Origin: a virus
Lineage: Duplodnaviria; Caudoviricetes
Length of the DNA: 57,675 bases
Virus record (IMG/VR): IMGVR_UViG_3300006174_000002
Span: 1 to 57,675 of that record
Reading direction: 5' to 3' (one strand)
Positions 1 through 57,675 of the stretch are shown one piece after another. The notes beneath the pieces were generated by a model. The model did not search any database and was not told where the DNA came from. It saw nothing but the letters and a program-made list of their open reading frames with translations. Both the position numbers and the translations under genes were made by a program. How positions within the stretch are numbered: position 1 is the first letter of the stretch; each line of letters opens with the position of its first letter.

Positions 1-87
1 CATTCTGGCTGTAGACTCGGTACTGGTCGGCAAAGATGCCATTCACCTTGTCGGACTCGTGGAAACCGCCACGGATGTTGAGACCTG

Positions 88-512
88 ATGAGCACAATGA
101 GCAAGTCACGGATGGAATTCACCCTTAGACCGATCAACGATACGCAGAAGCTCATCATAGCGCCTCTGTCCTGTTTCGTCCCTGATGAGCCCAGTTGCTG
201 ACCGGTCAGTTGGTCTTCGACCAGCTGTTTGTCCGAGCCGGTCGATTGTACCGGCAACAGGTCGGCGAGGAGCCCGGTTCGGCGCAACTGCCTTATTTCG
301 ACGAATGGCTGTTTGATTGCATGGACCGTGTACTCGGCTGCGCCGACGGTCTGGCTGTCATAGCGGGCGGCTCGGTAACCGTGGTGGCTCGCAATACCTG
401 TGGGCTGCTGCTCTCGGATGTGCACAAGGTTCCGGGCGTTCATGCTTGGACGATCGGACGGTGTCCTTTGGATTATTATGAAGCATCTGTACATAGTTCG
501 GAACCCGTTTAA
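88..512 (+). pseudogene. hypothetical protein apparently broken by a 1-nt frameshift near 190
   Basis: ATG at 88 overlaps the upstream TGA. The frame stops near 201, while the 195..512 frame has no good start. One extra C in the CCC run would join them. Confidence 0.35.
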
Positions 513-861
513 CGTATTCAACGCGGGCGATCTGGTTCAGGAGGCGGCACCTGCAGTCGGTAAGACTGTGCGTGTCCACCTTGTAAATCGGGCGCTCCCG
601 ACCGTGGAGATGGAGCTGGGCAACCTGCTCCAGAAGTCACGGTTCTTGTTGAATAAACCCAAATATAACTTTTGGGTGCTCCGACGGTATTACAAGCCGG
701 CGGAGTACGTGAGCGATGCAGCAGCCAAGACGTTCGGGGTGGATCCGTTCCATTTTGAGAGTCTCGGCGAAGTGGTGTTTTATCTGAAGTCCATTGAACA
801 TAAAGCCGACGATTACCTCATCGGTCAATATCGCCATATGCCTACCCTCACACCGAAATGA
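478..861 (+). CDS. hypothetical protein
   Basis: ORF 400..861, probable start MKHLY at 478, ATGA-coupled to the next gene. Confidence 0.6.
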   Translation: MKHLYIVRNPFNVFNAGDLVQEAAPAVGKTVRVHLVNRALPTVEMELGNLLQKSRFLLNKPKYNFWVLRRYYKPAEYVSDAAAKTFGVDPFHFESLGEVVFYLKSIEHKADDYLIGQYRHMPTLTPK

Positions 862-1112
862 CGTGGATTGATAAACACATAATTAGTATAATAATGTGGT
901 GTGCAACGGCTGGCCTGCTGTTCGGTATTATCGCGTCGGCCACTTACTCAACGCACAAGGCGCGTCCCGTAGTAACCGAAAGCAAATCAGCGGAATTCCA
1001 GCTGCAACTGCTCGTGGATGTGCTGAACATGACCCAGACCAATTGGGACATACGAGTGACCCGGCGCACCAACACCTACCTACTCCCGCCACCCTCGTCA
1101 AAACATGAATAA
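858..1112 (+). CDS. small membrane protein
   Basis: N-terminal hydrophobic helix, overlap-coupled. Confidence 0.55.
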   Translation: MTWIDKHIISIIMWCATAGLLFGIIASATYSTHKARPVVTESKSAEFQLQLLVDVLNMTQTNWDIRVTRRTNTYLLPPPSSKHE

Positions 1113-1117
1113 ATACA

Positions 1118-3898
1118 ATGTCATTACAACCTGAAGTCATCCCCGACATAACGCTGCCGGACGTCGTGCCGCGTCAGTTCGTGCCGAAGCCCGAGGCGTT
1201 TATGCGCGGCATGAAAAAGCTCCCAGCAACCCTCAAGATGCTGGGCTACGCATCCCTGCGCCCCGGCCAGGACACGGCAGTGTTTAACCTGTTCCATTGC
1301 CGTGACACGTTTGCCGTGATCCCCACGGCCCACGGTAAGACGGCCATCAGCGTGGTGCCGGCCGTGTGCATGGATTGGAAGTGTCTCATCTTCAGCCCGC
1401 TGGTCGCGCTGATGCAGGATCAGGTCACTAGCCTCCAGCGTCTCGGACTCTCGGCCGGCGCGGTCAGCAGCGGCCAGACACAGGCTGAGAACATGATGAC
1501 GCTCAAGGCTTGGGAAATGGGAGAACTCCAGTTTTTGCTGGTAGCCCCGGAACGGTTGGAGAACTCAGAGTTTCTCCGAGTCATCAAGTTGGTACGGCCA
1601 AATCTGGTTACCGTAGACGAAGCACACTGCCACGAAGGCTATGTGCGTGTAGCTACTTCTGAAGGTAAGATGCGCATTAAGGATCTGCATGATCTGCGTG
1701 TAGCTGGTAAGCCGTTGCCAAAAGTGCTCAGCATGAGCGCAGAGGGTCACTGCGAATTCAAAAATATCACGAATAGTTGGCAGATGCCGTTTAAGGCACT
1801 GACCAGCATTTACACGGACAGTGGTATGTTGCGGTCTACATCGGATCATCTGTGGTGGACACAGACTGGTTGGAAACGGGCGGATAGCATTATACCAGGT
1901 GTCGACACATTGGTTGGTGTGAATCACGGGACTCGAAGCGTGACGACGCCGAACGCGGACCAACTCCAGTTGCTAATTGGTTCGTTCTTTGGTGACGGCG
2001 GGTTCGGTCGCGCGTCGAAACATAAAACGCATTACCGTTGCAAATACACACACGGAATACAGCAAGCGGACTACTGCAGATGGAAAACCCACTTGCTTGG
2101 TGGTTATTGTGAACGTATTGAACAAAACGGTTATGCCCAGACCCCGGCGCTGATAGGCAGAAGTAAGATGTTCAAGCTGCCTTGGGCACTTAACAAATCG
2201 GACCTGGATGCTGCGTTATTGTCTACGTTTGATTCGAAGGCTTTAGCTGTTTGGATTATGGACGACGGTTCCTTGGCTGGATCGGTAAACAACCCACACA
2301 CGTTGGTCTTGCATACCGAAGATTTCCCAGAGCATTCAGTACTACGACTGTCAGATATGCTCAAATCCAAATACGGCGTGTCCGGCCGAGTGCGCCGTGA
2401 GAAGGAGAAGTATTGGACACTGTGTTTCAAACAGGCTGATGCCTTAGTGCTACTCCGGGCCGCGTCGCCTTATTTTCATGTCAGCATGTTCAAAAAACTG
2501 AAGTGGACATTAGGCGGACAGCACGTTTGGTCGGGATTGCTACAGACGGATGTACATAAAGTGTTGAAGGTGCAAGCCTCGGTTAGACCGCATCGACATA
2601 AAAACCCACATCTGTACGACATTGAGGTGGAGGACAATCATAACCTCTTTGTTCACTCGTCGCATGGTGGTAACACTTCTATGCCGCATGGCACGGCTTT
2701 CCTGACACACAACTGCCTTTCGAACTGGTCAGATTCCTTCCGCCCGTCGTACGTCAAGATCGGCAACCTCATCTCGGCCGTCAACCCAGATGCCGTGTTG
2801 GCCATGACCGCGACGTGTACAAAGGAAATCGACAAGGATGTCCGCTCCGTGCTTGGTATCGTCGGTGCCGCCAAGGTGCTGTACCTGCCGTCACGCAAGG
2901 AGTTGGTACTGAAAAGCGAGAACTACAAGTCAGATCGGCAGGTGCTGAAATACGTCGAGGAATCGACCGGTGCCACGATCGTGTACTGCGCGACTCGGAA
3001 GCGTTGTGAGGAGCTGTTCAACAACCTCGGCAACGCCATCACCGGCGGCAGTCTCGTGTACCACGGTGGTATGCCGTCCGACGCGCGCACGTCGAATCAG
3101 AACCTGTTCATGTCAGGTGACGTGCGGGTCATGTTTGCCACCAATGCGTTCGGCATGGGTATCGACAAACGTGACATCCGAATGATCCTGCACAGGGACG
3201 TGCCGGCATCCATTGAGGCCTATTCCCAGGAGACCGGCCGCGCAGCCCGCGACGGTTTACCGTCTCAGTGTGTGGCACTTGTGGATCCGCAGTCGTTCAG
3301 CACGAATCAGTATCTGCTGGAGTGCTCGCACCCCGAACGTCGTGACGTGGAGCGGGTCTATCATACGTTGGTGAAGCACGCTGACAAGGATCGGAAGATC
3401 ATGAAGACCGGAGCGGATCTGGCGTCCATGATTGGGGTCAAGGAGCAGCAGGTCAGTGCCTCGCTGGGCGTGCTGAAGTCGTCTGGCGTAATTGACCGTG
3501 AGGATGACGAAACCAAACCGGTGACAATCCGATTCGTTAAACCGCCGGATGATGCGAAGTTCGTGAAGCTGCTGGACGACGTCAAGAAGTACGGCATGCT
3601 GCTCCCGGACGGCTCGGTGGACTTGAGCATTGACCTGTTGCTGAAGCAGACTGGGCGCAAGTATGCCACGGTACACAGTCACCTGAAGAAGTTGGATAAG
3701 GACGGGTTTATTGTTTACACCTTGCCGTTCCGTGGTAAAACTACGGTAATGAAGGGTGATTTAAGTCTGGTCGACTTTGAACGTCTGGCCCAACGTAAGC
3801 GCGATGCTTACGCGAAGCTGGACGCCATGCAAGACCTGCTGAATACCCCGGATGAACAGAAGCATGAATTCCTCACTAATTACTTCAGCCACGCCTGA
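1118..3898 (+). CDS. recQ: RecQ-family DEAH helicase containing an intein
   Basis: LRPGQ, PTAHGKT (motif I), SPLVALMQDQ, VDEAH|CLSNWSDSFRPSY after intein removal, TAT, ATNAFGMGIDK, YSQETGRAARDG. Confidence 0.92.
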   Translation: MSLQPEVIPDITLPDVVPRQFVPKPEAFMRGMKKLPATLKMLGYASLRPGQDTAVFNLFHCRDTFAVIPTAHGKTAISVVPAVCMDWKCLIFSPLVALMQDQVTSLQRLGLSAGAVSSGQTQAENMMTLKAWEMGELQFLLVAPERLENSEFLRVIKLVRPNLVTVDEAHCHEGYVRVATSEGKMRIKDLHDLRVAGKPLPKVLSMSAEGHCEFKNITNSWQMPFKALTSIYTDSGMLRSTSDHLWWTQTGWKRADSIIPGVDTLVGVNHGTRSVTTPNADQLQLLIGSFFGDGGFGRASKHKTHYRCKYTHGIQQADYCRWKTHLLGGYCERIEQNGYAQTPALIGRSKMFKLPWALNKSDLDAALLSTFDSKALAVWIMDDGSLAGSVNNPHTLVLHTEDFPEHSVLRLSDMLKSKYGVSGRVRREKEKYWTLCFKQADALVLLRAASPYFHVSMFKKLKWTLGGQHVWSGLLQTDVHKVLKVQASVRPHRHKNPHLYDIEVEDNHNLFVHSSHGGNTSMPHGTAFLTHNCLSNWSDSFRPSYVKIGNLISAVNPDAVLAMTATCTKEIDKDVRSVLGIVGAAKVLYLPSRKELVLKSENYKSDRQVLKYVEESTGATIVYCATRKRCEELFNNLGNAITGGSLVYHGGMPSDARTSNQNLFMSGDVRVMFATNAFGMGIDKRDIRMILHRDVPASIEAYSQETGRAARDGLPSQCVALVDPQSFSTNQYLLECSHPERRDVERVYHTLVKHADKDRKIMKTGADLASMIGVKEQQVSASLGVLKSSGVIDREDDETKPVTIRFVKPPDDAKFVKLLDDVKKYGMLLPDGSVDLSIDLLLKQTGRKYATVHSHLKKLDKDGFIVYTLPFRGKTTVMKGDLSLVDFERLAQRKRDAYAKLDAMQDLLNTPDEQKHEFLTNYFSHA
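1628..2713 (+). mobile_element. intein with LAGLIDADG homing endonuclease in RecQ motif II
   Basis: Starts CHEGYVRV, ends YDIEVEDNHN...THN followed by Cys. LLIGSFFGDG and LAVWIMDDGS motifs. Lower GC than the exteins. Confidence 0.92.
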
Positions 3899-4076
3899 GC
3901 CAGTGAAGCACCTGACGTATGAGACGATGACAACCGTGTCGCCCACATACGAAGAGATGCGGACGCTCCTACATCGCATCTACATTGCACGCAACATTGC
4001 GTTGCGGGAGGACACGATTCACGAGTGCTTGCGGCAGATCGACAAATGGTTCCCGGCCGAGTCAGGCATGAACTGA
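3852..4076 (+). CDS. hypothetical protein
   Basis: Short ORF coupled to the next gene by TGATG, start uncertain. Confidence 0.45.
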   Translation: MNRSMNSSLITSATPEPVKHLTYETMTTVSPTYEEMRTLLHRIYIARNIALREDTIHECLRQIDKWFPAESGMN

Positions 4077-4501
4077 TGAATCTTGATCCACTAGCGCGGT
4101 TGATTGACAACATGGGGGCGGCGCCGAAGTTCCACACTCGGGACTTCACGCCGCCCGCCGGGATGACGCATTGTGCTTGTGGCAAGAAGTTCATCCCGAT
4201 CGGCTCGGTCAGGATTCACAATACAGGTGTGCTGCAGGGCGTCACGGATTGCCTATGCAGCGATCATGAATGTACGAGCAAGGTGAAGCACTTTGCGTAC
4301 ATTGTGTGTATCAAGTGCAAGTCGGTGGTCTCGCGGATCCAGCCGTTGCGGTGCAAGTCTGGATTCCAAATACGTCCGGGGGAGTTCTATCATACGAACG
4401 CCTGTCCGGACTGTGTCAAAAACTTGGGCACCTCGGTCATATTGGAGAAATACTTCTTCGATAAGGAGCAAGGGGTGCCCGTGCCGGAATTGAAAAAATG
4501 A
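4076..4501 (+). CDS. Cys-rich putative Zn-binding protein
   Basis: CACG, CLC..C, CIKC and CPDC motifs. Confidence 0.65.
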   Translation: MNLDPLARLIDNMGAAPKFHTRDFTPPAGMTHCACGKKFIPIGSVRIHNTGVLQGVTDCLCSDHECTSKVKHFAYIVCIKCKSVVSRIQPLRCKSGFQIRPGEFYHTNACPDCVKNLGTSVILEKYFFDKEQGVPVPELKK

Positions 4502-4674
4502 TTGGAACTTTTCTCATAAGTGGTGCAACTTACATCTTCGGTGTGGTCAATGGCATCTACCTCCGTGAACACAATGTGGTCACGGTGGCGGATGTCCAGC
4601 AGGGCATTGATAAGCTCGTGGCCACGTTTACGAAGCGCAAAACGGAACAAACTCAACAGTCGGAACAACAATAA
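4498..4674 (+). CDS. small membrane-anchored protein (58 aa, not in ORF track)
   Basis: MIGTFLISGATYIFGVVNG..., ATGA overlap, fills the gap to the next ATG. Confidence 0.55.
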   Translation: MIGTFLISGATYIFGVVNGIYLREHNVVTVADVQQGIDKLVATFTKRKTEQTQQSEQQ

Positions 4675-4676
4675 TT

Positions 4677-5237
4677 ATGTCAACTGAAACTCCCCAAGTG
4701 GAAAAGAAAGCGGCGAACCCGATTCGCAACTTCGTCGTCTCCCGTATCGTGCCGGATCACCGGCTGCCGGATGTCACGACAAATGCCGAAGGCCAGGAAG
4801 TCCCCACAACCTGGTACATCACGCATATCAAGGACGGCGTCCAGACGGTCGACCAATGCACCGAAGAGGTGTGGAAGTGGGCGCAACTCTCCAAGCCCTG
4901 GAACGACACCCGCGTGCGCTGGATCATCAACGCGGACATCACCAAGAAGCCGCGTCTCATCGTCGGTGTGATGCGCCACCCGCAACTCTCTCAAGGCCCG
5001 CTCTCGCCGCGGATCAACATTGACCCCAGTCACCTGCAGCTGCAGAAACTCGGCTCAACGTTCGAACCGCTCAACCTGCCGATCGACTTCCAGACCCCGG
5101 TCTTGGAAGAAGCGGTGGAGGCCATGAATAAGGCCGGCAATGCCCGCGTCGGAGAAATCCTCGGCGGCAAGTTCAAGGTGCACCAGGTCATCGACATGGA
5201 CGACACCAAGATCTATGTGCTGATGCTGGTTGAATGA
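4677..5237 (+). CDS. hypothetical protein
   Basis: 186-aa ORF with typical codon usage. Confidence 0.75.
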   Translation: MSTETPQVEKKAANPIRNFVVSRIVPDHRLPDVTTNAEGQEVPTTWYITHIKDGVQTVDQCTEEVWKWAQLSKPWNDTRVRWIINADITKKPRLIVGVMRHPQLSQGPLSPRINIDPSHLQLQKLGSTFEPLNLPIDFQTPVLEEAVEAMNKAGNARVGEILGGKFKVHQVIDMDDTKIYVLMLVE

Positions 5238-5548
5238 AGCCCTGTGACTTGCTCAAGAGTTGGGGTTTCGTAAGTCAGGGCGAGGTGCTGTATGAAAATG
5301 CCAGTGTGCTTTATGTGCACTGGGAGCGCCGCATGGTAATCCAGGTATATCGGGACCTGTACGTCGCCGAGTTACGCGGCGCTTATGACGACTTCAAAGT
5401 GTCACGATTCAGTGCGGAAGAACTGCATGATTTAAAATTGGCGTATCTGGAAACAAGCATGCAGGACGCTGTGGATGTGCTGAAACGGGCTGAGGAGGAT
5501 TATAGGACGTTTCATTACAACGCGGTTAAGGACGCCGGCAATACGTAG
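5234..5548 (+). CDS. hypothetical protein
   Basis: ATGA-coupled ORF. Confidence 0.65.
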   Translation: MKPCDLLKSWGFVSQGEVLYENASVLYVHWERRMVIQVYRDLYVAELRGAYDDFKVSRFSAEELHDLKLAYLETSMQDAVDVLKRAEEDYRTFHYNAVKDAGNT

Positions 5549-5551
5549 GCT

Positions 5552-5571
5552 TTTTGTGCTATAAATACTTG
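5552..5571 (+). promoter_or_regulatory. putative phage-specific or extended -10 promoter TTTTGTGCTATAAATACTTG
   Basis: Intergenic, 18/20 identical to 23818..23837. Confidence 0.6.
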
Positions 5572-5590
5572 ATGGTATCATCATTTAGCT

Positions 5591-6589
5591 ATGGCAAAAA
5601 CTGACCTGCAAGACGTGGTTCACAGGTGGGACGTGCCGGTGGCGGAAGGTCTGGAAGTGATTCTGGATCAACCGTCGTCGGAACGTCCCCCTTTCTTCTA
5701 TCCAACCCGTGAGGATAACACGGGCCTTTGTTACGCGGCACTCAGCGTCCTACGGTGGCGGAACCGGTACAATCTGATTCACGGCCAGATTGTTCGATTC
5801 TCGCAGCCGCTGACTGGTTATCTCAATGCCGAGTTGGAACTCGCATTGTATGTGATGGTGGCCCGAATCCACAAGGTGGATCGGGAACGCGGCCTGTTCC
5901 GATTCGAGGCAGCTCTGTCCGGTACGCCCGAAGGGGCTAGCACGGCACTCCACGGCGAGTCAGCCGCGTTCTATTATCGACCGGACTCTTTGATGGGCTT
6001 TCTGGGTAACAATACCAGCATGCACAACCTGAGTCAGGAAGAGGTCCTACCACTGCTGTGCGGCGACGGGTACACCGAGAATGACCGATTCATTCGGCGC
6101 TCCGATGGTCGCATTCCTATTCAGCCCAGGTTTTACCAACTAGTGTCCAAACAGGACCCAGACGGCGAACCGAAGTTCGATGTGGAAACCGGCAAGTGGT
6201 TGTTCGTGAAGGAACTGCCGCAGGACATCAGCCCGGTGTGGCTACCGGCCGAGCATAAGGCGGCGACGTTCACGGAGAACAGACAGTGGTTGGAGAATCG
6301 GCACGGTGGTAAGTTTGTGCTGGGCCAGTCCATCTACGTCGGCACGGACACGATGCGTCCGCTGCTGGTTGGTGACGACTCGGCGGAACAAATCAAGCAG
6401 ATGCAGGAAAAGCTGCATAACTCACTATACGGGTATGCTTGGCAGCAGACCCAAGGAATACGGCCAGGACTGTTCGGGATTCCGAGACAGGCTGGTCTAC
6501 GCGAAAGCCGACAGGCTCATCTGAAACAGGTGCTTAACGCCTACGGGCGGCACGTGTGGCAGAAGCAACTGTTTGCTGCTCGCGGTTAA
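5591..6589 (+). CDS. hypothetical protein
   Basis: 332-aa ORF between a promoter motif and a terminator. Confidence 0.8.
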   Translation: MAKTDLQDVVHRWDVPVAEGLEVILDQPSSERPPFFYPTREDNTGLCYAALSVLRWRNRYNLIHGQIVRFSQPLTGYLNAELELALYVMVARIHKVDRERGLFRFEAALSGTPEGASTALHGESAAFYYRPDSLMGFLGNNTSMHNLSQEEVLPLLCGDGYTENDRFIRRSDGRIPIQPRFYQLVSKQDPDGEPKFDVETGKWLFVKELPQDISPVWLPAEHKAATFTENRQWLENRHGGKFVLGQSIYVGTDTMRPLLVGDDSAEQIKQMQEKLHNSLYGYAWQQTQGIRPGLFGIPRQAGLRESRQAHLKQVLNAYGRHVWQKQLFAARG

Positions 6590-6595
6590 CAAATC

Positions 6596-6620
6596 AAGGG
6601 GTGCTTCGGCGCCCCTTTTT
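6596..6620 (+). terminator. intrinsic terminator
   Basis: AAGGGGTGC-TTCG-GCGCCCC-TTTTT. Confidence 0.85.
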
Positions 6621-6636
6621 AGGTATCAGATAATTT

Positions 6637-6999
6637 ATGAACGAAGAACTCAGATTCGGTCCAGTCAATCTGGACCAACGTGTTACCACGAAGATTGTGC
6701 CAATCACGATCGTCTCGGCCCACGTGTTGATTTACGACGACAGTGGCCCGCGCTCCATGTTCGGCGGTGTGTGCCCGTTGCTCGCCTCGGCGTTGGCCGA
6801 GTATGCAGATACCGAGGGAAGTGGTGTGACTCGGCGCACCGATGTTTTGGAACCATTGGGGCAGGATATATTCGATGCCTCGTACGCCGCAGTAATGCGG
6901 CTGCGCGGGTTGTTCTCTTTTCTTAGCTATCAGGAAATCGACAAGCTGCACGAGGTTTGGCCCGAGAGTTTCAAGTATGCATTCGTCGTCTCACGATGA
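6637..6999 (+). CDS. hypothetical protein
   Basis: 120-aa ORF with AT-rich start context. Confidence 0.65.
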   Translation: MNEELRFGPVNLDQRVTTKIVPITIVSAHVLIYDDSGPRSMFGGVCPLLASALAEYADTEGSGVTRRTDVLEPLGQDIFDASYAAVMRLRGLFSFLSYQEIDKLHEVWPESFKYAFVVSR

Positions 7000-7042
7000 T
7001 GCGGCGCTGAAGGAACAGTACCGAGACCTATTCAATTCGTTG

Positions 7043-7071
7043 TTGACGCATGATTGCGGTTATTCTAATTT
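7043..7071 (+). promoter_or_regulatory. sigma70-like promoter
   Basis: TTGACG-17-TAATTT upstream of ATG 7094. Confidence 0.5.
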
Positions 7072-7093
7072 GGTGTCGCAAACCAAATTATCT

Positions 7094-7333
7094 ATGAATA
7101 CCAATCAGCCGTCCGACGAATCTCTCTTGCGCGCCAATCTCTTGGGTTTTGTGACCCAGGTCAAAGCCGCGGCCGATGCTTTCGGCAAACCGGTGACCGA
7201 CGCCGAAGTGGGCGAGATGCACAAGCGCGCCTCGGATCACATCCAGTCCACGATGACCAAGCGTGCGAAAATCACCGAAGTCATTCGCGCGCACATTGCT
7301 CAAGTTGCTGCTCCGGCTCCCGCCGCGGCCTAA
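7094..7333 (+). CDS. small Ala-rich protein with K-x-A motifs
   Basis: Start MNTNQ, strong codon bias, followed by a hairpin. Confidence 0.65.
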   Translation: MNTNQPSDESLLRANLLGFVTQVKAAADAFGKPVTDAEVGEMHKRASDHIQSTMTKRAKITEVIRAHIAQVAAPAPAAA

Positions 7334-7346
7334 TTTCCGTTTAACA

Positions 7347-7388
7347 CAGCCAGACGCGAAGCCACAAGCCTCGCGTCTGGCTGCTTTT
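7347..7388 (+). terminator. hairpin/terminator
   Basis: CAGCCAGACGCGA...TCGCGTCTGGCTG 13-bp stem followed by CTTTT. Confidence 0.7.
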
Positions 7389-7390
7389 GC

Positions 7391-8032
7391 ATGGACAGAA
7401 AATACTCGAAACCATTCTCCCAAATCCTGCGTAGTTACATGATCGAACACGATCTGACCGCAGACCAAGTCTCCAAGAAAATAGGTCATTGCAAAGAATC
7501 CGTAATGCGTTGGCTGCGCCAGCAGACCTGCCCGGGCGAAAAGCAAATCCGCAAAATCTTCGACCGCCTTGGCCTCGACCCAGAACAATTCTTTGCCGGT
7601 TCCGCACTCGACAGCTACGTCGAGACCAGTGTCCTCTCCTTTGCCGTACTCCAGGACCGCTTCAAGCAGGCGCAGGTCAGCGGTGACTCCATCCTGGCAT
7701 TCAGTATCGCAGCGCACGCCGCCGTACGCATTCACACCATTTTCAGCAGCAAGGGCCTGGACACAACGCTGACACTGGACCCGGCCATCTCGCAGGTCAA
7801 ATTGGTGATCAACCTGGACATCCCGATGCGCACCTATATGGTGCTCGATGTGGTGAGTGACGATAATCAGTTGAAATTACGTCTGACGTACCATACGTTG
7901 ATTAACGAGAAGCCGTCACCCTCGGTGGATCAGCTACGTATGCTCAACCAAACGGTGGTGGAAGGCTTGGCTGACCGATTCTTTAAGTGTCTGCAGGAAA
8001 CTTGCAAAAACAACGAACTACAGAATGTCTAG
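7391..8032 (+). CDS. XRE-family HTH transcriptional regulator
   Basis: LTADQVSKKIGHCKESVMRWLRQQTCP helix-turn-helix pattern. Confidence 0.75.
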   Translation: MDRKYSKPFSQILRSYMIEHDLTADQVSKKIGHCKESVMRWLRQQTCPGEKQIRKIFDRLGLDPEQFFAGSALDSYVETSVLSFAVLQDRFKQAQVSGDSILAFSIAAHAAVRIHTIFSSKGLDTTLTLDPAISQVKLVINLDIPMRTYMVLDVVSDDNQLKLRLTYHTLINEKPSPSVDQLRMLNQTVVEGLADRFFKCLQETCKNNELQNV

Positions 8033-8510
8033 CGAACTCGATAAACTCGTACCTCCCGGCGGCGGCCCGCTGGCCTGGGAACAACAGGAAGCCAAGCGCA
8101 AGGCGTACCTGACCGGTGCGCCTACAACGCCGCCCCCTGTCAGCCCAGCCATCCGCCCGACCGAAGCGCCCGTCTCGGAATCCAGACCTATGCAACCCGC
8201 TCCGCCCCCGCGTCGTACCTACGCCGCTGAATTAACATATACCCCGCCGCCGGCCGTCCGCGCCGGTGAACCCGCCGCGGTCGGCTTCACGCTGAAGTTC
8301 ATTGTTCGGTCGTACCACGACAATGCTCCGTACATTACCATTGAGCATGGACCGAATTTCTCCATCGTGCTGACGGAGCTGGTGGATAATCTGAAGCTCA
8401 AAATTGGCGACAAGACATGGGACGTCATGTGGACTGGACAGGCTTTCAGCTTGCCTGAGAACGACGTGTATGGTATCTCATTCTTGCAATGCGCGAAGAC
8501 GACCAGCTAG
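8025..8510 (+). CDS. Pro-rich hypothetical protein
   Basis: Overlap-coupled ORF. Confidence 0.65.
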   Translation: MSSELDKLVPPGGGPLAWEQQEAKRKAYLTGAPTTPPPVSPAIRPTEAPVSESRPMQPAPPPRRTYAAELTYTPPPAVRAGEPAAVGFTLKFIVRSYHDNAPYITIEHGPNFSIVLTELVDNLKLKIGDKTWDVMWTGQAFSLPENDVYGISFLQCAKTTS

Positions 8511-8674
8511 GGTTTATCAAGACCGGCAGAATTGAGCTAGGCAAGACGCCGAGTTCGGTCAGCGGTCAACCCTCGGTAGCGGTGGTCGACTCGGAGCCGG
8601 TCGCCTTGGGCGAAACGGCGACTGATCCGGGTCTCAAGAAACTCGGTAGCCTCCTTTCTAACTGTGGCCTTTGA
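8489..8674 (+). CDS. small hypothetical protein
   Basis: Fills the gap and overlaps both neighbours. Confidence 0.5.
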   Translation: MREDDQLGFIKTGRIELGKTPSSVSGQPSVAVVDSEPVALGETATDPGLKKLGSLLSNCGL

Positions 8675-10454
8675 TGACATCAGTGTTTCGTCGCTGGGAA
8701 TGAACAGTCGTCGCTTTGACGACCCCTTCTTGTTGCCCAGCAGCAACTCCATGCCTGAAACGCTCGAAACGGCGTTGGACATGTGTCTGTTCCTCTACTA
8801 CATGAACCCGCAGTACATTCAGGCCACGGCCCGAGTCGTACGGCATTTCATCACCGACTTCGACTATCCCGGCGAAGACGGCAGCAAAGAGGAACAGGAT
8901 GACCTGGACGAATTCCTGAAACACTCGTTGCAGATGCCTGGCTTCATGAACGAGATGGGCGATGAGTGGGGATGCTATGGAAACGGCATGGCGCGTATCC
9001 ATTTCCCGTTCGACCGGTTTCTCATTGACGATCGCTCCGGGACGCGTACGTCATACGCGCTCGAGTTCTTCGGTCGGCAGGCGAAATACGACTTTCGGTC
9101 AATGACGTACACCGTGCCGGATCCGTTGCACGCCGGCGGACACGTCCGATTACCGTTCCGTGACCAGCGTTCGCGCGACTCGGCCCGCATCAAGATGATC
9201 CGTCTGAATCCTCGGTTCGTCACGATTCAGCATAACGTTCTTTCCGGGTCCAGCAACTACATCTACCGTTTCGATCCGGAGTTTATCAGTGATGTGAAGA
9301 AAGGCCGGCTTTACGTGGTCAATGAGACGCCGCTCCCGATGTTGCAGGCCATCAAGAACAGCAAGGACTTCCTGTTTGACCGAGACGCTATTTTTCATCT
9401 GAAAGCCCCCACCGTCAGCGGCATCTCAAACGCCGGCTGGGGCATGCCTGGCACCATTGCCAACTACCGTAATCTGCACCAACTACAGGTGTACCGTAAG
9501 ATCGACGAAGCCGTCGGTCTGGATTACATGCTGCCGTTCCGTCTGTTCAGCCCGAACCCGCAGAATGGGTCCGGCAACAGTGGTATGGACTCGTTGATCA
9601 ATTCCCGGTGGTCCGGGGAGATTCGCAAGATCATTAAGAATCGCCGAGTCGATAAGTTTGCCATGCATTCGCTGCCCTTCCCGGTCAACTACCAAGAGTT
9701 CGGCGCGGAAGGTAAGACACTCACTCCTAAGGACATGATGGAGTACCAGACGACCGCCATGTTGGATGGTATGGGTTATCCGCAGGAACTGTTCAAAGGC
9801 AGTCTGACGTGGATGCAGGTGCCGACGGCGATGAGGTTGTTTGAGAACTCGTTCATGTTCTTGCATTTGGGATTTAACAGCATGGCAGGTTGGGCGACTC
9901 GGAAAATCCGGGCGTACCTTAACCAGCCGCAGATGGACGTGCGGTTACAGAAGCCGTCGATGGCGGACAGCCTCGAACGGAAACAGCTTATCTTTCAGTT
10001 GGGTGCGATGGGCGAAATCAGTCGTGAAACTGCGTACAGCAGTCTCGGCATTGATGACCCGGTGGCCGAGATGCGGAAGCGTCTGACGGAGGATCTTGCG
10101 ATCCAGAAGAATCAGATGAAGATGCAGACGGACTTCCAGAAGGAAGTCGAGACCGGTTCCCTCATGGCCCCGGAGACTCCGGACGGTTCCGCCGCGGGCT
10201 CCGCGCCGGGCATGTCCTCCGCCGGCAATATCACGCCGAGCGATGCCGCCGGCCAGGCCGATCAGCTGGCTCAGTACTGGCTCAGCATTCCGTCGACGGG
10301 CGAACGTACGCAGGCTATGAATGCGGTGCGCGGACAAAACGAATCTTTGTATTACGTGGCCAAGGGCAAGATGGAGAGAATGAAGTCACAGGGAGCTTCC
10401 CAAGGTCGGGCATCTGTGGCACAATCTGCTCAACAACAAGCCGCCCAGCAATGA
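8664..10454 (+). CDS. probable portal protein
   Basis: 596 aa. YGNG, RLNPRFV and IFHLK...GWGMP segments fall in the order expected for phage portals. Low-complexity C-terminus. Heads the block of virion-like genes. Confidence 0.6.
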   Translation: MAFDDISVSSLGMNSRRFDDPFLLPSSNSMPETLETALDMCLFLYYMNPQYIQATARVVRHFITDFDYPGEDGSKEEQDDLDEFLKHSLQMPGFMNEMGDEWGCYGNGMARIHFPFDRFLIDDRSGTRTSYALEFFGRQAKYDFRSMTYTVPDPLHAGGHVRLPFRDQRSRDSARIKMIRLNPRFVTIQHNVLSGSSNYIYRFDPEFISDVKKGRLYVVNETPLPMLQAIKNSKDFLFDRDAIFHLKAPTVSGISNAGWGMPGTIANYRNLHQLQVYRKIDEAVGLDYMLPFRLFSPNPQNGSGNSGMDSLINSRWSGEIRKIIKNRRVDKFAMHSLPFPVNYQEFGAEGKTLTPKDMMEYQTTAMLDGMGYPQELFKGSLTWMQVPTAMRLFENSFMFLHLGFNSMAGWATRKIRAYLNQPQMDVRLQKPSMADSLERKQLIFQLGAMGEISRETAYSSLGIDDPVAEMRKRLTEDLAIQKNQMKMQTDFQKEVETGSLMAPETPDGSAAGSAPGMSSAGNITPSDAAGQADQLAQYWLSIPSTGERTQAMNAVRGQNESLYYVAKGKMERMKSQGASQGRASVAQSAQQQAAQQ

Positions 10455-10663
10455 TCACGAAAGCAGCCATCATCCAACTGGTGGACGAATTGCGCCAATT
10501 GCGCGAACGTCCCGTGCCGAACGCCCCCAAAGGGTTGCCGGCCGCCGCGGTCAACGCGGACAACACCAGCGAAGGTAAGTACTGGGACGAATGGCTCACA
10601 GACCCGGGCATTTTGCATGGCGTGACGGGTACAGGCAATGGACCTATAATTGGACGCGGATAA
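10451..10663 (+). CDS. hypothetical protein
   Basis: ATGA-coupled to the portal gene. Confidence 0.55.
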   Translation: MITKAAIIQLVDELRQLRERPVPNAPKGLPAAAVNADNTSEGKYWDEWLTDPGILHGVTGTGNGPIIGRG

Positions 10664-10664
10664 T

Positions 10665-11450
10665 ATGCAGACTCCGGATTTTACATCAGCGGTGCGCAGC
10701 CAACTCAATAGCACGAATGCTAACGAGTTGGCCGCACGCATGAATCCGTCGATCTCGCCCCTCACTTTCAACCCGACGCCCGGCTCACAACGCTGGACGC
10801 TGGGCTATACCGCCGGCTCCACGTTGCCCAATGCGGCACTCAACGCCGGCCTACTGCGTCCTTTACGTCCTCTGATGGATAACCTCGGCAACAACCACAT
10901 GCGCGCCGGCCTTATGGGTGCCGGCCTCGGCGCGGCGGCCGGAGCCGTCACATCCACCGTGGCGGGCGGTGACCCCACCCGCGGCGCGGCCGTAGGCGCC
11001 GGTCTCGGCGGTGTTGGATCCCTCCTGCTCAGCATGTACGCCCGGCGCAAGATGCTCAATGCTCCGTACTTTCAGGAGCCCCTGCCCGAAGTGCCGCATC
11101 AGAAGTCTGCTTTCTATGGGGTGATGTCGCAGGACGGCTCGGATATTGAAGACCGCGTGATGGCTGACAACAGCCTGAACTACATGGACAAGACCACTCT
11201 GCTGCGCTTTGTGAACGGGCTGAATCCCGAACGCAAGTCCAGCCTGTCTCGGTTCATCGGCCCGATGGCAGGTGCTGGTGTGGGGATAGCAGTCGCGCGC
11301 TTCCTCTTGAAGCTCGGCATTGGCGGTACGGCGCTGCTTGCCATCGTCGGCGCGACGCTCGGCCACAACCTGACGTCTGGCCAGTCCAATGCGTTTGGGC
11401 AGCGTGTGAGCCCGATGACCGACATGTTTGGCCAGCCCCGATACGTTTAA
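10665..11450 (+). CDS. Gly-zipper-rich putative virion protein
   Basis: GAGLGAAAGA-type hydrophobic segments, KSAF motif. Confidence 0.65.
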   Translation: MQTPDFTSAVRSQLNSTNANELAARMNPSISPLTFNPTPGSQRWTLGYTAGSTLPNAALNAGLLRPLRPLMDNLGNNHMRAGLMGAGLGAAAGAVTSTVAGGDPTRGAAVGAGLGGVGSLLLSMYARRKMLNAPYFQEPLPEVPHQKSAFYGVMSQDGSDIEDRVMADNSLNYMDKTTLLRFVNGLNPERKSSLSRFIGPMAGAGVGIAVARFLLKLGIGGTALLAIVGATLGHNLTSGQSNAFGQRVSPMTDMFGQPRYV

Positions 11451-11454
11451 TTTT

Positions 11455-12000
11455 ATGAAACCGGAAACTGAAGCTTTTCAACGGGGCGTTAATATCGCGT
11501 TGATGTCACACGGTCGGTCGCCTGGCGAGTTGACCAAGATCGCCGCGGTCGCGCACCGTATGGCCAGTCCCGACGCCGTGCCGGCCAAGCGCTTGGTCGT
11601 CAAAAGCGCCCATGACGTGATGTGCTTCTGCGGCGATGAATTCTCCGCTCCGGCCCAGCACCTCAAGATGATCCACGAACTTCCCGGCTGGTCAGCCCAC
11701 GCTGAGGACGTGTACGGCACGGTGGTCAAATCCTGCGCTGTCGCCGAGTGTCTGGAAAAGCATGCCTTTGCGGACGCAGCCGAAGGTATCGGCAGTCTGG
11801 CTAAAGGCGTCGGTTACACAGGTGTGCTTGGTGGCGCGGGGCTCGGCGCGCTCTACTGGATGCTGTCACGCCACGCGTCACAGGGCACGGCTGATGTTGA
11901 ATCGAAGAAGCACCAGTTGGCGTACTACAATCAATTGAATCACGAACTGCAGGAATCCATGCGGAATAAGTATCCGTATAACGCGGAGGCTAGAGCTTGA
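11455..12000 (+). CDS. putative virion protein
   Basis: KIAA, KSAH and EKHAF motifs, then a Gly-rich hydrophobic helix. Confidence 0.65.
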   Translation: MKPETEAFQRGVNIALMSHGRSPGELTKIAAVAHRMASPDAVPAKRLVVKSAHDVMCFCGDEFSAPAQHLKMIHELPGWSAHAEDVYGTVVKSCAVAECLEKHAFADAAEGIGSLAKGVGYTGVLGGAGLGALYWMLSRHASQGTADVESKKHQLAYYNQLNHELQESMRNKYPYNAEARA

Positions 12001-12389
12001 AGGTAGAGACCCGATCCGCTATGCCGATGGGGTACGGCGTTCCGACGATCAAGCCGAACAAGTCGGCGACCACACCAGGGGGTAAGGAACAGGTCATCTC
12101 GGTGGACGGTCTGGAAGAGTGGTTGGACACACCCACCATCCCGGATCAACTTGATACCCCGGAGTTCTGGAAATCCGATGGCATTGAGGCGAAGCTGTTC
12201 GATGTGAGTAACGCGGAAGACCTGAAGATGTACAACGACCTGCTGTCCAAGGTGGACATGCCGAACTCCAATGTGTTCTTTCGGGAGCACAAGGTGGAGG
12301 CGTTCCAAGCGCAGGGCACCTGGAAAGTGTTTGTATTGATTCAGAAGGTCAAGTTTCGTAAGCTGATCGTTAAGAAAGACACCAAATAA
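11997..12389 (+). CDS. hypothetical protein
   Basis: 130-aa coupled ORF, start may be ATG 12021. Confidence 0.65.
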   Translation: MKVETRSAMPMGYGVPTIKPNKSATTPGGKEQVISVDGLEEWLDTPTIPDQLDTPEFWKSDGIEAKLFDVSNAEDLKMYNDLLSKVDMPNSNVFFREHKVEAFQAQGTWKVFVLIQKVKFRKLIVKKDTK

Positions 12390-12393
12390 TTTT

Positions 12394-13671
12394 ATGGCCA
12401 CCAAGTTCGCAGGTACTGATTGGAATACCGTGTTACGGATGCTCGGCGGCGGCGCAATGCTCGGCGCTGGCACCGGCGCTGCGGTCACCTTCGCCAACCA
12501 CCTCCGCGAACTCCAGGAAGGCGCCAAACCGCCCGGCGGTGGCGACGACACCCTTTACCTCGATCTGCCCGGCAAACGTCCCCAGCCCAAGCAGGCCTCA
12601 TCCAACGGTAACAACGCCACGACCTTCGCCTACTCAGGTCTCGCCGGCATGGCCGGCACGGCCCTAGCCTACAACGCCGTCCGTAGCATCTACAATCGGC
12701 AGCGCAAGAAAGAACTCGATAACGAGTTGGCGCAAGCTCACCACGTGTATCTGCAGGGCAATGCTGATGCGAAGTCGGCCAGCCAGTACTCCATCCCCAC
12801 CAAGATGGTCGGCACGGGATACCTCGCTTTTCTGATGACTGCCCTCGGCTCCGCCGTTGTTGCCAACAAGATGTTGCAGAAACGCTTTCCGCCCATCCAG
12901 AGCCCCACCGTCGGCCAGCCGAAGAAGATCGTCGTCCGTACCGTGGATCCCGAGACCCGTCAGCCCTACCCTAAAGACGAGGTAAGTCCCGACGCTATGG
13001 AAGGCGTTGTGCGGTCGCAGATGGCCGATACGAAGATGGCGTCGCACAACGATGTCGTCACGGTTGTCAGTGCCTTGGCATCCGGGCGCGTCTCGGAAGT
13101 CAAAGAACTCATCAAGTCTGCCGGCGTCGACGGAATGCTCGCCGCCGTCAAAGGTGCCAACTGGCGCAACACCAACCCGGTGGAACGGAATCTGGCTATC
13201 ACTCTGCTTTGTACCGACGGTCTCTTGAAGGAAGCCTTGGCCCCGATGGTCGCCGCGGAGTTCTTCAAATCCGCGACTTGGACCTTCTCCATCCTGCCGA
13301 CTCTCAATGACCACCAGCGTGAGCATTTGACCGGGTTGGTCGAATCGTCCACTCAGGCTGTCCGCGAGGCTGCCTTGGCCCCGCTGATGTCGAAGCTGGC
13401 CGCCTCGGACGAGAGCATCAAGAAGGCTGAAGAGCTTTCAATCTCGCCGCTGAAAACTTTGTTCGTTGCCGGCGCGCTGACGTCCATCCTGGACAAGCCG
13501 AAGACACAGAATGGGGATGTGGAGGAGCAGGCACGGCGCGACACGGCCGAGGGTCAGGATTCTCCGTCGCAGCACCATGGCGGCATTGCTCTTGAAACGG
13601 ATGACGACAACGCCACCGAGTTTGTGAAGAAGCACATGGCTGAAATTGACAAAGCGCGTGCCGGGCAGTAG
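12394..13671 (+). CDS. putative virion protein with repeated K-x-A motifs and Gly-rich helices
   Basis: KFAG, KQAS, KSAS, KMAS, KSAG, KSAT, KLAA, KKAE and three hydrophobic segments. Confidence 0.7.
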   Translation: MATKFAGTDWNTVLRMLGGGAMLGAGTGAAVTFANHLRELQEGAKPPGGGDDTLYLDLPGKRPQPKQASSNGNNATTFAYSGLAGMAGTALAYNAVRSIYNRQRKKELDNELAQAHHVYLQGNADAKSASQYSIPTKMVGTGYLAFLMTALGSAVVANKMLQKRFPPIQSPTVGQPKKIVVRTVDPETRQPYPKDEVSPDAMEGVVRSQMADTKMASHNDVVTVVSALASGRVSEVKELIKSAGVDGMLAAVKGANWRNTNPVERNLAITLLCTDGLLKEALAPMVAAEFFKSATWTFSILPTLNDHQREHLTGLVESSTQAVREAALAPLMSKLAASDESIKKAEELSISPLKTLFVAGALTSILDKPKTQNGDVEEQARRDTAEGQDSPSQHHGGIALETDDDNATEFVKKHMAEIDKARAGQ

Positions 13672-13674
13672 GTT
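13646..13674 (+). promoter_or_regulatory. leaderless sigma70-like promoter
   Basis: TTGACA-17-TAGGTT-5 nt-ATG. Confidence 0.65.
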
Positions 13675-13679
13675 CAGGG

Positions 13680-14201
13680 ATGGGCGCCATTCCAGCACAC
13701 TACATCCTACAACCAGACGGATCGTACTCCGCTCCGCCGAAACGCAAGGCTACGTGGCCACCACCGGCCCAGCAAGTACCCCTCAAGTCGCCCCTCAAGC
13801 GTCACGGCAAGTATAACGTCTCTGCCCCCGCGGAGCGTACCGTGGACGGCATCACCTTTGACTCGAAGCTCGAAGCGAAAGCCTACACTCTTCTGAAGCA
13901 GTACGGCCAGGTGTTCCAGCACCACCAAGTGTTCGAGTTGCAGCCGGCGTTCAAGCTGGGCGACACGGATCACCGAGCCATCAACTACGAGAGCGACTTC
14001 GTCCTTACTCACCCGGACGGTCGGCGTTTTGTCGTGGATATTAAGGGTCTCGAAACTGACATATTTAAAATCAAGCGCAAGATGCTGGCATACCGCCATC
14101 ACATTGTTGTGCACTGCATCAAGTCCCTGAAGGATTTGACCAAATTCCTGTACGACAACGGTCTTGTCGGTCCAGGGCTACACACTGACCATAATGGATA
14201 A
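13680..14201 (+). CDS. DUF1064-family PD-(D/E)xK nuclease
   Basis: DGITFDSKLEA, Q.FELQP, YESDF, VVDIKG..T..FKIKRK. Confidence 0.8.
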   Translation: MGAIPAHYILQPDGSYSAPPKRKATWPPPAQQVPLKSPLKRHGKYNVSAPAERTVDGITFDSKLEAKAYTLLKQYGQVFQHHQVFELQPAFKLGDTDHRAINYESDFVLTHPDGRRFVVDIKGLETDIFKIKRKMLAYRHHIVVHCIKSLKDLTKFLYDNGLVGPGLHTDHNG

Positions 14202-14373
14202 AGATGACGCAGTTAAATTTCTGAAGCAGTTGAGTGACTCTCAACTACACGATGCACTAAGTGAGGTCTTCGATAAATGGCGTCCGCGCGACTATGCCGG
14301 CGCATGTGACGACTACGGTTTCCCGACAAATGGCGCCGAGTTGGCCGTGATCAAACAAATACTCTGTGGCTGA
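14194..14373 (+). CDS. hypothetical protein
   Basis: Small overlapping ORF. Confidence 0.5.
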   Translation: MDKDDAVKFLKQLSDSQLHDALSEVFDKWRPRDYAGACDDYGFPTNGAELAVIKQILCG

Positions 14374-14569
14374 AAAGAACCCTCTGCCCGATAATTGCTA
14401 TTGGCGTCTAGGGCATCGCACCTTCCCATGGAGTCCTAAACCATTGTGGGATGTGTGGCGTATTACCTCCGCCGGACTTAGCCAGCGTATAGGCAGGGCA
14501 CCAACGCTCCGAGACGCTAAACAGCAAGCCCGTGACTTCCTGAATGCTGAAAGCCGACGCCCGCACTAA
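14366..14569 (+). CDS. hypothetical protein
   Basis: Small overlapping ORF. Confidence 0.5.
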   Translation: MAEKNPLPDNCYWRLGHRTFPWSPKPLWDVWRITSAGLSQRIGRAPTLRDAKQQARDFLNAESRRPH

Positions 14570-14873
14570 AGACATCCTCGACCGCCTCCGCCCTCCCGTA
14601 GCCACCATCACTAAGCCGTACGCCGGCCGGGCCAGCACCATGCCCATACAGCAACTGGTTGCCAACCCGCTGCGGAACGCCGTAAACGCCACCCTCGGTC
14701 TGCAGCTCGACGAAGCTGAGTTCCGTCGCTGGGTGAAGTTTGAAAGTGCACCACGCGGCGTCGACATTAAGATCAACCATGTAATGTTAGCCGAGGCCCG
14801 GAGCGCAGCACCTGAGTGGGTGTTCGCGTTGCTCTGGTGCTTCTATCCCAACTATGCCCCACATTTCGAATGA
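14544..14873 (+). CDS. hypothetical protein
   Basis: 109-aa ORF. Confidence 0.55.
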   Translation: MLKADARTKDILDRLRPPVATITKPYAGRASTMPIQQLVANPLRNAVNATLGLQLDEAEFRRWVKFESAPRGVDIKINHVMLAEARSAAPEWVFALLWCFYPNYAPHFE

Positions 14874-15040
14874 CTGAATACGACGAAGACAACTCCGCAG
14901 ATGAACCCCTCAAAGTGAATGACGACGTCGTCACTTACTGCCCGCTCTGTGAGGCGGTGGAAGACTGTACCGTGTTAAAAGTGAACGGCTCGGTCATTAC
15001 CCTCGGCTGTGCCAACAACCATAAATTTACTAATCAATAA
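14870..15040 (+). CDS. small Zn-ribbon protein
   Basis: CPLC...C..NH, ATGA overlap. Confidence 0.55.
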   Translation: MTEYDEDNSADEPLKVNDDVVTYCPLCEAVEDCTVLKVNGSVITLGCANNHKFTNQ

Positions 15041-15042
15041 CC

Positions 15043-15855
15043 ATGACACCTGAACAAACCGCTATCCAATTCAACAAAGTCCTCGATACCATCAGTTTCC
15101 ACGTCCAGAACGAATCCCTCCGTAAACAGCTGATCGACTTCCTTTCCCAGCCCCACATCAAGTCCCGGCTGCTCACTGCGCCGGCGGCCTCTGGGCATCA
15201 TCAAGCCGAGCCGGGCGGTCTGCTCGACCACACCTTGGATGTACTGCACCTCGGCATCAACATGCTTGAGTTCCTCATCAAGGAGCTCTCGTTGAGCGAT
15301 CCGAAACAGCGGTTCGAAGACCTGGTGGTCTCCATCGTCCTGCACGACATCAGCAAGGTGGGGGATCCGCTGGGCCGTAACTGCTATGTGCCCAATATGA
15401 TCAAGGCCGGCAAGAAGGACGGCACGCTGGTGCAGTCGGAGAAGAAACCGTACGTGAAGGACAAGAGTGCGTTCCAGCTAGGTCGTGCAATTAACGGCTT
15501 TTGGAACACGTTCAAGTCTGGAGCCTTTGCACCGACGACGGTCAGCTACGCGGCGTTCGACACGGCGCCCAACATGCTCGCCGCGGTCGGCGACTTCATG
15601 GACCGCAATATAGACGCGGTACGCGAGGGCGAGCTTTCCCTGCTTCTGGTGAATTCCATCAGCCCGGGGCTTTACCACTTGCTGAACGACACGGTCAAGT
15701 TTGCCGTCAGGTACCATGATGGAGCGTACTGTGGTAATCGGTACGCGCTGGCCGGCAAGGAGACCCCGGTGCAGTTTGTGCTCCATACGGCGGACATGAT
15801 CTCCAGCCGGAAGAACCGGTGGCTCAAACCGGCCGAGGTGGACGAATCGGAGTAA
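15043..15855 (+). CDS. HD-domain phosphohydrolase (YhaM-like)
   Basis: APAASGHHQAEPGGLLDH, LHDISK, YHDG, LHTADMIS. Confidence 0.85.
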   Translation: MTPEQTAIQFNKVLDTISFHVQNESLRKQLIDFLSQPHIKSRLLTAPAASGHHQAEPGGLLDHTLDVLHLGINMLEFLIKELSLSDPKQRFEDLVVSIVLHDISKVGDPLGRNCYVPNMIKAGKKDGTLVQSEKKPYVKDKSAFQLGRAINGFWNTFKSGAFAPTTVSYAAFDTAPNMLAAVGDFMDRNIDAVREGELSLLLVNSISPGLYHLLNDTVKFAVRYHDGAYCGNRYALAGKETPVQFVLHTADMISSRKNRWLKPAEVDESE

Positions 15856-15866
15856 AAACTAGCCCG

Positions 15867-15905
15867 CGCCGGCATGTAAACGGTCAAACGGTTTACATGC
15901 CGGCG
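15867..15905. repeat. perfect 15-bp inverted repeat
   Basis: CGCCGGCATGTAAAC-9 nt-GTTTACATGCCGGCG. Confidence 0.85.
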
Positions 15906-15919
15906 GCCGGCGCCGAGAC

Positions 15920-16140
15920 CCAAATAAGGTCAAATGTAGCAAAAACTGTAGTCGGCTCGTGAGACGTTTTTTCGACAACGAAATAATTAACGTTAAATAG
16001 TGTACACAAATTGGACATGACTACAGTTCTGACTACAAGTTTAGTGTACATTTTCTGTAACCTGTAGTATGTGTCGATTTCGCAAGTCGTTGATAATGGT
16101 CCTGTATCCCGTGGCACATTTATACCACACTTTCGTATTG
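15920..16140. other. AT-rich non-coding region with short repeats (candidate origin or control region)
   Basis: AACTGTAGTC/GACTACAGTT inverted pair, TGACTACA x2, TAGTGTACA x2, IHF-consensus match at 16083..16095 on the - strand. Confidence 0.45.
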
Positions 16141-16175
16141 ACCAGCAAAGGCCTAGCAAATAGGCTGTGGAACAA

Positions 16176-16628
16176 ATGAGCTTCAGATCGAATATTAAAG
16201 GCGGCTCGCCATTCTGTCGCTGCGGTCTGCCGCGCCGCAAGGGTGGCTACGACTGCCTCAAGTGTCACCGAGACACCCTCTGTATCAGTCGGAAGATCCA
16301 AAAGCTCACCCCGGCCCAGAAAGAACGGTACGTGCCCAAGAAGGTGCCGGTGCCCCGCCAGCCGCGCGCCGGCCGCCAGCCGCGTCCCAGCGTGCACGTT
16401 GACATTGAGGCTGCGCTGGCCCCTGTCTGGCCAGCCATCGACACGGTGCTGAAGTACGCGGAGGCGTTCCCCATAGGGGTGGCACTACAGGCTAGGACCG
16501 AGGACACGATCAACGCGCTGCTACGTCCCCGGGGTCTCGGTTACCGGTTTCGGTGGACGGCAGATGGACAGGTCAAACACACGGTCTTTAACACACGGAA
16601 TCCCAATAACAAAAAACTGATAAAATGA
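16176..16628 (+). CDS. basic Cys-containing hypothetical protein
   Basis: CRCG...CLKC. Confidence 0.6.
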   Translation: MSFRSNIKGGSPFCRCGLPRRKGGYDCLKCHRDTLCISRKIQKLTPAQKERYVPKKVPVPRQPRAGRQPRPSVHVDIEAALAPVWPAIDTVLKYAEAFPIGVALQARTEDTINALLRPRGLGYRFRWTADGQVKHTVFNTRNPNNKKLIK

Positions 16629-16984
16629 TAGCTCGTATCGCTCCCAATTACATCATCCTCACCGCGCAGGAAGCCTGCAATCTGGCACCCCACAAATGGG
16701 CCATGCCGCCGAAAGACGCGATTGCGCTCCTGAAGCCAGGCCACATGGTCAAGCTCGTGGTGGACGCTCCGGAGGTCCATAAGGCCGAGGCCATTTGGGT
16801 GGCCATCCTGACTCGTAAGCGTGCCAAGTTCGTCGGTACCGTCTGGACTGACCCGCCGCCGCGCCGCACCCACTACCACGGCATCATCCCCGGCGACATC
16901 ATCAATTTCGAGGTCAAGCACGTCCTGGATATTGCATTCGAGGTGAAGACCGAGAAGCAACCGAAGGGTGTGCGCATTATATGA
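16625..16984 (+). CDS. DUF2314-like hypothetical protein
   Basis: VKL...EAIWV...FVGT...P...GDIINF...HVLD pattern. Confidence 0.55.
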   Translation: MIARIAPNYIILTAQEACNLAPHKWAMPPKDAIALLKPGHMVKLVVDAPEVHKAEAIWVAILTRKRAKFVGTVWTDPPPRRTHYHGIIPGDIINFEVKHVLDIAFEVKTEKQPKGVRII

Positions 16985-17538
16985 TTTGGATTGATCTCGA
17001 TGGCGTACTTGTCAATTTCCAAAAGGGCGCCTGCAAGGCCCTCGGCATCCCATACCCAGAGCGGGACATTTATACACATGGTTGGCTGGCTTCGAAGTTG
17101 CCTGACATTCCGCTGCACAAGCAGTTTGAAATCATGCACCAGAACCCGACGTTCTGGGAGGACCTGGAACCGTCTCGGACATGCGCCGCGATGGTCTCGC
17201 ACTTGGATCACCATCACCCCGGTTGGGGCCTGCTGACCTCTGCCTGGCGTCGTAACGCTGCCAGCTACTCCGGCAAGTACAACTGGGTACGCCGACACCT
17301 CGGCGAGGATTACCTGGAGAAGCTGGTGGTAGCCAGTGGTAACAAGTGGCGACTGGCCCATCCGAACGCACACTTGACCGATGACGAGCTCCCACGGGTG
17401 TTACAGCCTTGGCTGGACGCCGGCGGCAAGGGATTTCACTGGGTGTGCTACACGGAGGATCAGGTGAGTAATTATGCGATCCAGTTTGCCCGGTGGCAGC
17501 AGGATTTGGAACAGTTTGCACAATCACATGGAAAATAA
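16981..17538 (+). CDS. HAD-family 5'(3')-deoxyribonucleotidase
   Basis: IDLDGVLVNF, FWEDLEP, LLTS, K.NWV, LTDD. Confidence 0.8.
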   Translation: MIWIDLDGVLVNFQKGACKALGIPYPERDIYTHGWLASKLPDIPLHKQFEIMHQNPTFWEDLEPSRTCAAMVSHLDHHHPGWGLLTSAWRRNAASYSGKYNWVRRHLGEDYLEKLVVASGNKWRLAHPNAHLTDDELPRVLQPWLDAGGKGFHWVCYTEDQVSNYAIQFARWQQDLEQFAQSHGK

Positions 17539-17809
17539 TCACAATTGGGGAGCTCGAACCATCAATACCGGATCACCATTTGAGCAGGGTATGGTCATTG
17601 ACGAGGACTCACCCGCGAACATCGCTGTGGTGTACGATTCGAAACACACGAAGTTGCTGGCAGCTGCCCCGGAGTTATTACGTACATTGGAGAGCGCTAT
17701 AGCCTGTATTGAATCATCTTACGACGAGGTAACTGAAGCCACGCGAGATGCTATGCGTCATGATGTGTGCAGTTATCTAGGCGTCGTCAATGACGCAAAA
17801 GGTCTATGA
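17528..17809 (+). CDS. hypothetical phage protein (LAAAPELL motif)
   Basis: Motif common in small phage proteins. Confidence 0.6.
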   Translation: MENNHNWGARTINTGSPFEQGMVIDEDSPANIAVVYDSKHTKLLAAAPELLRTLESAIACIESSYDEVTEATRDAMRHDVCSYLGVVNDAKGL

Positions 17810-17991
17810 AATACAAAGGTTTTACCATCAAGAAGATTGATTACCAGGACTGCGACAATTATCAGGTAATCACACCCAGAGGTGACGTTTGGGCTGACTT
17901 GGCGTCGAACACTGCCATTGCGAAAAAGTGGATTGACTGTCATATACATGAACAACTCAGAAATGCACCCATTACAAAAGCTGTTAACTGA
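17806..17991 (+). CDS. hypothetical protein
   Basis: ATGA-coupled. Confidence 0.55.
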   Translation: MKYKGFTIKKIDYQDCDNYQVITPRGDVWADLASNTAIAKKWIDCHIHEQLRNAPITKAVN

Positions 17992-18232
17992 AGCTGGCTG
18001 CGGAGGCTGCTACGATAATCATGAGCAGACGGAGCCGTCCACATATTGCGATGGTTTCATCAAGGCGGAAACGTTGAAGAACGCCAAGTTGGAATACGAT
18101 GCGCTTGACGCGGTGGCAAAGGCTGCTGCTGCGTTATACGATCCGCGACTTGCTCTGGGTGAGTACTATACGCACAAAACACTGCTTCAGGCTCGGCTGG
18201 CAGAGCTTGCTGCAATTCGAAGTAACGCATGA
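17963..18232 (+). CDS. hypothetical protein
   Basis: ORF whose TGA overlaps the tnpB ATG, start uncertain. Confidence 0.55.
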   Translation: MHPLQKLLTEAGCGGCYDNHEQTEPSTYCDGFIKAETLKNAKLEYDALDAVAKAAAALYDPRLALGEYYTHKTLLQARLAELAAIRSNA

Positions 18233-19350
18233 ACAATTCCAGCGCCGCAATCCCTCACGTTAACGGTGTGTTAGGTGCACCTGTAGAAACTGTGGCTTGC
18301 TGTTTTAAAACTTTGATTTCCGATGAGTTTGCTCATGGTCTTTCAAAGATGGAAATACAATGCCGATCCGCTGTTGAACGTATGCTGCTTGCCCGCAACG
18401 AAACCTCATCTAAATTCTACAAGGAAGTTCCCTGCGTCGTGGCCAAGAGCTTGGTCGCAAAATATCAACGTAACCCGAAATGCAAGTCAGTCAAACGTAT
18501 TGTGATTCCAGTTTGTGGTGACAAAGGGAAGCAGATCAAGCTGGTACCGGGTGGCGTGCGTATTCCAGCATTATTCAAGAAAGCAGTAATTCCAGTGTTC
18601 TGGCCTCGTCCGATAGCGGGTCATGTGCGCAGCGTTGAGATCTTTCAGCGTAGAGGTAGGTGGTTTGCTAACTTCTGTGTCAATGTCGCTACCGCCCCGG
18701 CCGTGAAAGCTACTGGCGTTATCGGCGTCGACCGAAACAGTGTCGGTAACGTAGCAGTCATGGCTGACCCGATGACGGGGCACGTTAGGCACATGGGTTT
18801 CAATCCGGCACGTACAAAGGCATGCTGGCGGAACCGAAAGAAGAATTTGCAGAAACAGGGTAAGCGTCGTCTCCTGTCGAAGCTGAATAAAAACCATGCA
18901 CGACGCTCAACATACCAAAATCACGTTGTCAGCAAGACAGTCGTGGAATACGCCAAAACACATTCTCGTGCTATTGCGTTGGAAAAGTTGTCCGGGGTTA
19001 ATGCCAAAGGCTCAAAGATTCGTTCCTACTCGGAACGTAATCAGTGGGCGTTTGCACAACTCGCCGGCTTCATCCAATACAAGGCACGGCTTGCAGGTGT
19101 AACCGTAGTGGAAGTCGATCCGGCTTATACAAGCCAGACCTGCTCTCGCTGCGGCCATATCCATAAACCGAACGGAAAGTTGTTCAGTTGCCCGGCTTGC
19201 AGACACGAAGACCATCGAGATTCAAACGCGGCGTTCAACATTGGACGTCGAGGACTTGATTGCATCGGTGGATTAGCGACTCACACAGCGCGGAGTCGTT
19301 CGGGTCTAATTGATAGCCCCGCATCTGGGACATTGGAGACTAAAATATGA
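18229..19350 (+). CDS. tnpB: TnpB RNA-guided nuclease (IS200/IS605 family)
   Basis: RuvC-I IGVDRN, RuvC-II ALEKL, YTSQTCSRCG...CPAC zinc ribbon, RuvC-III HRDSNAAFNI. Catalytic D/E/D are intact. Confidence 0.92.
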   Translation: MNNSSAAIPHVNGVLGAPVETVACCFKTLISDEFAHGLSKMEIQCRSAVERMLLARNETSSKFYKEVPCVVAKSLVAKYQRNPKCKSVKRIVIPVCGDKGKQIKLVPGGVRIPALFKKAVIPVFWPRPIAGHVRSVEIFQRRGRWFANFCVNVATAPAVKATGVIGVDRNSVGNVAVMADPMTGHVRHMGFNPARTKACWRNRKKNLQKQGKRRLLSKLNKNHARRSTYQNHVVSKTVVEYAKTHSRAIALEKLSGVNAKGSKIRSYSERNQWAFAQLAGFIQYKARLAGVTVVEVDPAYTSQTCSRCGHIHKPNGKLFSCPACRHEDHRDSNAAFNIGRRGLDCIGGLATHTARSRSGLIDSPASGTLETKI

Positions 19351-19396
19351 CAAACCCAATCAAACAGAATCCCGCCGTTCACGGTGGGAGTATCAA
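18234..19396 (+). mobile_element. non-autonomous IS200/IS605 (IS1341-like) element, tnpB only
   Basis: Right end is GAAT + hairpin CCCGCCG-TTCA-CGGTGGG + TCAA. The left end has CAAT + a related degenerate hairpin 15 nt inside a TGAA target. No tnpA in the window. Confidence 0.8.
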
Positions 19397-19412
19397 ACCC
19401 AGACTTGAATCC
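19250..19412 (+). ncRNA. predicted TnpB omega/reRNA (guide starts about 19397, ACCCAGACTTGAATCC)
   Basis: By family rule it overlaps the tnpB 3' end and the right end. The 5' boundary is a guess. Confidence 0.55.
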
Positions 19413-19886
19413 TACGCCTCCGGTTCTGGGGCACTCTCGTTCAGCTACACGGAAGGTGAGGGTAACGACCGTAAGTCGGTGGGACATCCCACCACGATCG
19501 CGGAAGTGGCGCTCAGCCGTTGCTGGCTGACCATGCAGGAGAACATCAAGAACTTCGACTACGTGCTCCAGGACTTCGGCTCGGAGCAGTATCCGCAAAT
19601 TCTGGCGTTCGGCCCAGTTAGGCGTCTCGGTCCGGATCGCCTACGCACATACGCTTATGGCAAGGTCAGCGATGTTCGGTACGAGAAAATTGATGACTGT
19701 GACCGCTGGCGGTATTTCTTCCGACCCGAGCATGCCCCTGAAACGGAACATGAATTGGTCAACTGGTCCATGAGAGGGGTTTTGAACTTCTTCCTCGATC
19801 ACGAACAGAAATGCACCGAGGCGCTCGAGTTGCGCGACCTCCGGGAACGCACGGCTGGCAAACCACACCTAGTACCATTACCATGA
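19347..19886 (+). CDS. hypothetical protein with IS-derived N-terminus
   Basis: First 16 codons lie inside the IS right end. Confidence 0.7.
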   Translation: MTNPIKQNPAVHGGSIKPRLESYASGSGALSFSYTEGEGNDRKSVGHPTTIAEVALSRCWLTMQENIKNFDYVLQDFGSEQYPQILAFGPVRRLGPDRLRTYAYGKVSDVRYEKIDDCDRWRYFFRPEHAPETEHELVNWSMRGVLNFFLDHEQKCTEALELRDLRERTAGKPHLVPLP

Positions 19887-20073
19887 CACCGTCCAAACAA
19901 AAATTGAATGCGACAATTGCGGTAAGGTTTACAACGCCGGCTTCTTCGACGACAAACCTTGGACTGACATCCCTGACCTATGGCTGCGCACTGAGCCGGG
20001 CAACATTATACCGTCAGGCGAATGTTCAGAATGCGGAGCACTCTGCTACCCGCAGCAATCACTTAAAAACTAA
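19883..20073 (+). pseudogene. Zn-finger protein needing a -1 shift at the A5 run near 19900
   Basis: The CDNCG...IPDL...PG...PSGECSECGALCY frame lacks its own start. Confidence 0.5.
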
Positions 20074-20077
20074 ACAA

Positions 20078-20623
20078 ATGAAAATCGAACTCAAAAATAT
20101 CAAATATGCGGCGTTTGCCTCGGACGACTCCAACTGCTTCGAAGGCACAATCCACATCGACGGTAAAGCCTCAATCCGCGTCTCCGACGACGGCAACGGT
20201 GGCTGCATGCGCTTCGACAACCTCGTCCCCGGTGCCTACGCCAAATTGCAAGAGTACTGCAAGACCCTGCCGCAGTATGAATTCTACGGCGATATGAATG
20301 ATGAAACGCCCGAGACGTTCATCGGTGGCTTGCTGGAAACCCATCTGCTGACAAAGCAGGTTAAATCCAAGCTGAGCCGTAACCTGATTTACACGTACAC
20401 CGACAAGGTCGGCATCTATCAGGTCAAGGGCAAGTACACGCCGGACTTTGCTGCCAAGCTGCGCAAGCGCTATCCGACGATGGACAAGATGCTTAATGAG
20501 TTGCCGCTGGCGGACGCCGTGGCAATCTTCAAAGCAGACAACGACCGGTTGACCAAGGAGCAGGAAGCCAAGTACCGTGCGAAGGAGGCCGCTGCCGCTC
20601 CGGCCGAACCCGTCGCAGCATGA
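20078..20623 (+). CDS. hypothetical protein
   Basis: MKIELKNIK..., DDGNGG motif, strong codon bias. Confidence 0.75.
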   Translation: MKIELKNIKYAAFASDDSNCFEGTIHIDGKASIRVSDDGNGGCMRFDNLVPGAYAKLQEYCKTLPQYEFYGDMNDETPETFIGGLLETHLLTKQVKSKLSRNLIYTYTDKVGIYQVKGKYTPDFAAKLRKRYPTMDKMLNELPLADAVAIFKADNDRLTKEQEAKYRAKEAAAAPAEPVAA

Positions 20624-21165
20624 GGACCTACGCCGGCTTGGATTACACAGGCCCAGGATCTCAGGTCAACCGAGACCCAGAGACAGGCATTCGCTACGGT
20701 ATCATTCACACCAATCGAGTCTGCCCGCATGCCCTGGAGGATATCTACTCGGCCGGCACGGACATCGACTACGAGAACTATCAGCAAGCCATCAAGGATG
20801 CCTTGGCTGGGGCGCTCAAGGAATTCGGATTGGAAAAGTATGCTGAGGATGCCTACGACGGCATGTCCGATGCGATCGGTGACAACTATCCCGGCAACAA
20901 CGGTGACTGCACACGTTACGAATACAAGGAGGACGGTTACGAGTTGATGATCGACGGGTCGGGTGACCTGTGGGTCATGAAGTCGCCGTTCTTTACGTAT
21001 GCACAGTTTTGTAGTCCGTGTGCACCGGGTGCATGCTATTTGACCAACGCGTTGGAAGGCCAACCGGCTGGCAACAAGTGTTATTGTCTCGGCACGGATT
21101 GGTTCGACGAGGAAGAGAAATGCCCGTATCCGATTTACAGCATGGAGACGGGAGAACAAATCTGA
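20620..21165 (+). CDS. hypothetical protein
   Basis: FCSPCAPGA motif, coupled ORF. Confidence 0.75.
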   Translation: MRTYAGLDYTGPGSQVNRDPETGIRYGIIHTNRVCPHALEDIYSAGTDIDYENYQQAIKDALAGALKEFGLEKYAEDAYDGMSDAIGDNYPGNNGDCTRYEYKEDGYELMIDGSGDLWVMKSPFFTYAQFCSPCAPGACYLTNALEGQPAGNKCYCLGTDWFDEEEKCPYPIYSMETGEQI

Positions 21166-21812
21166 TGAAACTCAAAATCAACATCGAAAACTGTCGGAAG
21201 AGCGTCATGCTGGAATGGAGGATGCCCGACTCGGCTTACCTGTCCAGCATCTACATCATGCCCGAGGAGCTCACGCCGAGTGGCTACCCGCACGTCGTAC
21301 GCGACTGCGGGCGCCTCGTGGCATTCTGGGGCGATAAACTGACAGTGACCGAGTCGCCCGGGAATTACCATACCGGTGACTCCGGCTGCTTCAAGGCCGA
21401 CACGGATGTCATTGTGGTCAATACGCACCGACTGCTGGAAGTGCTGCGGAAGGTGCACGCCAGTGCCGAGCTCCGCAAGGATCGGACGAAGGCATTGAAT
21501 ATCGAGATCGACACGGAACGGTTACACCGCCACATCGAAGCACCCAAGCTGACGATCTGTCAGATGGTCAAGCATGTGAACATGGCTGGCGCCGAGTCGT
21601 TCGGGAAGACCCTCAAATACTTCAAGGAAAGGCTGCACGGCGGTCGCCGCTCCTTTGAGGACTTGCTACTGGAATTGTCTCGGCTGATTCAGCAGGCCAA
21701 AATCTACTGTCATCGGGATGAGTTCTATTTCGACGGCCGCAGCATGCCCGGCGGACTGGGCTTCAATGGCGGGATCATCCTGCATGAGAACACATTCGGT
21801 ATTCACACATGA
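21165..21812 (+). CDS. hypothetical protein
   Basis: Ends FNGGIILHENTFGIHT, TGATG-coupled. Confidence 0.7.
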   Translation: MKLKINIENCRKSVMLEWRMPDSAYLSSIYIMPEELTPSGYPHVVRDCGRLVAFWGDKLTVTESPGNYHTGDSGCFKADTDVIVVNTHRLLEVLRKVHASAELRKDRTKALNIEIDTERLHRHIEAPKLTICQMVKHVNMAGAESFGKTLKYFKERLHGGRRSFEDLLLELSRLIQQAKIYCHRDEFYFDGRSMPGGLGFNGGIILHENTFGIHT

Positions 21813-22006
21813 AATCAATTAACGTACACGGCGGTTTGCTGCTGCAGTTTGACTACATAACCGGGGTGCCGGTGAACAAGCAGGTTGAGGATATGGTTGA
21901 CATCATCAATGCGACTCTGGCCCGAGACCAGAACTTCAACGGCGCGCAACTCATCACGATCCATGAGGAGATGGACGTGGAAGTCACGAACGACTCGGAA
22001 GACTGA
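21809..22006 (+). CDS. hypothetical protein
   Basis: Coupled ORF. Confidence 0.6.
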   Translation: MKSINVHGGLLLQFDYITGVPVNKQVEDMVDIINATLARDQNFNGAQLITIHEEMDVEVTNDSED

Positions 22007-22008
22007 TT

Positions 22009-22299
22009 ATGCCGTACAAAACCGAATGGGTAGCGCCGGAGGTGTTCCTAGAATACGCCGGCGTTACCGTTTATCACACCTACAAGCACGACGACATTGA
22101 GCAGGGGCCTCGCGGCGACCGGTTCGTCACGAATGAGGGGGACGGGGAAGACAGCCAGACGGAATCATTATTCTTCGTCGACGAACTGGACAATTACGTG
22201 GACCCTCCGCCAGGCGATGAATGGCCCCATGTGAAGCATTACGAGCAAATGGTGCGGGAGGCGATTGACCTCGGCGAGATTCCAATGAAACGTCGATGA
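22009..22299 (+). CDS. hypothetical protein
   Basis: Acidic 96-aa ORF. Confidence 0.65.
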   Translation: MPYKTEWVAPEVFLEYAGVTVYHTYKHDDIEQGPRGDRFVTNEGDGEDSQTESLFFVDELDNYVDPPPGDEWPHVKHYEQMVREAIDLGEIPMKRR

Positions 22300-22478
22300 A
22301 CTTATCCCAACAGGACCTATGGCTGATTGCCGAGGCACTCCAAGCCCGCATTGAAACGGGTGAGTTCAGTTTGGCGCGCAGTCGCAAAGGCAAGATCATC
22401 ATCTGCAGTCCCAGCCATTTGAAGGCGTTAAATGACTTGTTGGATCGGGTGGTTGCCAATCCTGAGGCTTACGATTAA
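22296..22478 (+). CDS. hypothetical protein
   Basis: Coupled ORF. Confidence 0.55.
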   Translation: MNLSQQDLWLIAEALQARIETGEFSLARSRKGKIIICSPSHLKALNDLLDRVVANPEAYD

Positions 22479-22542
22479 ACGCGTTTGACAGACGTACAGA
22501 CCTGTGCGATTGGTTTGTTGCTCACCTCGGTGTGCAACTAAA

Positions 22543-23019
22543 ATGAATAACAACCAAACGCAAGATCAAGTCAGTGATTCGAATCCGACCCTGGACCAGC
22601 GGTTCGGCCAAGTGTACATGAACGCGCTCAACTACCTGGAAGCCCGGGCGCAAGCCAAACTCCCCGGCGGGAACGGTGACCCATCCGCCAACGAAGTGGC
22701 CGTCGACGTCATCCAGGACCTGCTGACGCTGCTCAACGGCATATCCCTGTACGGCGCGGCGCTGTACCAGTTGATTCAGTTCGAAGCCAAACCAGAACAC
22801 GTGGAGCGCCTCAATATCCTGAAGGCCGGCGTGCTCAACCAGTTCGTCTCGGAGACGCGCTTTTGCGCTACCGTGGAAAACATGGCGCGCGACCAGAAAC
22901 TCAAAGAAGCCGGGATTGACCCGGCGGACAAGGCAGCAGTGGAGAAGTTCTATTTGGATCAAGCCCAGAACATCTTCTTCTCTGCGCCGACAGTGACCAA
23001 CGAAACTAAACAAGAATGA
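22543..23019 (+). CDS. hypothetical protein
   Basis: ORF after a TTGACA-containing motif. Confidence 0.7.
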   Translation: MNNNQTQDQVSDSNPTLDQRFGQVYMNALNYLEARAQAKLPGGNGDPSANEVAVDVIQDLLTLLNGISLYGAALYQLIQFEAKPEHVERLNILKAGVLNQFVSETRFCATVENMARDQKLKEAGIDPADKAAVEKFYLDQAQNIFFSAPTVTNETKQE

Positions 23020-23801
23020 TCAAAGCGAAAATATTTTTACCTGACGGTCGATGCTATAACCTAATTAAGTTGGAGGATCTGACGCCATACACGGAGTTGT
23101 CCTCTGTAACGTGGCTGACACAACCCGACACGGCCCTCCGTGACGCTGTGTTACGTCGCCTTACGGCAGAGCCCAAAGCGGAGGTTTGCAATTACTCGGT
23201 TTACACCCGTGACCCGGTCAACTCCGGGAACTACGTCAGCCAAGCCAAACTGACCGAGGCGCCCAAGGACTCGGAGACCCTCACAACGCAGGAGAATGCA
23301 GCCTTATGGGGTTGTGTCAAACTGCTCAGAATAGCCGGTGGCATAGCCAGCCATCTGAAACGCGGCATCTATTACAACATGCCGGACGAACGGGCGAAAG
23401 CCGTGGCTATGTACTTCGAGTTGGGCCAGTCCATACCGTCCGAATTGATAGGGGCACTCGGTACGGTAACGACCCTGCCGGGCTATAGTCGCCGCGTACT
23501 GCACGGTTTGCTGGGTCAGATTGATGAAGTGGCTGAGCTGTCCACGCCATTGATGAATATCGTCAGCGACCCCACTTCGGTTGACAAAGCCAACATTGCT
23601 GAGGAACTGGGGGACCAGAACTGGTACTCTGCCATTATCATGGACGCCTTGGGCATTGAGTTCGACTCGGTGCTCCAGACCAACATCAATAAGCTCAAGA
23701 AACGGTACCCGCAGGGGTACCAGGACGCGGCAGCCCAGAAACGGGACTTGCCAGCGGAGCGGCAGGTGCTGGAAGCCGGGGTGGCCCCCCAGACGGGCTA
23801 G
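23016..23801 (+). CDS. MazG-like nucleotide pyrophosphohydrolase
   Basis: LHGLLG..DEVAEL, EELGD..WY, NINKLKKRYP. Confidence 0.8.
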   Translation: MIKAKIFLPDGRCYNLIKLEDLTPYTELSSVTWLTQPDTALRDAVLRRLTAEPKAEVCNYSVYTRDPVNSGNYVSQAKLTEAPKDSETLTTQENAALWGCVKLLRIAGGIASHLKRGIYYNMPDERAKAVAMYFELGQSIPSELIGALGTVTTLPGYSRRVLHGLLGQIDEVAELSTPLMNIVSDPTSVDKANIAEELGDQNWYSAIIMDALGIEFDSVLQTNINKLKKRYPQGYQDAAAQKRDLPAERQVLEAGVAPQTG

Positions 23802-23817
23802 GTGCAATAGGGGTCGG

Positions 23818-23837
23818 TTTTGTGCTATAAGTATTTG
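23818..23837 (+). promoter_or_regulatory. second copy of the TTTTGTGCTATAA promoter-like motif
   Basis: TTTTGTGCTATAAGTATTTG, followed by a 12-bp leader hairpin at 23859..23888. Confidence 0.6.
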
Positions 23838-23928
23838 CTAACAGCTAGTATTCCATTGGTCCCGGTCGTCGTAATTGACGATCGGGACTTATGGTTTAAA
23901 CATCAACCGTTGAACCAACTGACTCCTT

Positions 23929-24684
23929 ATGCAAACACTCAATACCGATCAGACGTCACACACCTCAACCAATACATCCACCCACGGTGCCGACGACCTT
24001 GTGGTCTTGGCCCGCCAGTCCAGCGCAGCCTACATACAGTCGGCGCGTCACGGACTCAAAAGCAGTTCCATGCGCCAAGCGCAAGGCCACATGCAGGTCG
24101 CATACCTGCGCAAACTCGATGACGTTCCGGCGGCGGCCAAACCGCTGTATGACCTGGACCTGTCATTCCATACGCTGCTCGCGTCCGAACGCCAGCAGGA
24201 TCGGGTTGACGCCACCAAGGGCGTCATTGTCAGCGCGTTGTGTGTGCTGGGCAAGTTGATGAAACGTGACCCGTTGTCCATGCTTCCCGGCATTGACGAC
24301 ATGGTCAAGAAACATGACGAACAGCAGCGCACGATTGAGGCGCTGAATGCCAAGCTGTCTGACATGGAAGATCAGCTGAACGAGTCGCGCGCTCGTAACA
24401 ATGAGCTGCAGGCCCAGGTGGGTCAGCCCGCTGTCTTGGCTGATACCGTTGTGGTTGACGTGATCCTGGAGAAGCTCCGTCCGATCCACGAAGCCACTCG
24501 GCTTCTGGGCGATGACGTGGAGCTGTGCGATACGGGCAAGCTGGAAGAAAATCATCGTGACCAGATTATTGGCACGTTACGGTTTGTGAACGAGCACTTG
24601 TTGGTGCTGATTGATCCGAGCGAAGCTTCGGAAGCTGATGATCGAACTGTGCTGGCGCCAACTGCCAGTGCCGTTTCTGTCTGA
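23929..24684 (+). CDS. coiled-coil hypothetical protein
   Basis: 251-aa ORF with a heptad region. Confidence 0.7.
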   Translation: MQTLNTDQTSHTSTNTSTHGADDLVVLARQSSAAYIQSARHGLKSSSMRQAQGHMQVAYLRKLDDVPAAAKPLYDLDLSFHTLLASERQQDRVDATKGVIVSALCVLGKLMKRDPLSMLPGIDDMVKKHDEQQRTIEALNAKLSDMEDQLNESRARNNELQAQVGQPAVLADTVVVDVILEKLRPIHEATRLLGDDVELCDTGKLEENHRDQIIGTLRFVNEHLLVLIDPSEASEADDRTVLAPTASAVSV

Positions 24685-24725
24685 GTTGGAGTTCCACAGA
24701 AATTTTTAGCTATTGGTTTCAGTTT

Positions 24726-24764
24726 ACACCCGAGACGTGCTTCAATGCCGTCTCGGGTGTCTTT
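24726..24764 (+). terminator. hairpin/terminator
   Basis: ACACCCGAGACG...CGTCTCGGGTGT followed by CTTT. Confidence 0.65.
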
Positions 24765-24768
24765 GTAC

Positions 24769-24951
24769 ATGGCGCAAGAAGAAGCAAAAGTTCCGTTAGT
24801 CGTAGTGGGTGGGTGTCTACTGGTTGCGCCAGTGGTAGCACCATTGTTATTGTTGGGCGGTCTGGGGTATTTTCTACACTTGTGGTTTTGCCCGTCCGTC
24901 CCTAAAGTTGATCCCTATGAATCAGAATCTGGACAAGAACGCCGTCGCTAA
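24769..24951 (+). CDS. small membrane protein
   Basis: Long hydrophobic stretch. Confidence 0.55.
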   Translation: MAQEEAKVPLVVVGGCLLVAPVVAPLLLLGGLGYFLHLWFCPSVPKVDPYESESGQERRR

Positions 24952-25552
24952 GATCGTACTGCAGAGTTACGGTCACCCCGAATGTTCCTTCTGGGACTTC
25001 GATCAGGCACAGGTGAACAGCGACGCCGGCGACGGTTTGGGCTCGTTTATCCTCAGTGAAACGTCGGAGGCACATTACTGCCCCACCACGCTCGGCACAT
25101 TGAGCGAGGTAATACGGTTGATGGAGACGGTGGTGCGCGACACTCGCAGCACCTTGGTGAATTTGAACGCATACGCGGTGCATGCACTGGCCGCGTCGTA
25201 CGTTGAACATTTCGTGGCGCTTGAACGTCCGGCCGCCGAGTTCTTTGAGAACGTCAGCGCCTGGCGTAAAAATCAGCGCGGGTCAATCGACGCAGCGTTC
25301 GGGCACACGGTTCTGCCCACGTTGAAGGAAGTTTGGGACTCGGTTGAGAACGAGGCGAAGGATGTGAATCCGGACGACCGTCCCAAATTGGTCTTGAAAG
25401 CGCTTCGGGCGCGGCTTATGATAAACACGGATTACCTGCCTGAAGGGGTAACCCAAGAACCATTATACGATTGTGCCGAGTTTCTCACAAAGCCAACAGC
25501 GACTGATGGGGCAAGTCCATGCCCTGCAAACGGGCAAGCTGTCGCCGCGTAA
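24917..25552 (+). CDS. hypothetical protein
   Basis: AGDGLG.FI..E motif. Confidence 0.65.
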   Translation: MNQNLDKNAVAKIVLQSYGHPECSFWDFDQAQVNSDAGDGLGSFILSETSEAHYCPTTLGTLSEVIRLMETVVRDTRSTLVNLNAYAVHALAASYVEHFVALERPAAEFFENVSAWRKNQRGSIDAAFGHTVLPTLKEVWDSVENEAKDVNPDDRPKLVLKALRARLMINTDYLPEGVTQEPLYDCAEFLTKPTATDGASPCPANGQAVAA

Positions 25553-26225
25553 GGTATCGCCGCAAATACGGCGAATTGCTAAATCTATGAATCCCACCGA
25601 CGTCCTCCACTTTGCGGAAACCAAACACCATGGTCTGCCCGAGAAGGTCGCCGGCTCCCAACACCGCTTTCTGGCCATGGTTCGCCATGTCCAGAACGGC
25701 GGTCAGGGATTGGACTCAGCCAGCCCGGCGGTCGCCTCGGCCGCCAAGAAGTACGAGCCCAAGGATCGCAATGCCATGCCGTTGGAAAACGGTATGACGT
25801 CGTCCGCGGCGCTCACCAAGATGTCCAGCCAGGCTCTCCTGCTGACCTCGTACGCTCTCTGCAAAGAAGCGGACGTCCACAGCATCCTGGCCCGTACGCA
25901 CAAGGCCATGCACGCCGCCGGTGCCAAGAACCGCGACATGCTGCGACAAGAGTTGGAACGTACCAAGGCGTTGAATATCAAGTTGCAGGGTGAGGTGGAT
26001 GGTTCCCGCTCCAAGATCATGTCCGCGCAGCAGGCGCAGCAGAAGGCCGAGATGGATTCCACTCTGGCCAACAAATCGATTGAACAGCTCCAGATGGTGC
26101 AACAGTCCCAGCGCACCCCGCCGCCCCCGGAGCAGCCGGCGTACGGTGCCATGCTGTTCGGCCAACCCCCGGGCGGTCCCGCTGCTGCCCCGGCGGGCGG
26201 ACAGCAACAACAACCAGTGCAGTGA
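25473..26225 (+). CDS. DUF3008-like N-terminus plus coiled coil, putative virion protein
   Basis: MPSFSQSQQRLMG...AKSM...FAETKHHGLPEKV. Confidence 0.7.
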   Translation: MPSFSQSQQRLMGQVHALQTGKLSPRKVSPQIRRIAKSMNPTDVLHFAETKHHGLPEKVAGSQHRFLAMVRHVQNGGQGLDSASPAVASAAKKYEPKDRNAMPLENGMTSSAALTKMSSQALLLTSYALCKEADVHSILARTHKAMHAAGAKNRDMLRQELERTKALNIKLQGEVDGSRSKIMSAQQAQQKAEMDSTLANKSIEQLQMVQQSQRTPPPPEQPAYGAMLFGQPPGGPAAAPAGGQQQQPVQ

Positions 26226-26231
26226 TTTACG

Positions 26232-26816
26232 ATGTTTTTAGCGTTTGATACGGAGACCAGCGGTCTCATTGATTTTCAGAAACCTTTCGCCGATCCCTGC
26301 CAGCCCTTCATAGTATCCGTCTCGGCCATCCTATTCGATGATGACGGCACGGAGCTACACACCGTTTACGCCATCATTGACCCCGAGGGTCGTGAGATCC
26401 CGGCAGAGAGCACGAAGGTGCACAAGATCACGACTGCGTTAGCCAAGAAGTGTGGGTTGCCGTTCGACACGGTCTATCTGATGATTCGACACCTGGCGGA
26501 TCAGGCCGACCGCATCTATGCTTTCAATGAGGGTTTTGACCGGTCCATGTTCGAGATTGAGTGTTACAAGCGGTACGGCACGAACAGCGTGTTTGAAGAC
26601 CAGCGTGCTAAGATACGGTGCGCGATGTTGCATATGGCCGGGCTGATGAAGATTCCGGGCCAGTATGGGGATTATCGGTGGCCGAAGCTGACTGCTGCTT
26701 ACGAATGGTATTTCGGTGTGTCGATGGCTGAAGGTGCGCACAACGCTTTGGTGGACACACGCAATATGGGTTACATCATGGGTGACATGCACAAGAACGG
26801 TACGCAACCAAAATGA
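26232..26816 (+). CDS. DEDDh 3'-5' exonuclease (DnaQ-like)
   Basis: FDTETSG, AFN..FD, AHNALVD. Confidence 0.88.
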   Translation: MFLAFDTETSGLIDFQKPFADPCQPFIVSVSAILFDDDGTELHTVYAIIDPEGREIPAESTKVHKITTALAKKCGLPFDTVYLMIRHLADQADRIYAFNEGFDRSMFEIECYKRYGTNSVFEDQRAKIRCAMLHMAGLMKIPGQYGDYRWPKLTAAYEWYFGVSMAEGAHNALVDTRNMGYIMGDMHKNGTQPK

Positions 26817-27181
26817 GAACCATCAAAGCTTTCTGGCGATTCGGTTTCGTAGCGCAGGGCGATGCTGCTCGAGTTTGGCCCGTGCCGCACATATTAGTGC
26901 CTGGCTGGACGCCGTACCATGCCGCACTGAAGCAGGCGCGGCGGTTGATGAAACGGTCGGTTAAGCGTCGCGGTTATCAGCGCTACACGATTGTCAACAT
27001 TCAGTATATGCCTGTACCGTGGGGCGTCTCGGACAGTGTACTTGGTCTCGATTTTGACCTGCGCAAGTACCTTATCGAAATCAGCATGAAGGATGTCGCA
27101 GCCGAGTGTCAGCCGCCACCGCCGGGCATGGTGTTCATTGACTTCACACATCGCGTTGCAAACTCGGCCGAGTCGGGCTAG
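26813..27181 (+). CDS. hypothetical protein
   Basis: Coupled ORF. Confidence 0.55.
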   Translation: MRTIKAFWRFGFVAQGDAARVWPVPHILVPGWTPYHAALKQARRLMKRSVKRRGYQRYTIVNIQYMPVPWGVSDSVLGLDFDLRKYLIEISMKDVAAECQPPPPGMVFIDFTHRVANSAESG

Positions 27182-27184
27182 AAT
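27156..27184 (+). promoter_or_regulatory. leaderless sigma70-like promoter
   Basis: TTGCAA-17-TAGAAT-6 nt-ATG. Confidence 0.65.
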
Positions 27185-27190
27185 CCCGGC

Positions 27191-29314
27191 ATGACTGATG
27201 CAAACGAACCGCTCCCGCCACCGGGCGTTGAGCTGACTGACTGGAACGATTTCCCCAAGAAACGCCAGCAAATCTTCGACGGTGTCAAACAAGCCGTCCA
27301 AGAGTCCTTCCCCCAAAGCCAAGGCGGCGTCCGTCTCGAACTCCATAACCTCGGCTACGAGAACGCCAAACCGTTCTCGCTGGCAGAGCAGAAGAAGGCA
27401 CTGATGAGCGATCAGTACCTGCATCACAAGCTGCGCGGTACGCTGAGGCTGATTGACGAGAAGACCGGGGCTGTGCTGGACGAGCAGCATCAGACACTGT
27501 TAAAAACACCTTATTTAACCGAAAGGGGTACGTTTATTTACAACGGCAGCGAACTGTCCACCATATCTCAAGCGAGGCTACAACCTGGCATTTATTCCCG
27601 GCGCAAGGCAAATGGTGAGCTTGAAGCACATTGTTTTCATCATAAAGTAAAAGTTTTAACGTCTGAAGGCTGGTTGCCCATTGGGCAGATAGTCAATCAA
27701 AAGCTCAACGTGGATGTTTACAGTTACGACTTTGTTAACAAATGCTTTGTTCTTAAACCTGTAGTCGGCTGGTTTAAGAACACGATCAAATCTAGGCTGG
27801 GTCGCGCTGATGTCAATTCCGTGGCTCGTTCTCCTGTTAGCTCTGGTAGCTTCAATCCCAGCGCACTCTGGGTTACACCAGAGCATAAAATGTTGACTCT
27901 TGAAGGCAACAAAATTGAAATTCGTTCAGCCCAGTATCTGACTGTTGTAGAAGAAGAGCCTTCGGCAAATCAATGCCAAGTGCTGTACGGTTCGCTGTTG
28001 GGTGATGGCCATATAAGCACTCACAATCTATATGAAGAAGCTCACAGTCTTGATCAAGTGGACTATCTTCAATGGAAACATGACATGTTGGGCGGTTTTG
28101 TCTCGGCTCCGTTAGGGCATAAGCCTGCTAAAGGCAACCGACAGGAGGTTGTGACATTGAGGACTAAGGCTTGTATATTTATGCAAAAGTTACGGTTAAG
28201 CTTTTACCCTAATGGCGTCAAGATAGTACCTCGCGATCTGATTGAGAATTTGACCGCGTTGGGTTTGGCTTGTTGGTATGGCGATGATGGATACGCCATC
28301 AGATCAAAATACAAAGGAAATGTCTCATCGCATCTTTCAGTCCTTTTGTCTACCAACTGCTTCACTCAGGCAGACGTAAACTGGATTATATCTTGGTTTG
28401 AGCGTAAGTGGGGACTTAAGGCATCAAAGCTAAAAAACTCTAAGGACATCGACCGCGATATGGGTTGGGTCGTACGGCTAGGTGGCGCTGATGCTGAACG
28501 ATTTTTAGATATTGTTGCGCCGTACTTGCATCCCTCATTGAAATCGAAGTTGGCACAGCGTGTTCCTATGGGGCGTTGCATACATGGCGACAAAGAAATA
28601 ACTCGTGTGCGCTATGCATGTAATGCCTGTATGGTAACGCGATACGCGAATGGAAAAGCAAAAGCTCGGGAGCGGCAAAATACGCGTAGTCGATTGGGAC
28701 ATACGGCACTCGCGAAAATGATCAAAACCGGCATTATTGTTGAGGACAATAACCTTGGGGCTGCGTGGGATCGTCGAGTTGCTGCACTTGGTACTGCATT
28801 AACAAAGCTACCTGTCGCATCTGGGACTAAGTTGGTTTTGGCATCTATCCCTTGTGTTTACGATACTAATACCGGTACTAAACTATCTAAAACCAATACT
28901 GCATATGATATTGAAGTGGAAGGTACACACAATTACATTGCCAATGGTGTTTTAGTTAGTAATTGCAACGCTAAGCGGGGATCGGGTCAGTCTTTCCGTG
29001 TGAGTCTGGAGCCCGAGTCGGGCCTCTTCAAACTGAACATCGGTCAGTCCAGTCTTCGGCTGTATTCCCTACTGCATGACATCGGTGTGCCGGACGAGCA
29101 GCTGGAGAAAACGTGGGGTAAGGATTTGTTGGCGTCGAACAAGGCGGCGTACGACTCGCGGGTGTTTGACAAGGCGTACAATCGGTTTGTGCGCCGTGCT
29201 GACCCGGCGGCTAGTCGGGAGCAGAAGGCGGAGGCAATCAAGGCGGCGCTGGCTCAGACGTACGTGGATCACGATACGACTCGGAAGACGCTGCCCAATT
29301 TATTTAAAGAATGA
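27191..29314 (+). CDS. RNA polymerase beta-like subunit, N-terminal fragment, with intein
   Basis: PYLTERGTFIYNGSELSTISQARLQPGIY corresponds to the beta motif P.MT..GTFIING.ERV.VSQL.RSPGV. About 263 aa after splicing. Confidence 0.85.
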   Translation: MTDANEPLPPPGVELTDWNDFPKKRQQIFDGVKQAVQESFPQSQGGVRLELHNLGYENAKPFSLAEQKKALMSDQYLHHKLRGTLRLIDEKTGAVLDEQHQTLLKTPYLTERGTFIYNGSELSTISQARLQPGIYSRRKANGELEAHCFHHKVKVLTSEGWLPIGQIVNQKLNVDVYSYDFVNKCFVLKPVVGWFKNTIKSRLGRADVNSVARSPVSSGSFNPSALWVTPEHKMLTLEGNKIEIRSAQYLTVVEEEPSANQCQVLYGSLLGDGHISTHNLYEEAHSLDQVDYLQWKHDMLGGFVSAPLGHKPAKGNRQEVVTLRTKACIFMQKLRLSFYPNGVKIVPRDLIENLTALGLACWYGDDGYAIRSKYKGNVSSHLSVLLSTNCFTQADVNWIISWFERKWGLKASKLKNSKDIDRDMGWVVRLGGADAERFLDIVAPYLHPSLKSKLAQRVPMGRCIHGDKEITRVRYACNACMVTRYANGKAKARERQNTRSRLGHTALAKMIKTGIIVEDNNLGAAWDRRVAALGTALTKLPVASGTKLVLASIPCVYDTNTGTKLSKTNTAYDIEVEGTHNYIANGVLVSNCNAKRGSGQSFRVSLEPESGLFKLNIGQSSLRLYSLLHDIGVPDEQLEKTWGKDLLASNKAAYDSRVFDKAYNRFVRRADPAASREQKAEAIKAALAQTYVDHDTTRKTLPNLFKE
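27632..28963 (+). mobile_element. intein with LAGLIDADG endonuclease
   Basis: CFHHKVKVLT start, VTPEHK, YGSLLGDG, WYGDDG, YDIEVEGTHNYIANGVLVSN|C end. AT-rich. Confidence 0.92.
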
Positions 29315-29461
29315 AGCGATGGCTTTTGCGGTTGTTGGTGAACGGTTTGGAACGCTGGTGTTTTCTGACGCATTGGATGCCGCTAGGCCGGCACCGGTGC
29401 TTCATGGCTACTTGGTCCGAGTCGATCGACTCGCGCTACAATCTCGGCGAATGGACTACGA

Positions 29462-29719
29462 ATGAGTAAATCCCGTTTCGGACGTTGCCAGGTTTGTGGT
29501 GACATGAACGATCTCAAGCATTTATCCCTTTACGTAATCGGCTCGGAAGGGCTGGACATCTGTCCATCGTGTGAAGTCGTGCTGGTAAATATGGTGCGCG
29601 GGCTAATTGAGGTCGGCAAGCGATGCCGCTTGGGCGGCTATAAGGCTGCCAAAGAAGTGGCTGAAGCGAAGCGTATCCAGGACCTTCGTGAAGCTGCAGC
29701 AATTGAACAACAACAATGA
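29462..29719 (+). CDS. small Zn-finger protein
   Basis: CQVC...CPSC. Confidence 0.6.
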   Translation: MSKSRFGRCQVCGDMNDLKHLSLYVIGSEGLDICPSCEVVLVNMVRGLIEVGKRCRLGGYKAAKEVAEAKRIQDLREAAAIEQQQ

Positions 29720-29973
29720 CTGATCTTACTGTTAAGAATCTCACGGACCTACAAATCTCGATTTCCAGACAGTCCAAGAAGTGGGCTGTATTCGACGGTA
29801 ACTTCGACTGTGTGAAGGACTTCGTTCCGTACACGGACGAACTCACGGCGCTGTCCGAAGCCAAAGCTTGGTGCGCCGAGCGGTCACCACAGGTCCCAGA
29901 AATCGTTTACCCACAGATTACCAAGATGACCGTGTCGTACAGTCAGCAACGCGGTCGGACGAAGCGCAAATGA
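29716..29973 (+). CDS. hypothetical protein
   Basis: Coupled ORF. Confidence 0.55.
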   Translation: MTDLTVKNLTDLQISISRQSKKWAVFDGNFDCVKDFVPYTDELTALSEAKAWCAERSPQVPEIVYPQITKMTVSYSQQRGRTKRK

Positions 29974-30257
29974 AACACCGGGATCATCGCTGCCGAATTT
30001 GCGGCGATTGGCTGAATGAGGATCGAGGGTGCGATCGTTGCGCGCAGGGTGTGCTGAAACAGTTCATCCCGCCGGAATGTTACGAGGAGTTGTTAGGGGT
30101 TGGACGCGGGGCAAAGATTATGGGTATCGGCGCAGACAAGCTTACCCGGGAAGACCTGTATGTGGCGCTTGCCATGGTGGGACGATCTATGGATGTGGCC
30201 ACTCTGCGCCGGGATAAGTGCTCTGAGTTTCAAAAGCAAGTGGCCGAGTTGCATTAA
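29970..30257 (+). CDS. small Zn-finger protein
   Basis: CRIC...CDRC. Confidence 0.55.
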   Translation: MKHRDHRCRICGDWLNEDRGCDRCAQGVLKQFIPPECYEELLGVGRGAKIMGIGADKLTREDLYVALAMVGRSMDVATLRRDKCSEFQKQVAELH

Positions 30258-30283
30258 AATATGAAGACAAATCGACTGATAGG

Positions 30284-30690
30284 TACGTGACCTGTGAATC
30301 ACGTAGACCCAGGCGTCCTGCAGGCGACCTGGGTCTTAACCGCAATTCATTGGTTTCCACCAGTGGCTTGCGTTTAAGAAAGGTCCCATGAAGCGAGAAT
30401 AGTACACATACACTAAACCGGGCTGGGCGGACCTGAAACACGGAGCTCAGTGCTGGAATGAACGAATCCTCACCGATCAAAGCGCGAGACAAAGCGCAAA
30501 GCCTAGATGCTGACAATCCCTTAACCGGAAATGAATAAAGCATTCAGGTGCACAAGCACAACGGACGAATGAGTAAATCGTCCGAATAAATATGCTCCGC
30601 CAGGCCAACGGCGCAGTTTGGTCTAGTTTCAAGGGCTTCTAAGAAACAAGCTCTACGCTCCGTGAGGCATTGCTTCACGGAGCTTCACTT
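30284..30690 (+). ncRNA. candidate large structured non-coding RNA, family unrecognised
   Basis: About 460-nt gap in coding, with a continuous series of stems containing G-U pairs and A-rich linkers, ending in an 11-bp hairpin and T-rich tail. Confidence 0.65.
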
Positions 30691-30724
30691 TCCCCGACGG
30701 TTAACCACAAAACACAAAGGAACT

Positions 30725-31165
30725 ATGAACAGAAAATTCGAACAAGCACTCATGTCTGCGATGGAAGAATTGGAGCACACAACTGACCCGGCACATTCTG
30801 ACTGGTCTCCAGTCAATGCGCGTGTGGTGGCTGTCCTGTCAGCGCTGCGTGGTTACCTGACCGAACACGGCACAACCAACGAGCAGGACGACCTGCTACG
30901 CTCCATCGGTCTGCACGAGGACACGGTGAATGAAGTTCAGTTCACGCTCCCCAAGATGCAGGGATTGTTACTTATGAACCTCTTGGACAATCCTGTGTTA
31001 TCGAAGTCGCTCCGCCATGGTTTCGGCATCAAGACGCCGATTGAGGCGTTGAACCATCCGGATGCACGTCTCGGCGGGCCGGTGCCGGCTCGTGCCCACA
31101 GCATGGATGATGGCACAGGCGAACTGGAAGAACCGGCGTGTGCCGAGTGTGGCTGTCGTCACTGA
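30725..31165 (+). CDS. hypothetical protein
   Basis: AAAGGA upstream of ATG 30725. Confidence 0.65.
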   Translation: MNRKFEQALMSAMEELEHTTDPAHSDWSPVNARVVAVLSALRGYLTEHGTTNEQDDLLRSIGLHEDTVNEVQFTLPKMQGLLLMNLLDNPVLSKSLRHGFGIKTPIEALNHPDARLGGPVPARAHSMDDGTGELEEPACAECGCRH

Positions 31166-31169
31166 CAGC

Positions 31170-31198
31170 TTGAATTCCCGGGGGAGCTCTGGCAGAAT
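31170..31198 (+). promoter_or_regulatory. leaderless sigma70-like promoter
   Basis: TTGAAT-17-CAGAAT-6 nt-ATG. Confidence 0.6.
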
Positions 31199-31204
31199 GC
31201 GGTC

Positions 31205-31717
31205 ATGTTCACGAAAGAAGAAATCGCGAAAGCGACTCGGATCGCCGAGTACATGACCAAAGCTGCCGAGCTTCCCCTCGGAAAACTCGAAGGAAACCCC
31301 AATCTCTGGTCCGACCCAATGCCCCGCTTTAACGCCCCCAACCCCGCCTTCGCCGGCGCTAAAGCCCCGGAAGGTTTCATGGGTAGCTTGGGTACCATGG
31401 CTAAGGGTATGTACCGTGGCGCTGGCGGATTGGCCGCCGCGACGTTCACCGGGCAAAAGGGCTACCAGGGTGCCGCGGAAGGTTTGGCGTACAACACGGC
31501 GCGTCTCGGCCGCGACATGTTCACGCAAGGCCCTCGCCAAGCGTTTCGGAATGCCGGTAACAATTTCTCTCACGATCTGGCAGCGCCGTACCAACGCGCC
31601 TGGCAGAATTACAAAGATGACGGTGGCGCGCAGCAGGCCGTGGCTCCCGCAGCTTGGGCCGGTCGCCAGTGGAAAGACCTCACCACCGGACCTACCTTGT
31701 GGGGTACCGGCCGATGA
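31205..31717 (+). CDS. Gly/Ala-rich putative virion protein
   Basis: N-terminal segment ending MTKAA, then low complexity. Confidence 0.65.
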   Translation: MFTKEEIAKATRIAEYMTKAAELPLGKLEGNPNLWSDPMPRFNAPNPAFAGAKAPEGFMGSLGTMAKGMYRGAGGLAAATFTGQKGYQGAAEGLAYNTARLGRDMFTQGPRQAFRNAGNNFSHDLAAPYQRAWQNYKDDGGAQQAVAPAAWAGRQWKDLTTGPTLWGTGR

Positions 31718-32424
31718 TCACCGCCGCGGACATTCTCAACCAAGCCCGTAAGACCCTCAAGAAGGCGTCTGCCGCCCCCGCAGCGGTGCCGGCTCCCGCT
31801 CCACTCCCTTCCGGCCCTCCGCCTGGCCCCGACGACGTAGCGCTCAGCCCTGACGCACTGGTGTCCATCACAGAGAAGCTGCTTGCCATTAACCGTGGCC
31901 ATGCCGAGCCGGACGAGCGTGATAGCCTTGAACACCGTCGGGTTTACACCCCGGACAAGCTCTTTGCGGAACGCGTACGACTGGACGCCAATAAGCTACG
32001 CCGGGTCATGATGCGTCGAGTCGCCAAGTCACGTAATTTGAAGCCGGTCGGGATTGCCCATTTCGATCCGTACATGGAAGGGTTGCTGATTGGCAATCCG
32101 TTGTCCTCGCCGTTGGAGGAAATCAATCCGTTGCACCTGGTGGAGCAGAATCGTCGGATTACGCAGATGGGTCCGGGCGGGATTCAGTCGGAGGATTCGC
32201 TCACGGATGAGAGCTCGAACGTCCATCCGAGTATTTTTGGATTTCTCTCCCCGATCGAAAGTCCAGAATCGAGCAGAGCCGGCGTAGACACCCGTCTCGC
32301 GTGGGGTGCAAAGATTGGCAGTGACGGTAAGATTTATCAGAAGATGCGGCATCGCAAGTCTGGAACCATCCAGTATGTGAATCCGAATCAAGTGGCAAAC
32401 GCAGTCGTTGGTATCCCCGAATAA
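31714..32424 (+). CDS. RNA polymerase beta-like subunit, middle (fork/rifampicin-pocket) fragment
   Basis: NPLHLVEQNRRITQMGPGG...VHPSIFGFLSPIESPE corresponds to beta NPL.E..HKRR.SALGPGG...DVH..HYGR.CPIETPE. Confidence 0.88.
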   Translation: MITAADILNQARKTLKKASAAPAAVPAPAPLPSGPPPGPDDVALSPDALVSITEKLLAINRGHAEPDERDSLEHRRVYTPDKLFAERVRLDANKLRRVMMRRVAKSRNLKPVGIAHFDPYMEGLLIGNPLSSPLEEINPLHLVEQNRRITQMGPGGIQSEDSLTDESSNVHPSIFGFLSPIESPESSRAGVDTRLAWGAKIGSDGKIYQKMRHRKSGTIQYVNPNQVANAVVGIPE

Positions 32425-32495
32425 TGTACCCAGTTCCCCCGGAAATCGCTTTCCTTGCAGTTCTCGGTCTTGTTGGATGTTGGTACCTGTTGTAA
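32424..32495 (+). CDS. 23-aa hydrophobic peptide
   Basis: MYPVPPEIAFLAVLGLVGCWYLL, TAATG overlap with the RNAP fragment. Confidence 0.35.
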   Translation: MYPVPPEIAFLAVLGLVGCWYLL

Positions 32496-32599
32496 CGCAT
32501 TTGGTTCAAATAATTTACCCGTAGTCGGGTTCTCCCTTTCCTCGGCCGTGTGGTCGAAGGAACTCCCAAAGTAGTTAACCACAAACCAAAGGTCTCAGC

Positions 32600-33046
32600 A
32601 TGAAAAAGTTCCTCACATCAGTTGGCGATTTCTTCGCCTACGTCCCGGTGTCCGTCTATAACTGGGTAGTCATCGAACCGAGCGGATCGCAAGTCAAAAC
32701 CCACCTCGGCCGCCAGGAGGTTCAAACCCAAGAAACGCCCGGCGGTCTCGTCATCGCGCTCAAGACCAAAGGCCTTGAGGTCGAAACGCTGGACGCCGCG
32801 AAATGCGTCACGGTTCCCCTGTCCCAGGACGAAGACGTCCGCGGCTTCTTCGTGGCCGGCGTCCAGGCTGGTGTCAACCTCATGTCCATCGAAGCCAACG
32901 CGCTGACCCAGCAGCAGTTCCGTGCCGATCAGCGTGCCCTGCGCACCATCCGCAAAGCCAAGGAGGCGGCGGAGCGCGCCGAGCAGAAAGCGCAAGCTGA
33001 AGCCGCCGGCAATGTGCCGGTTGGCGCGGTTCCGCAAGCAGCCTAA
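32600..33046 (+). CDS. hypothetical protein, probably highly expressed
   Basis: Strong C-ending codon bias. Confidence 0.75.
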   Translation: MKKFLTSVGDFFAYVPVSVYNWVVIEPSGSQVKTHLGRQEVQTQETPGGLVIALKTKGLEVETLDAAKCVTVPLSQDEDVRGFFVAGVQAGVNLMSIEANALTQQQFRADQRALRTIRKAKEAAERAEQKAQAEAAGNVPVGAVPQAA

Positions 33047-33056
33047 GCAGAACATA

Positions 33057-33086
33057 CCCCCTGCGTTCTTCCGAGAGCGCAGGGGG
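33057..33086. other. strong hairpin without U-tract
   Basis: CCCCCTGCGTTCT-TCCG-AGAGCGCAGGGGG. Confidence 0.7.
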
Positions 33087-33093
33087 ACAATTT

Positions 33094-33402
33094 ATGCAAC
33101 AAAATCAATCAGTCGACGGTATGCGTCCCCTCGGTAATCGGATTCTGGTGGAAGACGTGGATGACCGCGTGGCCGTCTCGGGCGGCATCGTCATTCCCGA
33201 AGCGTCGCGCGAGACTTCCAACACTTCAATTGTGCTGGCGTTGGGTAAGTGCAATCGCAGCGAGAGCGGTGTCGAAACGCCGTTCCGGGTGAAGGTTGGT
33301 GATAAGGTGATGCTCTGTCGGTTCGGTGGCACACCAGTGGTTCGGAATGGCAAGCAATATCGGTTGGTCACGGAAGAAAACATTGTGGCAATTCTCAATT
33401 AA
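33094..33402 (+). CDS. groES: co-chaperonin GroES (Cpn10)
   Basis: RPLGNRILVE, SGGIVIP, VKVGDKV...FGGT, ENIVAIL. Confidence 0.9.
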   Translation: MQQNQSVDGMRPLGNRILVEDVDDRVAVSGGIVIPEASRETSNTSIVLALGKCNRSESGVETPFRVKVGDKVMLCRFGGTPVVRNGKQYRLVTEENIVAILN

Positions 33403-33574
33403 TTATGCGACTCCCTCACACTTGCAAAACGGTCAAATACAAGGAAACCGGTACGGCTACTCTCACGCGCGAACGCACCCGTGTGTTCGGTATGAAAGAC
33501 GGTTCGTGCGTCATGGACACTACGTTCAAGACGGTGCGTGAAGCCAAACACTTCATGGGTTCGACTCGGACGCT

Positions 33575-34129
33575 ATGAGTCGGAACCGATTTACGGCTAG
33601 TGCCTTGCGCAAACTCAGCAAGCACAAGCAGGAGCTCATTGTGCAGTTGATGTGCACGTCGTACGGCATGCCTAGCTTTAAGGACATCAAAGATGTGCCG
33701 GAGTTCGTCAAGTCAGTAACGACTGAGGGCATTGTCGATTGTCTGGACCTCTGGATTGACAACTACTTCGGTTGCGTGCCCGGCGGTTACGAAGAGGTGT
33801 TGATGGAAATCATCATCCGTAAATTTCGTCGTCCAGTTGAGGTCGCGATTAACGATTCAATTCGGAGGTTGAACATCGCCTTTTTGAACGGTCTGTCATA
33901 TACGCCAGAGCCGTACGTGTTGGTGGAACCGTCATACGAGCACGAGGTGCAGATGGTCATTGTTGATTCCAAAATCGGGATCCAGTACTACTCGGACATG
34001 TGCAAACCGTGGAACTTCAAGTTTGTGACGCTAGCCGAATTGGCCGAGCATATTGAGTGCATCTCGGATACGTTACTTCGTCGGTATGAGCTTTTCGACG
34101 TCGCGGCACAGCACGCAATCAAGCTCTAA
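33575..34129 (+). CDS. hypothetical protein
   Basis: 184-aa ORF. Confidence 0.65.
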   Translation: MSRNRFTASALRKLSKHKQELIVQLMCTSYGMPSFKDIKDVPEFVKSVTTEGIVDCLDLWIDNYFGCVPGGYEEVLMEIIIRKFRRPVEVAINDSIRRLNIAFLNGLSYTPEPYVLVEPSYEHEVQMVIVDSKIGIQYYSDMCKPWNFKFVTLAELAEHIECISDTLLRRYELFDVAAQHAIKL

Positions 34130-34260
34130 TTCTAACCGTGTCGCTCCGGCGGCACGGTCCCTTTCGCAGCAATCTCCAGTGTTGCTGCAACCCATAGCCT
34201 GCCAACTTCTGTCAGGTTAGGGTCAAACTCCCAGCTGGAAGGGTCAGTCTTCTCTTGTTT

Positions 34261-35250
34261 ATGAATACCTCAGGCACAAACCAGGTTCAAACAAACATCA
34301 CCCAATCCGCACCGGTTACGCCGCTCCCGCGGTGGCCGCACGACTTCCAGCTCTACTGGACGTTCAACTGCGGATTCTTCAGCGGTGAATTCCTAGTTAA
34401 AATTGAGGATTATGGCTTCAACATCCTCGAAGTCGCAGCCTACATCCGTCCCAGCGAACAAGGCTCCGTCCGTAACACCCTTCAAGGTAGCCGCATCGTT
34501 CGTCGGCAGCCCCAACACGAGCTCGCGCACTATCGCATCATGCAGTTCTCCTACAATGCCATCAACGGCGTGTTCTTCCGCCTCTGCGATGTCTTCGGTA
34601 GCGCGCAGACCGTCTGGCGACCGTTTGACGAGGTGGCCAACAAACTCAGCTCACTCATCCCGGAAGCCCGCACGGCGGTGCGTAACCTCGTGATGCTACC
34701 CACGGTGCAGATCACGGAACGCACGCCCGAACAGATCGCCGACACCAAGGCCGCGTGGCTCGCCGCCGCGGCCGAGGAAGAACGCATGCGCAAGCAGATC
34801 CAGGCCGAGAAGTCCGTGGTATGCGCTAAACAGCATAAACCGGAAGTATTGCCTATACCGCATAAACCGGCCTACGTCTATCCGGGGCGCGTGTTCGGTA
34901 AGAACTCCCCCTCCGTGGAGGCCAAGCCTTACATCAAGCGGCCGGCCAAACCGGCGGTGAAGATGCTCAAGGTGAATCTGCGTCAGGTGCCGTCGCGCCT
35001 GCCGGAAGATTCGGACGGCTCGGATTCCACCTGGCGTTGTATCGCCAGCGTCTCGGACATCTGGTATGGCCTCAGCCACCAGAAGGCAGCACAAGCTGCG
35101 GCACGGTCACGCCAGCAGCAGAAACATCGCAAGCCCGTTTACCATAACAGTCGGGCGATCGGTTACACCGCTCCGACTGAAGCGGTTCACATGATCTTGA
35201 CTCCGGTCAAGAAAGTCCACGCACCTTACGCCGCGCCGGTCGCCGCGTAA
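34261..35250 (+). CDS. hypothetical protein
   Basis: About 329-aa ORF bracketed by hairpins. Confidence 0.75.
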   Translation: MNTSGTNQVQTNITQSAPVTPLPRWPHDFQLYWTFNCGFFSGEFLVKIEDYGFNILEVAAYIRPSEQGSVRNTLQGSRIVRRQPQHELAHYRIMQFSYNAINGVFFRLCDVFGSAQTVWRPFDEVANKLSSLIPEARTAVRNLVMLPTVQITERTPEQIADTKAAWLAAAAEEERMRKQIQAEKSVVCAKQHKPEVLPIPHKPAYVYPGRVFGKNSPSVEAKPYIKRPAKPAVKMLKVNLRQVPSRLPEDSDGSDSTWRCIASVSDIWYGLSHQKAAQAAARSRQQQKHRKPVYHNSRAIGYTAPTEAVHMILTPVKKVHAPYAAPVAA

Positions 35251-35282
35251 CCTTTGTCTCTGGTTCGTCACAATTCTTTTGT

Positions 35283-35323
35283 GGCCCCCGTGCCCAGCGT
35301 TCGCGCTGGTCGCGGGGGCCTTT
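35283..35323 (+). terminator. intrinsic terminator
   Basis: GGCCCCCGTGCCCAGCG-TTCG-CGCTGGTCGCGGGGGCC-TTT. Confidence 0.75.
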
Positions 35324-35346
35324 CCACTTTCTGTTCTCTATCAACT

Positions 35347-35592
35347 ATGCGTATTTTTGAATCTTGGTGTTATTTACCGTTGGTACTCGTTATGGCCGTC
35401 ACTCCGAACTGGACGGGTATGTACGGTATGCACTTCGTGCTGTTCACTGACGTAATTACGCCGGCAATGTATATTACATGGCTGCTACTTGAGGCCTATT
35501 TAACTATTCAGATCGATGAGTTCAAACGACAGGATGCGCTAACGCAGCAACGGTACTCGAATGCCATAGGTAAATTACGCGAGTATAAATGA
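35347..35592 (+). CDS. small membrane protein
   Basis: Two hydrophobic segments. Confidence 0.5.
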   Translation: MRIFESWCYLPLVLVMAVTPNWTGMYGMHFVLFTDVITPAMYITWLLLEAYLTIQIDEFKRQDALTQQRYSNAIGKLREYK

Positions 35593-35852
35593 CATGAAAC
35601 AGCCCTCCCTGAAGCTACAACGCCGTACGTCACGACGCATTGATCGTACGCCGGTCGACCTATCACGAGCTGACTTCGGACCCGAAGATGGGTTCAATTT
35701 CCGCTTGCCAATTCAGCAGCGCCCAGTCGGCGGATTCGCCTGGCGCTACGGTCGTCCAGGAAACCGGCTGACCGTGGGTAAAATGCTGAACGGTTCGGAC
35801 TTGCGGAGCACCGCCTCGGCTGTTACTCATGTTCAGCAAAGCAACATTGTAT

Positions 35853-36059
35853 ATGAAGACTGCCGACGCGCTGATCGAGGAAACGGAGATTGAACACAAG
35901 GGCAAATCCGTCGACGGAGTGACCCTAACCTGCGGTGACTGCGACGCCGTCGTCGAGACCACCGGTTACGACACCCCAGAGAACCGAGCCGTGCTACAAA
36001 CACGGCTTTGTCATGCCTGCCCAGAGAAGCGGTGTACACGGTTCAAAATCTGTGAATGA
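35853..36059 (+). CDS. small Cys-containing protein
   Basis: CGDC...C..CP. Confidence 0.55.
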   Translation: MKTADALIEETEIEHKGKSVDGVTLTCGDCDAVVETTGYDTPENRAVLQTRLCHACPEKRCTRFKICE

Positions 36060-36493
36060 TGTGGTTCTTCTATGCATTCCTGGCCTCTGTCCTCTGGGGC
36101 ATCGCCTACGTGTTCGGTGGTCGGCTGCTCCAAAGCATCCACGTTCAAACCCTGCTCCTCCTTGAGCTCGGCATCGGCACCCTCACCTTCCTCATCTGGT
36201 CCCTTCACAAACACACCCTCGGAACGGACATCACTACCGTACTGAAGGACGGTACGCTCAGTAAACAGCTCGTCCTCAGCATCGTCTCCTTCAACGTGGC
36301 TAACCTGTTGATAATCCTGTCTGTACGGGAGAAAAACGCAGTGTTGGCCAGCGTCCTCGAAGTGTCATACCCGTTGTTCGTCGTGCTGTTCTCGTGGCTA
36401 TTCTTTCGGGAGAGCCATATGAACTTACGCACGGCCGCCGGCGGGCTGATGATCTTGGCTGGTGTGTTCATCGTTTATTGGAACAATCGTTAG
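36056..36493 (+). CDS. EamA/DMT-family small transporter
   Basis: Five TM helices, LEVSYPLFVVLFSWLFFRE and GGLMILAGV. Confidence 0.85.
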   Translation: MMWFFYAFLASVLWGIAYVFGGRLLQSIHVQTLLLLELGIGTLTFLIWSLHKHTLGTDITTVLKDGTLSKQLVLSIVSFNVANLLIILSVREKNAVLASVLEVSYPLFVVLFSWLFFRESHMNLRTAAGGLMILAGVFIVYWNNR

Positions 36494-36532
36494 TGGTTGC
36501 GCTGGTTGTCTCGGTTGGTAAACTCAAAATGC

Positions 36533-37057
36533 ATGCTCAAATTTATTCTATTACTGTGCGTTCTGATCTTGCCGGCCTCCGTGTCGGGCATGGATCGGCA
36601 GCACAGCCTCTCCCTCGTTGAGTCCGGTGATAACGACCGGTGTATCGGTACGCACCGTGAAATTTCACGCTATCAATTATTACAAACAGAATGGCACCGT
36701 TTCGCTCAGCCGGGTGAAAGCTGGCTAAAGGCCAGTGACGCTTGGCAGGTCACACAGCGCCGCTCCCAGTTCTATCGGGATCTGTTCGTTGCCCGGTACC
36801 ATCGGGAACCGACGGACTTCGAGTTCTACGTACTACATAATGCCCCTGCTTATCTGGTGTACCGGCCGATTGGTACGCGGATTAGTGAGACCGTGATGCA
36901 CAGAGCGTCTCGGTTCGTAAACCTCCTACACAGCGATGACAACCATGTCCAAACTGATGTCGTTAAACTCAATCCCGTACGCGTGGGATTACAGCATTCC
37001 GTGTGGTTCCCTACCGTCTTCTCCCCGCCCTACGGACCCGCCACGGGTGGAAGATGA
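36533..37057 (+). CDS. secreted lysozyme/transglycosylase-like protein
   Basis: Signal peptide, LSLVESG catalytic-Glu motif, RYQL, LHNA. Confidence 0.6.
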   Translation: MLKFILLLCVLILPASVSGMDRQHSLSLVESGDNDRCIGTHREISRYQLLQTEWHRFAQPGESWLKASDAWQVTQRRSQFYRDLFVARYHREPTDFEFYVLHNAPAYLVYRPIGTRISETVMHRASRFVNLLHSDDNHVQTDVVKLNPVRVGLQHSVWFPTVFSPPYGPATGGR

Positions 37058-37283
37058 GTTCCCGGTGTTGGCGAAACATCTGGAGCTGATAGCTAAAAAA
37101 GAGCATCCGTTGATCAAGGCGCTGGACACGACTGACAAGGTCACCACGTACATCTTCCATAAACGTGCTCCGGATGGACGGAATTATGGTAAACGGGTGC
37201 CGCGCTGGGGCAGCACCACGGAGCGGAATGCGCCCTGCCCTTGTGGCTCGGAACGTAAATTCAAGGTTTGCTGCGGTCGGTGA
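36945..37283 (+). CDS. SEC-C motif protein
   Basis: C-terminal RNAPCPCGSERKFKVCCG. Confidence 0.75.
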   Translation: MSKLMSLNSIPYAWDYSIPCGSLPSSPRPTDPPRVEDEFPVLAKHLELIAKKEHPLIKALDTTDKVTTYIFHKRAPDGRNYGKRVPRWGSTTERNAPCPCGSERKFKVCCGR

Positions 37284-37296
37284 TTTGCGATAGGCT
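37268..37296 (+). promoter_or_regulatory. leaderless sigma70-like promoter
   Basis: TTGCTG-17-TAGGCT-6 nt-ATG. Confidence 0.6.
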
Positions 37297-37302
37297 GCTG
37301 GC

Positions 37303-37737
37303 ATGTTCAAAGTCAGCCACGTGTACAACCAGCAGAGCCTGAAAGAGGCACGGGACATTATGGAACGTATCCGGGCCGAAGAACCAAAGTATTGGCCCCA
37401 CGGGCTCAGCGCGGATCACTTCGACGGCGGCTGCTACCTCATTCGGGAAAAGCAATCGTCCGTGCCGGTCGGCTTCACCGGTTTCCAGACCCGCATCGAG
37501 AAGGAAGCTGGCGTCCCAAAACGCGTCGGGTATTACAGTATCGGCATCCTCCCGGAGTACCGCAAATCCGGGTTTGCCAAGCAGGCGGTTAGTCGGCTCC
37601 TTGAAATGAAGGCTGCCACGGTCCATCGGATGAAAGCCATGATCGTCGAAGGGAACGCCCCGTCAATGGCCCTGGCCGAGTCGCTACACGTGCCAGCAGT
37701 CATCAAGCGCGCCTCGGTGTACTTACGGATTGTCTGA
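37303..37737 (+). CDS. GNAT acetyltransferase
   Basis: IGILPEYRKSGFAK acetyl-CoA motif, GNAPSMAL. Confidence 0.8.
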   Translation: MFKVSHVYNQQSLKEARDIMERIRAEEPKYWPHGLSADHFDGGCYLIREKQSSVPVGFTGFQTRIEKEAGVPKRVGYYSIGILPEYRKSGFAKQAVSRLLEMKAATVHRMKAMIVEGNAPSMALAESLHVPAVIKRASVYLRIV

Positions 37738-37759
37738 TTCAAACCTCAACTTCACTTAT

Positions 37760-37784
37760 AGCCGCCCCACTCGGGCGGCTTTTT
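37760..37784 (+). terminator. intrinsic terminator
   Basis: AGCCGCCC-CACTC-GGGCGGC-TTTTT. Confidence 0.8.
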
Positions 37785-37789
37785 CATTT

Positions 37790-38221
37790 ATGGCAATAAT
37801 CAAAGAACCACAATCACTGGCCTGTCAGCCCGACTCGGAAGAAGGTTTGGTATTCTTCACGCACTTCGACTGCTGGAACACCACCAGTAACCCGGACGAA
37901 AGCAATAACGACAACTGGTGGGCTTGGGACGACGGCGCGGCGGTCAATCAGGTGTGGTTGCTGATGCGCGACGCGTGGGCACTGACCGACGATGAGGAGT
38001 ACATGATGTTTGCCCCGCAGTATCTGGCAATGGGGCAAGTGCCGTGGTTTGCGGAGTTGGAAAAGATGTTCATTGCATCGGGATATCATGTGTACAACTC
38101 GGATACTTTTTTCGAGGTGTACGACCCGAAAGTGGCGGATGTGGATGATGAGGCGCAAGAGACGCATGAAGTTGATTGCGATTGTCATAATTGCAGAGTG
38201 ATGGAAAAGGCCGACAAATGA
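37790..38221 (+). CDS. acidic hypothetical protein
   Basis: ATG directly after the terminator. Confidence 0.65.
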   Translation: MAIIKEPQSLACQPDSEEGLVFFTHFDCWNTTSNPDESNNDNWWAWDDGAAVNQVWLLMRDAWALTDDEEYMMFAPQYLAMGQVPWFAELEKMFIASGYHVYNSDTFFEVYDPKVADVDDEAQETHEVDCDCHNCRVMEKADK

Positions 38222-38535
38222 TCTCAAAATCTGAATTAATGCGGTGGCTGAAGACCCTGACAGATACACCATTTGTAGCCATCGACGAAGGTGGGCTGCA
38301 GTTGCATGGTGTTGGACAGAACGAGGAGCCTACTGGGGCATACCTAGAAATTGGTGGTTTCCCGGATGAGTCTGTTGAGTGCACCACCTGCACGGCGCGG
38401 GTGCATCGCGACGACCCGTACTTTGCCACGCCGTGCGGCACCTACTGCTCGGATTGCATGCGCGCTGAACACGCCAAGACCTGTGACATCTGTGCCCATG
38501 AGTTTAACCTGCGTAAGACTGAAGCATGTACGTGA
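38218..38535 (+). CDS. Zn-finger hypothetical protein
   Basis: CTTC, CGTYCSDC, CDIC. Confidence 0.6.
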   Translation: MISKSELMRWLKTLTDTPFVAIDEGGLQLHGVGQNEEPTGAYLEIGGFPDESVECTTCTARVHRDDPYFATPCGTYCSDCMRAEHAKTCDICAHEFNLRKTEACT

Positions 38536-38720
38536 TCCAAAATACGGACACTGATGCACTGCTAGGTGTCGATCCTGGGCATCGAGGTTACACCTACACA
38601 CACGACGTGCGTAAGGCGAAGATATTCTCTACGTCGGAGCAGGCACGTAATTACGGTATCTGCACTAACGAACGGGTCGTCTCGGTACAGGAATTACTAC
38701 ATACTGAATATGCAAGCTGA
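38526..38720 (+). CDS. hypothetical protein
   Basis: Small overlapping ORF. Confidence 0.55.
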   Translation: MYVIQNTDTDALLGVDPGHRGYTYTHDVRKAKIFSTSEQARNYGICTNERVVSVQELLHTEYAS

Positions 38721-39375
38721 ATTCGTTCCCTTCACGGAAGATTTCGATTACGACAAAGAGTTTTATGATGTCCAGTTCCCATCCGGGGAGCTCGTCATGC
38801 ACTGCTGGCCCAACGCCGGCAAGATGAACGGCACCGGCGACATCCAGGGTAGCTGGGGTCCGAACGACAACATCAAGGTTCGGCTGTCTGACATTGAGGT
38901 CGATGGCCACCCGCGACAGAAGGTGGTGGTACTCGGCACCGGGCACCAGGATCAGCAGTTTCGTGAGTCCATAATCAAAGCGGTACACGAAGCAGGCAAG
39001 CCACAGCCGCTTATCGTGGTCGACACGGACAAGCGGGAGATCAGGCGGAGCGACACGGTGTTGGTCGTGGATGACGAGCCTGACTTGTCGGTCATAGAAC
39101 GTACTGCTCGCTACGGAGACAGATACCACAGTGGCGGTAAGTCTAATATGGTGGCGTCCATGCTTGCGGCAGCCAGTGTTTTAGGTGGTGGTTGGCCCTT
39201 GCCATTCGGACGCCGGGCTCCCGATTATCATACCCCTCGACATCTGTTAACGCCTGAATTAGAAAGTGCCAATGCGAAAATCGCTAAGGCTTCGGAAAAT
39301 GCTGGATCAATTCGTTATGCCAAATCTCAAGAAAAGGCCGCGCGTAAAGCGGCTCGAAAAAGCCAAGCCCGTTAA
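38710..39375 (+). CDS. hypothetical protein
   Basis: CWPNAGKM motif. Confidence 0.65.
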   Translation: MQAEFVPFTEDFDYDKEFYDVQFPSGELVMHCWPNAGKMNGTGDIQGSWGPNDNIKVRLSDIEVDGHPRQKVVVLGTGHQDQQFRESIIKAVHEAGKPQPLIVVDTDKREIRRSDTVLVVDDEPDLSVIERTARYGDRYHSGGKSNMVASMLAAASVLGGGWPLPFGRRAPDYHTPRHLLTPELESANAKIAKASENAGSIRYAKSQEKAARKAARKSQAR

Positions 39376-39640
39376 GGGTTGGAGTTACTCGCCGTATCGT
39401 GCCATGTTGCGTTTTAATGGCAAGAACTTCGCCATTGTTACGCCTGACGGTCGGAATGCCCTGTCTGAAGGTGATGCTGAAATACTCGTCGATAATCTGA
39501 ACAGCGGTAGCCGTTTGAAAGCTGCTGTTGAATGGGCACTCGGTATGCGTGGTAGTTTTAAGCCCAGGGAAGAAGGTCAACCTCCATACTGGTGGCGCAC
39601 TGAGTTGCGTTGTCGTTGTCTGAACCATGTCGAAGACTAA
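39317..39640 (+). CDS. hypothetical protein
   Basis: YWWRTELR motif. Confidence 0.55.
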   Translation: MPNLKKRPRVKRLEKAKPVKGWSYSPYRAMLRFNGKNFAIVTPDGRNALSEGDAEILVDNLNSGSRLKAAVEWALGMRGSFKPREEGQPPYWWRTELRCRCLNHVED

Positions 39641-40019
39641 ATACACCGCGATATTGGATGAGCACGAGGACTCCTGCAATCTTGACTGCGGTTGCAGGAT
39701 GTACCGCCCGTTTCTGGACAGCGGCGAGCCGGCTGTAGTGGCCATCAAGTTCTGCCCGGCGCATGACGCGGTTGGCAAAGCCAAACCGAAGTTTGATCTG
39801 GAAGACCTCGCGTTACGCTTGGCCCTGGACACATATCTTGCCACGTGGTCGGGCAAGAATCCTGACACGTTGTGGAATAAATTGCAGGAGGGCAAATTAC
39901 CAAAAGGCGTGGTGATCTGGGCGCCGTTTGAAAACAAGTGTGTCTCGGAACTGGCCGAAGACATTGATTCTCTGGCCTATCACGTTCGTACGCTGCTTGA
40001 AAAAGTAACAGTATCATGA
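39627..40019 (+). CDS. hypothetical protein
   Basis: Coupled ORF. Confidence 0.6.
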   Translation: MSKTKYTAILDEHEDSCNLDCGCRMYRPFLDSGEPAVVAIKFCPAHDAVGKAKPKFDLEDLALRLALDTYLATWSGKNPDTLWNKLQEGKLPKGVVIWAPFENKCVSELAEDIDSLAYHVRTLLEKVTVS

Positions 40020-40258
40020 TAAAACAAAAGTTTATCGTGGAGATGAAGTTCTTGTCAGGTTGGGCCGATGCGGAGTGGATGGAGACTGACGACGACGGTG
40101 TGGAGCGACCTCTGTTGTTCAACACCAAGGCGGAAGCACATGATGAGATTACTGACCATGTTCAGGAAACTAAGCGTGCGGCCAAATCAGGTTTCATGGC
40201 TGACAGCTACAAGGTGTCTGACTTCCGAGTCGTGCCTTACGTACCGAAAACCAAATGA
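40016..40258 (+). CDS. hypothetical protein
   Basis: Coupled ORF. Confidence 0.6.
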   Translation: MIKQKFIVEMKFLSGWADAEWMETDDDGVERPLLFNTKAEAHDEITDHVQETKRAAKSGFMADSYKVSDFRVVPYVPKTK

Positions 40259-40644
40259 GATTACTTACACGAAAATCCGAGGGTGTGGTGTTGGAAGGCG
40301 GCGATCCGCTGCAGACGACGGAGAAACATTACGCTTCCACGACGCTGTCCGAACTGGACTTAGCACGACTGCGTCACGCTGAGTTCTACTCCGTCATGGA
40401 TCGCCGGCCGGATGCGGATGGCAAAGGTGGGCGTGAATATCAAGGAGGGGAAGTCTGGAAGTTGGATCTTGGCGCAGAGCTAAATCATCTGTTGTATCTG
40501 GCAGACGAATTGGCCCGAACGGCTACGTCTATCTACAACGATGACTTGTTGAATGGTGATATGGCTAAGGTGCTGCGGTCAGTTGTGGATCGCGTGGTTG
40601 AGTTTGAAGAACTGGACTGGGACCAAACAACATATGCAATTTAG
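40255..40644 (+). CDS. hypothetical protein
   Basis: Coupled ORF. Confidence 0.6.
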   Translation: MRLLTRKSEGVVLEGGDPLQTTEKHYASTTLSELDLARLRHAEFYSVMDRRPDADGKGGREYQGGEVWKLDLGAELNHLLYLADELARTATSIYNDDLLNGDMAKVLRSVVDRVVEFEELDWDQTTYAI

Positions 40645-40972
40645 CCAATTAACCGATACGCAGCAGAACGAGGTGCTGGAGATGGCATACTTTGTTGTGC
40701 AGTGTCCAGAGTTGCTCAAGAAGTTCGGTGAGTACGCAGATATTAGTGACGAGCACCTGAACGACTTGGCCGTGGCGGTACGGCGTCAGGTGAATGGACT
40801 AAACGCCGAGGTCGTTCCGGAAACGGCCACAGAGCTTTTGGCTGGAGGATTCAGATTCAAGGTGCTGGTCGACGGCGTGTTTTCGTCGCGGTTCAAGACA
40901 AAGCGTCGCGCCCAGGACTATGCTAAATTCCTAATGGGTGACCGCACACGCGTGGTCAAAGCGGGAGACTAA
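40634..40972 (+). CDS. hypothetical protein
   Basis: Overlapping ORF. Confidence 0.6.
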   Translation: MQFSQLTDTQQNEVLEMAYFVVQCPELLKKFGEYADISDEHLNDLAVAVRRQVNGLNAEVVPETATELLAGGFRFKVLVDGVFSSRFKTKRRAQDYAKFLMGDRTRVVKAGD

Positions 40973-40975
40973 ATT

Positions 40976-41350
40976 ATGAGCATGCAAACTTACGCAGCAT
41001 CAGACTGGCTGGTGTCACTCACGCAACTGAAAGCAGCCTTGCACAAACGGGTTAATGACCAGGGTGCGATAACCCTCTTATCCAGACTTGAAGATCCAGA
41101 CCTGGATATTACCGAGAGTCTCGACGACATTGAAACTTGGGTGAATGACTGGCTGGTGTCAAAGGGCATGCCTTTAACTGACAGGCCGTTTATCTCGACT
41201 GACACGGAAGCCCCGGAGTTAGAGGAAGGCGAGTTGTACTTCAGTTTCGGCTTTGCTGATTTGTTTACAAAGACCGAGACGGCCGAGCACAAGGCACTGC
41301 TGGCAGCGTCGATCGTTCCGGAGTTCAATCGCTGGACCATCTGGGGCTAA
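40976..41350 (+). CDS. hypothetical protein
   Basis: 124-aa ORF. Confidence 0.65.
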   Translation: MSMQTYAASDWLVSLTQLKAALHKRVNDQGAITLLSRLEDPDLDITESLDDIETWVNDWLVSKGMPLTDRPFISTDTEAPELEEGELYFSFGFADLFTKTETAEHKALLAASIVPEFNRWTIWG

Positions 41351-41586
41351 TGCACATTCGCTATCCCACGTTCATGCCAGGCATGTTCGTACGGATGAAC
41401 CCGCGCCTGAATCCCACACGCAGGGACCGCAACGGCAAGGACGGGTTCGTCCATAAGGATCTGGGCCAGGATGTGGTCCTATCGTTCGGCGCGGATCGGT
41501 TCATGAATCATCAAGGCATTCCGGCGTCATTGCCGGAATGCTGGGCCAAATCAGACACACAATTGGAATCACTCGGTTTTGTTTAA
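41350..41586 (+). CDS. hypothetical protein
   Basis: TAATG-coupled. Confidence 0.55.
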   Translation: MHIRYPTFMPGMFVRMNPRLNPTRRDRNGKDGFVHKDLGQDVVLSFGADRFMNHQGIPASLPECWAKSDTQLESLGFV

Positions 41587-41589
41587 ACT

Positions 41590-41976
41590 ATGACTGCATC
41601 CTCCTGTCAATTCGCTGAGCTCAAAAATCCGTTCCTCCTCCAGCCCCGGCACAAGTGGTTCTCGGCCGAGTCGCCCGAAGCCGAAGATTGGTTCGGGCCC
41701 CACGACTCCATCGGTGAGGCCGCCGACGAGTGTGCGGAAAGCATCGTCGGTAGTCTGGATCCACGTGCCTCGTTCGTCGGGGTGTTCGTGACACAAGGGC
41801 GTAAGGTGACGAAGCTGGAGCGTAAGGAATGGGGTGCTGAACATGAGTATCAGGTGGTACCGGAACTGGCGTTCCGGGTTAGTGTGAAGCGAGCCTTGAT
41901 TGCGCCGCTCTATTCCTGCACGGTGTCAACTGCGGCGCTCGACGCCCAAATTCCAAAACTCAATGCGGTGCCCTGA
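41590..41976 (+). CDS. hypothetical protein
   Basis: 128-aa ORF. Confidence 0.6.
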   Translation: MTASSCQFAELKNPFLLQPRHKWFSAESPEAEDWFGPHDSIGEAADECAESIVGSLDPRASFVGVFVTQGRKVTKLERKEWGAEHEYQVVPELAFRVSVKRALIAPLYSCTVSTAALDAQIPKLNAVP

Positions 41977-42187
41977 GTGTTCAACCACAGACGTACGACT
42001 TGAGTCTTTCAAAGGTTATCCAGGCTACATCTGTCGAAACGGTCATTGGAGCTACATTGCGTCCATGAAGAAAGACGAGATAATCCCACCACGCCAGATG
42101 TGGGGCTGCGGCCATTGTTCCCGGACGTTCACGTCATTTATTGCCGCAGACACCTGCTGTAACCCGAAACCTATGAATCCCCCATGA
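41963..42187 (+). CDS. small Zn-finger protein
   Basis: CPEC, CRNGH, CGHC..CC. Confidence 0.55.
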   Translation: MRCPECSTTDVRLESFKGYPGYICRNGHWSYIASMKKDEIIPPRQMWGCGHCSRTFTSFIAADTCCNPKPMNPP

Positions 42188-42360
42188 AAACTGAAAAACA
42201 CGATTGCGGACGTCACGCCTGCAATCTGCACAACCCCTACAACCCGGACACAGGGCCTGCTAGCATCTTCTGGCTGGTCATGGCTTTCCTGTTGATCATC
42301 GGTATGGTAGTGCTGCTGATCGGCTCGGCGCTGTGGCTGGCCCTGGAACGCGGAGCCTGA
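42184..42360 (+). CDS. small membrane protein (not in ORF track)
   Basis: ATGA overlap, IFWLVMAFLLIIGMVVLLIG helix. Confidence 0.55.
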   Translation: MKTEKHDCGRHACNLHNPYNPDTGPASIFWLVMAFLLIIGMVVLLIGSALWLALERGA

Positions 42361-42361
42361 C

Positions 42362-42613
42362 ATGCGCTACATATTTGTAAGGCTGGAGATTCGAGTCGTG
42401 GAGCGCGAATTCTTTAGTGATTGTCTACACCCCGTCAGTAGCCCTGTGTCCAAGGAGGAGTTTGCTGACGAGTGTGCCCGAACCTTCTACGGTGGCTCCC
42501 ATGACCCGGCGGACGGCGGGTACTACTTCGACGGCGGGGAGGTGCACGTCTCGGTGCATCGTGTCGACGAAGTGACCGAGGCGGACGCCGCGGTACTGTC
42601 TCGGTACATCTGA
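42362..42613 (+). CDS. hypothetical protein
   Basis: YYFDGGE motif. Confidence 0.6.
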   Translation: MRYIFVRLEIRVVEREFFSDCLHPVSSPVSKEEFADECARTFYGGSHDPADGGYYFDGGEVHVSVHRVDEVTEADAAVLSRYI

Positions 42614-42657
42614 ACGGAAAGCGTTTGACATCGTACAAACATGTGCGATGTTATGCC

Positions 42658-43017
42658 ATGAATGAATTCCTGATACTTCGCGCTGTGCAAGACGGATTTC
42701 ATTCGCTAACTCAACAACTAAACATTCAGCATCAAAAAGTTATGACCGCCCTCGATCACCTCAATTCATCCATTGCCAACCTCAACGCCGAACTGGCCGT
42801 TGTGGAGACCGCTGTGCCGGCCCTCCGTACACAGATCACCGCCCTCCAGGCCCAACTCGCCGCGGCGTCAACCCCGACCGGTGTTGACCCGACAGCCATC
42901 GACGCCATCGCCACCGCGCTGGACGCCCAAGTCACCACCCTCGAAACGCTGGTGCCGCCGTCGGCCCCTGTCGTCGCGCCGGCCGCCACGGTGACCGCCA
43001 CCACTCCTGCGGCCTAA
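42658..43017 (+). CDS. Ala/Thr-rich coiled-coil protein
   Basis: Has its own TTGACA promoter and terminator, strong codon bias. Confidence 0.7.
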   Translation: MNEFLILRAVQDGFHSLTQQLNIQHQKVMTALDHLNSSIANLNAELAVVETAVPALRTQITALQAQLAAASTPTGVDPTAIDAIATALDAQVTTLETLVPPSAPVVAPAATVTATTPAA

Positions 43018-43029
43018 GCCGGCTTACGG

Positions 43030-43065
43030 GTAGCAATCAACCTCCGAGTAGCAATCAACCTCCGA
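43030..43065 (+). repeat. 18-bp tandem duplication GTAGCAATCAACCTCCGA x2
   Basis: Read directly from the sequence. Confidence 0.85.
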
Positions 43066-43091
43066 GACGCGCAATCGTCTCGGAGGTTTTT
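43057..43091 (+). terminator. intrinsic terminator
   Basis: AACCTCCGAGACG-CGCAAT-CGTCTCGGAGGTT-TTT. Confidence 0.85.
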
Positions 43092-43093
43092 GC

Positions 43094-43122
43094 TTGTTCC
43101 GCGGCAGGTGTGAATCTATGCT
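43094..43122 (+). promoter_or_regulatory. near-leaderless sigma70-like promoter
   Basis: TTGTTC-17-TATGCT-9 nt-ATG. Confidence 0.55.
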
Positions 43123-43131
43123 TCCTGAGTC

Positions 43132-44796
43132 ATGACATCCCGTATCTCGCATGCTCTGGACATACCTTTCAGCCGACTCGCTGCATTTGGCGCCGGCGGA
43201 TTAGGTCTCAGCTTGTTAGAAAACAAGTATGTGGGTAATAATTTGCCGCCGGAACTGAAGACCGTCAATAGCGGTATTGGCCTCGGCACTGGTATCATGT
43301 TGGCCTCTCGGGACCCAGCCATGCAGACTGCAGCCTTGGGATCCATTCCGTTGAAAGAAACAGCCCTCTTCGCAGTTGGAGGTATGGACCGCTTTCGCCG
43401 ACAACAGCAAGCGTTGACCGATACGAACCTGCAGACGGCCAAGACCAATCTCGCGACCGCGACGACCGAGGGGCACCAAGCCGCTGGCAAGCGCCTCACC
43501 GAGTTGGCCTTCCTCATCCCGGCAATGGCCGCCGGCGGTGCGCTCGGCTACGGTGCGTACGACCAGTGGAAGAAGCGCCATCACAAACCGTCCAAATTTC
43601 AGACACTCGGTACCAGCGGCGTCCGCTCGCCCAGTCAGCGTGTCCGTATCGATTTACCCCCATCTGCCCTACCGGCTTCGTTCTACAAGGCCCTGGGTGG
43701 CGCCGAGGTGAGTCCGAAGGGCTTCGCGCAGCTGCAGTCCAAGAACGCGTCGACCTACCTCGCCGTGAAGAAAGCGACCGCCGGCTGGTCATCCAATTTC
43801 CAATCTGCCCACCCGTCGTTGCGCCTGTTGAACGGCGAGCAGCAACAGGATCAGCATCCGATGCTTAACCTGGCCAAGGATATGGTCTGGCAGTCATCCG
43901 GCATCCCGGCGCTACACAATGCTTGGCGAGACGCCGGTAGTGCGGCTAGCAGCCTCCAGGATGACAATTACGATCAAGCGAAGCGGTACGGCGTGGCTGG
44001 TGTCGGTAACGCAGCCTTGGGCGCTTTGGCGCTCCGCTTCGGCGGTGCCAACGTACTAGCCAAACTTTTCGGTCGGGCACGTCTGAGCGGTGTCATTCGG
44101 AACTCCATGGCGGGCACGAGCAAGCAGCTATCGGAGATGCCTACGTTTGCGCGTATTTTGAACAAGTGGGGTTTGGGTCATGAGATGGGACCGATGCACT
44201 TGAGTCCGCAGGCACCGAACGCGGTGGGCTTGGCTCGCGCTGAGGATGGCTACATTTCTGGAGCTAATCGGTTTGCACATCGTTCCGCGATTGCTGCAGC
44301 AAATCCGGAATCGATCAATTCCAAGACTTTCAACCGTGACCCGCTGCGTCGGGCACTGGACATGTCCGGGCGCTACGACCCGCAGAAGTACGACTATGCG
44401 CGGCCGACGTCCACGAATCCCCTTTTCCGCAAATTTCTGTCTGCCGGTAATCCGGCGGACGGTCCGCGCACTCTGCCTGGTCATTTGCTGGCCTTGCCGC
44501 AGTACGGTGCGAATCGGCTGTTCAACGCCGGCTACGCTGCCAAGCAGTTCGTCAAACGCCATCCTGTGGCGGTCGGCTGGACTGCGCTCCCTGCTGTTGG
44601 CGGTATTGGCACGGTGGCAGACGACATGCAGCATGACCAGGACGCGTCCAAGCCGCGTCCGTGGGTGCCAGACCTGTCATCCCCGCCGCCTGCGTCCACG
44701 AACTATATGCCGGCGTCATCCATTGCGGGCAATCTTCTCGGAGCGTTCGGTAGCGGCAGTCCAATGTCGCCGTTACAGAATCAATTCGTTCACTGA
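43132..44796 (+). CDS. Gly/Ala-rich putative virion protein
   Basis: Several Gly-rich hydrophobic helices, KNAS and KKAT motifs. Confidence 0.7.
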   Translation: MTSRISHALDIPFSRLAAFGAGGLGLSLLENKYVGNNLPPELKTVNSGIGLGTGIMLASRDPAMQTAALGSIPLKETALFAVGGMDRFRRQQQALTDTNLQTAKTNLATATTEGHQAAGKRLTELAFLIPAMAAGGALGYGAYDQWKKRHHKPSKFQTLGTSGVRSPSQRVRIDLPPSALPASFYKALGGAEVSPKGFAQLQSKNASTYLAVKKATAGWSSNFQSAHPSLRLLNGEQQQDQHPMLNLAKDMVWQSSGIPALHNAWRDAGSAASSLQDDNYDQAKRYGVAGVGNAALGALALRFGGANVLAKLFGRARLSGVIRNSMAGTSKQLSEMPTFARILNKWGLGHEMGPMHLSPQAPNAVGLARAEDGYISGANRFAHRSAIAAANPESINSKTFNRDPLRRALDMSGRYDPQKYDYARPTSTNPLFRKFLSAGNPADGPRTLPGHLLALPQYGANRLFNAGYAAKQFVKRHPVAVGWTALPAVGGIGTVADDMQHDQDASKPRPWVPDLSSPPPASTNYMPASSIAGNLLGAFGSGSPMSPLQNQFVH

Positions 44797-44798
44797 CT

Positions 44799-47700
44799 AT
44801 GAAGACCCTAATTCTCTGGTGCTGGCTTTTGCTGCTGGCACTTTGCACCTTCGCGGACACCACCAACATGACGCCTGACGGTTATATCGTGGTGTACAAC
44901 CCAGTGACGAAGCAGTACCAACTGCAGTCGAACAACATTGGGCCGTTCCATAATCCCGGAGTAGGTACGACAGTGACTTATACGCGCACGAATTACGCTC
45001 CGGTTAGCATCAGCACGAACTGGTCTTACTCTGCTATCGACGTTGATGGCGTCGTTGCTTTGCCTGTGACTACCAACTTTTTGTCATTGAACGCATGTAG
45101 CGTCAGTGTAGTCAGCGCAACGATTTTTGATGTCGATTTGGGTACGAACGGCGATCGTGGAAGCATCAGTGTTGATACTACCGGGACAAACGTCCTATGG
45201 CAGCCGACTACTGACTTGTCGACGAACTACGCCCAGGTGGTTGTCACGGATTGTGTCGGTTATCGCACGACCAATACGGTCTCTTTGTTTGCCGTTGTTC
45301 CGCATCCGCCAATTGCGGATGCACCGACATCTGTACACCTGACGTCCGGTGCGTTCTGGTCAACGTATATCGTGCCTATTTATTTCGACCCAGCAGATAG
45401 GTCTTTGCAACTCAACACTGTAAGTACCAACGGTGATGTTTCTACCATACCGTCGCCTTCGTTTGGCGGTTATACTTTGGAAGTCGACAGTACGCCGGGG
45501 TTTGTTGGTACCAACAATGTGCAACTCCTGTGGAGCAGTGTGGCAAACATGGTATCTACTGGTCTGGTCACGGTCATTACCACGAACTGGCCGCCCTCCG
45601 TTATTGCAACAAATGTTAGCATACTGGAGAACACAAGTTTTACGGTACGTCCACTGATACTCGCCACGGTCAACAATGGTGGTGGCTACCTCACCATCAC
45701 AAATGCCAGCGTCGCATCCGGTACATTGACATTCACAACCAACCTGTTGACGTTCCTGCCGCCTACAAACACACTCGGTACGTTCAACCTGCACTACACG
45801 GTGTCGGACAATGTGGCGGGTACCAACGCCGGCGGGCTGGTGGTCGTGACGGTAACCAACGCTCCAGTGCTGGCTCCGAACTTCGCGCTTACCGTGGCGG
45901 ACATGTCTACCAATACGGTTAACGTTCTGACGAACGGTGGCGGTGCCAATTTAATATCCGTATCGGGCTTCCCGGGTGTCTCGGTAGTTGGCACAAATAT
46001 GCTGCTAGTCTGTACGAACAACTACGGCTTGTTTACCATCGCATACGTGGTCAGTGATACGGCCGGCAACACGGCCAACGGTAACATATCGGTTTTCGCC
46101 ACGAACTTACCACCGGTGGCCGGGGCAGTGACAAACCTGGTCGGCATTAACATGGTCTCGGTGTTCCCGCTGTTGAGCAATGCCACCGATCCGGAAGGCC
46201 ACGCGTTGACTATTGTCACTAACGCGACATTGACTGTACTGAATGCGCTGTCGGCTTATGCAGGCTTCAGCGTCATAGGAACTAATTTGCAAGTCGTAGT
46301 ATCAAGTCATGTCGGCACGAATGCTGCCAACTACACCGTGGCGGACAGTTTCGGCGCCACCAATAGGGCGACGTATTGGTTGTGCATTACGGACATGCCG
46401 CCGCTGGCGCACAACGACAGCTATCTATCATTGGAAAATTCTACGAATCTGTTCTCGCCGTTGGCCAACGATGTGCTGATGAACCCCAACGGTACGCTCA
46501 CGCTGGCCTCAATTGCCGCCACTAACTGTACGGCGACCATCGCTGGTAATAACGTTACGTTCTTGCCTACCACCAACTTCATCGGAACGGCCACCATCGG
46601 CTATGCGGTGAACGATGGTTACGGCGGCACGGCCGCGGCGCTTGTCTCGGTGCTGGTAACCAACAGCCCACCGACTGCGACGGTTTCAACGAATGGCATG
46701 ACTGAGAATTCGTCTACGCTGCTGAATGCGACGACTAACATCACCATCAATACACCAGGCGGCACCAACAAGTTAACGACGGCGTCTAGCTCACACGGGG
46801 CAGCGTACGTTGCGGGTACCAACATCAATTTCACGCCGGCCAACAACTACGTCGGCACTACTACCGTGACTTACGCTTACTGTGATGGTATTGGCAGCGT
46901 TACCAACAACTCCTACGTCTGGGTGTTGGTCACTAACAATCCTCCCACGGTTGTGTCAGCAAACTACAGTATGGCGGCCAACACCACCGGCTATTTCGGT
47001 GTGCTGACCAATGCCACGGTGCACACGACCGGCGGAACGTTATCGCTTGTATCAGCAGTGCCCAACACCGGCTCCGCCGTGGTCAGTGGTACCAACATTG
47101 TATTCACTCCCACGTCAGGATTTACCGGAACGGTCGGGATACAGTACACGGTCTCCGACAACATTGGCGGGATTAACACGTCCGGCTTCATTTCGGTCTC
47201 GGTTACCAACGTTGTGGATAACACGCTACGCTTTTTAAGCATAACGCCCGGTTTCGTAGGTGTGCCGGCCTTTGCTCCGTCTTTTGTGGTGACTGGGACA
47301 GGCTTCTCCACGTTGACTGCGGCAATTGCTGCACATGAATTCTGGCTGATTGCAGACAACGGTCAGGGCTATTCTTACCAAGGCTATGCCATCTACGGGT
47401 TGCAAGATGCGAATTCCTTCCTTCAAGGATTCTATGAGAGTTCAGCTTTTGAGCCGCCTGGCACATTCGAGATCTATGCTACCTTGGACGGCGGTGCCAC
47501 GCGCATTGACACTGGGTTGTCAGTGACGTCAGCGTACGCATCTGATCTAGTAAGTGTATTGACAAGCAACATTGGTCCCGATGGCGGTCACGCCTCGGCT
47601 AGTGGCGGCACTGCCTTTTATGCCTTTGACACCTCGGCGCAGCAATGGACTTTTGCACCGACATATATCCCTTATACTGGTTGGGTCCAATACATATTTC

Positions 47701-47960
47701 CACAGCCACACTCTTTTATCTCGGTCAATACGACGCTGGTATTAACCAGCGTAGGCACTGGTACTGTGACAATTTCTGGATCAAATGATGATACTACGTT
47801 TGTTCAACTGGCCCCACCCCAAACAGCCAGCGGTGGCAATACCGACATGACGTTCACTGTCACCAATACGGCTTACTATAATCAAATTCATCTTTCGATT
47901 ACACAGACTGGCAGTACAAGCCGCACCGGCTTGTCCACAACTACAGTAACTGGTTATTAA
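44799..47960 (+). CDS. secreted Thr/Asn-rich Ig-like (cadherin-like/Big_9) repeat protein with C-terminal discoidin-like domain
   Basis: Signal peptide. About 90-aa repeats of the form PP.A.ND...F.P..NF.GT..I.Y.V.D..GG. WVQY.FP...ISGSND at the C-terminus. Confidence 0.8.
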   Translation: MKTLILWCWLLLLALCTFADTTNMTPDGYIVVYNPVTKQYQLQSNNIGPFHNPGVGTTVTYTRTNYAPVSISTNWSYSAIDVDGVVALPVTTNFLSLNACSVSVVSATIFDVDLGTNGDRGSISVDTTGTNVLWQPTTDLSTNYAQVVVTDCVGYRTTNTVSLFAVVPHPPIADAPTSVHLTSGAFWSTYIVPIYFDPADRSLQLNTVSTNGDVSTIPSPSFGGYTLEVDSTPGFVGTNNVQLLWSSVANMVSTGLVTVITTNWPPSVIATNVSILENTSFTVRPLILATVNNGGGYLTITNASVASGTLTFTTNLLTFLPPTNTLGTFNLHYTVSDNVAGTNAGGLVVVTVTNAPVLAPNFALTVADMSTNTVNVLTNGGGANLISVSGFPGVSVVGTNMLLVCTNNYGLFTIAYVVSDTAGNTANGNISVFATNLPPVAGAVTNLVGINMVSVFPLLSNATDPEGHALTIVTNATLTVLNALSAYAGFSVIGTNLQVVVSSHVGTNAANYTVADSFGATNRATYWLCITDMPPLAHNDSYLSLENSTNLFSPLANDVLMNPNGTLTLASIAATNCTATIAGNNVTFLPTTNFIGTATIGYAVNDGYGGTAAALVSVLVTNSPPTATVSTNGMTENSSTLLNATTNITINTPGGTNKLTTASSSHGAAYVAGTNINFTPANNYVGTTTVTYAYCDGIGSVTNNSYVWVLVTNNPPTVVSANYSMAANTTGYFGVLTNATVHTTGGTLSLVSAVPNTGSAVVSGTNIVFTPTSGFTGTVGIQYTVSDNIGGINTSGFISVSVTNVVDNTLRFLSITPGFVGVPAFAPSFVVTGTGFSTLTAAIAAHEFWLIADNGQGYSYQGYAIYGLQDANSFLQGFYESSAFEPPGTFEIYATLDGGATRIDTGLSVTSAYASDLVSVLTSNIGPDGGHASASGGTAFYAFDTSAQQWTFAPTYIPYTGWVQYIFPQPHSFISVNTTLVLTSVGTGTVTISGSNDDTTFVQLAPPQTASGGNTDMTFTVTNTAYYNQIHLSITQTGSTSRTGLSTTTVTGY

Positions 47961-49300
47961 TGCAAAAAATCAAATTGACGGTCGGAATCACTTCTTGGCA
48001 CAACAGACGGACGGTAGTCGACAACATCAATAGCATCTTCAAGTCCCGAGACTTGGACTTCGAAGTTCTGGTTTACGACCAGGCAACTCAACACGGCTTC
48101 CCCGACCCGCTCGCCGAACTGTCCGTCCTGGCTCCCCGCGTCGTTGTCAAATGGTCACAGACCAACACCGGACAGTCCGTGTCACGCAATTGGATCATGG
48201 ATAACGCCAAGGGCGAATTCCTCCTGTTCCTCGACGCCGACATCACTCTCATTCCCGGCTCGGTAGACGCTATGCTTGCATACATGGAACGGTGTCCCGG
48301 GCTGCTGGGTATTCACTACGACGTCCGGTCGGACACTCCCAATCAGGAAACGTCGACACCCTCAGAGTGCGGCATTACCGACGCGGACATGGAAGAGCAG
48401 CGCTTGCTGATGTTCCATTACGCCATGTACCGCACGGACATGATCCGGAAGTTCCGGCTACCCGTGTTCCCGCCGTTCGATGGGCCGGGCTGGGGTGTGG
48501 AGGAGGATGTGGCGCACTTGCACGATCCGTTGGCAACGACTCGGATGATTAAATATCGGAAGTTCTGGCACCACCAAGAGGGGAGGTCGCACAACTTCCT
48601 GAAGGCTCAGATGGTACGGTCTCGGGCGTTGCGCTGGATCAAGTGGTGTATTTTGAAGCAGCAGGATCAGGCTTTGACTCAGTCGCAGTTGGATTCGGCC
48701 TGCGCTCAGGGTTACATCTTGAACGGTCTCAAGTTGGTGGAGAACAAGCAGAAGAACTTCATCAGCATTGCAACTCGGGAGATGTTCTACGAGTTCTTCC
48801 CGATGGCAACAAATGACCATTTGGCCAACACGGTGCTACTGTTCGAATATGAGAAGGCCACGGCGCGGGAAGTTTATGGCTCAGACGCTTACGTACGCTT
48901 CGAAACTTTGCCGACGTCAGCAAGTCCGCTCTGGCTGTTGGCCTGCATGCCGAGTCACGAGAATACAATGGACCGGTTCGAATGGGTCACCAATGCCAAA
49001 GCTGACCAGTTCACCACATTTCCAAGCATCTTCGAATATCGCAAGTGGTTGTCCGGGCTGAAGGCCGTCTCGGTGCAGACCAGGTCAATCTGGATGCATC
49101 TGATCAACGCCCTCATCGGCATGCCTACCATGTTGGAGCAGGGTCTACTAGCAGGTGAGGAAACGGAACTGCTCCAGGAACTCGGCCTGAAGCCGAAGAT
49201 GAACTACAACGACTGTCAGGCATTTCGGCAACTGCATCAGCAGGCTTGCCTCAACCGCGTGATTGTCCCAATGGTCAACACGCTCCTCAAATACACATAA
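47960..49300 (+). CDS. GT2-family glycosyltransferase with C-terminal extension
   Basis: VGITSWH, EVLVYD, NTGQSVSRN, GEFLLFLDAD, GWGVEED. Confidence 0.85.
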   Translation: MQKIKLTVGITSWHNRRTVVDNINSIFKSRDLDFEVLVYDQATQHGFPDPLAELSVLAPRVVVKWSQTNTGQSVSRNWIMDNAKGEFLLFLDADITLIPGSVDAMLAYMERCPGLLGIHYDVRSDTPNQETSTPSECGITDADMEEQRLLMFHYAMYRTDMIRKFRLPVFPPFDGPGWGVEEDVAHLHDPLATTRMIKYRKFWHHQEGRSHNFLKAQMVRSRALRWIKWCILKQQDQALTQSQLDSACAQGYILNGLKLVENKQKNFISIATREMFYEFFPMATNDHLANTVLLFEYEKATAREVYGSDAYVRFETLPTSASPLWLLACMPSHENTMDRFEWVTNAKADQFTTFPSIFEYRKWLSGLKAVSVQTRSIWMHLINALIGMPTMLEQGLLAGEETELLQELGLKPKMNYNDCQAFRQLHQQACLNRVIVPMVNTLLKYT

Positions 49301-50241
49301 TGGATAAAAACTCGGAACGCATCCTGGTGTCACTCTGCGACGCTGGACTAGCGAATCGGATGAACGCGATTGCAGGGGCCGTCATCATCTCTGATCAGAC
49401 TGGGCGTAAGTTGCACGTGTACTGGCCTTTGAATCGGTTCGTGGGCGCCACGGCGACCAGTTTGTTCGACTGGCCCCACAGCATTGTGCTGTTTAGTGAC
49501 TACAACGTCTCGGATACGATGCGAGCCATGCTGGCCACGCGCAACCGCGTCAAGTTCTACAACTGCGGTGTGGACGAGACGGCCACGAACGATTGGCGCA
49601 TGGTGTTGCCGCATGACGATGAGGAGATCGTTTGTATCAAAAGCTGGTACACGCCGGCCGTGTTCCCGCAAGACAGCGAACAGACGGAACGGGCACGGGT
49701 TGCTTTACGCATGCGGGGACTGTTCAAACCATCGGCGCCCCTCAATTCGTTGATTGAGGCCCGATGGAAGAACCTGTCCGAACGTGCCGCGGCTAGGCCC
49801 GTGGTGGGCGTCCATATCCGCTACGGCGACCGCAAGCCAGGTTCGTTCACCGAGTGGGATCCAAAGACCGTGGATGCCTATTCCCGCTCCACACTGGAGG
49901 ACTTCTACAAGATGATGGATCTGACCCTGTCCATCCGGCCAGACACCATGTTTTATCTGGCATCCTACAACCCGGATATTACAACTCAGGTGTTGGCCAA
50001 GTACGGTACGGATCGGATATTCACCGTGACGCCCGGACCGGGTCGGAACACGCCGACCGGCATGATGAGCGACGCGTCGGAATTGCTCACGCTTGGATCG
50101 TTCAGCAAGTTCGTGATCGGCACGGATTGGAGCCAGTTCAGCACGGTTGCGGCCGAGTACGGCAAGTGTCCGTTCATCGAGGCCAGCAACCACCACGAAG
50201 CCCTCAAAACCAGAATCAAATGGTGGATGTCAAAACCCTAA
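49300..50241 (+). CDS. fucosyltransferase-like GT-B enzyme (GT11/GT23/O-FucT clan)
   Basis: GLANRM, VGVHIRYGD, FYLAS, SQFS motifs. Confidence 0.8.
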   Translation: MDKNSERILVSLCDAGLANRMNAIAGAVIISDQTGRKLHVYWPLNRFVGATATSLFDWPHSIVLFSDYNVSDTMRAMLATRNRVKFYNCGVDETATNDWRMVLPHDDEEIVCIKSWYTPAVFPQDSEQTERARVALRMRGLFKPSAPLNSLIEARWKNLSERAAARPVVGVHIRYGDRKPGSFTEWDPKTVDAYSRSTLEDFYKMMDLTLSIRPDTMFYLASYNPDITTQVLAKYGTDRIFTVTPGPGRNTPTGMMSDASELLTLGSFSKFVIGTDWSQFSTVAAEYGKCPFIEASNHHEALKTRIKWWMSKP

Positions 50242-50420
50242 CCCCCGTGCAGCTCCGTCGACGGGTCAAGCAGCTTGAGCGCTGCCTGACAGACGTAGAC
50301 CGATGGCTTGGTGACCGTTACAACGATCACCGGAGTTGCGGCACGGACAAGCCGTGGCACGAGGAGTTTGTTCTGTTGGGTCAGATCATGCGGCGGGTCA
50401 GCCGAACGCTTCGGCATTAG
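50220..50420 (+). CDS. hypothetical protein
   Basis: Small overlapping ORF. Confidence 0.4.
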   Translation: MVDVKTLTPVQLRRRVKQLERCLTDVDRWLGDRYNDHRSCGTDKPWHEEFVLLGQIMRRVSRTLRH

Positions 50421-50510
50421 GGAGTTGCGTCGGCTAGGGGTTTCGGGTAGGGTTTGGGTGTCGCCCCTATGTGCCTGGGCGTGGCATGTTTGAAACTCTG
50501 ACACAACATT

Positions 50511-51122
50511 ATGGATCTGCAAGATTGGCTGTTTTACTGTACGCAAAGTCCTATCGCAGCCAAGCTGTGCGGGTGGGGGTTGCTCTGCTATGGGGCTTGG
50601 TCATACTTCGTGCGGCCTGGCGTCAAACGGCTAATCAGCATGGTGCAGTCCAGCCAACACATGAGCGAAGTGCTGCCGGTGTTGGTCAACATGGCAGACC
50701 AGTTCAAACCAAATGGTGGCAACAGCTTACGAGACGTCGTCGACCGTATCAGCCAGAATCAGATCATCAACACGCTCCGGCACCGTACCATCTGTGCGCA
50801 TCTGGATCTCGCCACGTTTGAGGCTGATGCCAAAGGCAAGTACACTTTCGTGTCTCGGCCTTGGTGTAACTTCACAAATATGGTGCCGAGTCAGGCTTTA
50901 GGTGACGGTTGGATTGCCAGCGTGCATCCTGACGATCGCGACAAGGTCGTGGCCGAATGGCAGCACGCCATTGAGGACAACCGTGAGTTCTATGCCGTGT
51001 ACCGCGTCCTCACATTCGGTCAGGGCGGTATTGTAAGACTGGCAAGCCGGGCATTCCCAGCTGTGGGTTCGACGGCAGACAAATTGGTCGGTTTTGTCGG
51101 TGTAACCACGATTGCTGTATGA
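50511..51122 (+). CDS. membrane protein with C-terminal PAS domain
   Basis: TM helix, PNGGNSLRDVVDRI linker, DAKGKYTFVS..W...LGDGWIASVHPDDR PAS signature. Confidence 0.8.
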   Translation: MDLQDWLFYCTQSPIAAKLCGWGLLCYGAWSYFVRPGVKRLISMVQSSQHMSEVLPVLVNMADQFKPNGGNSLRDVVDRISQNQIINTLRHRTICAHLDLATFEADAKGKYTFVSRPWCNFTNMVPSQALGDGWIASVHPDDRDKVVAEWQHAIEDNREFYAVYRVLTFGQGGIVRLASRAFPAVGSTADKLVGFVGVTTIAV

Positions 51123-51511
51123 TCACTGAACTTGTCACCGAGGTCGTTCCTGAATTAGCCAAGAAACACGGACGGTGGGCGGCTTGGGCCGGCACCGTCG
51201 GCTCGGTTCTCGTCCTCGGCATCAACGCCTACAACGAACGTGAGGCGCAAGCCGTGCAGACCAAGAACAGTGAGACCCGTACCGCGCTGCTCCAGGCCCA
51301 ATCGGAACAGATCCAGGCCCTGAATAATGCGATGAACGATCTGAAGGAACAAGTAGGTGAGCTTCGCGGCAGCATGGGTATCTTCACGACGCGGAGCACA
51401 ATGCCTTCGGTGTCTGCTAGGTGGTCACATCCGACGGTCGCGCCGGTCAACGCTATACAGACAAATGCAGTGAAAGTTGCAGCCCTACTTGAGGAGTTGC
51501 AGAAAAAGTAA
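51119..51511 (+). CDS. membrane-anchored coiled-coil protein
   Basis: One TM helix plus heptads. Confidence 0.65.
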   Translation: MITELVTEVVPELAKKHGRWAAWAGTVGSVLVLGINAYNEREAQAVQTKNSETRTALLQAQSEQIQALNNAMNDLKEQVGELRGSMGIFTTRSTMPSVSARWSHPTVAPVNAIQTNAVKVAALLEELQKK

Positions 51512-51532
51512 ATCTCAGTTTCATTTCAACAT

Positions 51533-51556
51533 ACCCACCCTTGTGGCGGGTTTTTT
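51533..51556 (+). terminator. intrinsic terminator
   Basis: ACCCACC-CTTGT-GGCGGG-TTTTTT. Confidence 0.65.
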
Positions 51557-51561
51557 CATTT

Positions 51562-51753
51562 ATGGCTGAACCCATTATCTTAACGAACTGTGGTAATTAC
51601 GAAGAAGACCCGCACATCTGCGATGACGTTGGTGAAACTAAAGGTCAGTGTGCTAACTGTGGGGCCAAATGGTACGAACACAACCTTGGATTGCTGTTCG
51701 GCTCGGACCTGGAATATGCCCGTCAAATACAGGCATTACGCGGAACAAAATGA
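51562..51753 (+). CDS. small Cys-containing protein
   Basis: CANCGAKWYEH. Confidence 0.55.
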   Translation: MAEPIILTNCGNYEEDPHICDDVGETKGQCANCGAKWYEHNLGLLFGSDLEYARQIQALRGTK

Positions 51754-52013
51754 TTACAAAAACCTTTGATGTGACACGTTCGGTAGTCGTCACGGTCGAC
51801 GAGTCCAAATTCACCCCGGAGTTCCTGCACAACTTCAGCGAGCACTTCCACTCGGTCAATGGCGTCGCAGGACATTTGGAATACCTAGCCGAGTGCATCG
51901 CCGGCGGCTTCATCCGGCGTCGGGATGATTTTCTCGAAGGCTATGGTCACCTCGATCAGTTCGGACTGAAGTTCGAAATTGAATATACCAGCGTCGATGA
52001 ACGCGAAGATTGA
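51750..52013 (+). CDS. hypothetical protein
   Basis: FLEGYG motif. Confidence 0.6.
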   Translation: MITKTFDVTRSVVVTVDESKFTPEFLHNFSEHFHSVNGVAGHLEYLAECIAGGFIRRRDDFLEGYGHLDQFGLKFEIEYTSVDERED

Positions 52014-52175
52014 GGCTCTAGGCCTCAGTTGGCCATTCACCCGTCGTCTCGTCCCAGCCGACGTACAGCTCGCCATCCATCACGTCCATGCGCCCTGGGC
52101 TGACCTCGTCTGGTTAGATCCTAAACGCAATCTGTGGGTGTACATATCCACGCTCCCCATCAACGAAGTTCAACC

Positions 52176-52469
52176 ATGCTCTTACAATACCTCGGACTCG
52201 CCTGTCTGGCCTTTGCCCAAAACGTCGCATTCTCCATCGTCTCTCGCTCACGGAACCGCAGCCACATCGGCTACCACATCGTTGCGGCCATCTTCTCCAA
52301 CGCAATCTGGTTCCTGACGTTCCGTTTCTTGGTGAATCAGAATATGAGTTGGCAGTTGTTCGTGCCCTACACGGCCGGTACCGTGCTGGGCAGTGTGTTC
52401 GGTGTGAAGGTTTCAATGTGGATCGAGAAGAAATTAGGTGCCGAAAGTGATAACCATTTGAAGAAATAA
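52176..52469 (+). CDS. small multi-pass membrane protein
   Basis: Three TM helices, YTAGTVLGS. Confidence 0.7.
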   Translation: MLLQYLGLACLAFAQNVAFSIVSRSRNRSHIGYHIVAAIFSNAIWFLTFRFLVNQNMSWQLFVPYTAGTVLGSVFGVKVSMWIEKKLGAESDNHLKK

Positions 52470-52473
52470 AACT

Positions 52474-52827
52474 ATGCTTAACTATAGCGTCGGTGACAAG
52501 GTGGTTTGTTGTAACGCAGACTTTCCCGAAGGAATCTTGAAATTTTACGAGCAGCTTCCCGTGAAGGACACCACGTACGTGGTGAGAGATATCCGTCTCG
52601 GTGCCGGCTTCGATATGAAGGGCGACATCTCGGTGCTGCTCATCGGTGTTGTGAATCCCAAGGCCGAATCGAAAGCGGCGCTCGAACGCGGCTTCCGAGC
52701 GGATCGGTTTCGCCTCTTGGAGGAGTTGCGCGACGAAAGCCGCCAGCGTCAGGAAGATAAACAGAAGGACTCGAAACCCATTGAGGTCGAGACGGAAGTC
52801 GAAACACCGGAATTCCAACCAGCATGA
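52474..52827 (+). CDS. hypothetical protein
   Basis: VGDKVVC...GFRADRFR. Confidence 0.7.
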   Translation: MLNYSVGDKVVCCNADFPEGILKFYEQLPVKDTTYVVRDIRLGAGFDMKGDISVLLIGVVNPKAESKAALERGFRADRFRLLEELRDESRQRQEDKQKDSKPIEVETEVETPEFQPA

Positions 52828-53045
52828 ACCTACAAGAAGCAATTACCAAAGCCAATGTGATGTTAGACGAGGGGGTCAGCCGTAGCCACGTGTGTTCGTT
52901 TATCAATGAGTTGGCCAGTGCCAAGCTCATTACGAATGCCGAGGCCGACTACTATGCTGACATCCTGGCCGCAGACCGAGGCAATAACGTCCCGGTGCTG
53001 CGTTCCTTATCCCGCGTACTGACTCGGCGGATGCCAACAGCATGA
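52824..53045 (+). CDS. hypothetical protein
   Basis: Coupled ORF. Confidence 0.55.
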   Translation: MNLQEAITKANVMLDEGVSRSHVCSFINELASAKLITNAEADYYADILAADRGNNVPVLRSLSRVLTRRMPTA

Positions 53046-53305
53046 AAGTCGATCAAGCCACAGTTATGAATAATTGGAAAGCCGTTAAAGACGAGTTGCC
53101 GCCTCCGAGACACTTGGTGCTAGTTCTTACCATGCACGAGAAAATCAAGCTCGGCTATTGGGTTCCACGTGAGGATCTGCAGCCAGGTCGCATGTGGTCC
53201 ATTAATGGGCACTGTGGCGGCATCGGTACATCCTGGGAAGTTAAGCCACCAACGCACTGGCACTCGTTGGACGAAATTGCACACGAATCGTATCTAAATG
53301 TTTGA
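53042..53305 (+). CDS. DUF551-like protein
   Basis: W..VKDELP...VLV...PTHW. Confidence 0.6.
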   Translation: MKVDQATVMNNWKAVKDELPPPRHLVLVLTMHEKIKLGYWVPREDLQPGRMWSINGHCGGIGTSWEVKPPTHWHSLDEIAHESYLNV

Positions 53306-53579
53306 CCTCAAAATAATCGTAGATCGCACTCCTGGTATTGATCTGATCGTATCGGACAATCGGCACGATCAGGGCGGTCTGGACACTAAGCAGGAGATGG
53401 CTTTCAAGCACTTGATTCCTTGTGGCGAGTTGGACTATGTATGGCGGGAAATACTCTATGAGTTGGCGTCGCTGCACAACTGGAGCGTCACGGAGACCGG
53501 CTCGGACATCACCTTGCGCAAGGACCTTGCTTGGCTGAAGGCCGTGCCCGACCTGAACAAAACATTAAAACGAGCATGA
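53298..53579 (+). CDS. hypothetical protein
   Basis: Overlapping ORF. Confidence 0.55.
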   Translation: MFDLKIIVDRTPGIDLIVSDNRHDQGGLDTKQEMAFKHLIPCGELDYVWREILYELASLHNWSVTETGSDITLRKDLAWLKAVPDLNKTLKRA

Positions 53580-53830
53580 AGCTCTATGACCGACTCGGTT
53601 ACGATGTTTATTGGAAATTGATGGAAGACGCGGCAGAGCAAGCGATCGTCGCGGATCTGATCGGAGACATGCGGTTCAATGGCACGGATGCCAAAGTCAC
53701 GGCAGCCGGCTATCGCTCCGCCGCGTTCATGTCCGTCGCGGGGCAGAAGTTCCGCGAAGTCAGCCACAACATGACACTGGCCGTCGTGGCACTGGAGCAC
53801 CTCGGTTACACCATCACGCCGACAGCTTGA
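53576..53830 (+). CDS. hypothetical protein
   Basis: ATGA-coupled. Confidence 0.55.
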   Translation: MKLYDRLGYDVYWKLMEDAAEQAIVADLIGDMRFNGTDAKVTAAGYRSAAFMSVAGQKFREVSHNMTLAVVALEHLGYTITPTA

Positions 53831-53855
53831 TTCCCCGCGGGCATGGTGGTAGGCT
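53827..53855 (+). promoter_or_regulatory. leaderless sigma70-like promoter
   Basis: TTGATT-17-TAGGCT-6 nt-ATG. Confidence 0.65.
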
Positions 53856-53861
53856 TCCACC

Positions 53862-56800
53862 ATGCCCGCTCCATTACGGCCCGCAATCAAAGACAATCAG
53901 CTGCAGGAAGTGCCCGACTCGGAAGTCGAGTACGAACACCTCTCCCCCAACCAGCACCTCGGCACCCACGCCAACCTGGTTCCACTCCAGTCCGCTGTCT
54001 CCTCTGGCCGTGTGTTCTACGGTGCCCGGTTCGCCAATCAGGCACTGCCCCTGAAGACCCCTGAAGCCCCGCTGGTGCAATTGTTGAGCGATACCGACCC
54101 GGAAGGCCGGTCGTTCGATGAAATCCTTGGCAACGAGGCCGGGAACGTCAGGGCGACCCACGAGGGTAGAGTTCATTCCGTGACGCCCGACGAGATCGTG
54201 GTCAAGACCAAGGACGGCGAAATGGTCAAGCATGACACGTACGAAAATTTTCCATTCAATCGTAAAACGACCTTAACACACATCCCGCTCGTCAAAGCCG
54301 GCGACCCCGTGACGCCCGGACAGCTCCTGGCCCATTCCAACTACACCGACAAGAACGGCACCCTGGCCATGGGCACCAACGCCCGAGTCGGTATCGTCCC
54401 GTACAAAGGCCACTCCATGGACGACGCCATCGTCATCTCCACCAGCATGGCCAAACGCTTCACCGCCAACAATCTCTACGGTCACGACCTCTCATACAAA
54501 CGGGGGGTCAAGGGCGGCAAGGCGCATTACACTGGGCTGTTCACCCACAAATTCGTGAATGAGCAGCTGGACAAGCTGGACGACGACGGGGTGGTGAAGG
54601 TGGGACAGGTATTGAAGCAGGGCGATCCGTTAATCTTGGCGACTCGGCCCCGGGTGGTTAGCTCGACGACGGCGCAATTGGGTCAGCTCTCCAAGCACAT
54701 GAAGAACGCACGGAATGATGCCTCTGTGCTCTGGGATCACGAAACACCTGGTACGGTGCTGGACGTGCATCGGACGCGCTCTGGGGTCAAGGTGAACGTC
54801 AGCAGCGATGCCCCCGCGGAAGTGGGCGACAAGATCGTAGGTCGATCCGGGGCCAAGGCCACTGTGTCGACCATCGTCCCGGACGAGCACATGCCGCGTA
54901 CCGTGGATGGTAAGCCGTTGGAGATTTTACTCAATCCTCAGAGTTTGGTGTCCCGTATGAATCCGTCGCTGGCCTATGAGATTATGCTCGGCAAGGTGGC
55001 TCGGAAGACAGGCAAGACCTATAAGCTACCCTCGGTGCTGCCGAAGGGTCAGGCTTGGTATGACTTTGTGAAGGGCGAGTTGGACAAGGCGGGCGTCTCG
55101 GACAAAGAGGAAGTGTTCGATCCGTTGCTGAATCGGAAGCTGGAAAACCCAATCACGGTTGGTGATATGCATTGGCTCAAGCTCCATCACTCCTCGGAGA
55201 GCAAAGTGAGCTCGCGCGGTACTGGGAGTTACAACGCGGATCAGCAACCAAGCCATGGTGGTGGTGACATGGCTCAATCGAAGCGCATGTCTGGGTTGGA
55301 CAGCAATGCCCTGATGTCCTCCGGCGCGTACAACCTGCTCAGAGAGGGTGCGACGCTAAGGGGTACTAAGTGTTTCGACGTGCAGACGGAAGTACTGACG
55401 CGACGCGGCTGGTTGTTTTGGAAGGATGTTACGGGGTCAGATGAACTATACACGCAGGATGGTTCAGGTCGTGGTTTTTTCGAAGTGCCACAACTCCTGC
55501 ATAGGTACCAGTACACAGGTGACATGTATGGTTTTGAGGGTCGCTTCTTAGATTGGCTAGTCACGCCTGACCATAAACTTTGGATGCAGCACATCAAAGC
55601 TACCAAGGGTCCGAAGATGCGGTTCAAAACAGCAAAAGAACTACATGGTAGAACTTTCTATATCCCGCAATTCGGCTCAGTGTATCCCGGCACATTGTCT
55701 GATGATTATCGTGTGCCGATTGTCAGTCAACCTGGTTGGCGTTCAAAGGGGTTTTCAATACCAATTCACGATTATTGCGAGTTGCTTGGCTGGTGGCTAA
55801 GCGAGGGTTGTTCTATGATAGATACGGATGCAGGAAAACGTGGTTATACTCAAATATCACAATCAGAATCTGCTAATCCGAAAAAACTTGAAACTATTAT
55901 ATCGTTGGTTGAACGAATTGGTCTAAAATATAATCATTTGCGATGTGGTGGTTACTCCAGGGGTATTCGTATTCGCAATAAACCACTGGCAGCACATCTG
56001 CGTCAATATGGGACTGGCGCTGCAAATAAGCGTATTCTACCCATTATTTTTGAAGCCCCTCTTGCTGCGCGTTTGAAGTTAATTGATGCTTATATTTTAG
56101 GTGATGGTCACACGCATGTGCATAACAACACGACTAGCCGAAGGGCCAGTAGCGTATCGCGCGGGTTATTGGACGATATGCAACGGTTGGCTGTTTTATC
56201 AGGTAATGGCGGCATCATTTCGCTGATCGACAGATCGCGGGTCACAACCTCTGCATTGAGAGACGGTAGACCGCTTAACTGCCTACCTATATGGTACATC
56301 GGTTTTGCAGATAATCGGCGTAACGCCACGGTGGATGGGTGGCATCCTTCACCGAATATGAGGCATGCATATATCGAACACTATGACGGTACGGTCTACT
56401 GCGCGACCATGTCTACCGGATTGCTATACGTACGACGCAACGGCAAACCTATGTGGTCTGGAAATTGTGACAATTATTGGCGAGAGCTGCGCCAGGGGCA
56501 TGAACCCAAGGAACCCGGAACGCCTTTCATCTGGGAGAAGTTCAAAGCGTTGCTGCAGGGTGCTGGGTATCACGCTCGCCGGCTGGGCAACGGCAAGGAG
56601 CGGTTGCAGTTCCTTACGGAAAAGGACCTTGAGAAGCATAAGCCGATTCGGGTGCGTACGGGTGATCTGGTGGACATGAACGATCTGAGCCCGGTTAAGG
56701 GCGGTTTGTTCGACCCAGCGCTTACGGGTGCTGGGGCATGGGGTTTCGTACAATTACCTCATTCCATTCCAAATCCAGCGGCCCAGGACGTTGTCTGCAA

Positions 56801-56876
56801 GCTTCTCGGTTTGACAGAACGGCAATATCGCGCGGTGCTCGCTGGCGAAGAAGACATGCCGGATAACTCGAAGTAA
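53862..56876 (+). CDS. RNA polymerase beta-like C-terminal fragment fused to a beta'-like N-terminus, with intein
   Basis: NQALPL, GTLAMGTN..YKGHSMDDAIVIS, GDKIVGRSGAK, LLNPQSLVSRMN, LKLHH..SKVSSRGTGSY..QQP, then PVKGGLFDP..G..WG...LP. Confidence 0.9.
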   Translation: MPAPLRPAIKDNQLQEVPDSEVEYEHLSPNQHLGTHANLVPLQSAVSSGRVFYGARFANQALPLKTPEAPLVQLLSDTDPEGRSFDEILGNEAGNVRATHEGRVHSVTPDEIVVKTKDGEMVKHDTYENFPFNRKTTLTHIPLVKAGDPVTPGQLLAHSNYTDKNGTLAMGTNARVGIVPYKGHSMDDAIVISTSMAKRFTANNLYGHDLSYKRGVKGGKAHYTGLFTHKFVNEQLDKLDDDGVVKVGQVLKQGDPLILATRPRVVSSTTAQLGQLSKHMKNARNDASVLWDHETPGTVLDVHRTRSGVKVNVSSDAPAEVGDKIVGRSGAKATVSTIVPDEHMPRTVDGKPLEILLNPQSLVSRMNPSLAYEIMLGKVARKTGKTYKLPSVLPKGQAWYDFVKGELDKAGVSDKEEVFDPLLNRKLENPITVGDMHWLKLHHSSESKVSSRGTGSYNADQQPSHGGGDMAQSKRMSGLDSNALMSSGAYNLLREGATLRGTKCFDVQTEVLTRRGWLFWKDVTGSDELYTQDGSGRGFFEVPQLLHRYQYTGDMYGFEGRFLDWLVTPDHKLWMQHIKATKGPKMRFKTAKELHGRTFYIPQFGSVYPGTLSDDYRVPIVSQPGWRSKGFSIPIHDYCELLGWWLSEGCSMIDTDAGKRGYTQISQSESANPKKLETIISLVERIGLKYNHLRCGGYSRGIRIRNKPLAAHLRQYGTGAANKRILPIIFEAPLAARLKLIDAYILGDGHTHVHNNTTSRRASSVSRGLLDDMQRLAVLSGNGGIISLIDRSRVTTSALRDGRPLNCLPIWYIGFADNRRNATVDGWHPSPNMRHAYIEHYDGTVYCATMSTGLLYVRRNGKPMWSGNCDNYWRELRQGHEPKEPGTPFIWEKFKALLQGAGYHARRLGNGKERLQFLTEKDLEKHKPIRVRTGDLVDMNDLSPVKGGLFDPALTGAGAWGFVQLPHSIPNPAAQDVVCKLLGLTERQYRAVLAGEEDMPDNSK
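55371..56465 (+). mobile_element. intein with LAGLIDADG endonuclease
   Basis: CFDVQTEVLTRRGW start, VTPDHK, LLGWWLSEG, YILGDG, YVRRNGKPMWSGN|C end. Confidence 0.92.
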
Positions 56877-56890
56877 ACAACCAACAATTT

Positions 56891-56918
56891 AAGCCCGCCC
56901 TCACCGGCGGGCTTTTTT
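56891..56918 (+). terminator. intrinsic terminator
   Basis: AAGCCCGCC-CTCACC-GGCGGGC-TTTTTT. Confidence 0.85.
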
Positions 56919-56923
56919 CATTT

Positions 56924-57253
56924 ATGGTAAAAGAAACCGAATTCGAAGACTTCGTCGTGATGAACGACAATTTCAAGGTGGTGTGGGAACACATTGGAGA
57001 AGGCTGGAGCGGCGAGTTCGACCCGGCTGTCAGTGATGATGAACCGTTGCTCCGTTTCTCCTGCTTGCGCGGAACGAATGACGGCTGGGAGGAAGTGGAG
57101 AATGGCAGCTACTGTACGCGGTGTCCTATCAGTACGCCGAGACACGTGTTGCTACAGTTTGCTAAGCAGATACTGGAAGCGTTGAAACAACCGTCGCCGA
57201 AGCGCCGGTTGCAGGAATTGTCGTGGCTATGCCCGGCTGACTATGTTAACTGA
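56924..57253 (+). CDS. hypothetical phage protein
   Basis: IGEGWSGEFDP..DEPLLRF..SYCT motif. Confidence 0.7.
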   Translation: MVKETEFEDFVVMNDNFKVVWEHIGEGWSGEFDPAVSDDEPLLRFSCLRGTNDGWEEVENGSYCTRCPISTPRHVLLQFAKQILEALKQPSPKRRLQELSWLCPADYVN

Positions 57254-57473
57254 AATCTTCTGGCTAAATCACAAAGGCCAGTTCCGGCGGCACGCAATCA
57301 TTCGGTGCACCTACTTCTACGCCTTAGACTGGTGGCGTCGCAGCATTATGGAATGTCAGGGTACTGCAGATATGAGCCTGGATGAGCGTCGGTGTTCGAA
57401 GTTGCAGCTGTTAAGAATTCGCAATCACATTGCCGAGCCGCACTTTGCGTGTCTCGGTTACGGTCCAATTTAA
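57243..57473 (+). CDS. hypothetical protein
   Basis: Overlapping ORF. Confidence 0.5.
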   Translation: MLTEIFWLNHKGQFRRHAIIRCTYFYALDWWRRSIMECQGTADMSLDERRCSKLQLLRIRNHIAEPHFACLGYGPI

Positions 57474-57480
57474 TTAATCT

Positions 57481-57675
57481 ATGAGTGATCGTTGTTACAT
57501 GACGGCGTACTGCCGTCCGCAAGATATCAAGGTGTTCGAGGACATTGGGTTTACACTACAGAATGATCCAGCCGCCCCATTGTCCATCCTGGTCGACGAG
57601 GAAGCTGATTACGCACACTGCAATGACATTCCGAAGAACGTGAAGTGGTACGGCGCCAGCTTCGCCGGGTACGAG
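57481..57675 (+). CDS. hypothetical protein, truncated by window end
   Basis: MSDRCYM..., open to the end of the window. Confidence 0.55.
   Translation, partial: MSDRCYMTAYCRPQDIKVFEDIGFTLQNDPAAPLSILVDEEADYAHCNDIPKNVKWYGASFAGYE

Follow-up and report, generated by a model that had tools for sequence, protein, structure and literature searches.

An element of the IS200/IS605 family that carries tnpB appears to sit within the start codon context of a phage gene in the window (the whole 57,675-nt stretch of viral DNA analysed here), and its right end bears an SD-like motif and an ATG from which the interrupted gene would be read again in frame. It is likely that this is the trait of a clade, the elements of which carry an outward-facing RBS and in-phase ATG, and that the insertions surviving in phages concentrate on start codons. 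The features of the locus are listed below, with all gene starts inferred from open frames.

17882..18232, + strand: upstream phage gene, function unassigned (open frame; first ATG at 17951)
18229..18233, + strand: ATGAA, comprising the inferred native start of the interrupted gene (18229-18231) and the overlapping TGAA target (18230-18233)
18229..19350, + strand: tnpB reading frame, 373 aa if begun at the captured ATG (open frame, PF07282)
18234..19396, + strand: whole element, a tnpA-less IS200/IS605-family derivative of 1,163 nt (read from the sequence and its relatives)
18234..18275, + strand: left end, with 14 nt, the guide-like CAAT (18248-18251), an imperfect hairpin (CCCTCACG-TTAA-CGGTGTG) and TTAGG
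19197..19396, + strand: predicted omega-RNA scaffold, overlapping the 3' part of tnpB and the right end (consensus fold of three copies)
19335..19349, + strand: SD-like GGAG (19335-19338), 8-nt spacer and ATG (19347-19349), a layout shared with relatives
19347..19886, + strand: predicted restarted form of the downstream gene, 179 aa, crossing the right end (first start codon ATG 19347)
19367..19396, + strand: right end, with guide GAAT (19367-19370), hairpin (19371-19388) and AGTATCAA, which holds the cleavage site TCAA (19393-19396)
19397..19412, + strand: presumed guide portion of the omega-RNA, equal to the target beside TGAA in the uninterrupted allele, as expected from the established TnpB model

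Boundaries and ends of the element

The element adjoins ATGAA on its 3' side, and these five bases comprise the TGA stop of the upstream gene together with an ATG; the TGAA within them is presumed to be the candidate TnpB TAM. The left end begins at 18234 with CAATTCCAG, carries CCCTCACGTTAACGGTG directly 3' of CAAT, and lies just ~40 nt ahead of tnpB sequence. The first-pass annotation had read the right end as GAAT-hairpin-AGTATCAA and placed the left CAAT at 18248, both of which were confirmed to the base. It had also predicted TGAA upstream of CAAT, where it is indeed found, although the two are separated by 14 nt and not the 15 nt that had been given.

The right-end hairpin (CCCGCCG-TTCA-CGGTGGG, after which AGTATCAA closes at 19396) folds better than 197 of 200 shuffled sequences (z -2.5) and shows compensatory changes in the related locus L003. 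For the left-end hairpin, the fold of the window copy alone is no better than that of shuffles (z +0.83); the layout of this end is common to 17 other elements, in which it is recognisably homologous. A second copy of the right end, with different flanks, was present in sequencing run X2, and the match ceases at 19397. The relative in that run matches stretches of the downstream gene at 99-100% identity, with the junctions uncovered.

In total, 33 loci were examined, consisting of the window, L003, L008 and 30 from viral contigs (L125-L154). Counts of right ends omit L151, where the contig ends first, L146, which has no recognisable right end, and L140, which has the same sequence as L139. Of the distinct elements, 18 have a recognisable left end, and in every one of these N-TGAA abuts the end and CAAT lies 12-16 nt inside it. 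All 30 defined right ends finish in ATCAA, and in around 26 of them, by our own count, GAAT is the guide that accompanies TCAA. The sequence outside these boundaries is unrelated between loci, which upholds the TGAA left and TCAA right limits originally proposed. Insertion 3' of a fixed tetra- or pentanucleotide and the lack of terminal inverted repeats are features of IS200/IS605 elements that are seen here, as are the subterminal hairpins, each with a 4-nt guide 5' of its foot that matches the cleavage site; the hairpin sequences vary among elements, with the stems kept. No group I intron was detected anywhere in the window (0 Rfam matches at gathering score).

A profile search found no TnpA (PF01797) in the window, which represents ~30% of its genome, or in the complete L003 phage, whereas an intact PF01797 TnpA lies inside the element, on the strand opposite tnpB, in four of the five relatives searched (L126, L129, L131 and L139; not L147). 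The window copy is therefore a non-autonomous IS200/IS605 derivative, and it is shorter than its full-length relatives, which are ~1.5 kb.

A right-end pattern search gave at least 115 stretches, which are regarded as chance matches because tblastn found a tnpB relative in none of them; L009 was likewise rejected from the family as a chance match, and scans with a two-sequence alignment yielded only the remote relatives L005 and L006.

Junctions with the flanking genes

The upstream ORF, for which no Pfam or PHROG family was found, ends in a TGA (18230-18232) that overlaps the ATG at 18229-18231 as ATGA, and this overlap is left intact by the insertion. Excising 18234..19396 gives M-K-P-R-L-E-S-Y-A-S-G, which is consistent with five homologues of the downstream protein. 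The conserved core of this protein starts x-L-x-SYASGSGALSF and is found five residues past the junction in all five homologues, the shortest of which begins MKLISYASG. The frames, the homologue N-termini and the family alignment all agree with the earlier proposal that excision restores an MKPRLE start coupled through ATGA to the upstream gene, and the excision junction rests on these three lines, because searches of cultured-phage DNA, viral contigs, public reads and relatives of the flank proteins yielded no empty allele of any insertion site. The DNA of the 3.8-kb region had no match among cultured phages in either near or distant mode, viral-contig scans for relatives of both flanking proteins returned nothing useful, and no joint skipping the element occurred among the matches listed in public reads, where most of the element is uncovered, even in the probable source run, and the result uninformative. 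Locus L002, from the flanking-protein scan, is a 17-residue match.

The same junction could be read differently, with the ATG owned by the element, the left end at or before 18229, and one longer gene split in two. Excising 18229..19396 also leaves a single open frame (...N-A-P-R-L-E-S-Y...), two homologues of the downstream protein have N-terminal extensions of ~60 residues, and just ahead of the left hairpin the protein start of related TnpB clusters is M-N-G in 11 cases and V-N-G in one. We nevertheless regard this as very improbable. The base before TGAA is A in 14 of the 18 elements but G in L129, T in L138 and C in L134 and L142, the protein P0051 starts with V, and sequence further upstream of N-TGAA is unrelated between elements. 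Cleavage at 18228 would moreover fall 23 nt from the hairpin foot, compared with 16-20 nt in the family and 19 nt in IS608 according to the portion of PMC3201880 available. Nor does the upstream ORF resemble the extensions in P0002 (E 9.7) and P0003 (E 12), and on this lack of similarity and the variable base before TGAA, an origin of the upstream ORF and the downstream gene from a single split gene was rejected.

At the right-hand junction, ATG 19347 overlaps the tnpB stop as ATGA, and the 179-aa ORF that it opens bears out the earlier observation that this codon reads in frame through the right-end hairpin into the interrupted gene. The predicted product (19347..19886) begins with 16 residues that the element contributes as a leader, MTNPIKQNPAVHGGSI, and continues as the native protein, entered at its second codon. 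There is no in-frame ATG, GTG or TTG from the right end to residue 44, so only ATG 19347 can yield a protein with the invariant SYASGSGALSF. No promoter-like or terminator-like site was found on the + strand between 16500 and 21500.

The proposed restart ATG in related elements

In 26 of 30 elements, an ATG lies 11-65 nt before the right end in a frame that reads ATC AA|N and stays open to that end, while the other two phases have an open ATG within 65 nt in 1/30 and 3/30. Grouped by right-end sequence, 13 of 16 clusters have the in-phase ATG, at 11 to 65 nt from the end. Where it lies 41-65 nt from the end, an SD-like motif is found 6-10 nt upstream in all but one element, the exception being L133, in which the motif is 14 nt upstream. 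The ATG is also found in copies at non-start sites (L137, L149 and L150), and so belongs to the element and was not gained after insertion. In 11 elements the ATG is 11 nt from the end and consists of the last tnpB codon and the stop (CGA TGA context); a clear SD accompanies it in just two of these (L141 and L152), so the ATG there could be incidental.

The first-pass annotation had described the window insertion as silent and independent of splicing. As a predicted trait of the family this holds, given the 26 in-phase elements, but it does not extend to the three closest sisters by TnpB identity, L008 (88%), L003 (77%) and L125 (57%), which have one extra base between hairpin and ATCAA and no in-phase ATG; L003 and L125 are also without TGAA at the left flank. 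It was considered whether the frame in the window is an accident of a 1-nt deletion specific to that copy, and this was rejected, as the spacing in the window is typical of the family and it is L003, L008 and L125 that have the extra base.

These sisters do lend something to the suggestion that the window copy is a selected accident, with insertion occurring at any TGAA and the right-end ATG kept for C-terminal coding of tnpB or for omega-RNA structure. The CGA TGA context of the 11 elements, where the ATG would be a by-product of the tnpB stop, points the same way, as do the 6 of 18 insertions with both ends defined that are not at usable starts. That explanation is unlikely, since the ATG occupies the sole useful phase in 13 of the 16 clusters at varied positions and usually with an SD 6-10 nt upstream, is kept in the three copies at non-start sites, and is accompanied by flanks in which start codons are strongly enriched (see below).

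A further suggestion is that the SD and ATG open a small ORF serving the transposon itself, through hairpin unfolding, omega-RNA maturation or tuning of tnpB, with fusions to flanking genes as side effects. The frame does cross the hairpin as well as the 3' portion of the predicted omega-RNA, and ends a few codons into the flank in L135, L137, L149 and L150. As a full account it is distinctly unlikely, as it leaves unexplained both the phase, which reconstitutes ATG AA|N targets, and the 19 of 30 flanks, including that of the window, that are open for at least 45 codons in the restart phase. A role for such an ORF and restart of the flanking gene are compatible and not mutually exclusive.

Flanking genes and enrichment of start codons

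The flanks of the insertions were compared with a control of 969 TGAA sites in the same flanks, with the window left out of the tests. A flank open for at least 45 codons was found in 18 of 29 insertions as against 28% of control sites (p 1.4e-4), and A preceded TGAA in 13/17, again compared with 28% (p 5e-5). The two together occurred in 9/17 (9.8% of control sites, p 1e-5), and together with no in-frame start upstream in 6/17 (3.3% of control sites, p 1e-5). Start codons are at least 10-fold enriched at the flanks over control TGAA sites, where the binomial tests treat insertions as independent and the control models the occurrence of TGAA, not insertion by TnpA. The enrichment can arise through selection acting on phages once an insertion is in place, through a bias of the insertion itself, or through a combination of the two. 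Together with the in-phase ATG, it answers the earlier question of whether sister elements preserve the frame at starts, and favours a strategy.

The arrangement of upstream genes resembles that in the window at several loci. A same-strand upstream ORF of at least 40 codons has a TGA overlapping NTG in the window, L129, L132, L145 and L147, and a TAA abutting NTG in L139 and L142. L147 repeats the layout of the window, with the ATGA overlap on the left and an ATG at 3501 whose frame crosses the right end and continues as a 221-aa C39 peptidase. L149 and L137 are insertions inside genes, that of L137 being HNH-like.

Six of ten flank ORFs tested had profile matches, to an SNF2 helicase, a glycosyltransferase, an M24 peptidase, a C39 peptidase, a methyltransferase and RusA. 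The match starts at residue 3 (profile position 4) in the glycosyltransferase, residue 6 (position 5) in the C39 peptidase and residue 16 (position 13) in the M24 peptidase, homologues of which have N-termini within ~7 residues of the junction. The gene-caller protein P0127, on 27 contigs, consists of MSI followed by the 189-residue flank ORF of L139. For uninterrupted forms of this protein or of the L141 helicase, only the fused P0127 and relatives at up to 30% identity were found.

tnpB and the predicted omega-RNA

The tnpB of the window appears to be intact, and a search gave 677 proteins of its TnpB clade at E <= 1e-30. PF07282 (Cas12f1-like TNB) matches it at 8.8e-25, and in a family alignment of 74 sequences the RuvC D-E-D triad (D168 in GVDRN, E252 in ALEKL and D331 in HRDSN) and the cysteines of a CxxC...CxxC zinc finger (C305, C308, C321 and C324) are invariant. 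The best solved relative is TnpB 9nzp (3.4e-17), the alignment with which covers E252 and D331, while the ISDra2 protein matches at only 30 bits (E 2e-6), and tblastn against phages and plasmids gave only matches below 60% identity. The usual N-terminal start of the family (M-T-x-K-L...N-D-V) is deleted from the window protein, in which in-frame GTG codons occur at residues 14 and 22. That tnpB is in frame with the captured ATG, as had been noted, is true of the window and of the deleted copy L148, but it is not general: in the other 16 distinct elements, most of which are full-length at ~1.5 kb, the captured codon opens a frame of just 4-29 codons.

The consensus fold of the predicted omega-RNA contains 60 pairs, seven of which have changes on both sides, and no Rfam family match was found for it. 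A 215-nt contig from an RNA library matches tnpB exactly at 18996-19208, for which carry-over of DNA is possible.

Proposed explanation and its meaning

The element is proposed to have inserted 3' of TGAA inside ATGAA, at a point where the stop of one gene (TGA) meets the start of the next (ATG AA-), taking the start codon from the downstream gene and supplying a substitute. This substitute would consist of GGAG, 8 nt and the ATG overlapping the tnpB stop, 50 nt before the right end. The frame from it crosses the right-end hairpin free of stops and, because the right end reads ...ATC AA and the target ATG AA, runs directly into the native second codon, so that the product may be the native protein with its Met replaced by the 16-residue leader. 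In the deleted window copy, tnpB has lost its own start region and is in frame with the captured ATG, so its translation is probably coupled to that of the upstream gene. TnpB and its omega-RNA may recognise TGAA and ACCCAGACTTGAATCC in phages that do not carry the element and so drive homing at co-infection, and a new transposition would require TnpA in trans.

More broadly, the evidence leans, with some reserve, towards a phage clade of IS605-family TnpB elements that evolved an intron-like device acting at translation, built from an (A)TGAA target, an ATCAA mimic and an in-phase RBS and ATG, with the tnpB start captured in copies that have lost tnpA. The (A)TGAA target would match the most common type of start codon context, which the right end ...ATCAA would mimic, so that insertions at start codons, especially at ATGA stop-start overlaps, may cost the phage almost nothing. 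In tnpA-deleted copies, a single set of five bases would serve as target or TAM and as the start codon for both the host gene and tnpB.

In gene-dense genomes, transposons must avoid killing their carrier, and known solutions include targeting of intergenic regions or terminators, self-splicing (introns and IStrons) and protein splicing (inteins). If correct, an RBS and ATG phased to the element's own target would be a further, purely translational solution, and would help to explain the persistence of TnpB elements in phages. There are also consequences for annotation, as genes beside such elements are called with short foreign leaders (MSI... or M..NP.V..GSI...) and TnpB proteins with long false N-terminal extensions. 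For the development of TnpB tools, the family is compact (~360 residues) and has a predicted TGAA TAM. No description of start-codon insertion or of an outward start codon in IS200/IS605 elements was found in searches of openly accessible literature, and the phrase "start codon" is absent from the OMEGA review PMC13565253, from PMC10691335 and from the Arc preprint.

Comparison with known systems

The ends of the window element are most readily compared with those of IS608 (ISHp608) from Helicobacter pylori. In IS608 the guides pair with the cleavage sites, and altering the left guide alters the target predictably, as described in the available portion of He et al. (2011; PMC3201880). According to the same portion, IS608 inserts in a strand-specific manner, 3' of one fixed tetranucleotide. 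Each of its subterminal hairpins has a 4-nt guide on the 5' side of the foot, the right end reads GAAT-hairpin-...TCAA and the left cleavage site is ~18-19 nt from the hairpin foot, all of which resembles the element described here. No mention is made there of an outward SD and ATG phased with the right end, as is found in the window family. The two also differ in target and guide, which are TGAA and CAAT in the window family and TTAC and AAAG in IS608, and in tnpA, which unlike in IS608 lies on the strand opposite tnpB in the full-length relatives and is absent from the window copy. For IS608-type ends, guide and target follow a base-by-base pairing rule.

In the ISDra2 TnpB system, a structured RNA spans the 3' end of tnpB together with the right end, its guide lies beyond the element, and the TAM equals the transposase target. 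Transposon homing by ISDra2 TnpB with its omega-RNA was reportedly established by Karvelis in 2021 and Meers in 2023. The window protein shares the RuvC and zinc-finger motifs, a predicted RNA lies over the 3' end of its gene, and its TAM would be expected to equal the target. As the window element is hosted by a phage genome, homing would act between co-infecting phages, unlike that of ISDra2.

IStrons are described in the available part of PMC13565253 as a group I intron fused to IS605 or IS607. On that description, they too are TnpB transposons that make insertion into a coding region phenotypically silent, and have multifunctional junction sequences. The window element, in contrast, contains no intron, and its silence is proposed to act at translation by replacement of the start codon, and would therefore be workable at gene starts only. 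The protein would gain a short leader in elements of the window type, in place of an exact restoration. The free-standing homing endonuclease genes of T-even phages (seg and mob), in the same partial source (PMC13565253), are similar in that a selfish nuclease lies between conserved phage genes that stay undisrupted, and is expected to spread by cutting the element-free allele at co-infection. The window element differs in that its nuclease is predicted to be RNA-guided, in having transposon ends, and in lying on a start codon rather than in an intergenic gap.

Structure of the element in the window

The viral contig (57,675 bases, with an estimated completeness of 30%) holds a single copy of the element, and all of the coordinates assigned to it by the first-pass annotation were correct on direct reading of the sequence. 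Its features are as follows.

17882..18232, + strand: upstream ORF, with its first ATG at 17951 and its TGA stop at 18230-18232
18229-18231, + strand: captured ATG, overlapping the upstream TGA stop
18229 onward, + strand: tnpB frame, 373 codons, the single open frame between the ends
18230-18233, + strand: TGAA; transposon sequence begins at 18234
18234 onward, + strand: left end, 14 nt, CAAT (18248-18251), then an imperfect hairpin
19347, + strand: the element's own outward ATG, overlapping the tnpB stop as ATGA, with GGAG eight bases upstream
19367-19370, + strand: GAAT of the right end, then hairpin CCCGCCG-TTCA-CGGTGGG and AGTATCAA, last base 19396

The tnpB product matches the TnpB/Cas12f TNB domain (PF07282, 8.8e-25), and the residues expected for the RuvC triad (D168, E252, D331) and the zinc-finger cysteines (C305, C308, C321, C324) fall in columns that are invariant across 74 aligned family members; among solved structures the best match is TnpB 9nzp (3.4e-17). 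The ends, target and TnpB mark the element as an IS200/IS605 derivative that lacks only the transposase, which its relatives carry; no Y1 transposase or tRNA was found in the window. Identification as an IStron was rejected, as no Rfam family was matched there. The six bases CAATTC open the left end (18234-18239) and are also present 21 nt ahead of it (18213-18218), and the left boundary in L003, a sister locus, carries GCAATTCAAG; the repeat around the left boundary may be due to chance.

Ends, target and tnpA across the family

Scanning viral contigs with the 74-sequence TnpB alignment yielded 31 loci (42–57% identity), of which 30 were new, giving 33 loci for analysis (the window, L003, L008 and L125-L154). 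Leaving aside L151 (contig ends too early), L146 (right end unrecognisable) and L140 (sequence the same as L139), the right end follows the pattern (A/G)GAATC-hairpin-GAG(C/T)ATCAA in 30 of 30 elements, the stems of the hairpins being kept as their sequences differ. The left end, recognisable in 18 distinct elements, reads N-TGAA, 12–16 nt, CAAT, hairpin and GGGTTAG-like bases in each, and the sequence upstream of N-TGAA is unrelated from locus to locus. The boundaries and TGAA target originally claimed are fixed by these conserved ends and unrelated upstream flanks.

Of the five relatives searched, four have an intact Y1 transposase within the element, where it lies between tnpB and the left end and is encoded on the strand opposite to tnpB; such elements are about 1.5 kb long. 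The window copy (1,163 nt) and L147 (1,225 nt) lack tnpA, and L148 (712 nt; L148:2518-3229) and L150 (730 nt; L150:2299-3028) are further deleted, keeping both ends and the SD-ATG with a partial tnpB; L148 is positioned where an M24 (methionine-aminopeptidase-like) gene begins. Another copy of the right end (window 19362-19397) was seen in a single 151-nt contig (contig 4, depth 2, two mismatches) of X2, a public sequencing run from another freshwater sample, with different flanks on both sides and, four codons upstream, an ATG that shares the phase. Run X2 also has the window's downstream gene at 99–100% identity.

An outward ATG in the phase of the target

Three loci carry close sisters of the window element: L003, in a complete 71.6-kb phage (TnpB 77% identical), L008, a metagenome contig ending inside tnpB (88% identical), and L125. 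Their similarity to the window stops at the right end precisely after TATCAA or CATCAA, and the L003 hairpin shows compensatory changes. The spacing from hairpin to ATCAA is one base longer in all three than in the window, and this extra base puts the ATG of each in the wrong phase or leads it into a stop. The left flanks of L003 and L125 lack TGAA, reading TCAAG (L003, 2880-2960) and AAACG (L125, around 2430) next to still recognisable left ends, and the L003 left guide is CCAT, as opposed to CAAT elsewhere in the family; these two may be immobilised copies or may have changed target. The impression given by the three sisters, that the window is a lucky copy, was overturned by the wider family.

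Of the 30 elements, 26 have an ATG 11–65 nt inside the right end that is stop-free to the end and in the phase that places the terminal AA at codon positions 1 and 2; such an ATG occurs in the other two phases in one and three elements. When right ends were clustered (last 90 nt, at least 80% identity), the in-phase ATG was present in 13 of 16 clusters, at distances varying from 11 to 65 nt. Those 41–65 nt from the end have an SD-like motif (GGAGG, GGAG, GAGG, AGGAG or AAGGA) 6–10 nt upstream, with L133 (14 nt) the sole exception. Eleven elements have their ATG 11 nt from the end, made up of the final tnpB codon plus the stop (CGA TGA); of these, only L141 and L152 show a clear SD. Because target and right end both end in AA, an ATG AA-N start is replaced by ATC AA-N read from the element's ATG.

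Location of the insertions

In 19 of the 30 elements the flank has no in-phase stop for at least 45 codons. Enrichment was assessed against every TGAA site, on either strand, within the flanks of these loci (969 sites).

Insertion sites compared with control TGAA sites (window omitted; insertions assumed independent)
Flank open at least 45 codons: 18/29 observed, 28% control, p 1.4e-4
A before TGAA: 13/17 observed, 28% control, p 5e-5
A and open flank: 9/17 observed, 9.8% control, p 1e-5
A, open flank and no in-frame start upstream: 6/17 observed, 3.3% control, p 1e-5

The NTG is overlapped by the TGA of an upstream same-strand ORF in the window, L129, L132, L145 and L147, the last repeating the window's layout exactly, and is abutted by TAA in L139 and L142. 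By profile, the flank ORFs are genes (SNF2 helicase, glycosyltransferase, M24 peptidase, C39 peptidase, methyltransferase, RusA), and profile coordinates place the junction at the N-terminus in several of them (residue 3 at profile position 4, 6 at 5, 16 at 13). The fused L139 flank protein (MSI plus 189 residues) has already been called by gene predictors in 27 contigs.

The proposal that insertions are enriched at ATGAA starts with the frame kept is borne out by the control comparison and by the in-phase ATG, but not for every copy: 6 of 18 insertions lie away from usable starts, L137 and L149 being within genes, and L003, L008 and L125 are off phase. An A precedes TGAA in four of those six, a small number that hints at a target preference which itself includes the A. 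The enrichment may reflect selection after insertion, insertion bias or both. An empty site in related contigs, sought as a check on the first-pass annotation, was found for no insertion in DNA, protein or read searches.

The L137 copy (around 2124 and 3647) interrupts a gene in frame, the downstream part of which has an HNH-endonuclease-like motif (..C-E-Y-C-G..H-A-H-H-I..) when read by eye; if this reading is true, one selfish element sits within another. In L143 (3583-5517) the element would restart a 645-residue glycosyltransferase; a Hint-domain match over its residues 310-354, weak at 8e-5 and short of the Pfam cut-off, may be an intein.

Proposed restart of the downstream gene

The frame from ATG 19347 runs for 179 codons with no stop through the right-end hairpin. 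The downstream protein has five relatives (53–62% identity), without a family name, whose conserved core opens x-L-x-SYASGSGALSF, in the window five codons past base 19396; the shortest relative starts MKLISYASG, which the start produced by excising 18234..19396 in silico (ATG, then K-P-R-L-E-S-Y-A-S-G) resembles. Since no in-frame start other than the element's own ATG occurs from the right end to residue 44, only this ATG can yield a protein keeping the invariant motif.

No promoter-like or terminator-like site was found on the + strand in the 5 kb around the element, which is compatible with, and weak evidence for, co-transcription. The neighbouring gene 16981-17538 matches PHROG 2643, a 5'-3' deoxyribonucleotidase (8.8e-13), so the element lies in a co-directional block including nucleotide-metabolism genes. 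A freshwater-sediment metatranscriptome (run X3) contains a 215-nt contig that matches window bases 18996-19208, within tnpB, without mismatch; this could be either transcription or DNA carry-over.

The start of tnpB

The reading of tnpB in frame with the captured ATG holds only for the window and the deleted L148. Across the remaining 16 distinct elements, which are mostly full-length, the frame that begins at the captured start codon lasts just 4–29 codons, and tnpB begins at a start of its own, M-T/P-x-K-L...N-D-V. Among the TnpB clusters of the protein collection, eleven begin M-N-G-x-S-x-x-A-I-P-x-V-N-G-G and one has V as its first residue, sequences which suggest that more short derivatives with a captured-start tnpB exist. 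Many TnpB records of the clade (P0010, P0012, P0024, P0027, P0085, P0109, P0115 and others; loci L129, L130 and L151) have 70–130 extra N-terminal residues, which bring the proteins to 440–503 aa and derive from the strand opposite tnpA, open by chance in the tnpB frame; rather than a domain, the extra part is probably an artefact of annotation.

Proposed mechanism and comparison with known systems

At the level of sequence comparison, the anatomy of the element, the conservation of the outward SD-ATG across the family and the biased location of the insertions are established. The explanation as a whole, in which the outward SD-ATG would restart a gene interrupted at its start codon, is considered likely on these comparative grounds. 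Ribosomes would initiate at the ATG of the element, giving the downstream protein a short leader (MTNPIKQNPAVHGGSI in the window), and the window's tnpB would be translated from the captured ATG through coupling with the gene upstream. A complex of TnpB and omega-RNA, guided by the 16 or so bases past 19396, would cut TGAA-adjacent uninterrupted alleles in co-infecting phages, and repair of the cut allele would copy the element in; transposition to a new site would require the TnpA of a full-length relative. The candidate omega-RNA is a plausible one, modelled as a fold of three copies in which both partners have changed in 7 of the 60 pairs.

No description of an outward SD-ATG in target phase with concentration at start codons was found in the open-access main texts searched, and start codons are unmentioned in a 2026 OMEGA review (PMC13565253), the 2023 TnpB/Cas12 classification (PMC10691335) and a 2026 IS605 Arc preprint. 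In IS608, as laid out by He et al. (2011; PMC3201880), the left cleavage site is 19 nt from the hairpin foot and the right site 10 nt past the hairpin, with 4-nt guides 5' of each hairpin foot and the target set by the left guide. The ends and target of the present family agree with this layout.

Follow-up and report, generated by a model that had tools for sequence, protein, structure and literature searches.

A bacterial-type RNA polymerase encoded as dispersed, intein-bearing gene pieces in a large uncultured freshwater phage

We describe a freshwater phage, large and uncultured, whose bacterial-type RNA polymerase (RNAP) is encoded by separate genes that lie in order along the genome. The DNA analyzed here (the window; 57,675 nt) is a 57.7-kb fragment of this genome, recovered as a single metagenomic contig, and it carries three of the pieces, beta1, beta2 and beta3. 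The best explanation (probability about 0.8) is that the enzyme derives from an Arash-type fused gene that was cut into dispersed pieces, which would be translated separately, freed of their inteins and assembled non-covalently.

Three collinear pieces of RpoB

The three RpoB-like ORFs are all on the plus strand, and our coordinates (Table 1) and measured spacers of 2.4 and 21.4 kb confirm those given in the preliminary description. By Pfam, NCBIfam and PDB-chain matches, piece 1 carries the N-terminal part of RpoB, piece 2 the fork/Rif-pocket part and piece 3 the catalytic part, and this collinear homology supports the earlier reading of a fragmented phage multisubunit RNAP. Piece 1 aligns with positions 36–190 of the NCBIfam RpoB model PRK00405 (E = 1e-9) and with positions 44–151 of phrog_24349, onto which all three pieces map in order. 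Piece 2 matches Pfam RNA_pol_Rpb2_3, the fork/Rif-pocket family (E = 3.5e-9), and RpoB chains in the PDB (E = 7e-16), with an aligned span corresponding to E. coli beta 420–587. Piece 3 covers PRK00405 positions 535–1048 and matches Pfam Rpb2_6 (E = 1.3e-52); its residues 14–501 align with RpoB chains at E = 5e-52. The GDKIVGRSGAK lysine motif and the DD motif (MDDA) are retained in piece 3, as previously noted. K324, K332 and D188 are invariant in 26/26 aligned sequences and D187 is present in 25/26, so the loss of constraint that the preliminary description had considered was not observed.

Table 1. RNAP-related features of the window
Feature	Positions	Strand	Description
Promoter-like TTGCAA-17-TAGAAT	27156..27184	+	Ends 6 nt before beta1 ATG; found by generic scan and own pattern
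beta1 precursor gene	27191..29314	+	707 aa; RpoB N-terminal part split by intein
Intein 1	27632..28963	+	444 aa, residues 148–591; Cys1, TPEHK block, ...VSN/C+1, LAGLIDADG_2 endonuclease
Spacer 1	29315..31713	+	2.4 kb; ~six small ORFs without known function and structured ORF-free stretch at ~30300–30690
Promoter-like TTGAAT-17-CAGAAT	31170..31198	+	6 nt before ATG of ORF 31205–31717; generic scan negative
beta2	31714..32424	+	236 aa; end of lobe, fork, Rif-pocket region; PRK00405 positions 314–495
Spacer 2	32425..53826	+	21.4 kb, ~40 genes; Pfam/PHROG annotation
Promoter-like TTGATT-17-TAGGCT	53827..53855	+	6 nt before beta3 ATG; generic scan negative
beta3/beta'-tip precursor gene (piece 3)	53862..56876	+	1004 aa; double-psi barrel of beta, intein, beta end, beta' start
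Intein 2	55371..56465	+	365 aa, residues 504–868; Cys1, TPDHK block, ...SGN/C+1, two LAGLIDADG-like motifs
C-extein of piece 3	56466..56873	+	136 aa; last part of beta, then beta' N terminus
Intrinsic-terminator-like hairpin	56891..56914	+	9 pairs, 7 of them G-C, plus T run; directly after piece 3

Two earlier statements, that the lobe/protrusion region seems largely missing and that the enzyme is minimised, were not borne out: taken together, the pieces are roughly as long as a complete minimal bacterial beta. A profile built from the fused beta1+beta2 proteins of relatives matched residues 23–198 and 274–461 of a 1100-aa cyanobacterial beta (E = 1.5e-29), and piece 3 covers residues 511–1012 of the same protein; the Pfam Rpb2_2 match on the window itself is weak (E = 0.0057). 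Being spread over three genes, this beta is not a single polypeptide, and its whole-protein scores of 36.7, 65.6 and 214.1 bits compare with a PRK00405 cut-off of 896.

Beta2 is likely to start at the ATG at 31714 and not at the TTG at 31654, because this ATG overlaps the stop codon of ORF 31205–31717 and a relative's protein aligns from residue 21. The first ~45 residues of the protein are rich in Pro and Ala and show no conservation; in an alignment of 12 stand-alone beta2 proteins, the N-terminal 45–90 residues are hypervariable and the C-terminal end is common.

The preliminary description mentioned intein removal correctly but gave no positions; both inteins are now mapped. Each is a precise insert, missing from the orthologue in a complete related genome (G001), and has the features of class 1 LAGLIDADG inteins: Cys1, a block B T-x-x-H, a C-terminal Asn and a +1 nucleophile. 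Piece 1 matches Pfam LAGLIDADG_2 (E = 2.6e-27) and intein 1 matches TIGR01443, the intein C-terminal region (E = 9.6e-9); three relatives (P0254, P0196 and P0217) carry inteins at the same site that are 33%–40% identical to it. Intein 2 matches LAGLIDADG_3 weakly (E = 0.0088) and is 65% identical to an intein of another relative (P0021). Among the matches listed, 95/119 piece-3 relatives are 626–701 aa long, which corresponds to the split form seen in the window, and, judged by this length, lack intein 2. Inteins are very common in the gene family, with up to ~six intein-like inserts in one protein (P0255). Both inteins of the window lack the usual penultimate His (ending ...SN and ...GN), so that their splicing competence is presumed.

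Beta1 is 68% identical to its orthologue in a second complete genome (G002) and 43% identical to the N terminus of the G001 protein, which also has an extension of ~1100 aa that includes an Acb1-like (anti-CBASS) phosphoesterase and DUF6624. At the same junction, inserts of 100–520 aa occur in other relatives.

The C-terminal ~90 residues of piece 3, overlooked in the preliminary description, are by homology the start of beta', which makes the beta/beta' junction a fused one. This tail is homologous to gp206 of phage Arash up to residue ~1107, and Pfam Rpb1_1 matches gp206 at residues 1022–1260 (E = 6.5e-7, under the curated cut-off). In fused relatives, the catalytic part of beta' directly follows the segment that matches the tail. 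When the tail alone was compared with the PDB, nothing significant was found. The C terminus of piece 3 is shared, to within ~20 aa, by 25 other split-form proteins. On this sequence evidence, we conclude that the beta' tip is a leftover of a beta-beta' fusion.

No ORF of spacer 1 matched a Pfam or PHROG family, except for a weak match to DUF6510, or was similar to any of the relatives' proteins compared; the ORF-free stretch has a fold z-score of -5.3. Spacer 2 includes genes for GroES, EamA, GNAT, a 554-aa protein, a Big_9 protein, GT2 and PAS, several of them syntenic with G002. Promoter-like sites precede beta1, ORF 31205–31717 and beta3, though the pattern was picked post hoc and the number of such sites in the region is not above chance. 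The orthologue of beta1 in G002 is preceded by TTGCCA-17-TAGTAT-6-ATG, and the beta1 mRNA could possibly be leaderless.

Five pieces in related phages

Pfam searches of 95 window ORFs and tblastn of the window with seven queries (E ≤ 0.01) yielded no catalytic beta' piece (DxDGD), beta'C or sigma factor, which upholds the earlier statement that the window has neither a DxDGD piece nor a sigma factor. Consistent with the earlier suggestion that the catalytic beta' piece lies outside the window, beta' pieces are present in 5/5 relatives' records searched. In G001, a 100% complete genome of 185,656 bp with terminal repeats, beta'C is found at 1.7 kb, beta1 at 103.2 kb, beta2 at 107.3 kb, beta3 at 131.5 kb and beta' middle at 162.8 kb. 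The same five pieces (beta1, beta2, beta3 with the beta' tip, beta' middle and beta'C) are encoded by G002 (204 kb, complete) and G005 (86% complete). In G003 the number is four, because beta3 and beta' middle form one fusion; G004 is a fragment (63% complete) within which only the last three pieces lie; and G006 has the undivided Arash form. Beta'C is present in 6/6 of these records. In every record the pieces are on one strand and in N-to-C order, separated by gaps of 1.3–56 kb. G001 also carries two sigma70-like genes.

Collinear G002 homologues were found for 26/100 window ORFs, including genes between beta2 and beta3, which indicates that the scattering is old and stable. Only 7/100 window ORFs have any homologue in G001, and the pieces are among them. 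The cuts are common to hundreds of metagenomic relatives, and the earlier idea of an independently fragmented enzyme thus gives way to descent within the Arash/D69 lineage. The IMG/VR group comprises 194 stretches, and piece 2 was matched by 1807 cluster representatives.

We compiled a census of beta2 from 143 database proteins (7/150 were dropped) and the window beta2, giving 144 rows. Beta2 is cut on both sides in 41/144 of these, with architecture labels that reflect predicted protein lengths, so that ORFs cut by contig ends may be mislabelled. A tree built on the beta2 region has a branch with an SH-aLRT value of 100 that sets apart 61 rows, the window among them, and none of the 61 is fused at the junction of beta2 and beta3 (2|3). 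The 2|3 cut thus defines a single well-supported group in the tree, and the cut between beta1 and beta2 (1|2) is labile. Three RNA libraries contain contigs with at least 99% identity to parts of beta1, ORF 31205 and beta2; these weakly support the preferred reading given below and may stem from carried-over DNA.

Comparison with known polymerases

Among phages, piece 3 is matched best by the proteins of Arash (gp206, 1525 aa; gp216, 606 aa; sigma factors; OQ632216) and of the Vibrio phages D69, D181 and D148 (31%–33% identity, E down to 7e-59). This group and the window lineage share a bacterial-like beta, a covalent beta/beta' junction and a beta' that is cut after the DxDGD barrel. In Arash-type phages, however, beta and the front of beta' form one ~1525-aa gene, whereas the window lineage has at least three more cuts (1|2, 2|3 and inside beta' domain 1), with pieces kilobases apart. 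The Arash RNAP chains and a sigma factor have been detected in virions by mass spectrometry; in the available text of that report the genes are annotated and their architecture is not discussed (PMC10585845).

Like the window lineage, phiKZ/AR9-type phages encode their beta/beta' equivalents as several dispersed genes and have no alpha or omega, which in the window lineage holds for the 142/257 G001 ORFs scanned. Their virion enzyme is described as having beta in three pieces (PMC7824862) and five core polypeptides (PMC7598289). These enzymes are far more diverged and, as described, lack a recognisable sigma (PMC7598289), in contrast to the sigma70-like genes of G001. For the window pieces, phrog_24349 (E = 2.7e-53) is a much closer fit than any of the PHROGs named "RNA polymerase beta subunit" (E = 9.7e-24 at best, a local match at residues 309–398), in line with the earlier view that the enzyme is more bacterial-like than the phiKZ/AR9 polymerases. 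The phiKZ/AR9 fission is presented as too old for its path to be read, and the alpha-less assembly as unexplained (PMC7598289). Unlike there, close undivided relatives exist in the window lineage, making its fission recent enough to trace.

The mReC Caudovirales are likewise large uncultured phages with bacterial-like beta/beta' that can be aligned with cellular enzymes (PMC7481178). As stated in the available text, that metagenomic survey (Weinheimer and Aylward, 2020) kept only COG0085/COG0086 matches of at least 800 aa, a filter that excludes split forms, and the words "split" and "intein" are absent from this text (PMC7481178). The mature pieces of the window, at ~263, 236 and 639 aa, all fall below 800 aa. 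Neither the mReC capsid (PF07068) nor the mReC terminase (PF03237) was found in the 142/257 G001 ORFs scanned (E ≤ 1e-4).

Archaeal B''/B', cyanobacterial rpoC1/rpoC2 and Helicobacter-type rpoBC show that the large subunits tolerate fission and fusion. The cellular cases involve one cut or fusion and adjacent genes, whereas here up to four cuts and a fused junction are combined with the 1.3–56-kb dispersal. By linear extrapolation from the archaeal models TIGR03670 (599 positions) and PRK08565, the 2|3 cut would lie no more than a few tens of residues from the start of TIGR03670, which we take to be the archaeal C-terminal B' half. NCBIfam models of beta/beta' fusions also match pieces 2 and 3. 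We found no description of the split form in the literature.

Origin and assembly of the split enzyme

According to the preferred reading, the ancestor would be an Arash-type enzyme with a single gene for beta and the front half of beta', a separate beta'C and phage sigma factors. In one sub-lineage, the fused gene would have been cut into genes that kept their order and strand but came to lie kilobases apart among other genes. The descendant would be the only multisubunit RNAP of the phage, whose genome would be ~180–205 kb, with the window a fragment of it; by analogy with the relatives, beta' middle (DxDGD) and beta'C would lie beyond the contig end. Because the window holds no catalytic beta' piece, beta'C or sigma, the complete enzyme is deduced from relatives whose pieces are 43%–68% identical to their orthologues. 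Each piece would be translated independently, the two LAGLIDADG inteins would then splice out in cis, and the resulting mature chains would join non-covalently into one bacterial-like core, presumably active and using phage sigma factors.

The pieces might instead serve more than one enzyme, by complementing or replacing parts of the host RNAP or by being divided between two paralogous polymerases like those of phiKZ. Indeed, phiKZ-like phages are described as carrying two sets of split subunits (PMC7598289, PMC7824862), and a scan of 142/257 G001 ORFs revealed neither an alpha nor an omega homologue. Yet each part of the Arash query was matched once in G001, with no overlap, the pieces total exactly one beta-beta', and a single chain encodes all of it in the closest undivided relatives, which makes such a division of labor distinctly improbable. 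Joining of the pieces into one beta chain, after translation or at the RNA level, by split inteins, trans-splicing or bypassing, would be in keeping with the abundance of inteins in the family, but we consider it very improbable. No intein halves are found at the termini: piece 1 ends in ...TLPNLFKE, piece 2 starts with MITAAD... and its non-conserved Pro/Ala linker and ends in ...VVGIPE, and piece 3 starts with MPAPLRP.... Pfam Hint/intein signals are confined to the cis-inteins, stand-alone beta2 proteins have hypervariable N termini, and no RNA-library contig bridges beta1 and beta2, although contigs drop rare forms.

That the pieces are decaying remnants in a phage that depends on the polymerase of its host, directed by phage sigma factors, is hardly credible. 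Many large phages are described as having sigma factors and no RNAP (PMC7824862), and the window lacks a catalytic beta' piece, but no reading frame is disrupted, the catalytic residues do not vary among the 26 aligned sequences, identical cuts occur in complete genomes with all five pieces, and the window shares few genes with G001 other than these pieces. Finally, a chimeric juxtaposition of unrelated fragments, conceivable for a record that is one metagenomic contig with no known end repeats, has a practically negligible chance given the same order in four other independent split-gene records, the collinearity with G002 over the whole window and a DNA-run contig that spans 26000–45016 at even depth, the latter perhaps from the source sample and so not independent.

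Beyond descent from an Arash-type gene and non-covalent assembly, the cuts might not be neutral accidents but constitute a modular polymerase kit, in which fission sites act as docking points for the addition of new domains, such as the G001 beta1 extension and the inserts of other relatives, and separately promoted pieces time or gate assembly. Packaging and ejection would perhaps also be easier for small chains than for one of 1525 aa, a thought that stems from the presence of the Arash enzyme in virions. We regard this proposal as speculative and rather doubtful.

A scattered, intein-bearing RNAP is the normal layout for a large, barely described group of phages. Within one lineage that can be aligned with bacterial RpoB/RpoC, forms range from a one-gene beta-beta'N to genes cut once, twice or more, with in-frame inserts at future cut sites and many inteins. 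Because the whole fission series stands side by side in this lineage, three questions become directly testable: where a bacterial-type RNAP stays functional after cutting, whether beta/beta' fusion substitutes for the alpha platform, and what course gene fission and dispersal take in phage genomes.

Three RpoB parts and their inteins

The record consists of the window alone, a single contig of 57,675 bp, and nearly all of its plausible genes lie on the + strand. The preliminary description had assigned parts of RpoB to three separate ORFs, and an ORF check confirmed all three in place. Pieces 1, 2, and 3 (beta1, beta2, and beta3 with a beta' tip) cover positions 36-190, 314-495, and 535-1048, respectively, of the PRK00405 model (1096 positions). 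Piece 1 also matches phrog_24349 (positions 44-151), piece 2 aligns to residues 420-587 of E. coli beta, and residues 14-501 of piece 3 align (E 5e-52) with 649-1141 in a bacterial beta of 1266 aa. The catalytic residues K324, K332, and D188 of piece 3 are conserved in 26/26 aligned sequences and D187 in 25/26. The proposal that the enzyme is minimised did not hold: a profile of 11 fused beta1+beta2 relatives spans 23-198 and 274-461 of a 1100-aa cyanobacterial beta, with an unaligned middle of similar length in both, and piece 3 aligns to 511-1012 of the same protein.

Coordinates of features in the window and of the RNAP pieces in the complete relative G001
Feature	Record	Position	Strand	Description
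Piece 1	window	27191-29314	+	707 aa; RpoB N terminus, NCBIfam PRK00405 E 1e-9
Intein 1 (piece 1)	window	27632-28963 (residues 148-591)	+	444 aa; strong LAGLIDADG_2 match
Piece 2	window	31714-32424	+	236 aa, ATG at 31714; fork domain, Rpb2_3 E 3.5e-9
Piece 3	window	53862-56876	+	1004 aa; catalytic domain, Rpb2_6 E 1.3e-52
Intein 2 (piece 3)	window	55371-56465 (residues 504-868)	+	365 aa
TnpB-like gene	window	18229-19350		Cas12f1-like TNB domain E 8.8e-25; phrog_506 'transposase' E 3.2e-39
GroES (Cpn10)	window	33094-33402		E 2.4e-20; between pieces 2 and 3
Single EamA domain protein	window	36056-36493		between pieces 2 and 3
Five Big_9 repeats protein	window	44799-47960		1053 aa; between pieces 2 and 3
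GT2 glycosyltransferase	window	47960-49300		between pieces 2 and 3; kept in G002
PAS-domain protein	window	50511-51122		between pieces 2 and 3; kept in G002
beta1	G001	103.2 kb		head of 1401-aa ORF
beta2	G001	107.3 kb		242-aa ORF, start at preceding ORF's stop
beta3	G001	131.5 kb		634 aa, without intein
beta' middle	G001	162.8-165.4 kb		1128 aa, with intein
beta'C	G001	1.7-4.7 kb		1018 aa, with intein

The Rif-pocket segment encoded within 31714-32424 (residues ~150-180 of P0002, the piece 2 protein), LEEINPLHLVEQNRRITQMGPGGI, carries three substitutions relative to a bacterial beta (D>E, H>Q, S>T). Since these changes fall at what we take to be the positions of classic rifampicin-resistance sites, the RNAP of this phage may be insensitive to rifampicin.

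As judged from alignments, the tail of piece 3 is the N terminus of beta', a point that the preliminary description missed. In the Salmonella phage Arash, gp206 (1525 aa) joins beta to the front of beta', AADYDGD included, and the remaining beta' is gp216. Pfam Rpb1_1 matches gp206 at residues 1022-1260 (E 6.5e-7, under the curated cut-off), gp206 residues 482-1107 align with the piece 3 orthologue from G001, and in fused relatives the beta' catalytic part directly follows the segment homologous to the tail. On the basis of the gp206 alignment, the Rpb1_1 span, and the fused relatives, we place the end of piece 3 roughly 85-90 residues into beta'. Searched alone, the 136-aa tail gave five PDB matches, only at E 0.65-1.3, and no Pfam family.

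Inteins 1 and 2 each run from an initial Cys to a final Asn, with a T-P-x-H-K block inside and a Cys as the next residue; the usual penultimate His is missing from both. Splicing would yield chains of about 263, 236, and 639 aa. The G001 orthologues of pieces 1 and 3 are intein-free at exactly these sites. The intein 1 site is also occupied in P0254, P0196, and P0217 (inteins 33-40% identical), which blastp segment maps resolve into one beta1+beta2 fusion and two fully fused chains. P0007, the closest to piece 3 among the relatives listed (83% identity), lacks an intein at the piece 3 site of the window and carries one ~40 residues upstream. The RNAP gene family is very intein-rich: blast maps place intein 2-like inserts at roughly ten sites (P0126-P0275), and about six intein-like inserts in the 3089-aa chain P0255.

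A third LAGLIDADG_2 intein lies in a 926-aa DEAD/Helicase_C helicase with a winged-helix C terminus (1118-3898), at residues 171-532 (nt 1628-2713), directly after the DEAH box (DEAH|C...THN|C); helicases in the G001 and G002 neighbourhoods are intein-free. No TnpA was recognised by Pfam or PHROG near the TnpB-like gene.

Distribution and history of the cuts

Among phages, piece 3 is matched best by Arash and by the Vibrio phages D69, D181, and D148 (31-33% identity). The RNAP gene is undivided in Arash and D69; in the window it is in three pieces. None of the 132 matching records covered at least 80% of piece 3. Among the matches are 91 mycobacteriophage records, which appear to reflect the intein alone; all those listed match residues 501-881 only.

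For piece 2, 12 pattern matches in IMG/VR included one relative, located in G001. This record of 185,656 bp has terminal repeats, is rated 100% complete, and carries five RNAP pieces. G001 also has two sigma70-like genes; a scan of 142/257 ORFs gave no family for alpha, omega, or a gp23-type capsid. Its beta1 ORF (L002:5799-10004, G001 102974-107179) has a ~1100-aa extension that ends at the beta2 start and has matches to the anti-CBASS phosphoesterase Acb1 (E 3.5e-6, at the cut-off), a 2'-5' RNA ligase-like family, and DUF6624; the corresponding extension in G002 is ~250 aa. Five more records (G002-G006) were searched with Arash proteins. Five pieces were found in G002 (204 kb, complete) and in G005, four in G003, with beta3 joined to beta' middle, and the last three in G004, a fragment; G006 (208 kb, complete) has an undivided 1846-aa form. 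In all records the N-to-C order is kept on a single strand, and the gaps between pieces measure 1.3-56 kb.

Collinear homologues of 26/100 window ORFs, genes between beta2 and beta3 included, are present in G002, and homologues of only 7/100 in G001, three of these being RNAP pieces. The beta' middle gene of G002 lies 12 kb past beta3; the window stops 0.8 kb past beta3. The nearest relative for which DNA was available is 67% identical in protein.

Among the 119 piece 3 relatives listed, 95 are 626-701 aa long, 9 continue into the catalytic domain of beta' (PF00623), and the remaining 15 are longer than 1000 aa, most of them with intein families. Piece 2 matched 1807 cluster representatives at E<=1e-3 (160 at E<=1e-30). 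Segments of the best 150 of these 1807 were mapped by local blastp; 7 were dropped, and the 143 with a near-complete beta2 region plus the window gave 144 rows. With cut states read from protein lengths, beta2 is joined to both neighbours in 65 rows and separated from both in 41, the window included; the only cut is at the beta2/beta3 junction in 25 rows and at the beta1/beta2 junction in 4, and 9 rows were left unassigned. Undivided chains without inteins measure about 1460-1485 aa. Many fused forms carry in-frame inserts of roughly 100-520 aa at the beta1/beta2 junction. Neither spacer of the window matched any of the proteins collected, relatives included, by blastx, and we therefore do not link the spacer ORFs to these inserts.

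A quick IQ-TREE search (LG+G4, with SH-aLRT as the only support measure) on a short alignment of 194 columns gave an unrooted tree of the 144 rows. In it, 61 rows, the window among them, are set off by a branch with support 100. Of these, 0/61 are fused at beta2/beta3; both sites are cut in 37 and beta2/beta3 alone in 21, and 3 are unassigned, all by the length-based labels. The minimum number of changes on the tree is 5 for the beta2/beta3 state and 23 for the beta1/beta2 state. We read this as one main, old fission at beta2/beta3, after which fission or fusion recurred at beta1/beta2. The preliminary description had inferred an independent fragmentation; the piece maps, census, and tree show instead that the same cuts recur across relatives as a trait of the lineage. 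We conclude that the split form is real and conserved.

Weak expression signals and RNA hot spots

A Shine-Dalgarno motif is missing at most gene starts (~95 ORFs), and A/T-rich runs lie upstream of many. Five gene starts (13680, beta1, ORF 31205, 37303, and beta3) carry the promoter-like TTGnnn-17-(T/C)AGnnT-5/6-ATG, a pattern defined after the sites were seen; the stop of ORF 31205 overlaps the beta2 start. The same hexamer arrangement is found at the G002 orthologues of beta1 and the 13680 gene; in G001, inspection by eye gave a similar site only at the beta' middle gene. A hexamer pair 5-6 nt from the ATG suggests that the mRNAs may be leaderless. Generic promoter scans did not exceed shuffles (6 vs 4.9; 5 vs 4.1). 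A looser pattern of our own gave 9 matches on the + strand and 14 on the - strand (mean of mononucleotide shuffles, 3.6); the one suggestive feature is how exactly sites are placed at gene starts. A strong terminator-like hairpin lies directly 3' of piece 3.

Contigs from three RNA libraries (>=99% identity) cover parts of beta1, ORF 31205, and beta2, with DNA carry-over possible; gaps within 26000-45999 carry no meaning as to expression. One contig joint, between 26138 and 35942, has too little behind it to be interpreted (side 21, depth 2.9, one run).

The strongest spot in all three libraries is 30300-30690, an ORF-free stretch between beta1 and beta2 (X2, 30367-30666, depth 41.7; X3, 30369-30519; X6, 30408-30633), over which a DNA run is flat at 17x. 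Compared with shuffles, it folds strongly on the + strand (-145.4 kcal/mol, z -5.3) and less so on the - strand (z -3.6), and a 12-pair hairpin at 30657-30683 closes the folded stretch. We regard this stretch as a candidate for an abundant structured RNA, with contigs giving neither its strand nor its ends. Rfam had no match anywhere in the window at the gathering score, nor any at E<=1 in 30200-30750, blastn of 30290-30710 against the relatives' loci collected found no homologue, and a tRNA scan of the window found 0 genes. A second hot spot common to the three libraries, 42664-43389 (X2 depth 23.5), comprises the gap before a 554-aa gene (43132-44796) and the first ~260 nt of that gene, which has no Pfam or PHROG family and a 50% identical protein in G002.

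Predicted assembly and relation to described polymerases

In the route that we infer, each piece would be translated separately, the inteins would be removed by cis-splicing, the pieces would assemble non-covalently with the beta' pieces, and the assembled RNAP would use phage sigma factors. In 12 stand-alone forms of beta2, the first ~45 residues are Pro/Ala-rich and hypervariable and the C termini share one conserved end point; the C termini of 26 piece 3 proteins lie no more than about 20 residues apart. Judged by sequence, these new ends resemble loose tails.

The split RNAPs known from phiKZ/AR9 phages have been described thoroughly (PMC7598289, PMC7824862). The mReC study set a minimum match length of 800 aa, and neither 'split' nor 'intein' occurs in its available text (PMC7481178). 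For Arash, RNAP subunits were annotated, and RNAP chains and a sigma were detected in virions by mass spectrometry (PMC10585845). By term search, the accessible text of a 2026 jumbo-phage review contains neither 'Arash' nor 'mReC' (PMC13282480). A literature search, supplementary files aside, found no paper on a divided form of the Arash-type lineage. As far as found, the window and its relatives carry a so far undescribed divided form of a known kind of system, for which assembly and activity are predicted.

Follow-up and report, generated by a model that had tools for sequence, protein, structure and literature searches.

The window analysed here is the whole of the IMG/VR virus record IMGVR_UViG_3300006174_000002 (57,675 bp, estimated to be 30% complete), which comes from an uncultured freshwater giant phage (Duplodnaviria; Caudoviricetes) with a genome of roughly 190 kb. 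Nearly all long open reading frames (ORFs) lie on the + strand, many of them with overlapping start and stop codons of the ATGA type; minus-strand ORFs of 100 aa or more exist across the window. A protein like the beta subunit of multisubunit RNA polymerases is encoded in pieces on the + strand; its nearest named homologues are the product of a single gene in Salmonella phage Arash (gp206, 1525 aa) and that of a split gene in Vibrio phage D181 (Table 1). The ORF encoding the first piece, N1, is interrupted by a LAGLIDADG intein between homologue blocks 1-142 and 145-262. The beta gene of D181 carries an endonuclease-bearing insert. Downstream from N1 the order is four small coupled ORFs (starting at 29311, 29462, 29716, and 29970), a gap of 467 nt, ORF 30725, ORF 31205, and the coupled second piece, N2, so that the gap is separated from N1 by 943 nt and from N2 by 989 nt. 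The initial annotation had placed the gap between two RNA polymerase genes, which holds loosely: beta pieces are found on both sides, but four and two ORFs intervene.

Table 1. Positions of genes, predicted RNA elements, and contigs from RNA runs at the locus and of the beta homologue blocks in the window
Feature	Position	Strand	Remarks
RNA polymerase beta piece N1	27191..29314	+	Residues 1-262 of Arash/D181 homologues
Beta homologue residues 1-142	27212-27634		tblastn of Arash/D181 proteins
Beta homologue residues 145-262	28979-29305		tblastn of Arash/D181 proteins
Upstream ORFan, 95 aa, CxxC...CxxC	29970..30257	+	Last of the four small coupled ORFs 3' of N1
Hairpin H1, 7-bp perfect stem	30284..30305	+	Just 3' of upstream ORF stop; inverted repeat 30284-90/30299-305; centroid
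Hairpin H2, AGACCCAGG CGUC / GGCG ACCUGGGUCU	30305..30336	+	Inverted repeat 30305-20/30321-36; no U tract after
Hairpin H3	30341..30372	+	Inverted repeat 30334-54/30359-79
Predicted RNA body, imperfect rod and multi-branched core	30367..30656	+	Rod 30367-30435 with 30601-30650; pair probabilities 0.5-1.0
Predicted five-way junction closed by CGGAGC/GCUCCG	30441..30599	+	Closing helix probability 0.98
Junction arm A	30447-30476	+	Probability 0.73-0.79
Junction arm B	30482-30497	+	Probability 0.995
Junction arm C	30501-30549	+	Probability 0.5-0.84
Junction arm D, weak	30548-30559	+	Probability 0.35
Junction arm E	30562-30584	+	Probability 0.96
Intrinsic-terminator-like hairpin, 12 bp, 8 G-C, 3-nt loop, tail UUCACUUUCC	30657..30693	+	Probability 0.997
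5' untranslated stretch of next gene	30700..30724	+	GTTAACCACAAA motif, AAAGGA Shine-Dalgarno, then ATG 30725
Downstream ORFan, 146 aa	30725..31165	+	Followed by ORF 31205-31717, then N2 from 31714
RNA polymerase beta piece N2	31714..32424	+	Residues 264-469 of homologues
Beta homologue residues 264-469	31840-32421		tblastn of Arash/D181 proteins
Beta homologue residues 476-1104	53871-56849		tblastn of Arash/D181 proteins
Core contig, run X2	30367-30666		300 nt; word depth 41.7
Core contigs, run X5	30369-30519 and 30500-30650
Core contig, run X6	30408-30633
Core contig, run X7	30407-30602

The island that holds the gap spans ~2.4-2.5 kb and sits exactly between beta residues 262 and 264. In four relatives (G001, G002, G003, and G004; N2 identity, 46-60%), N1 and N2 are likewise separate ORFs (4/4), and the spacer between them consists of different, mutually unrelated ORFs or of a long C-terminal extension of N1, which marks the split in beta as ancestral and the spacer as hypervariable. 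None of the island's six ORFs gave a tblastn match at the locus of these four relatives. ORF 30725-31165 had no relative in viral or metagenome contigs, and its sole match in a search of 5.8 billion protein clusters, covering those of near length, was itself. To judge from these comparisons, the RNA described below sits in a lineage-specific ORFan island inside an ancestrally split beta gene.

The gap (30258-30724) extends from the TAA stop codon of the upstream ORF (30255-30257) to the next start codon preceded by a Shine-Dalgarno sequence. As originally noted, it is the largest coding gap in the window: on a greedy map of + strand ORFs of 45 aa or more, it leaves 404 nt uncovered by ORF extents, followed by the window's first 399 nt (a window edge) and then a stretch of 245 nt. 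The gap is non-coding. All three + strand frames contain stops, the longest wholly internal + strand ORF has 34 aa, and tblastx against 103 loci revealed no remnant of a protein gene, matching only the locus itself.

Every stem listed in the initial annotation was found in its place, both by reading the sequence and by listing inverted repeats, which include, besides those of hairpins H1 to H3, 30381-86/30429-34, 30441-46/30594-99, 30562-68/30578-84, and 30657-69/30671-83. The inner part of H3 (30347-30366) scans as a weak terminator-like site. Presence in the sequence did not in every case carry over to the predicted RNA structure: AGGTCC/GGACCT, AGGCCAA/TTGGTCT, and GGGCTT/AAGCTC have probabilities of 0 to 0.075 in the equilibrium ensemble of 30367-30693, in which a long-range rod replaces these three local hairpins, and the first of them does form if 30367-30600 alone is folded. 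The key helices of this ensemble have probabilities of 0.96-1.0. The rod leads into a junction that is also closed by a CCUG/CAGG helix (probability, 0.998), and it is followed by a terminator-like hairpin (the hairpin proper at 30657-30683, with a U-rich tail) that a terminator scan calls on the + strand only.

The folding of the + strand is well beyond that of dinucleotide shuffles, the comparison by which the proposal of a structured RNA was to be judged. For 30258-30726 the predicted energy was -156.9 kcal/mol, compared with -123.5 +/- 5.8 kcal/mol in shuffles (z, -5.75; 0/100 as good), and the minus strand of the same stretch reached a z of -3.03. Folded alone, 30367-30690 gave -107.7 kcal/mol (z, -4.72; 0/100 shuffles as good) with nearly identical minimum-free-energy and centroid structures. 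Comparable fold energies occur elsewhere in this genome, however. Among 129 control windows of 324 nt (mean z, -0.64; standard deviation, 1.46), the core was the fourth lowest, and in a retest with 80 shuffles, it scored -4.17 against -4.18, -4.34, -4.35, -3.95, and -1.51 for the five other lowest windows; the three scoring slightly below the core are coding. A + strand RNA had also been proposed from G-U wobbles and A-rich linkers, and both are borne out in the predicted fold: 9 of its 98 pairs are G-U, favoring the + strand since the other strand would have A-C mismatches there, and 71 of the 128 unpaired bases (55%) are A.

The locus is present in RNA data sets. The 1301-nt stretch 29900-31200 was found, whole or in part and near-identical, in nine public runs of nine studies, four of which are metatranscriptomes. 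When the contigs of these four runs (from four studies) were placed on 29600-31400, all five core contigs nested within 30367-30666, with at least 99% identity and no loose ends (Table 1). This restriction to the core was not imposed by the query, as the 1301-nt query took in both flanks; under random positions in a query of that length, the rough chance of the three smaller runs nesting in the 300 nt of X2 is ~1e-4. In X2, the deepest run, the four contigs on the flanks, one of them a 34-nt piece at the edge of the stretch, had depths of 3 to 5.8, so the core stood ~7-14 times above its flanks, on the basis of contigs, which show neither strand nor true ends nor level. An RNA library can also hold DNA, and uncovered parts prove nothing; X2 had no contig over 29797-30366 or 30667-30699, and the flanks in X5-X7 were without contigs, observations to which we give no weight as evidence. 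A contig of X2 starts at 30700. The core contigs start at 30367/30369 in two studies, in the 3' flank of H3, and at 30407/30408 in two others, shared positions that give a weak hint of 5' ends. No spliced, circular, or back-joined forms were reported among the contigs of the four RNA runs, an assembled form of data that drops rare forms.

These data redefine the unit. The extent first proposed, 30284 to 30690, gives way to a core of ~300-325 nt at ~30367-30693, with contigs covering ~30367-30666 and the RNA probably continuing to the terminator; the three 5' hairpins (30284-30372) lie outside the contigs, which begin at 30367 or later.

No known RNA family was matched. Rfam 15 gave no match at the gathering score in the whole window and, on 30100-30900 at an E value of up to 10, five matches only, all at chance level. 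The only cis-regulatory model among them was Guanidine-II at 30861-30895 (14.4 bits; gathering score, 32), and none matched over 30350-30700, where the one match at that threshold was to a C/D-box snoRNA model on the minus strand (11 bits). The absence of tRNA, tmRNA, and RNase P signatures noted initially was upheld: ARAGORN found no tRNA or tmRNA gene in the 57.7 kb, and RF00010, which was positive in 11 of 14 control genomes, had no match in the window at an E value of up to 10, although a helix with a bulged U (30377-30387/30633-30640) resembles P4. Neither 6S RNA nor riboswitches had an Rfam match. TnpB omega-RNA covers the 3' end of tnpB and extends a little past it. The sole TnpB-like ORF of the window (18229-19350) lies 11 kb from the gap, and a model of the RNA core has no second match in the window, so we rejected this candidate as well. 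GOLLD and ROOL RNAs are roughly 500 to 800 nt long and frequently have a tRNA or prophage neighborhood. The suggested relationship to GOLLD/ROOL-type classes is not supported: neither of their Rfam models matched even at an E value of up to 10, the unit is about half their size or less, and there is no tRNA gene in its surroundings. What it has in common with them is their character as large, intricate RNAs of phages and prophages abundant in environmental data (PMC5737381; bioRxiv 10.1101/2024.12.08.627333), whereas here no family of homologues was found.

A blastn search with 29800-31200 against 50,697 phage records returned no homologue; with the RNA itself, the best E value against the closest complete relative was 0.109, and only matches of 14 to 19 nt, with E values of at least 0.04, were obtained in 4 of 20 related records. 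We also built a covariance model, R1, from the single sequence of the inner domain only (30429-30606), which scored 232 bits on its own record as a positive control. An alignment of the beta C-terminal protein recovered 223 viral contigs, and R1 was run against the best 80 of these 223 IMG/VR records together with Arash and D181; 1 of the 82 gave a match at an E value of up to 1 (11.2 bits, a 26-nt hairpin), which is not credible. Without filters, the best score in the two closest genomes, G003 (167 kb) and G002 (52 kb), was 12.9 bits. Five loop-anchored patterns gave 0, 0, and 22 matches in viral contigs, 8 in genome contigs, and 48 in metagenome contigs, none of which exceeded 12.1 bits, a chance level, on rescoring with R1. 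At present, the RNA thus appears to be an orphan confined to this lineage, and because no homologue was found, no helix has covariation support.

Our results establish a new structured phage-encoded RNA, so far an orphan, whose role we infer below. The proposal of the initial annotation is borne out in part: the RNA is structured, + strand, and non-coding, matches no Rfam family, and is present in the RNA libraries of four studies, but the unit and several of its local hairpins differ from those first drawn.

The best reading, to which we assign a probability of about 0.4, is that of a leader or attenuator RNA that accumulates after termination. The gap would encode a discrete, stable + strand non-coding RNA of ~300-325 nt, running from ~30367 to the terminator at 30657-30693, as the prematurely terminated leader of a unit that continues into ORF 30725, ORF 31205, and beta piece N2; its 5' end would stem from a promoter of its own or from processing of the upstream operon transcript. 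Two near-identical 3' partners would be available to the 5' strand of the closing helix (30429-30446). Pairing with 30594-30606 would close the fold and leave the terminator free, while pairing with 30654-30668, which is the terminator's own 5' strand, would block termination. By default the closed fold with the terminator would win, most transcripts would stop, and the compact, end-paired product would then accumulate; a factor opening the closing helix or preventing its formation would allow the polymerase to read through.

Several features of the sequence are consistent with this reading. The next gene on the same strand, which has a Shine-Dalgarno sequence, begins 41 nt 3' of the terminator hairpin, so that the RNA lies, as a leader does, on the same strand as a gene, 5' of it, and with an intrinsic terminator at its end. 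The terminator strands are near-copies of the closing-helix strands: CACGGAGCU occurs twice (9/9; the CACGGAGCT repeat), and UAUGCUCCGCCAGGC agrees with UACGCUCCGUGAGGC at 12 of 15 positions, giving the 5' strand of the closing helix two possible partners, as in attenuators. Between 30439-30454 and 30649-30664, 13 of 16 positions are complementary. In line with a leader, a scan of 29800-31300 recovered no sigma-70-like promoter, although the phage may use its own polymerase. Other points weigh against a simple switch. By our own estimate, ~0.5 repeated 9-mers are expected by chance within 500 nt. A forced anti-terminator fold reached -90.6 kcal/mol, compared with -107.7 kcal/mol for the closed fold with the terminator, and being 17 kcal/mol weaker, it implies that a switch would need an additional factor. 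The genes downstream, as ORFans, offer no basis for proposing a ligand.

A close but less probable rival is a stand-alone gene, with a start and a terminator of its own, for a stable RNA that acts in trans; the fold of this RNA would bind a protein as a decoy, sponge, or scaffold, and the RNA would have no part in downstream control; host or phage transcription or defense proteins are examples of potential targets. The contigs from RNA runs and the fold also fit a trans-acting RNA, long-lived RNAs typically have paired ends and a terminator hairpin, and the location in a lineage-specific accessory island of relative-less ORFs is in keeping with it. The 12-mer GTTAACCACAAA ahead of the downstream gene also occurs 25 nt before the ATG at 32600, a gene without such an RNA; a motif common to another gene start suggests that the downstream gene may have expression signals of its own. 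An antisense regulator of window genes was rejected, as the rest of the + strand has no perfect complement of at least 12 nt, and this argues for protein binding over a base-pairing small RNA. Against a trans-acting gene stand the lack of a recognized promoter, of conservation, and of a candidate partner; with only 30% of the genome in hand, targets could lie outside the window.

We consider it unlikely that the RNA is a functionless by-product, that is, the structured 3' end of an upstream transcript or a spacer that survives decay through its tight fold. Hairpins H1 to H3 have no U tracts, so upstream transcripts may continue to the terminator at 30683, the two sets of contig starts (30367/30369 versus 30407/30408) suggest trimmed ends, and no conservation was seen in the 82 related records. 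Yet a multi-branched fold of 290 nt with A-rich loops and a closed rod exceeds what a terminator or stabilizer would need, and this is the sole gap of such size amid overlapping start and stop codons.

A transcript from the minus strand or a gene for a small protein would make use of the 118-aa minus-strand ORF at 30187-30543 or the 26-aa + strand ORF at 30458-30538. Both ORFs exist and the contigs are strandless, but we regard this reading as very unlikely: neither ORF has a Pfam match at an E value of up to 1, and in PHROGs the 118-aa ORF has matches only at E values of 0.1 to 0.3. The contigs extend past the start codon of this ORF by 59 to 123 nt, folding is less exceptional on the minus strand, and apart from the gap, + strand ORFs of at least 45 aa leave no internal gap of more than 245 nt on the + strand map. 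The 26-aa ORF is preceded only by a GGA directly abutting its ATG.

Even less is to be said for a self-splicing group I or II intron or its remnant. The RNA shares its genomic neighborhood, a hotspot for selfish insertions, with the inteins and group I introns of RNA polymerase genes in phages; PMC11512511 has a section on introns. Inteins and homing endonucleases abound in the polymerase genes of this phage. The intein in the beta gene, the position of the RNA's ~2.5 kb between residues 262 and 264, and the insert in the relative D181 would all be in line with an intron. The RNA interrupts no reading frame, however, and it matches no group I or II family even at an E value of up to 10, while no joined form appears in the contigs, which drop rare forms. 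Each flanking ORF is complete, stands by itself, and is coupled in translation to its neighbor; the downstream one starts at an ATG with a Shine-Dalgarno sequence of its own and has no longer, fused homologue among proteins of near length. Moreover, the beta pieces are separate ORFs, with unrelated genes between them, in all four relatives. A DNA-level element (replication origin, packaging site, or operator palindromes) is the least credible reading: several perfect short palindromes exist, but there is no GC-skew turn at 30 kb and no repeat array, and the G-U-dependent helices and the presence in RNA libraries point to an RNA.

Terminator-based leaders and riboswitch platforms resemble the putative leader studied here in having a structured same-strand spacer, an intrinsic terminator before (in this case) a beta segment, and one strand with two partners. 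The spacer between rplL and rpoB of Escherichia coli has an attenuator. The phage RNA differs from such leaders in that it has no known aptamer family, a much weaker alternative fold, and no conservation, and two ORFans separate its terminator from the beta piece. A further parallel is found in giant phages: 11 small RNAs of <250 nt were reported in 201phi2-1, 8 of which arise by premature termination in 5' untranslated regions and 3 of which are intergenic (PMC11512511). The 201phi2-1 and phiKZ small RNAs are enriched, short, phage-encoded non-coding units with a terminator just upstream from a gene; no function is assigned to them, and these phages, too, encode a multisubunit RNA polymerase (PMC11512511). 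With its terminator and its presence in RNA libraries, the RNA studied here may be a unit of this type. The small RNAs of 201phi2-1 and phiKZ were, however, selected at <250 nt and have simple folds (PMC11512511), whereas ours has ~300-325 nt, a five-way junction, and a closing rod. One of them is conserved across genera (PMC11512511), in contrast to an RNA that has no detectable homologue, and there is no sequence relation between them and ours.

It would be a bolder step, and an improbable one, to see in the RNA the first of a new regulatory RNA class in phages, linked to the split multisubunit RNA polymerase that the phage itself encodes, either as a factor-sensing attenuator that meters N2 or as a decoy or scaffold that binds the host or phage polymerase. 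Such an RNA would be sufficiently abundant to show up in environmental RNA of several freshwater sites. For an orphan with neither relatives nor a cultured host, structure and function stay predictions. Phage non-coding RNAs are barely charted, and those of more than ~250 nt with complex junctions are rare. Should the RNA act as a decoy for host proteins, it would be a further case of RNA-based counter-defense, and if it regulates or binds the fragmented phage RNA polymerase, it would provide a new handle on the control of phage transcription.

The window's RNA polymerase beta-like subunit is spread over at least three genes, designated N1, N2 and C, with 21 kb separating N2 from C (see the table). 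The break between N1 and N2, which in the window holds the island carrying the structured RNA, is common to four related viral records, and its filling is different in each: G001 has an N1 of 1401 aa there, G002 five ORFs, G003 816 aa together with two ORFs, and G004 a single ORF. In Vibrio phage D181 (L003), an insert at 6745-7693 splits the beta gene after about residue 514 and contains a gene whose annotated product is a homing endonuclease; this insert is likely an intron, and its site differs from that of the window's island. Three intein-like insertions were also observed in the window, in N1, in beta piece C and in a DEAD/Helicase_C protein.

On its + strand, the window has three copies of TTAACCRCAA, against 0.16 expected, and none of 100 shuffles reached that number; the pattern had been defined after two copies had already been seen. 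Copies 1 and 2 flank the hairpin just 5' of the RNA (H3), the RNA itself and its terminator, spanning 365 bp; the repeat could be a signal for a common 5' end or a promoter, or else stem from duplication of the target at which a cassette was inserted.

With 80 shuffles, the fold z-scores of four other 324-nt windows, mostly coding (451-774, 4051-4374, 5401-5724 and 23851-24174), lay between -3.95 and -4.35, as low as that of the RNA core; these may contain structured elements of their own, or the genome may generally fold unusually well. The RNA core includes a 26-aa ORF (MNESSPIK...), which is probably not translated, since only a GGA lies immediately 5' of its ATG.

Features of the window, with coordinates and supporting matches
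Feature	Coordinates	Strand	Evidence or remark
DEAD/Helicase_C protein	1118-3898		LAGLIDADG domain within
373-aa ORF	18229-19350		Cas12f1-like TNB domain, Pfam 8.8e-25
Beta-like subunit genes (N1, N2, C)	27191-32424; 53862-56876		
LAGLIDADG intein in beta piece N1	27191-29314		Pfam 2.6e-27; weak Intein_splicing match
TTAACCRCAA	30336-30345; 30701-30710; 32575-32584	+	
26-aa ORF within RNA core	30458-30538	+	
GroES-type co-chaperonin Cpn10	33094-33402		2.4e-20
EamA-like membrane protein fragment	36056-36493		
Hairpin + T-tract motif	37765-37796; 51537-51568; 56899-56930		
PAS-domain protein	50511-51122		
Beta piece C, ~369-aa insert (residues 502-870)	53862-56876		Insert missing in G001; sub-threshold LAGLIDADG_3 match

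Among the other genes of the phage, the 373-aa ORF encodes a TnpB-type protein. A further repeated element, in which TTTTT(T)CATTTATGG comes directly after a G+C hairpin, is present in three copies, all of which share the identical 12-mer TTTCATTTATGG. At 37790 and at 56924 the motif's ATG shares the frame of the next ORF, whose start it appears to be. Taken together, hairpin, T-tract and ATG resemble a terminator combined with a start signal that does without a Shine-Dalgarno sequence.
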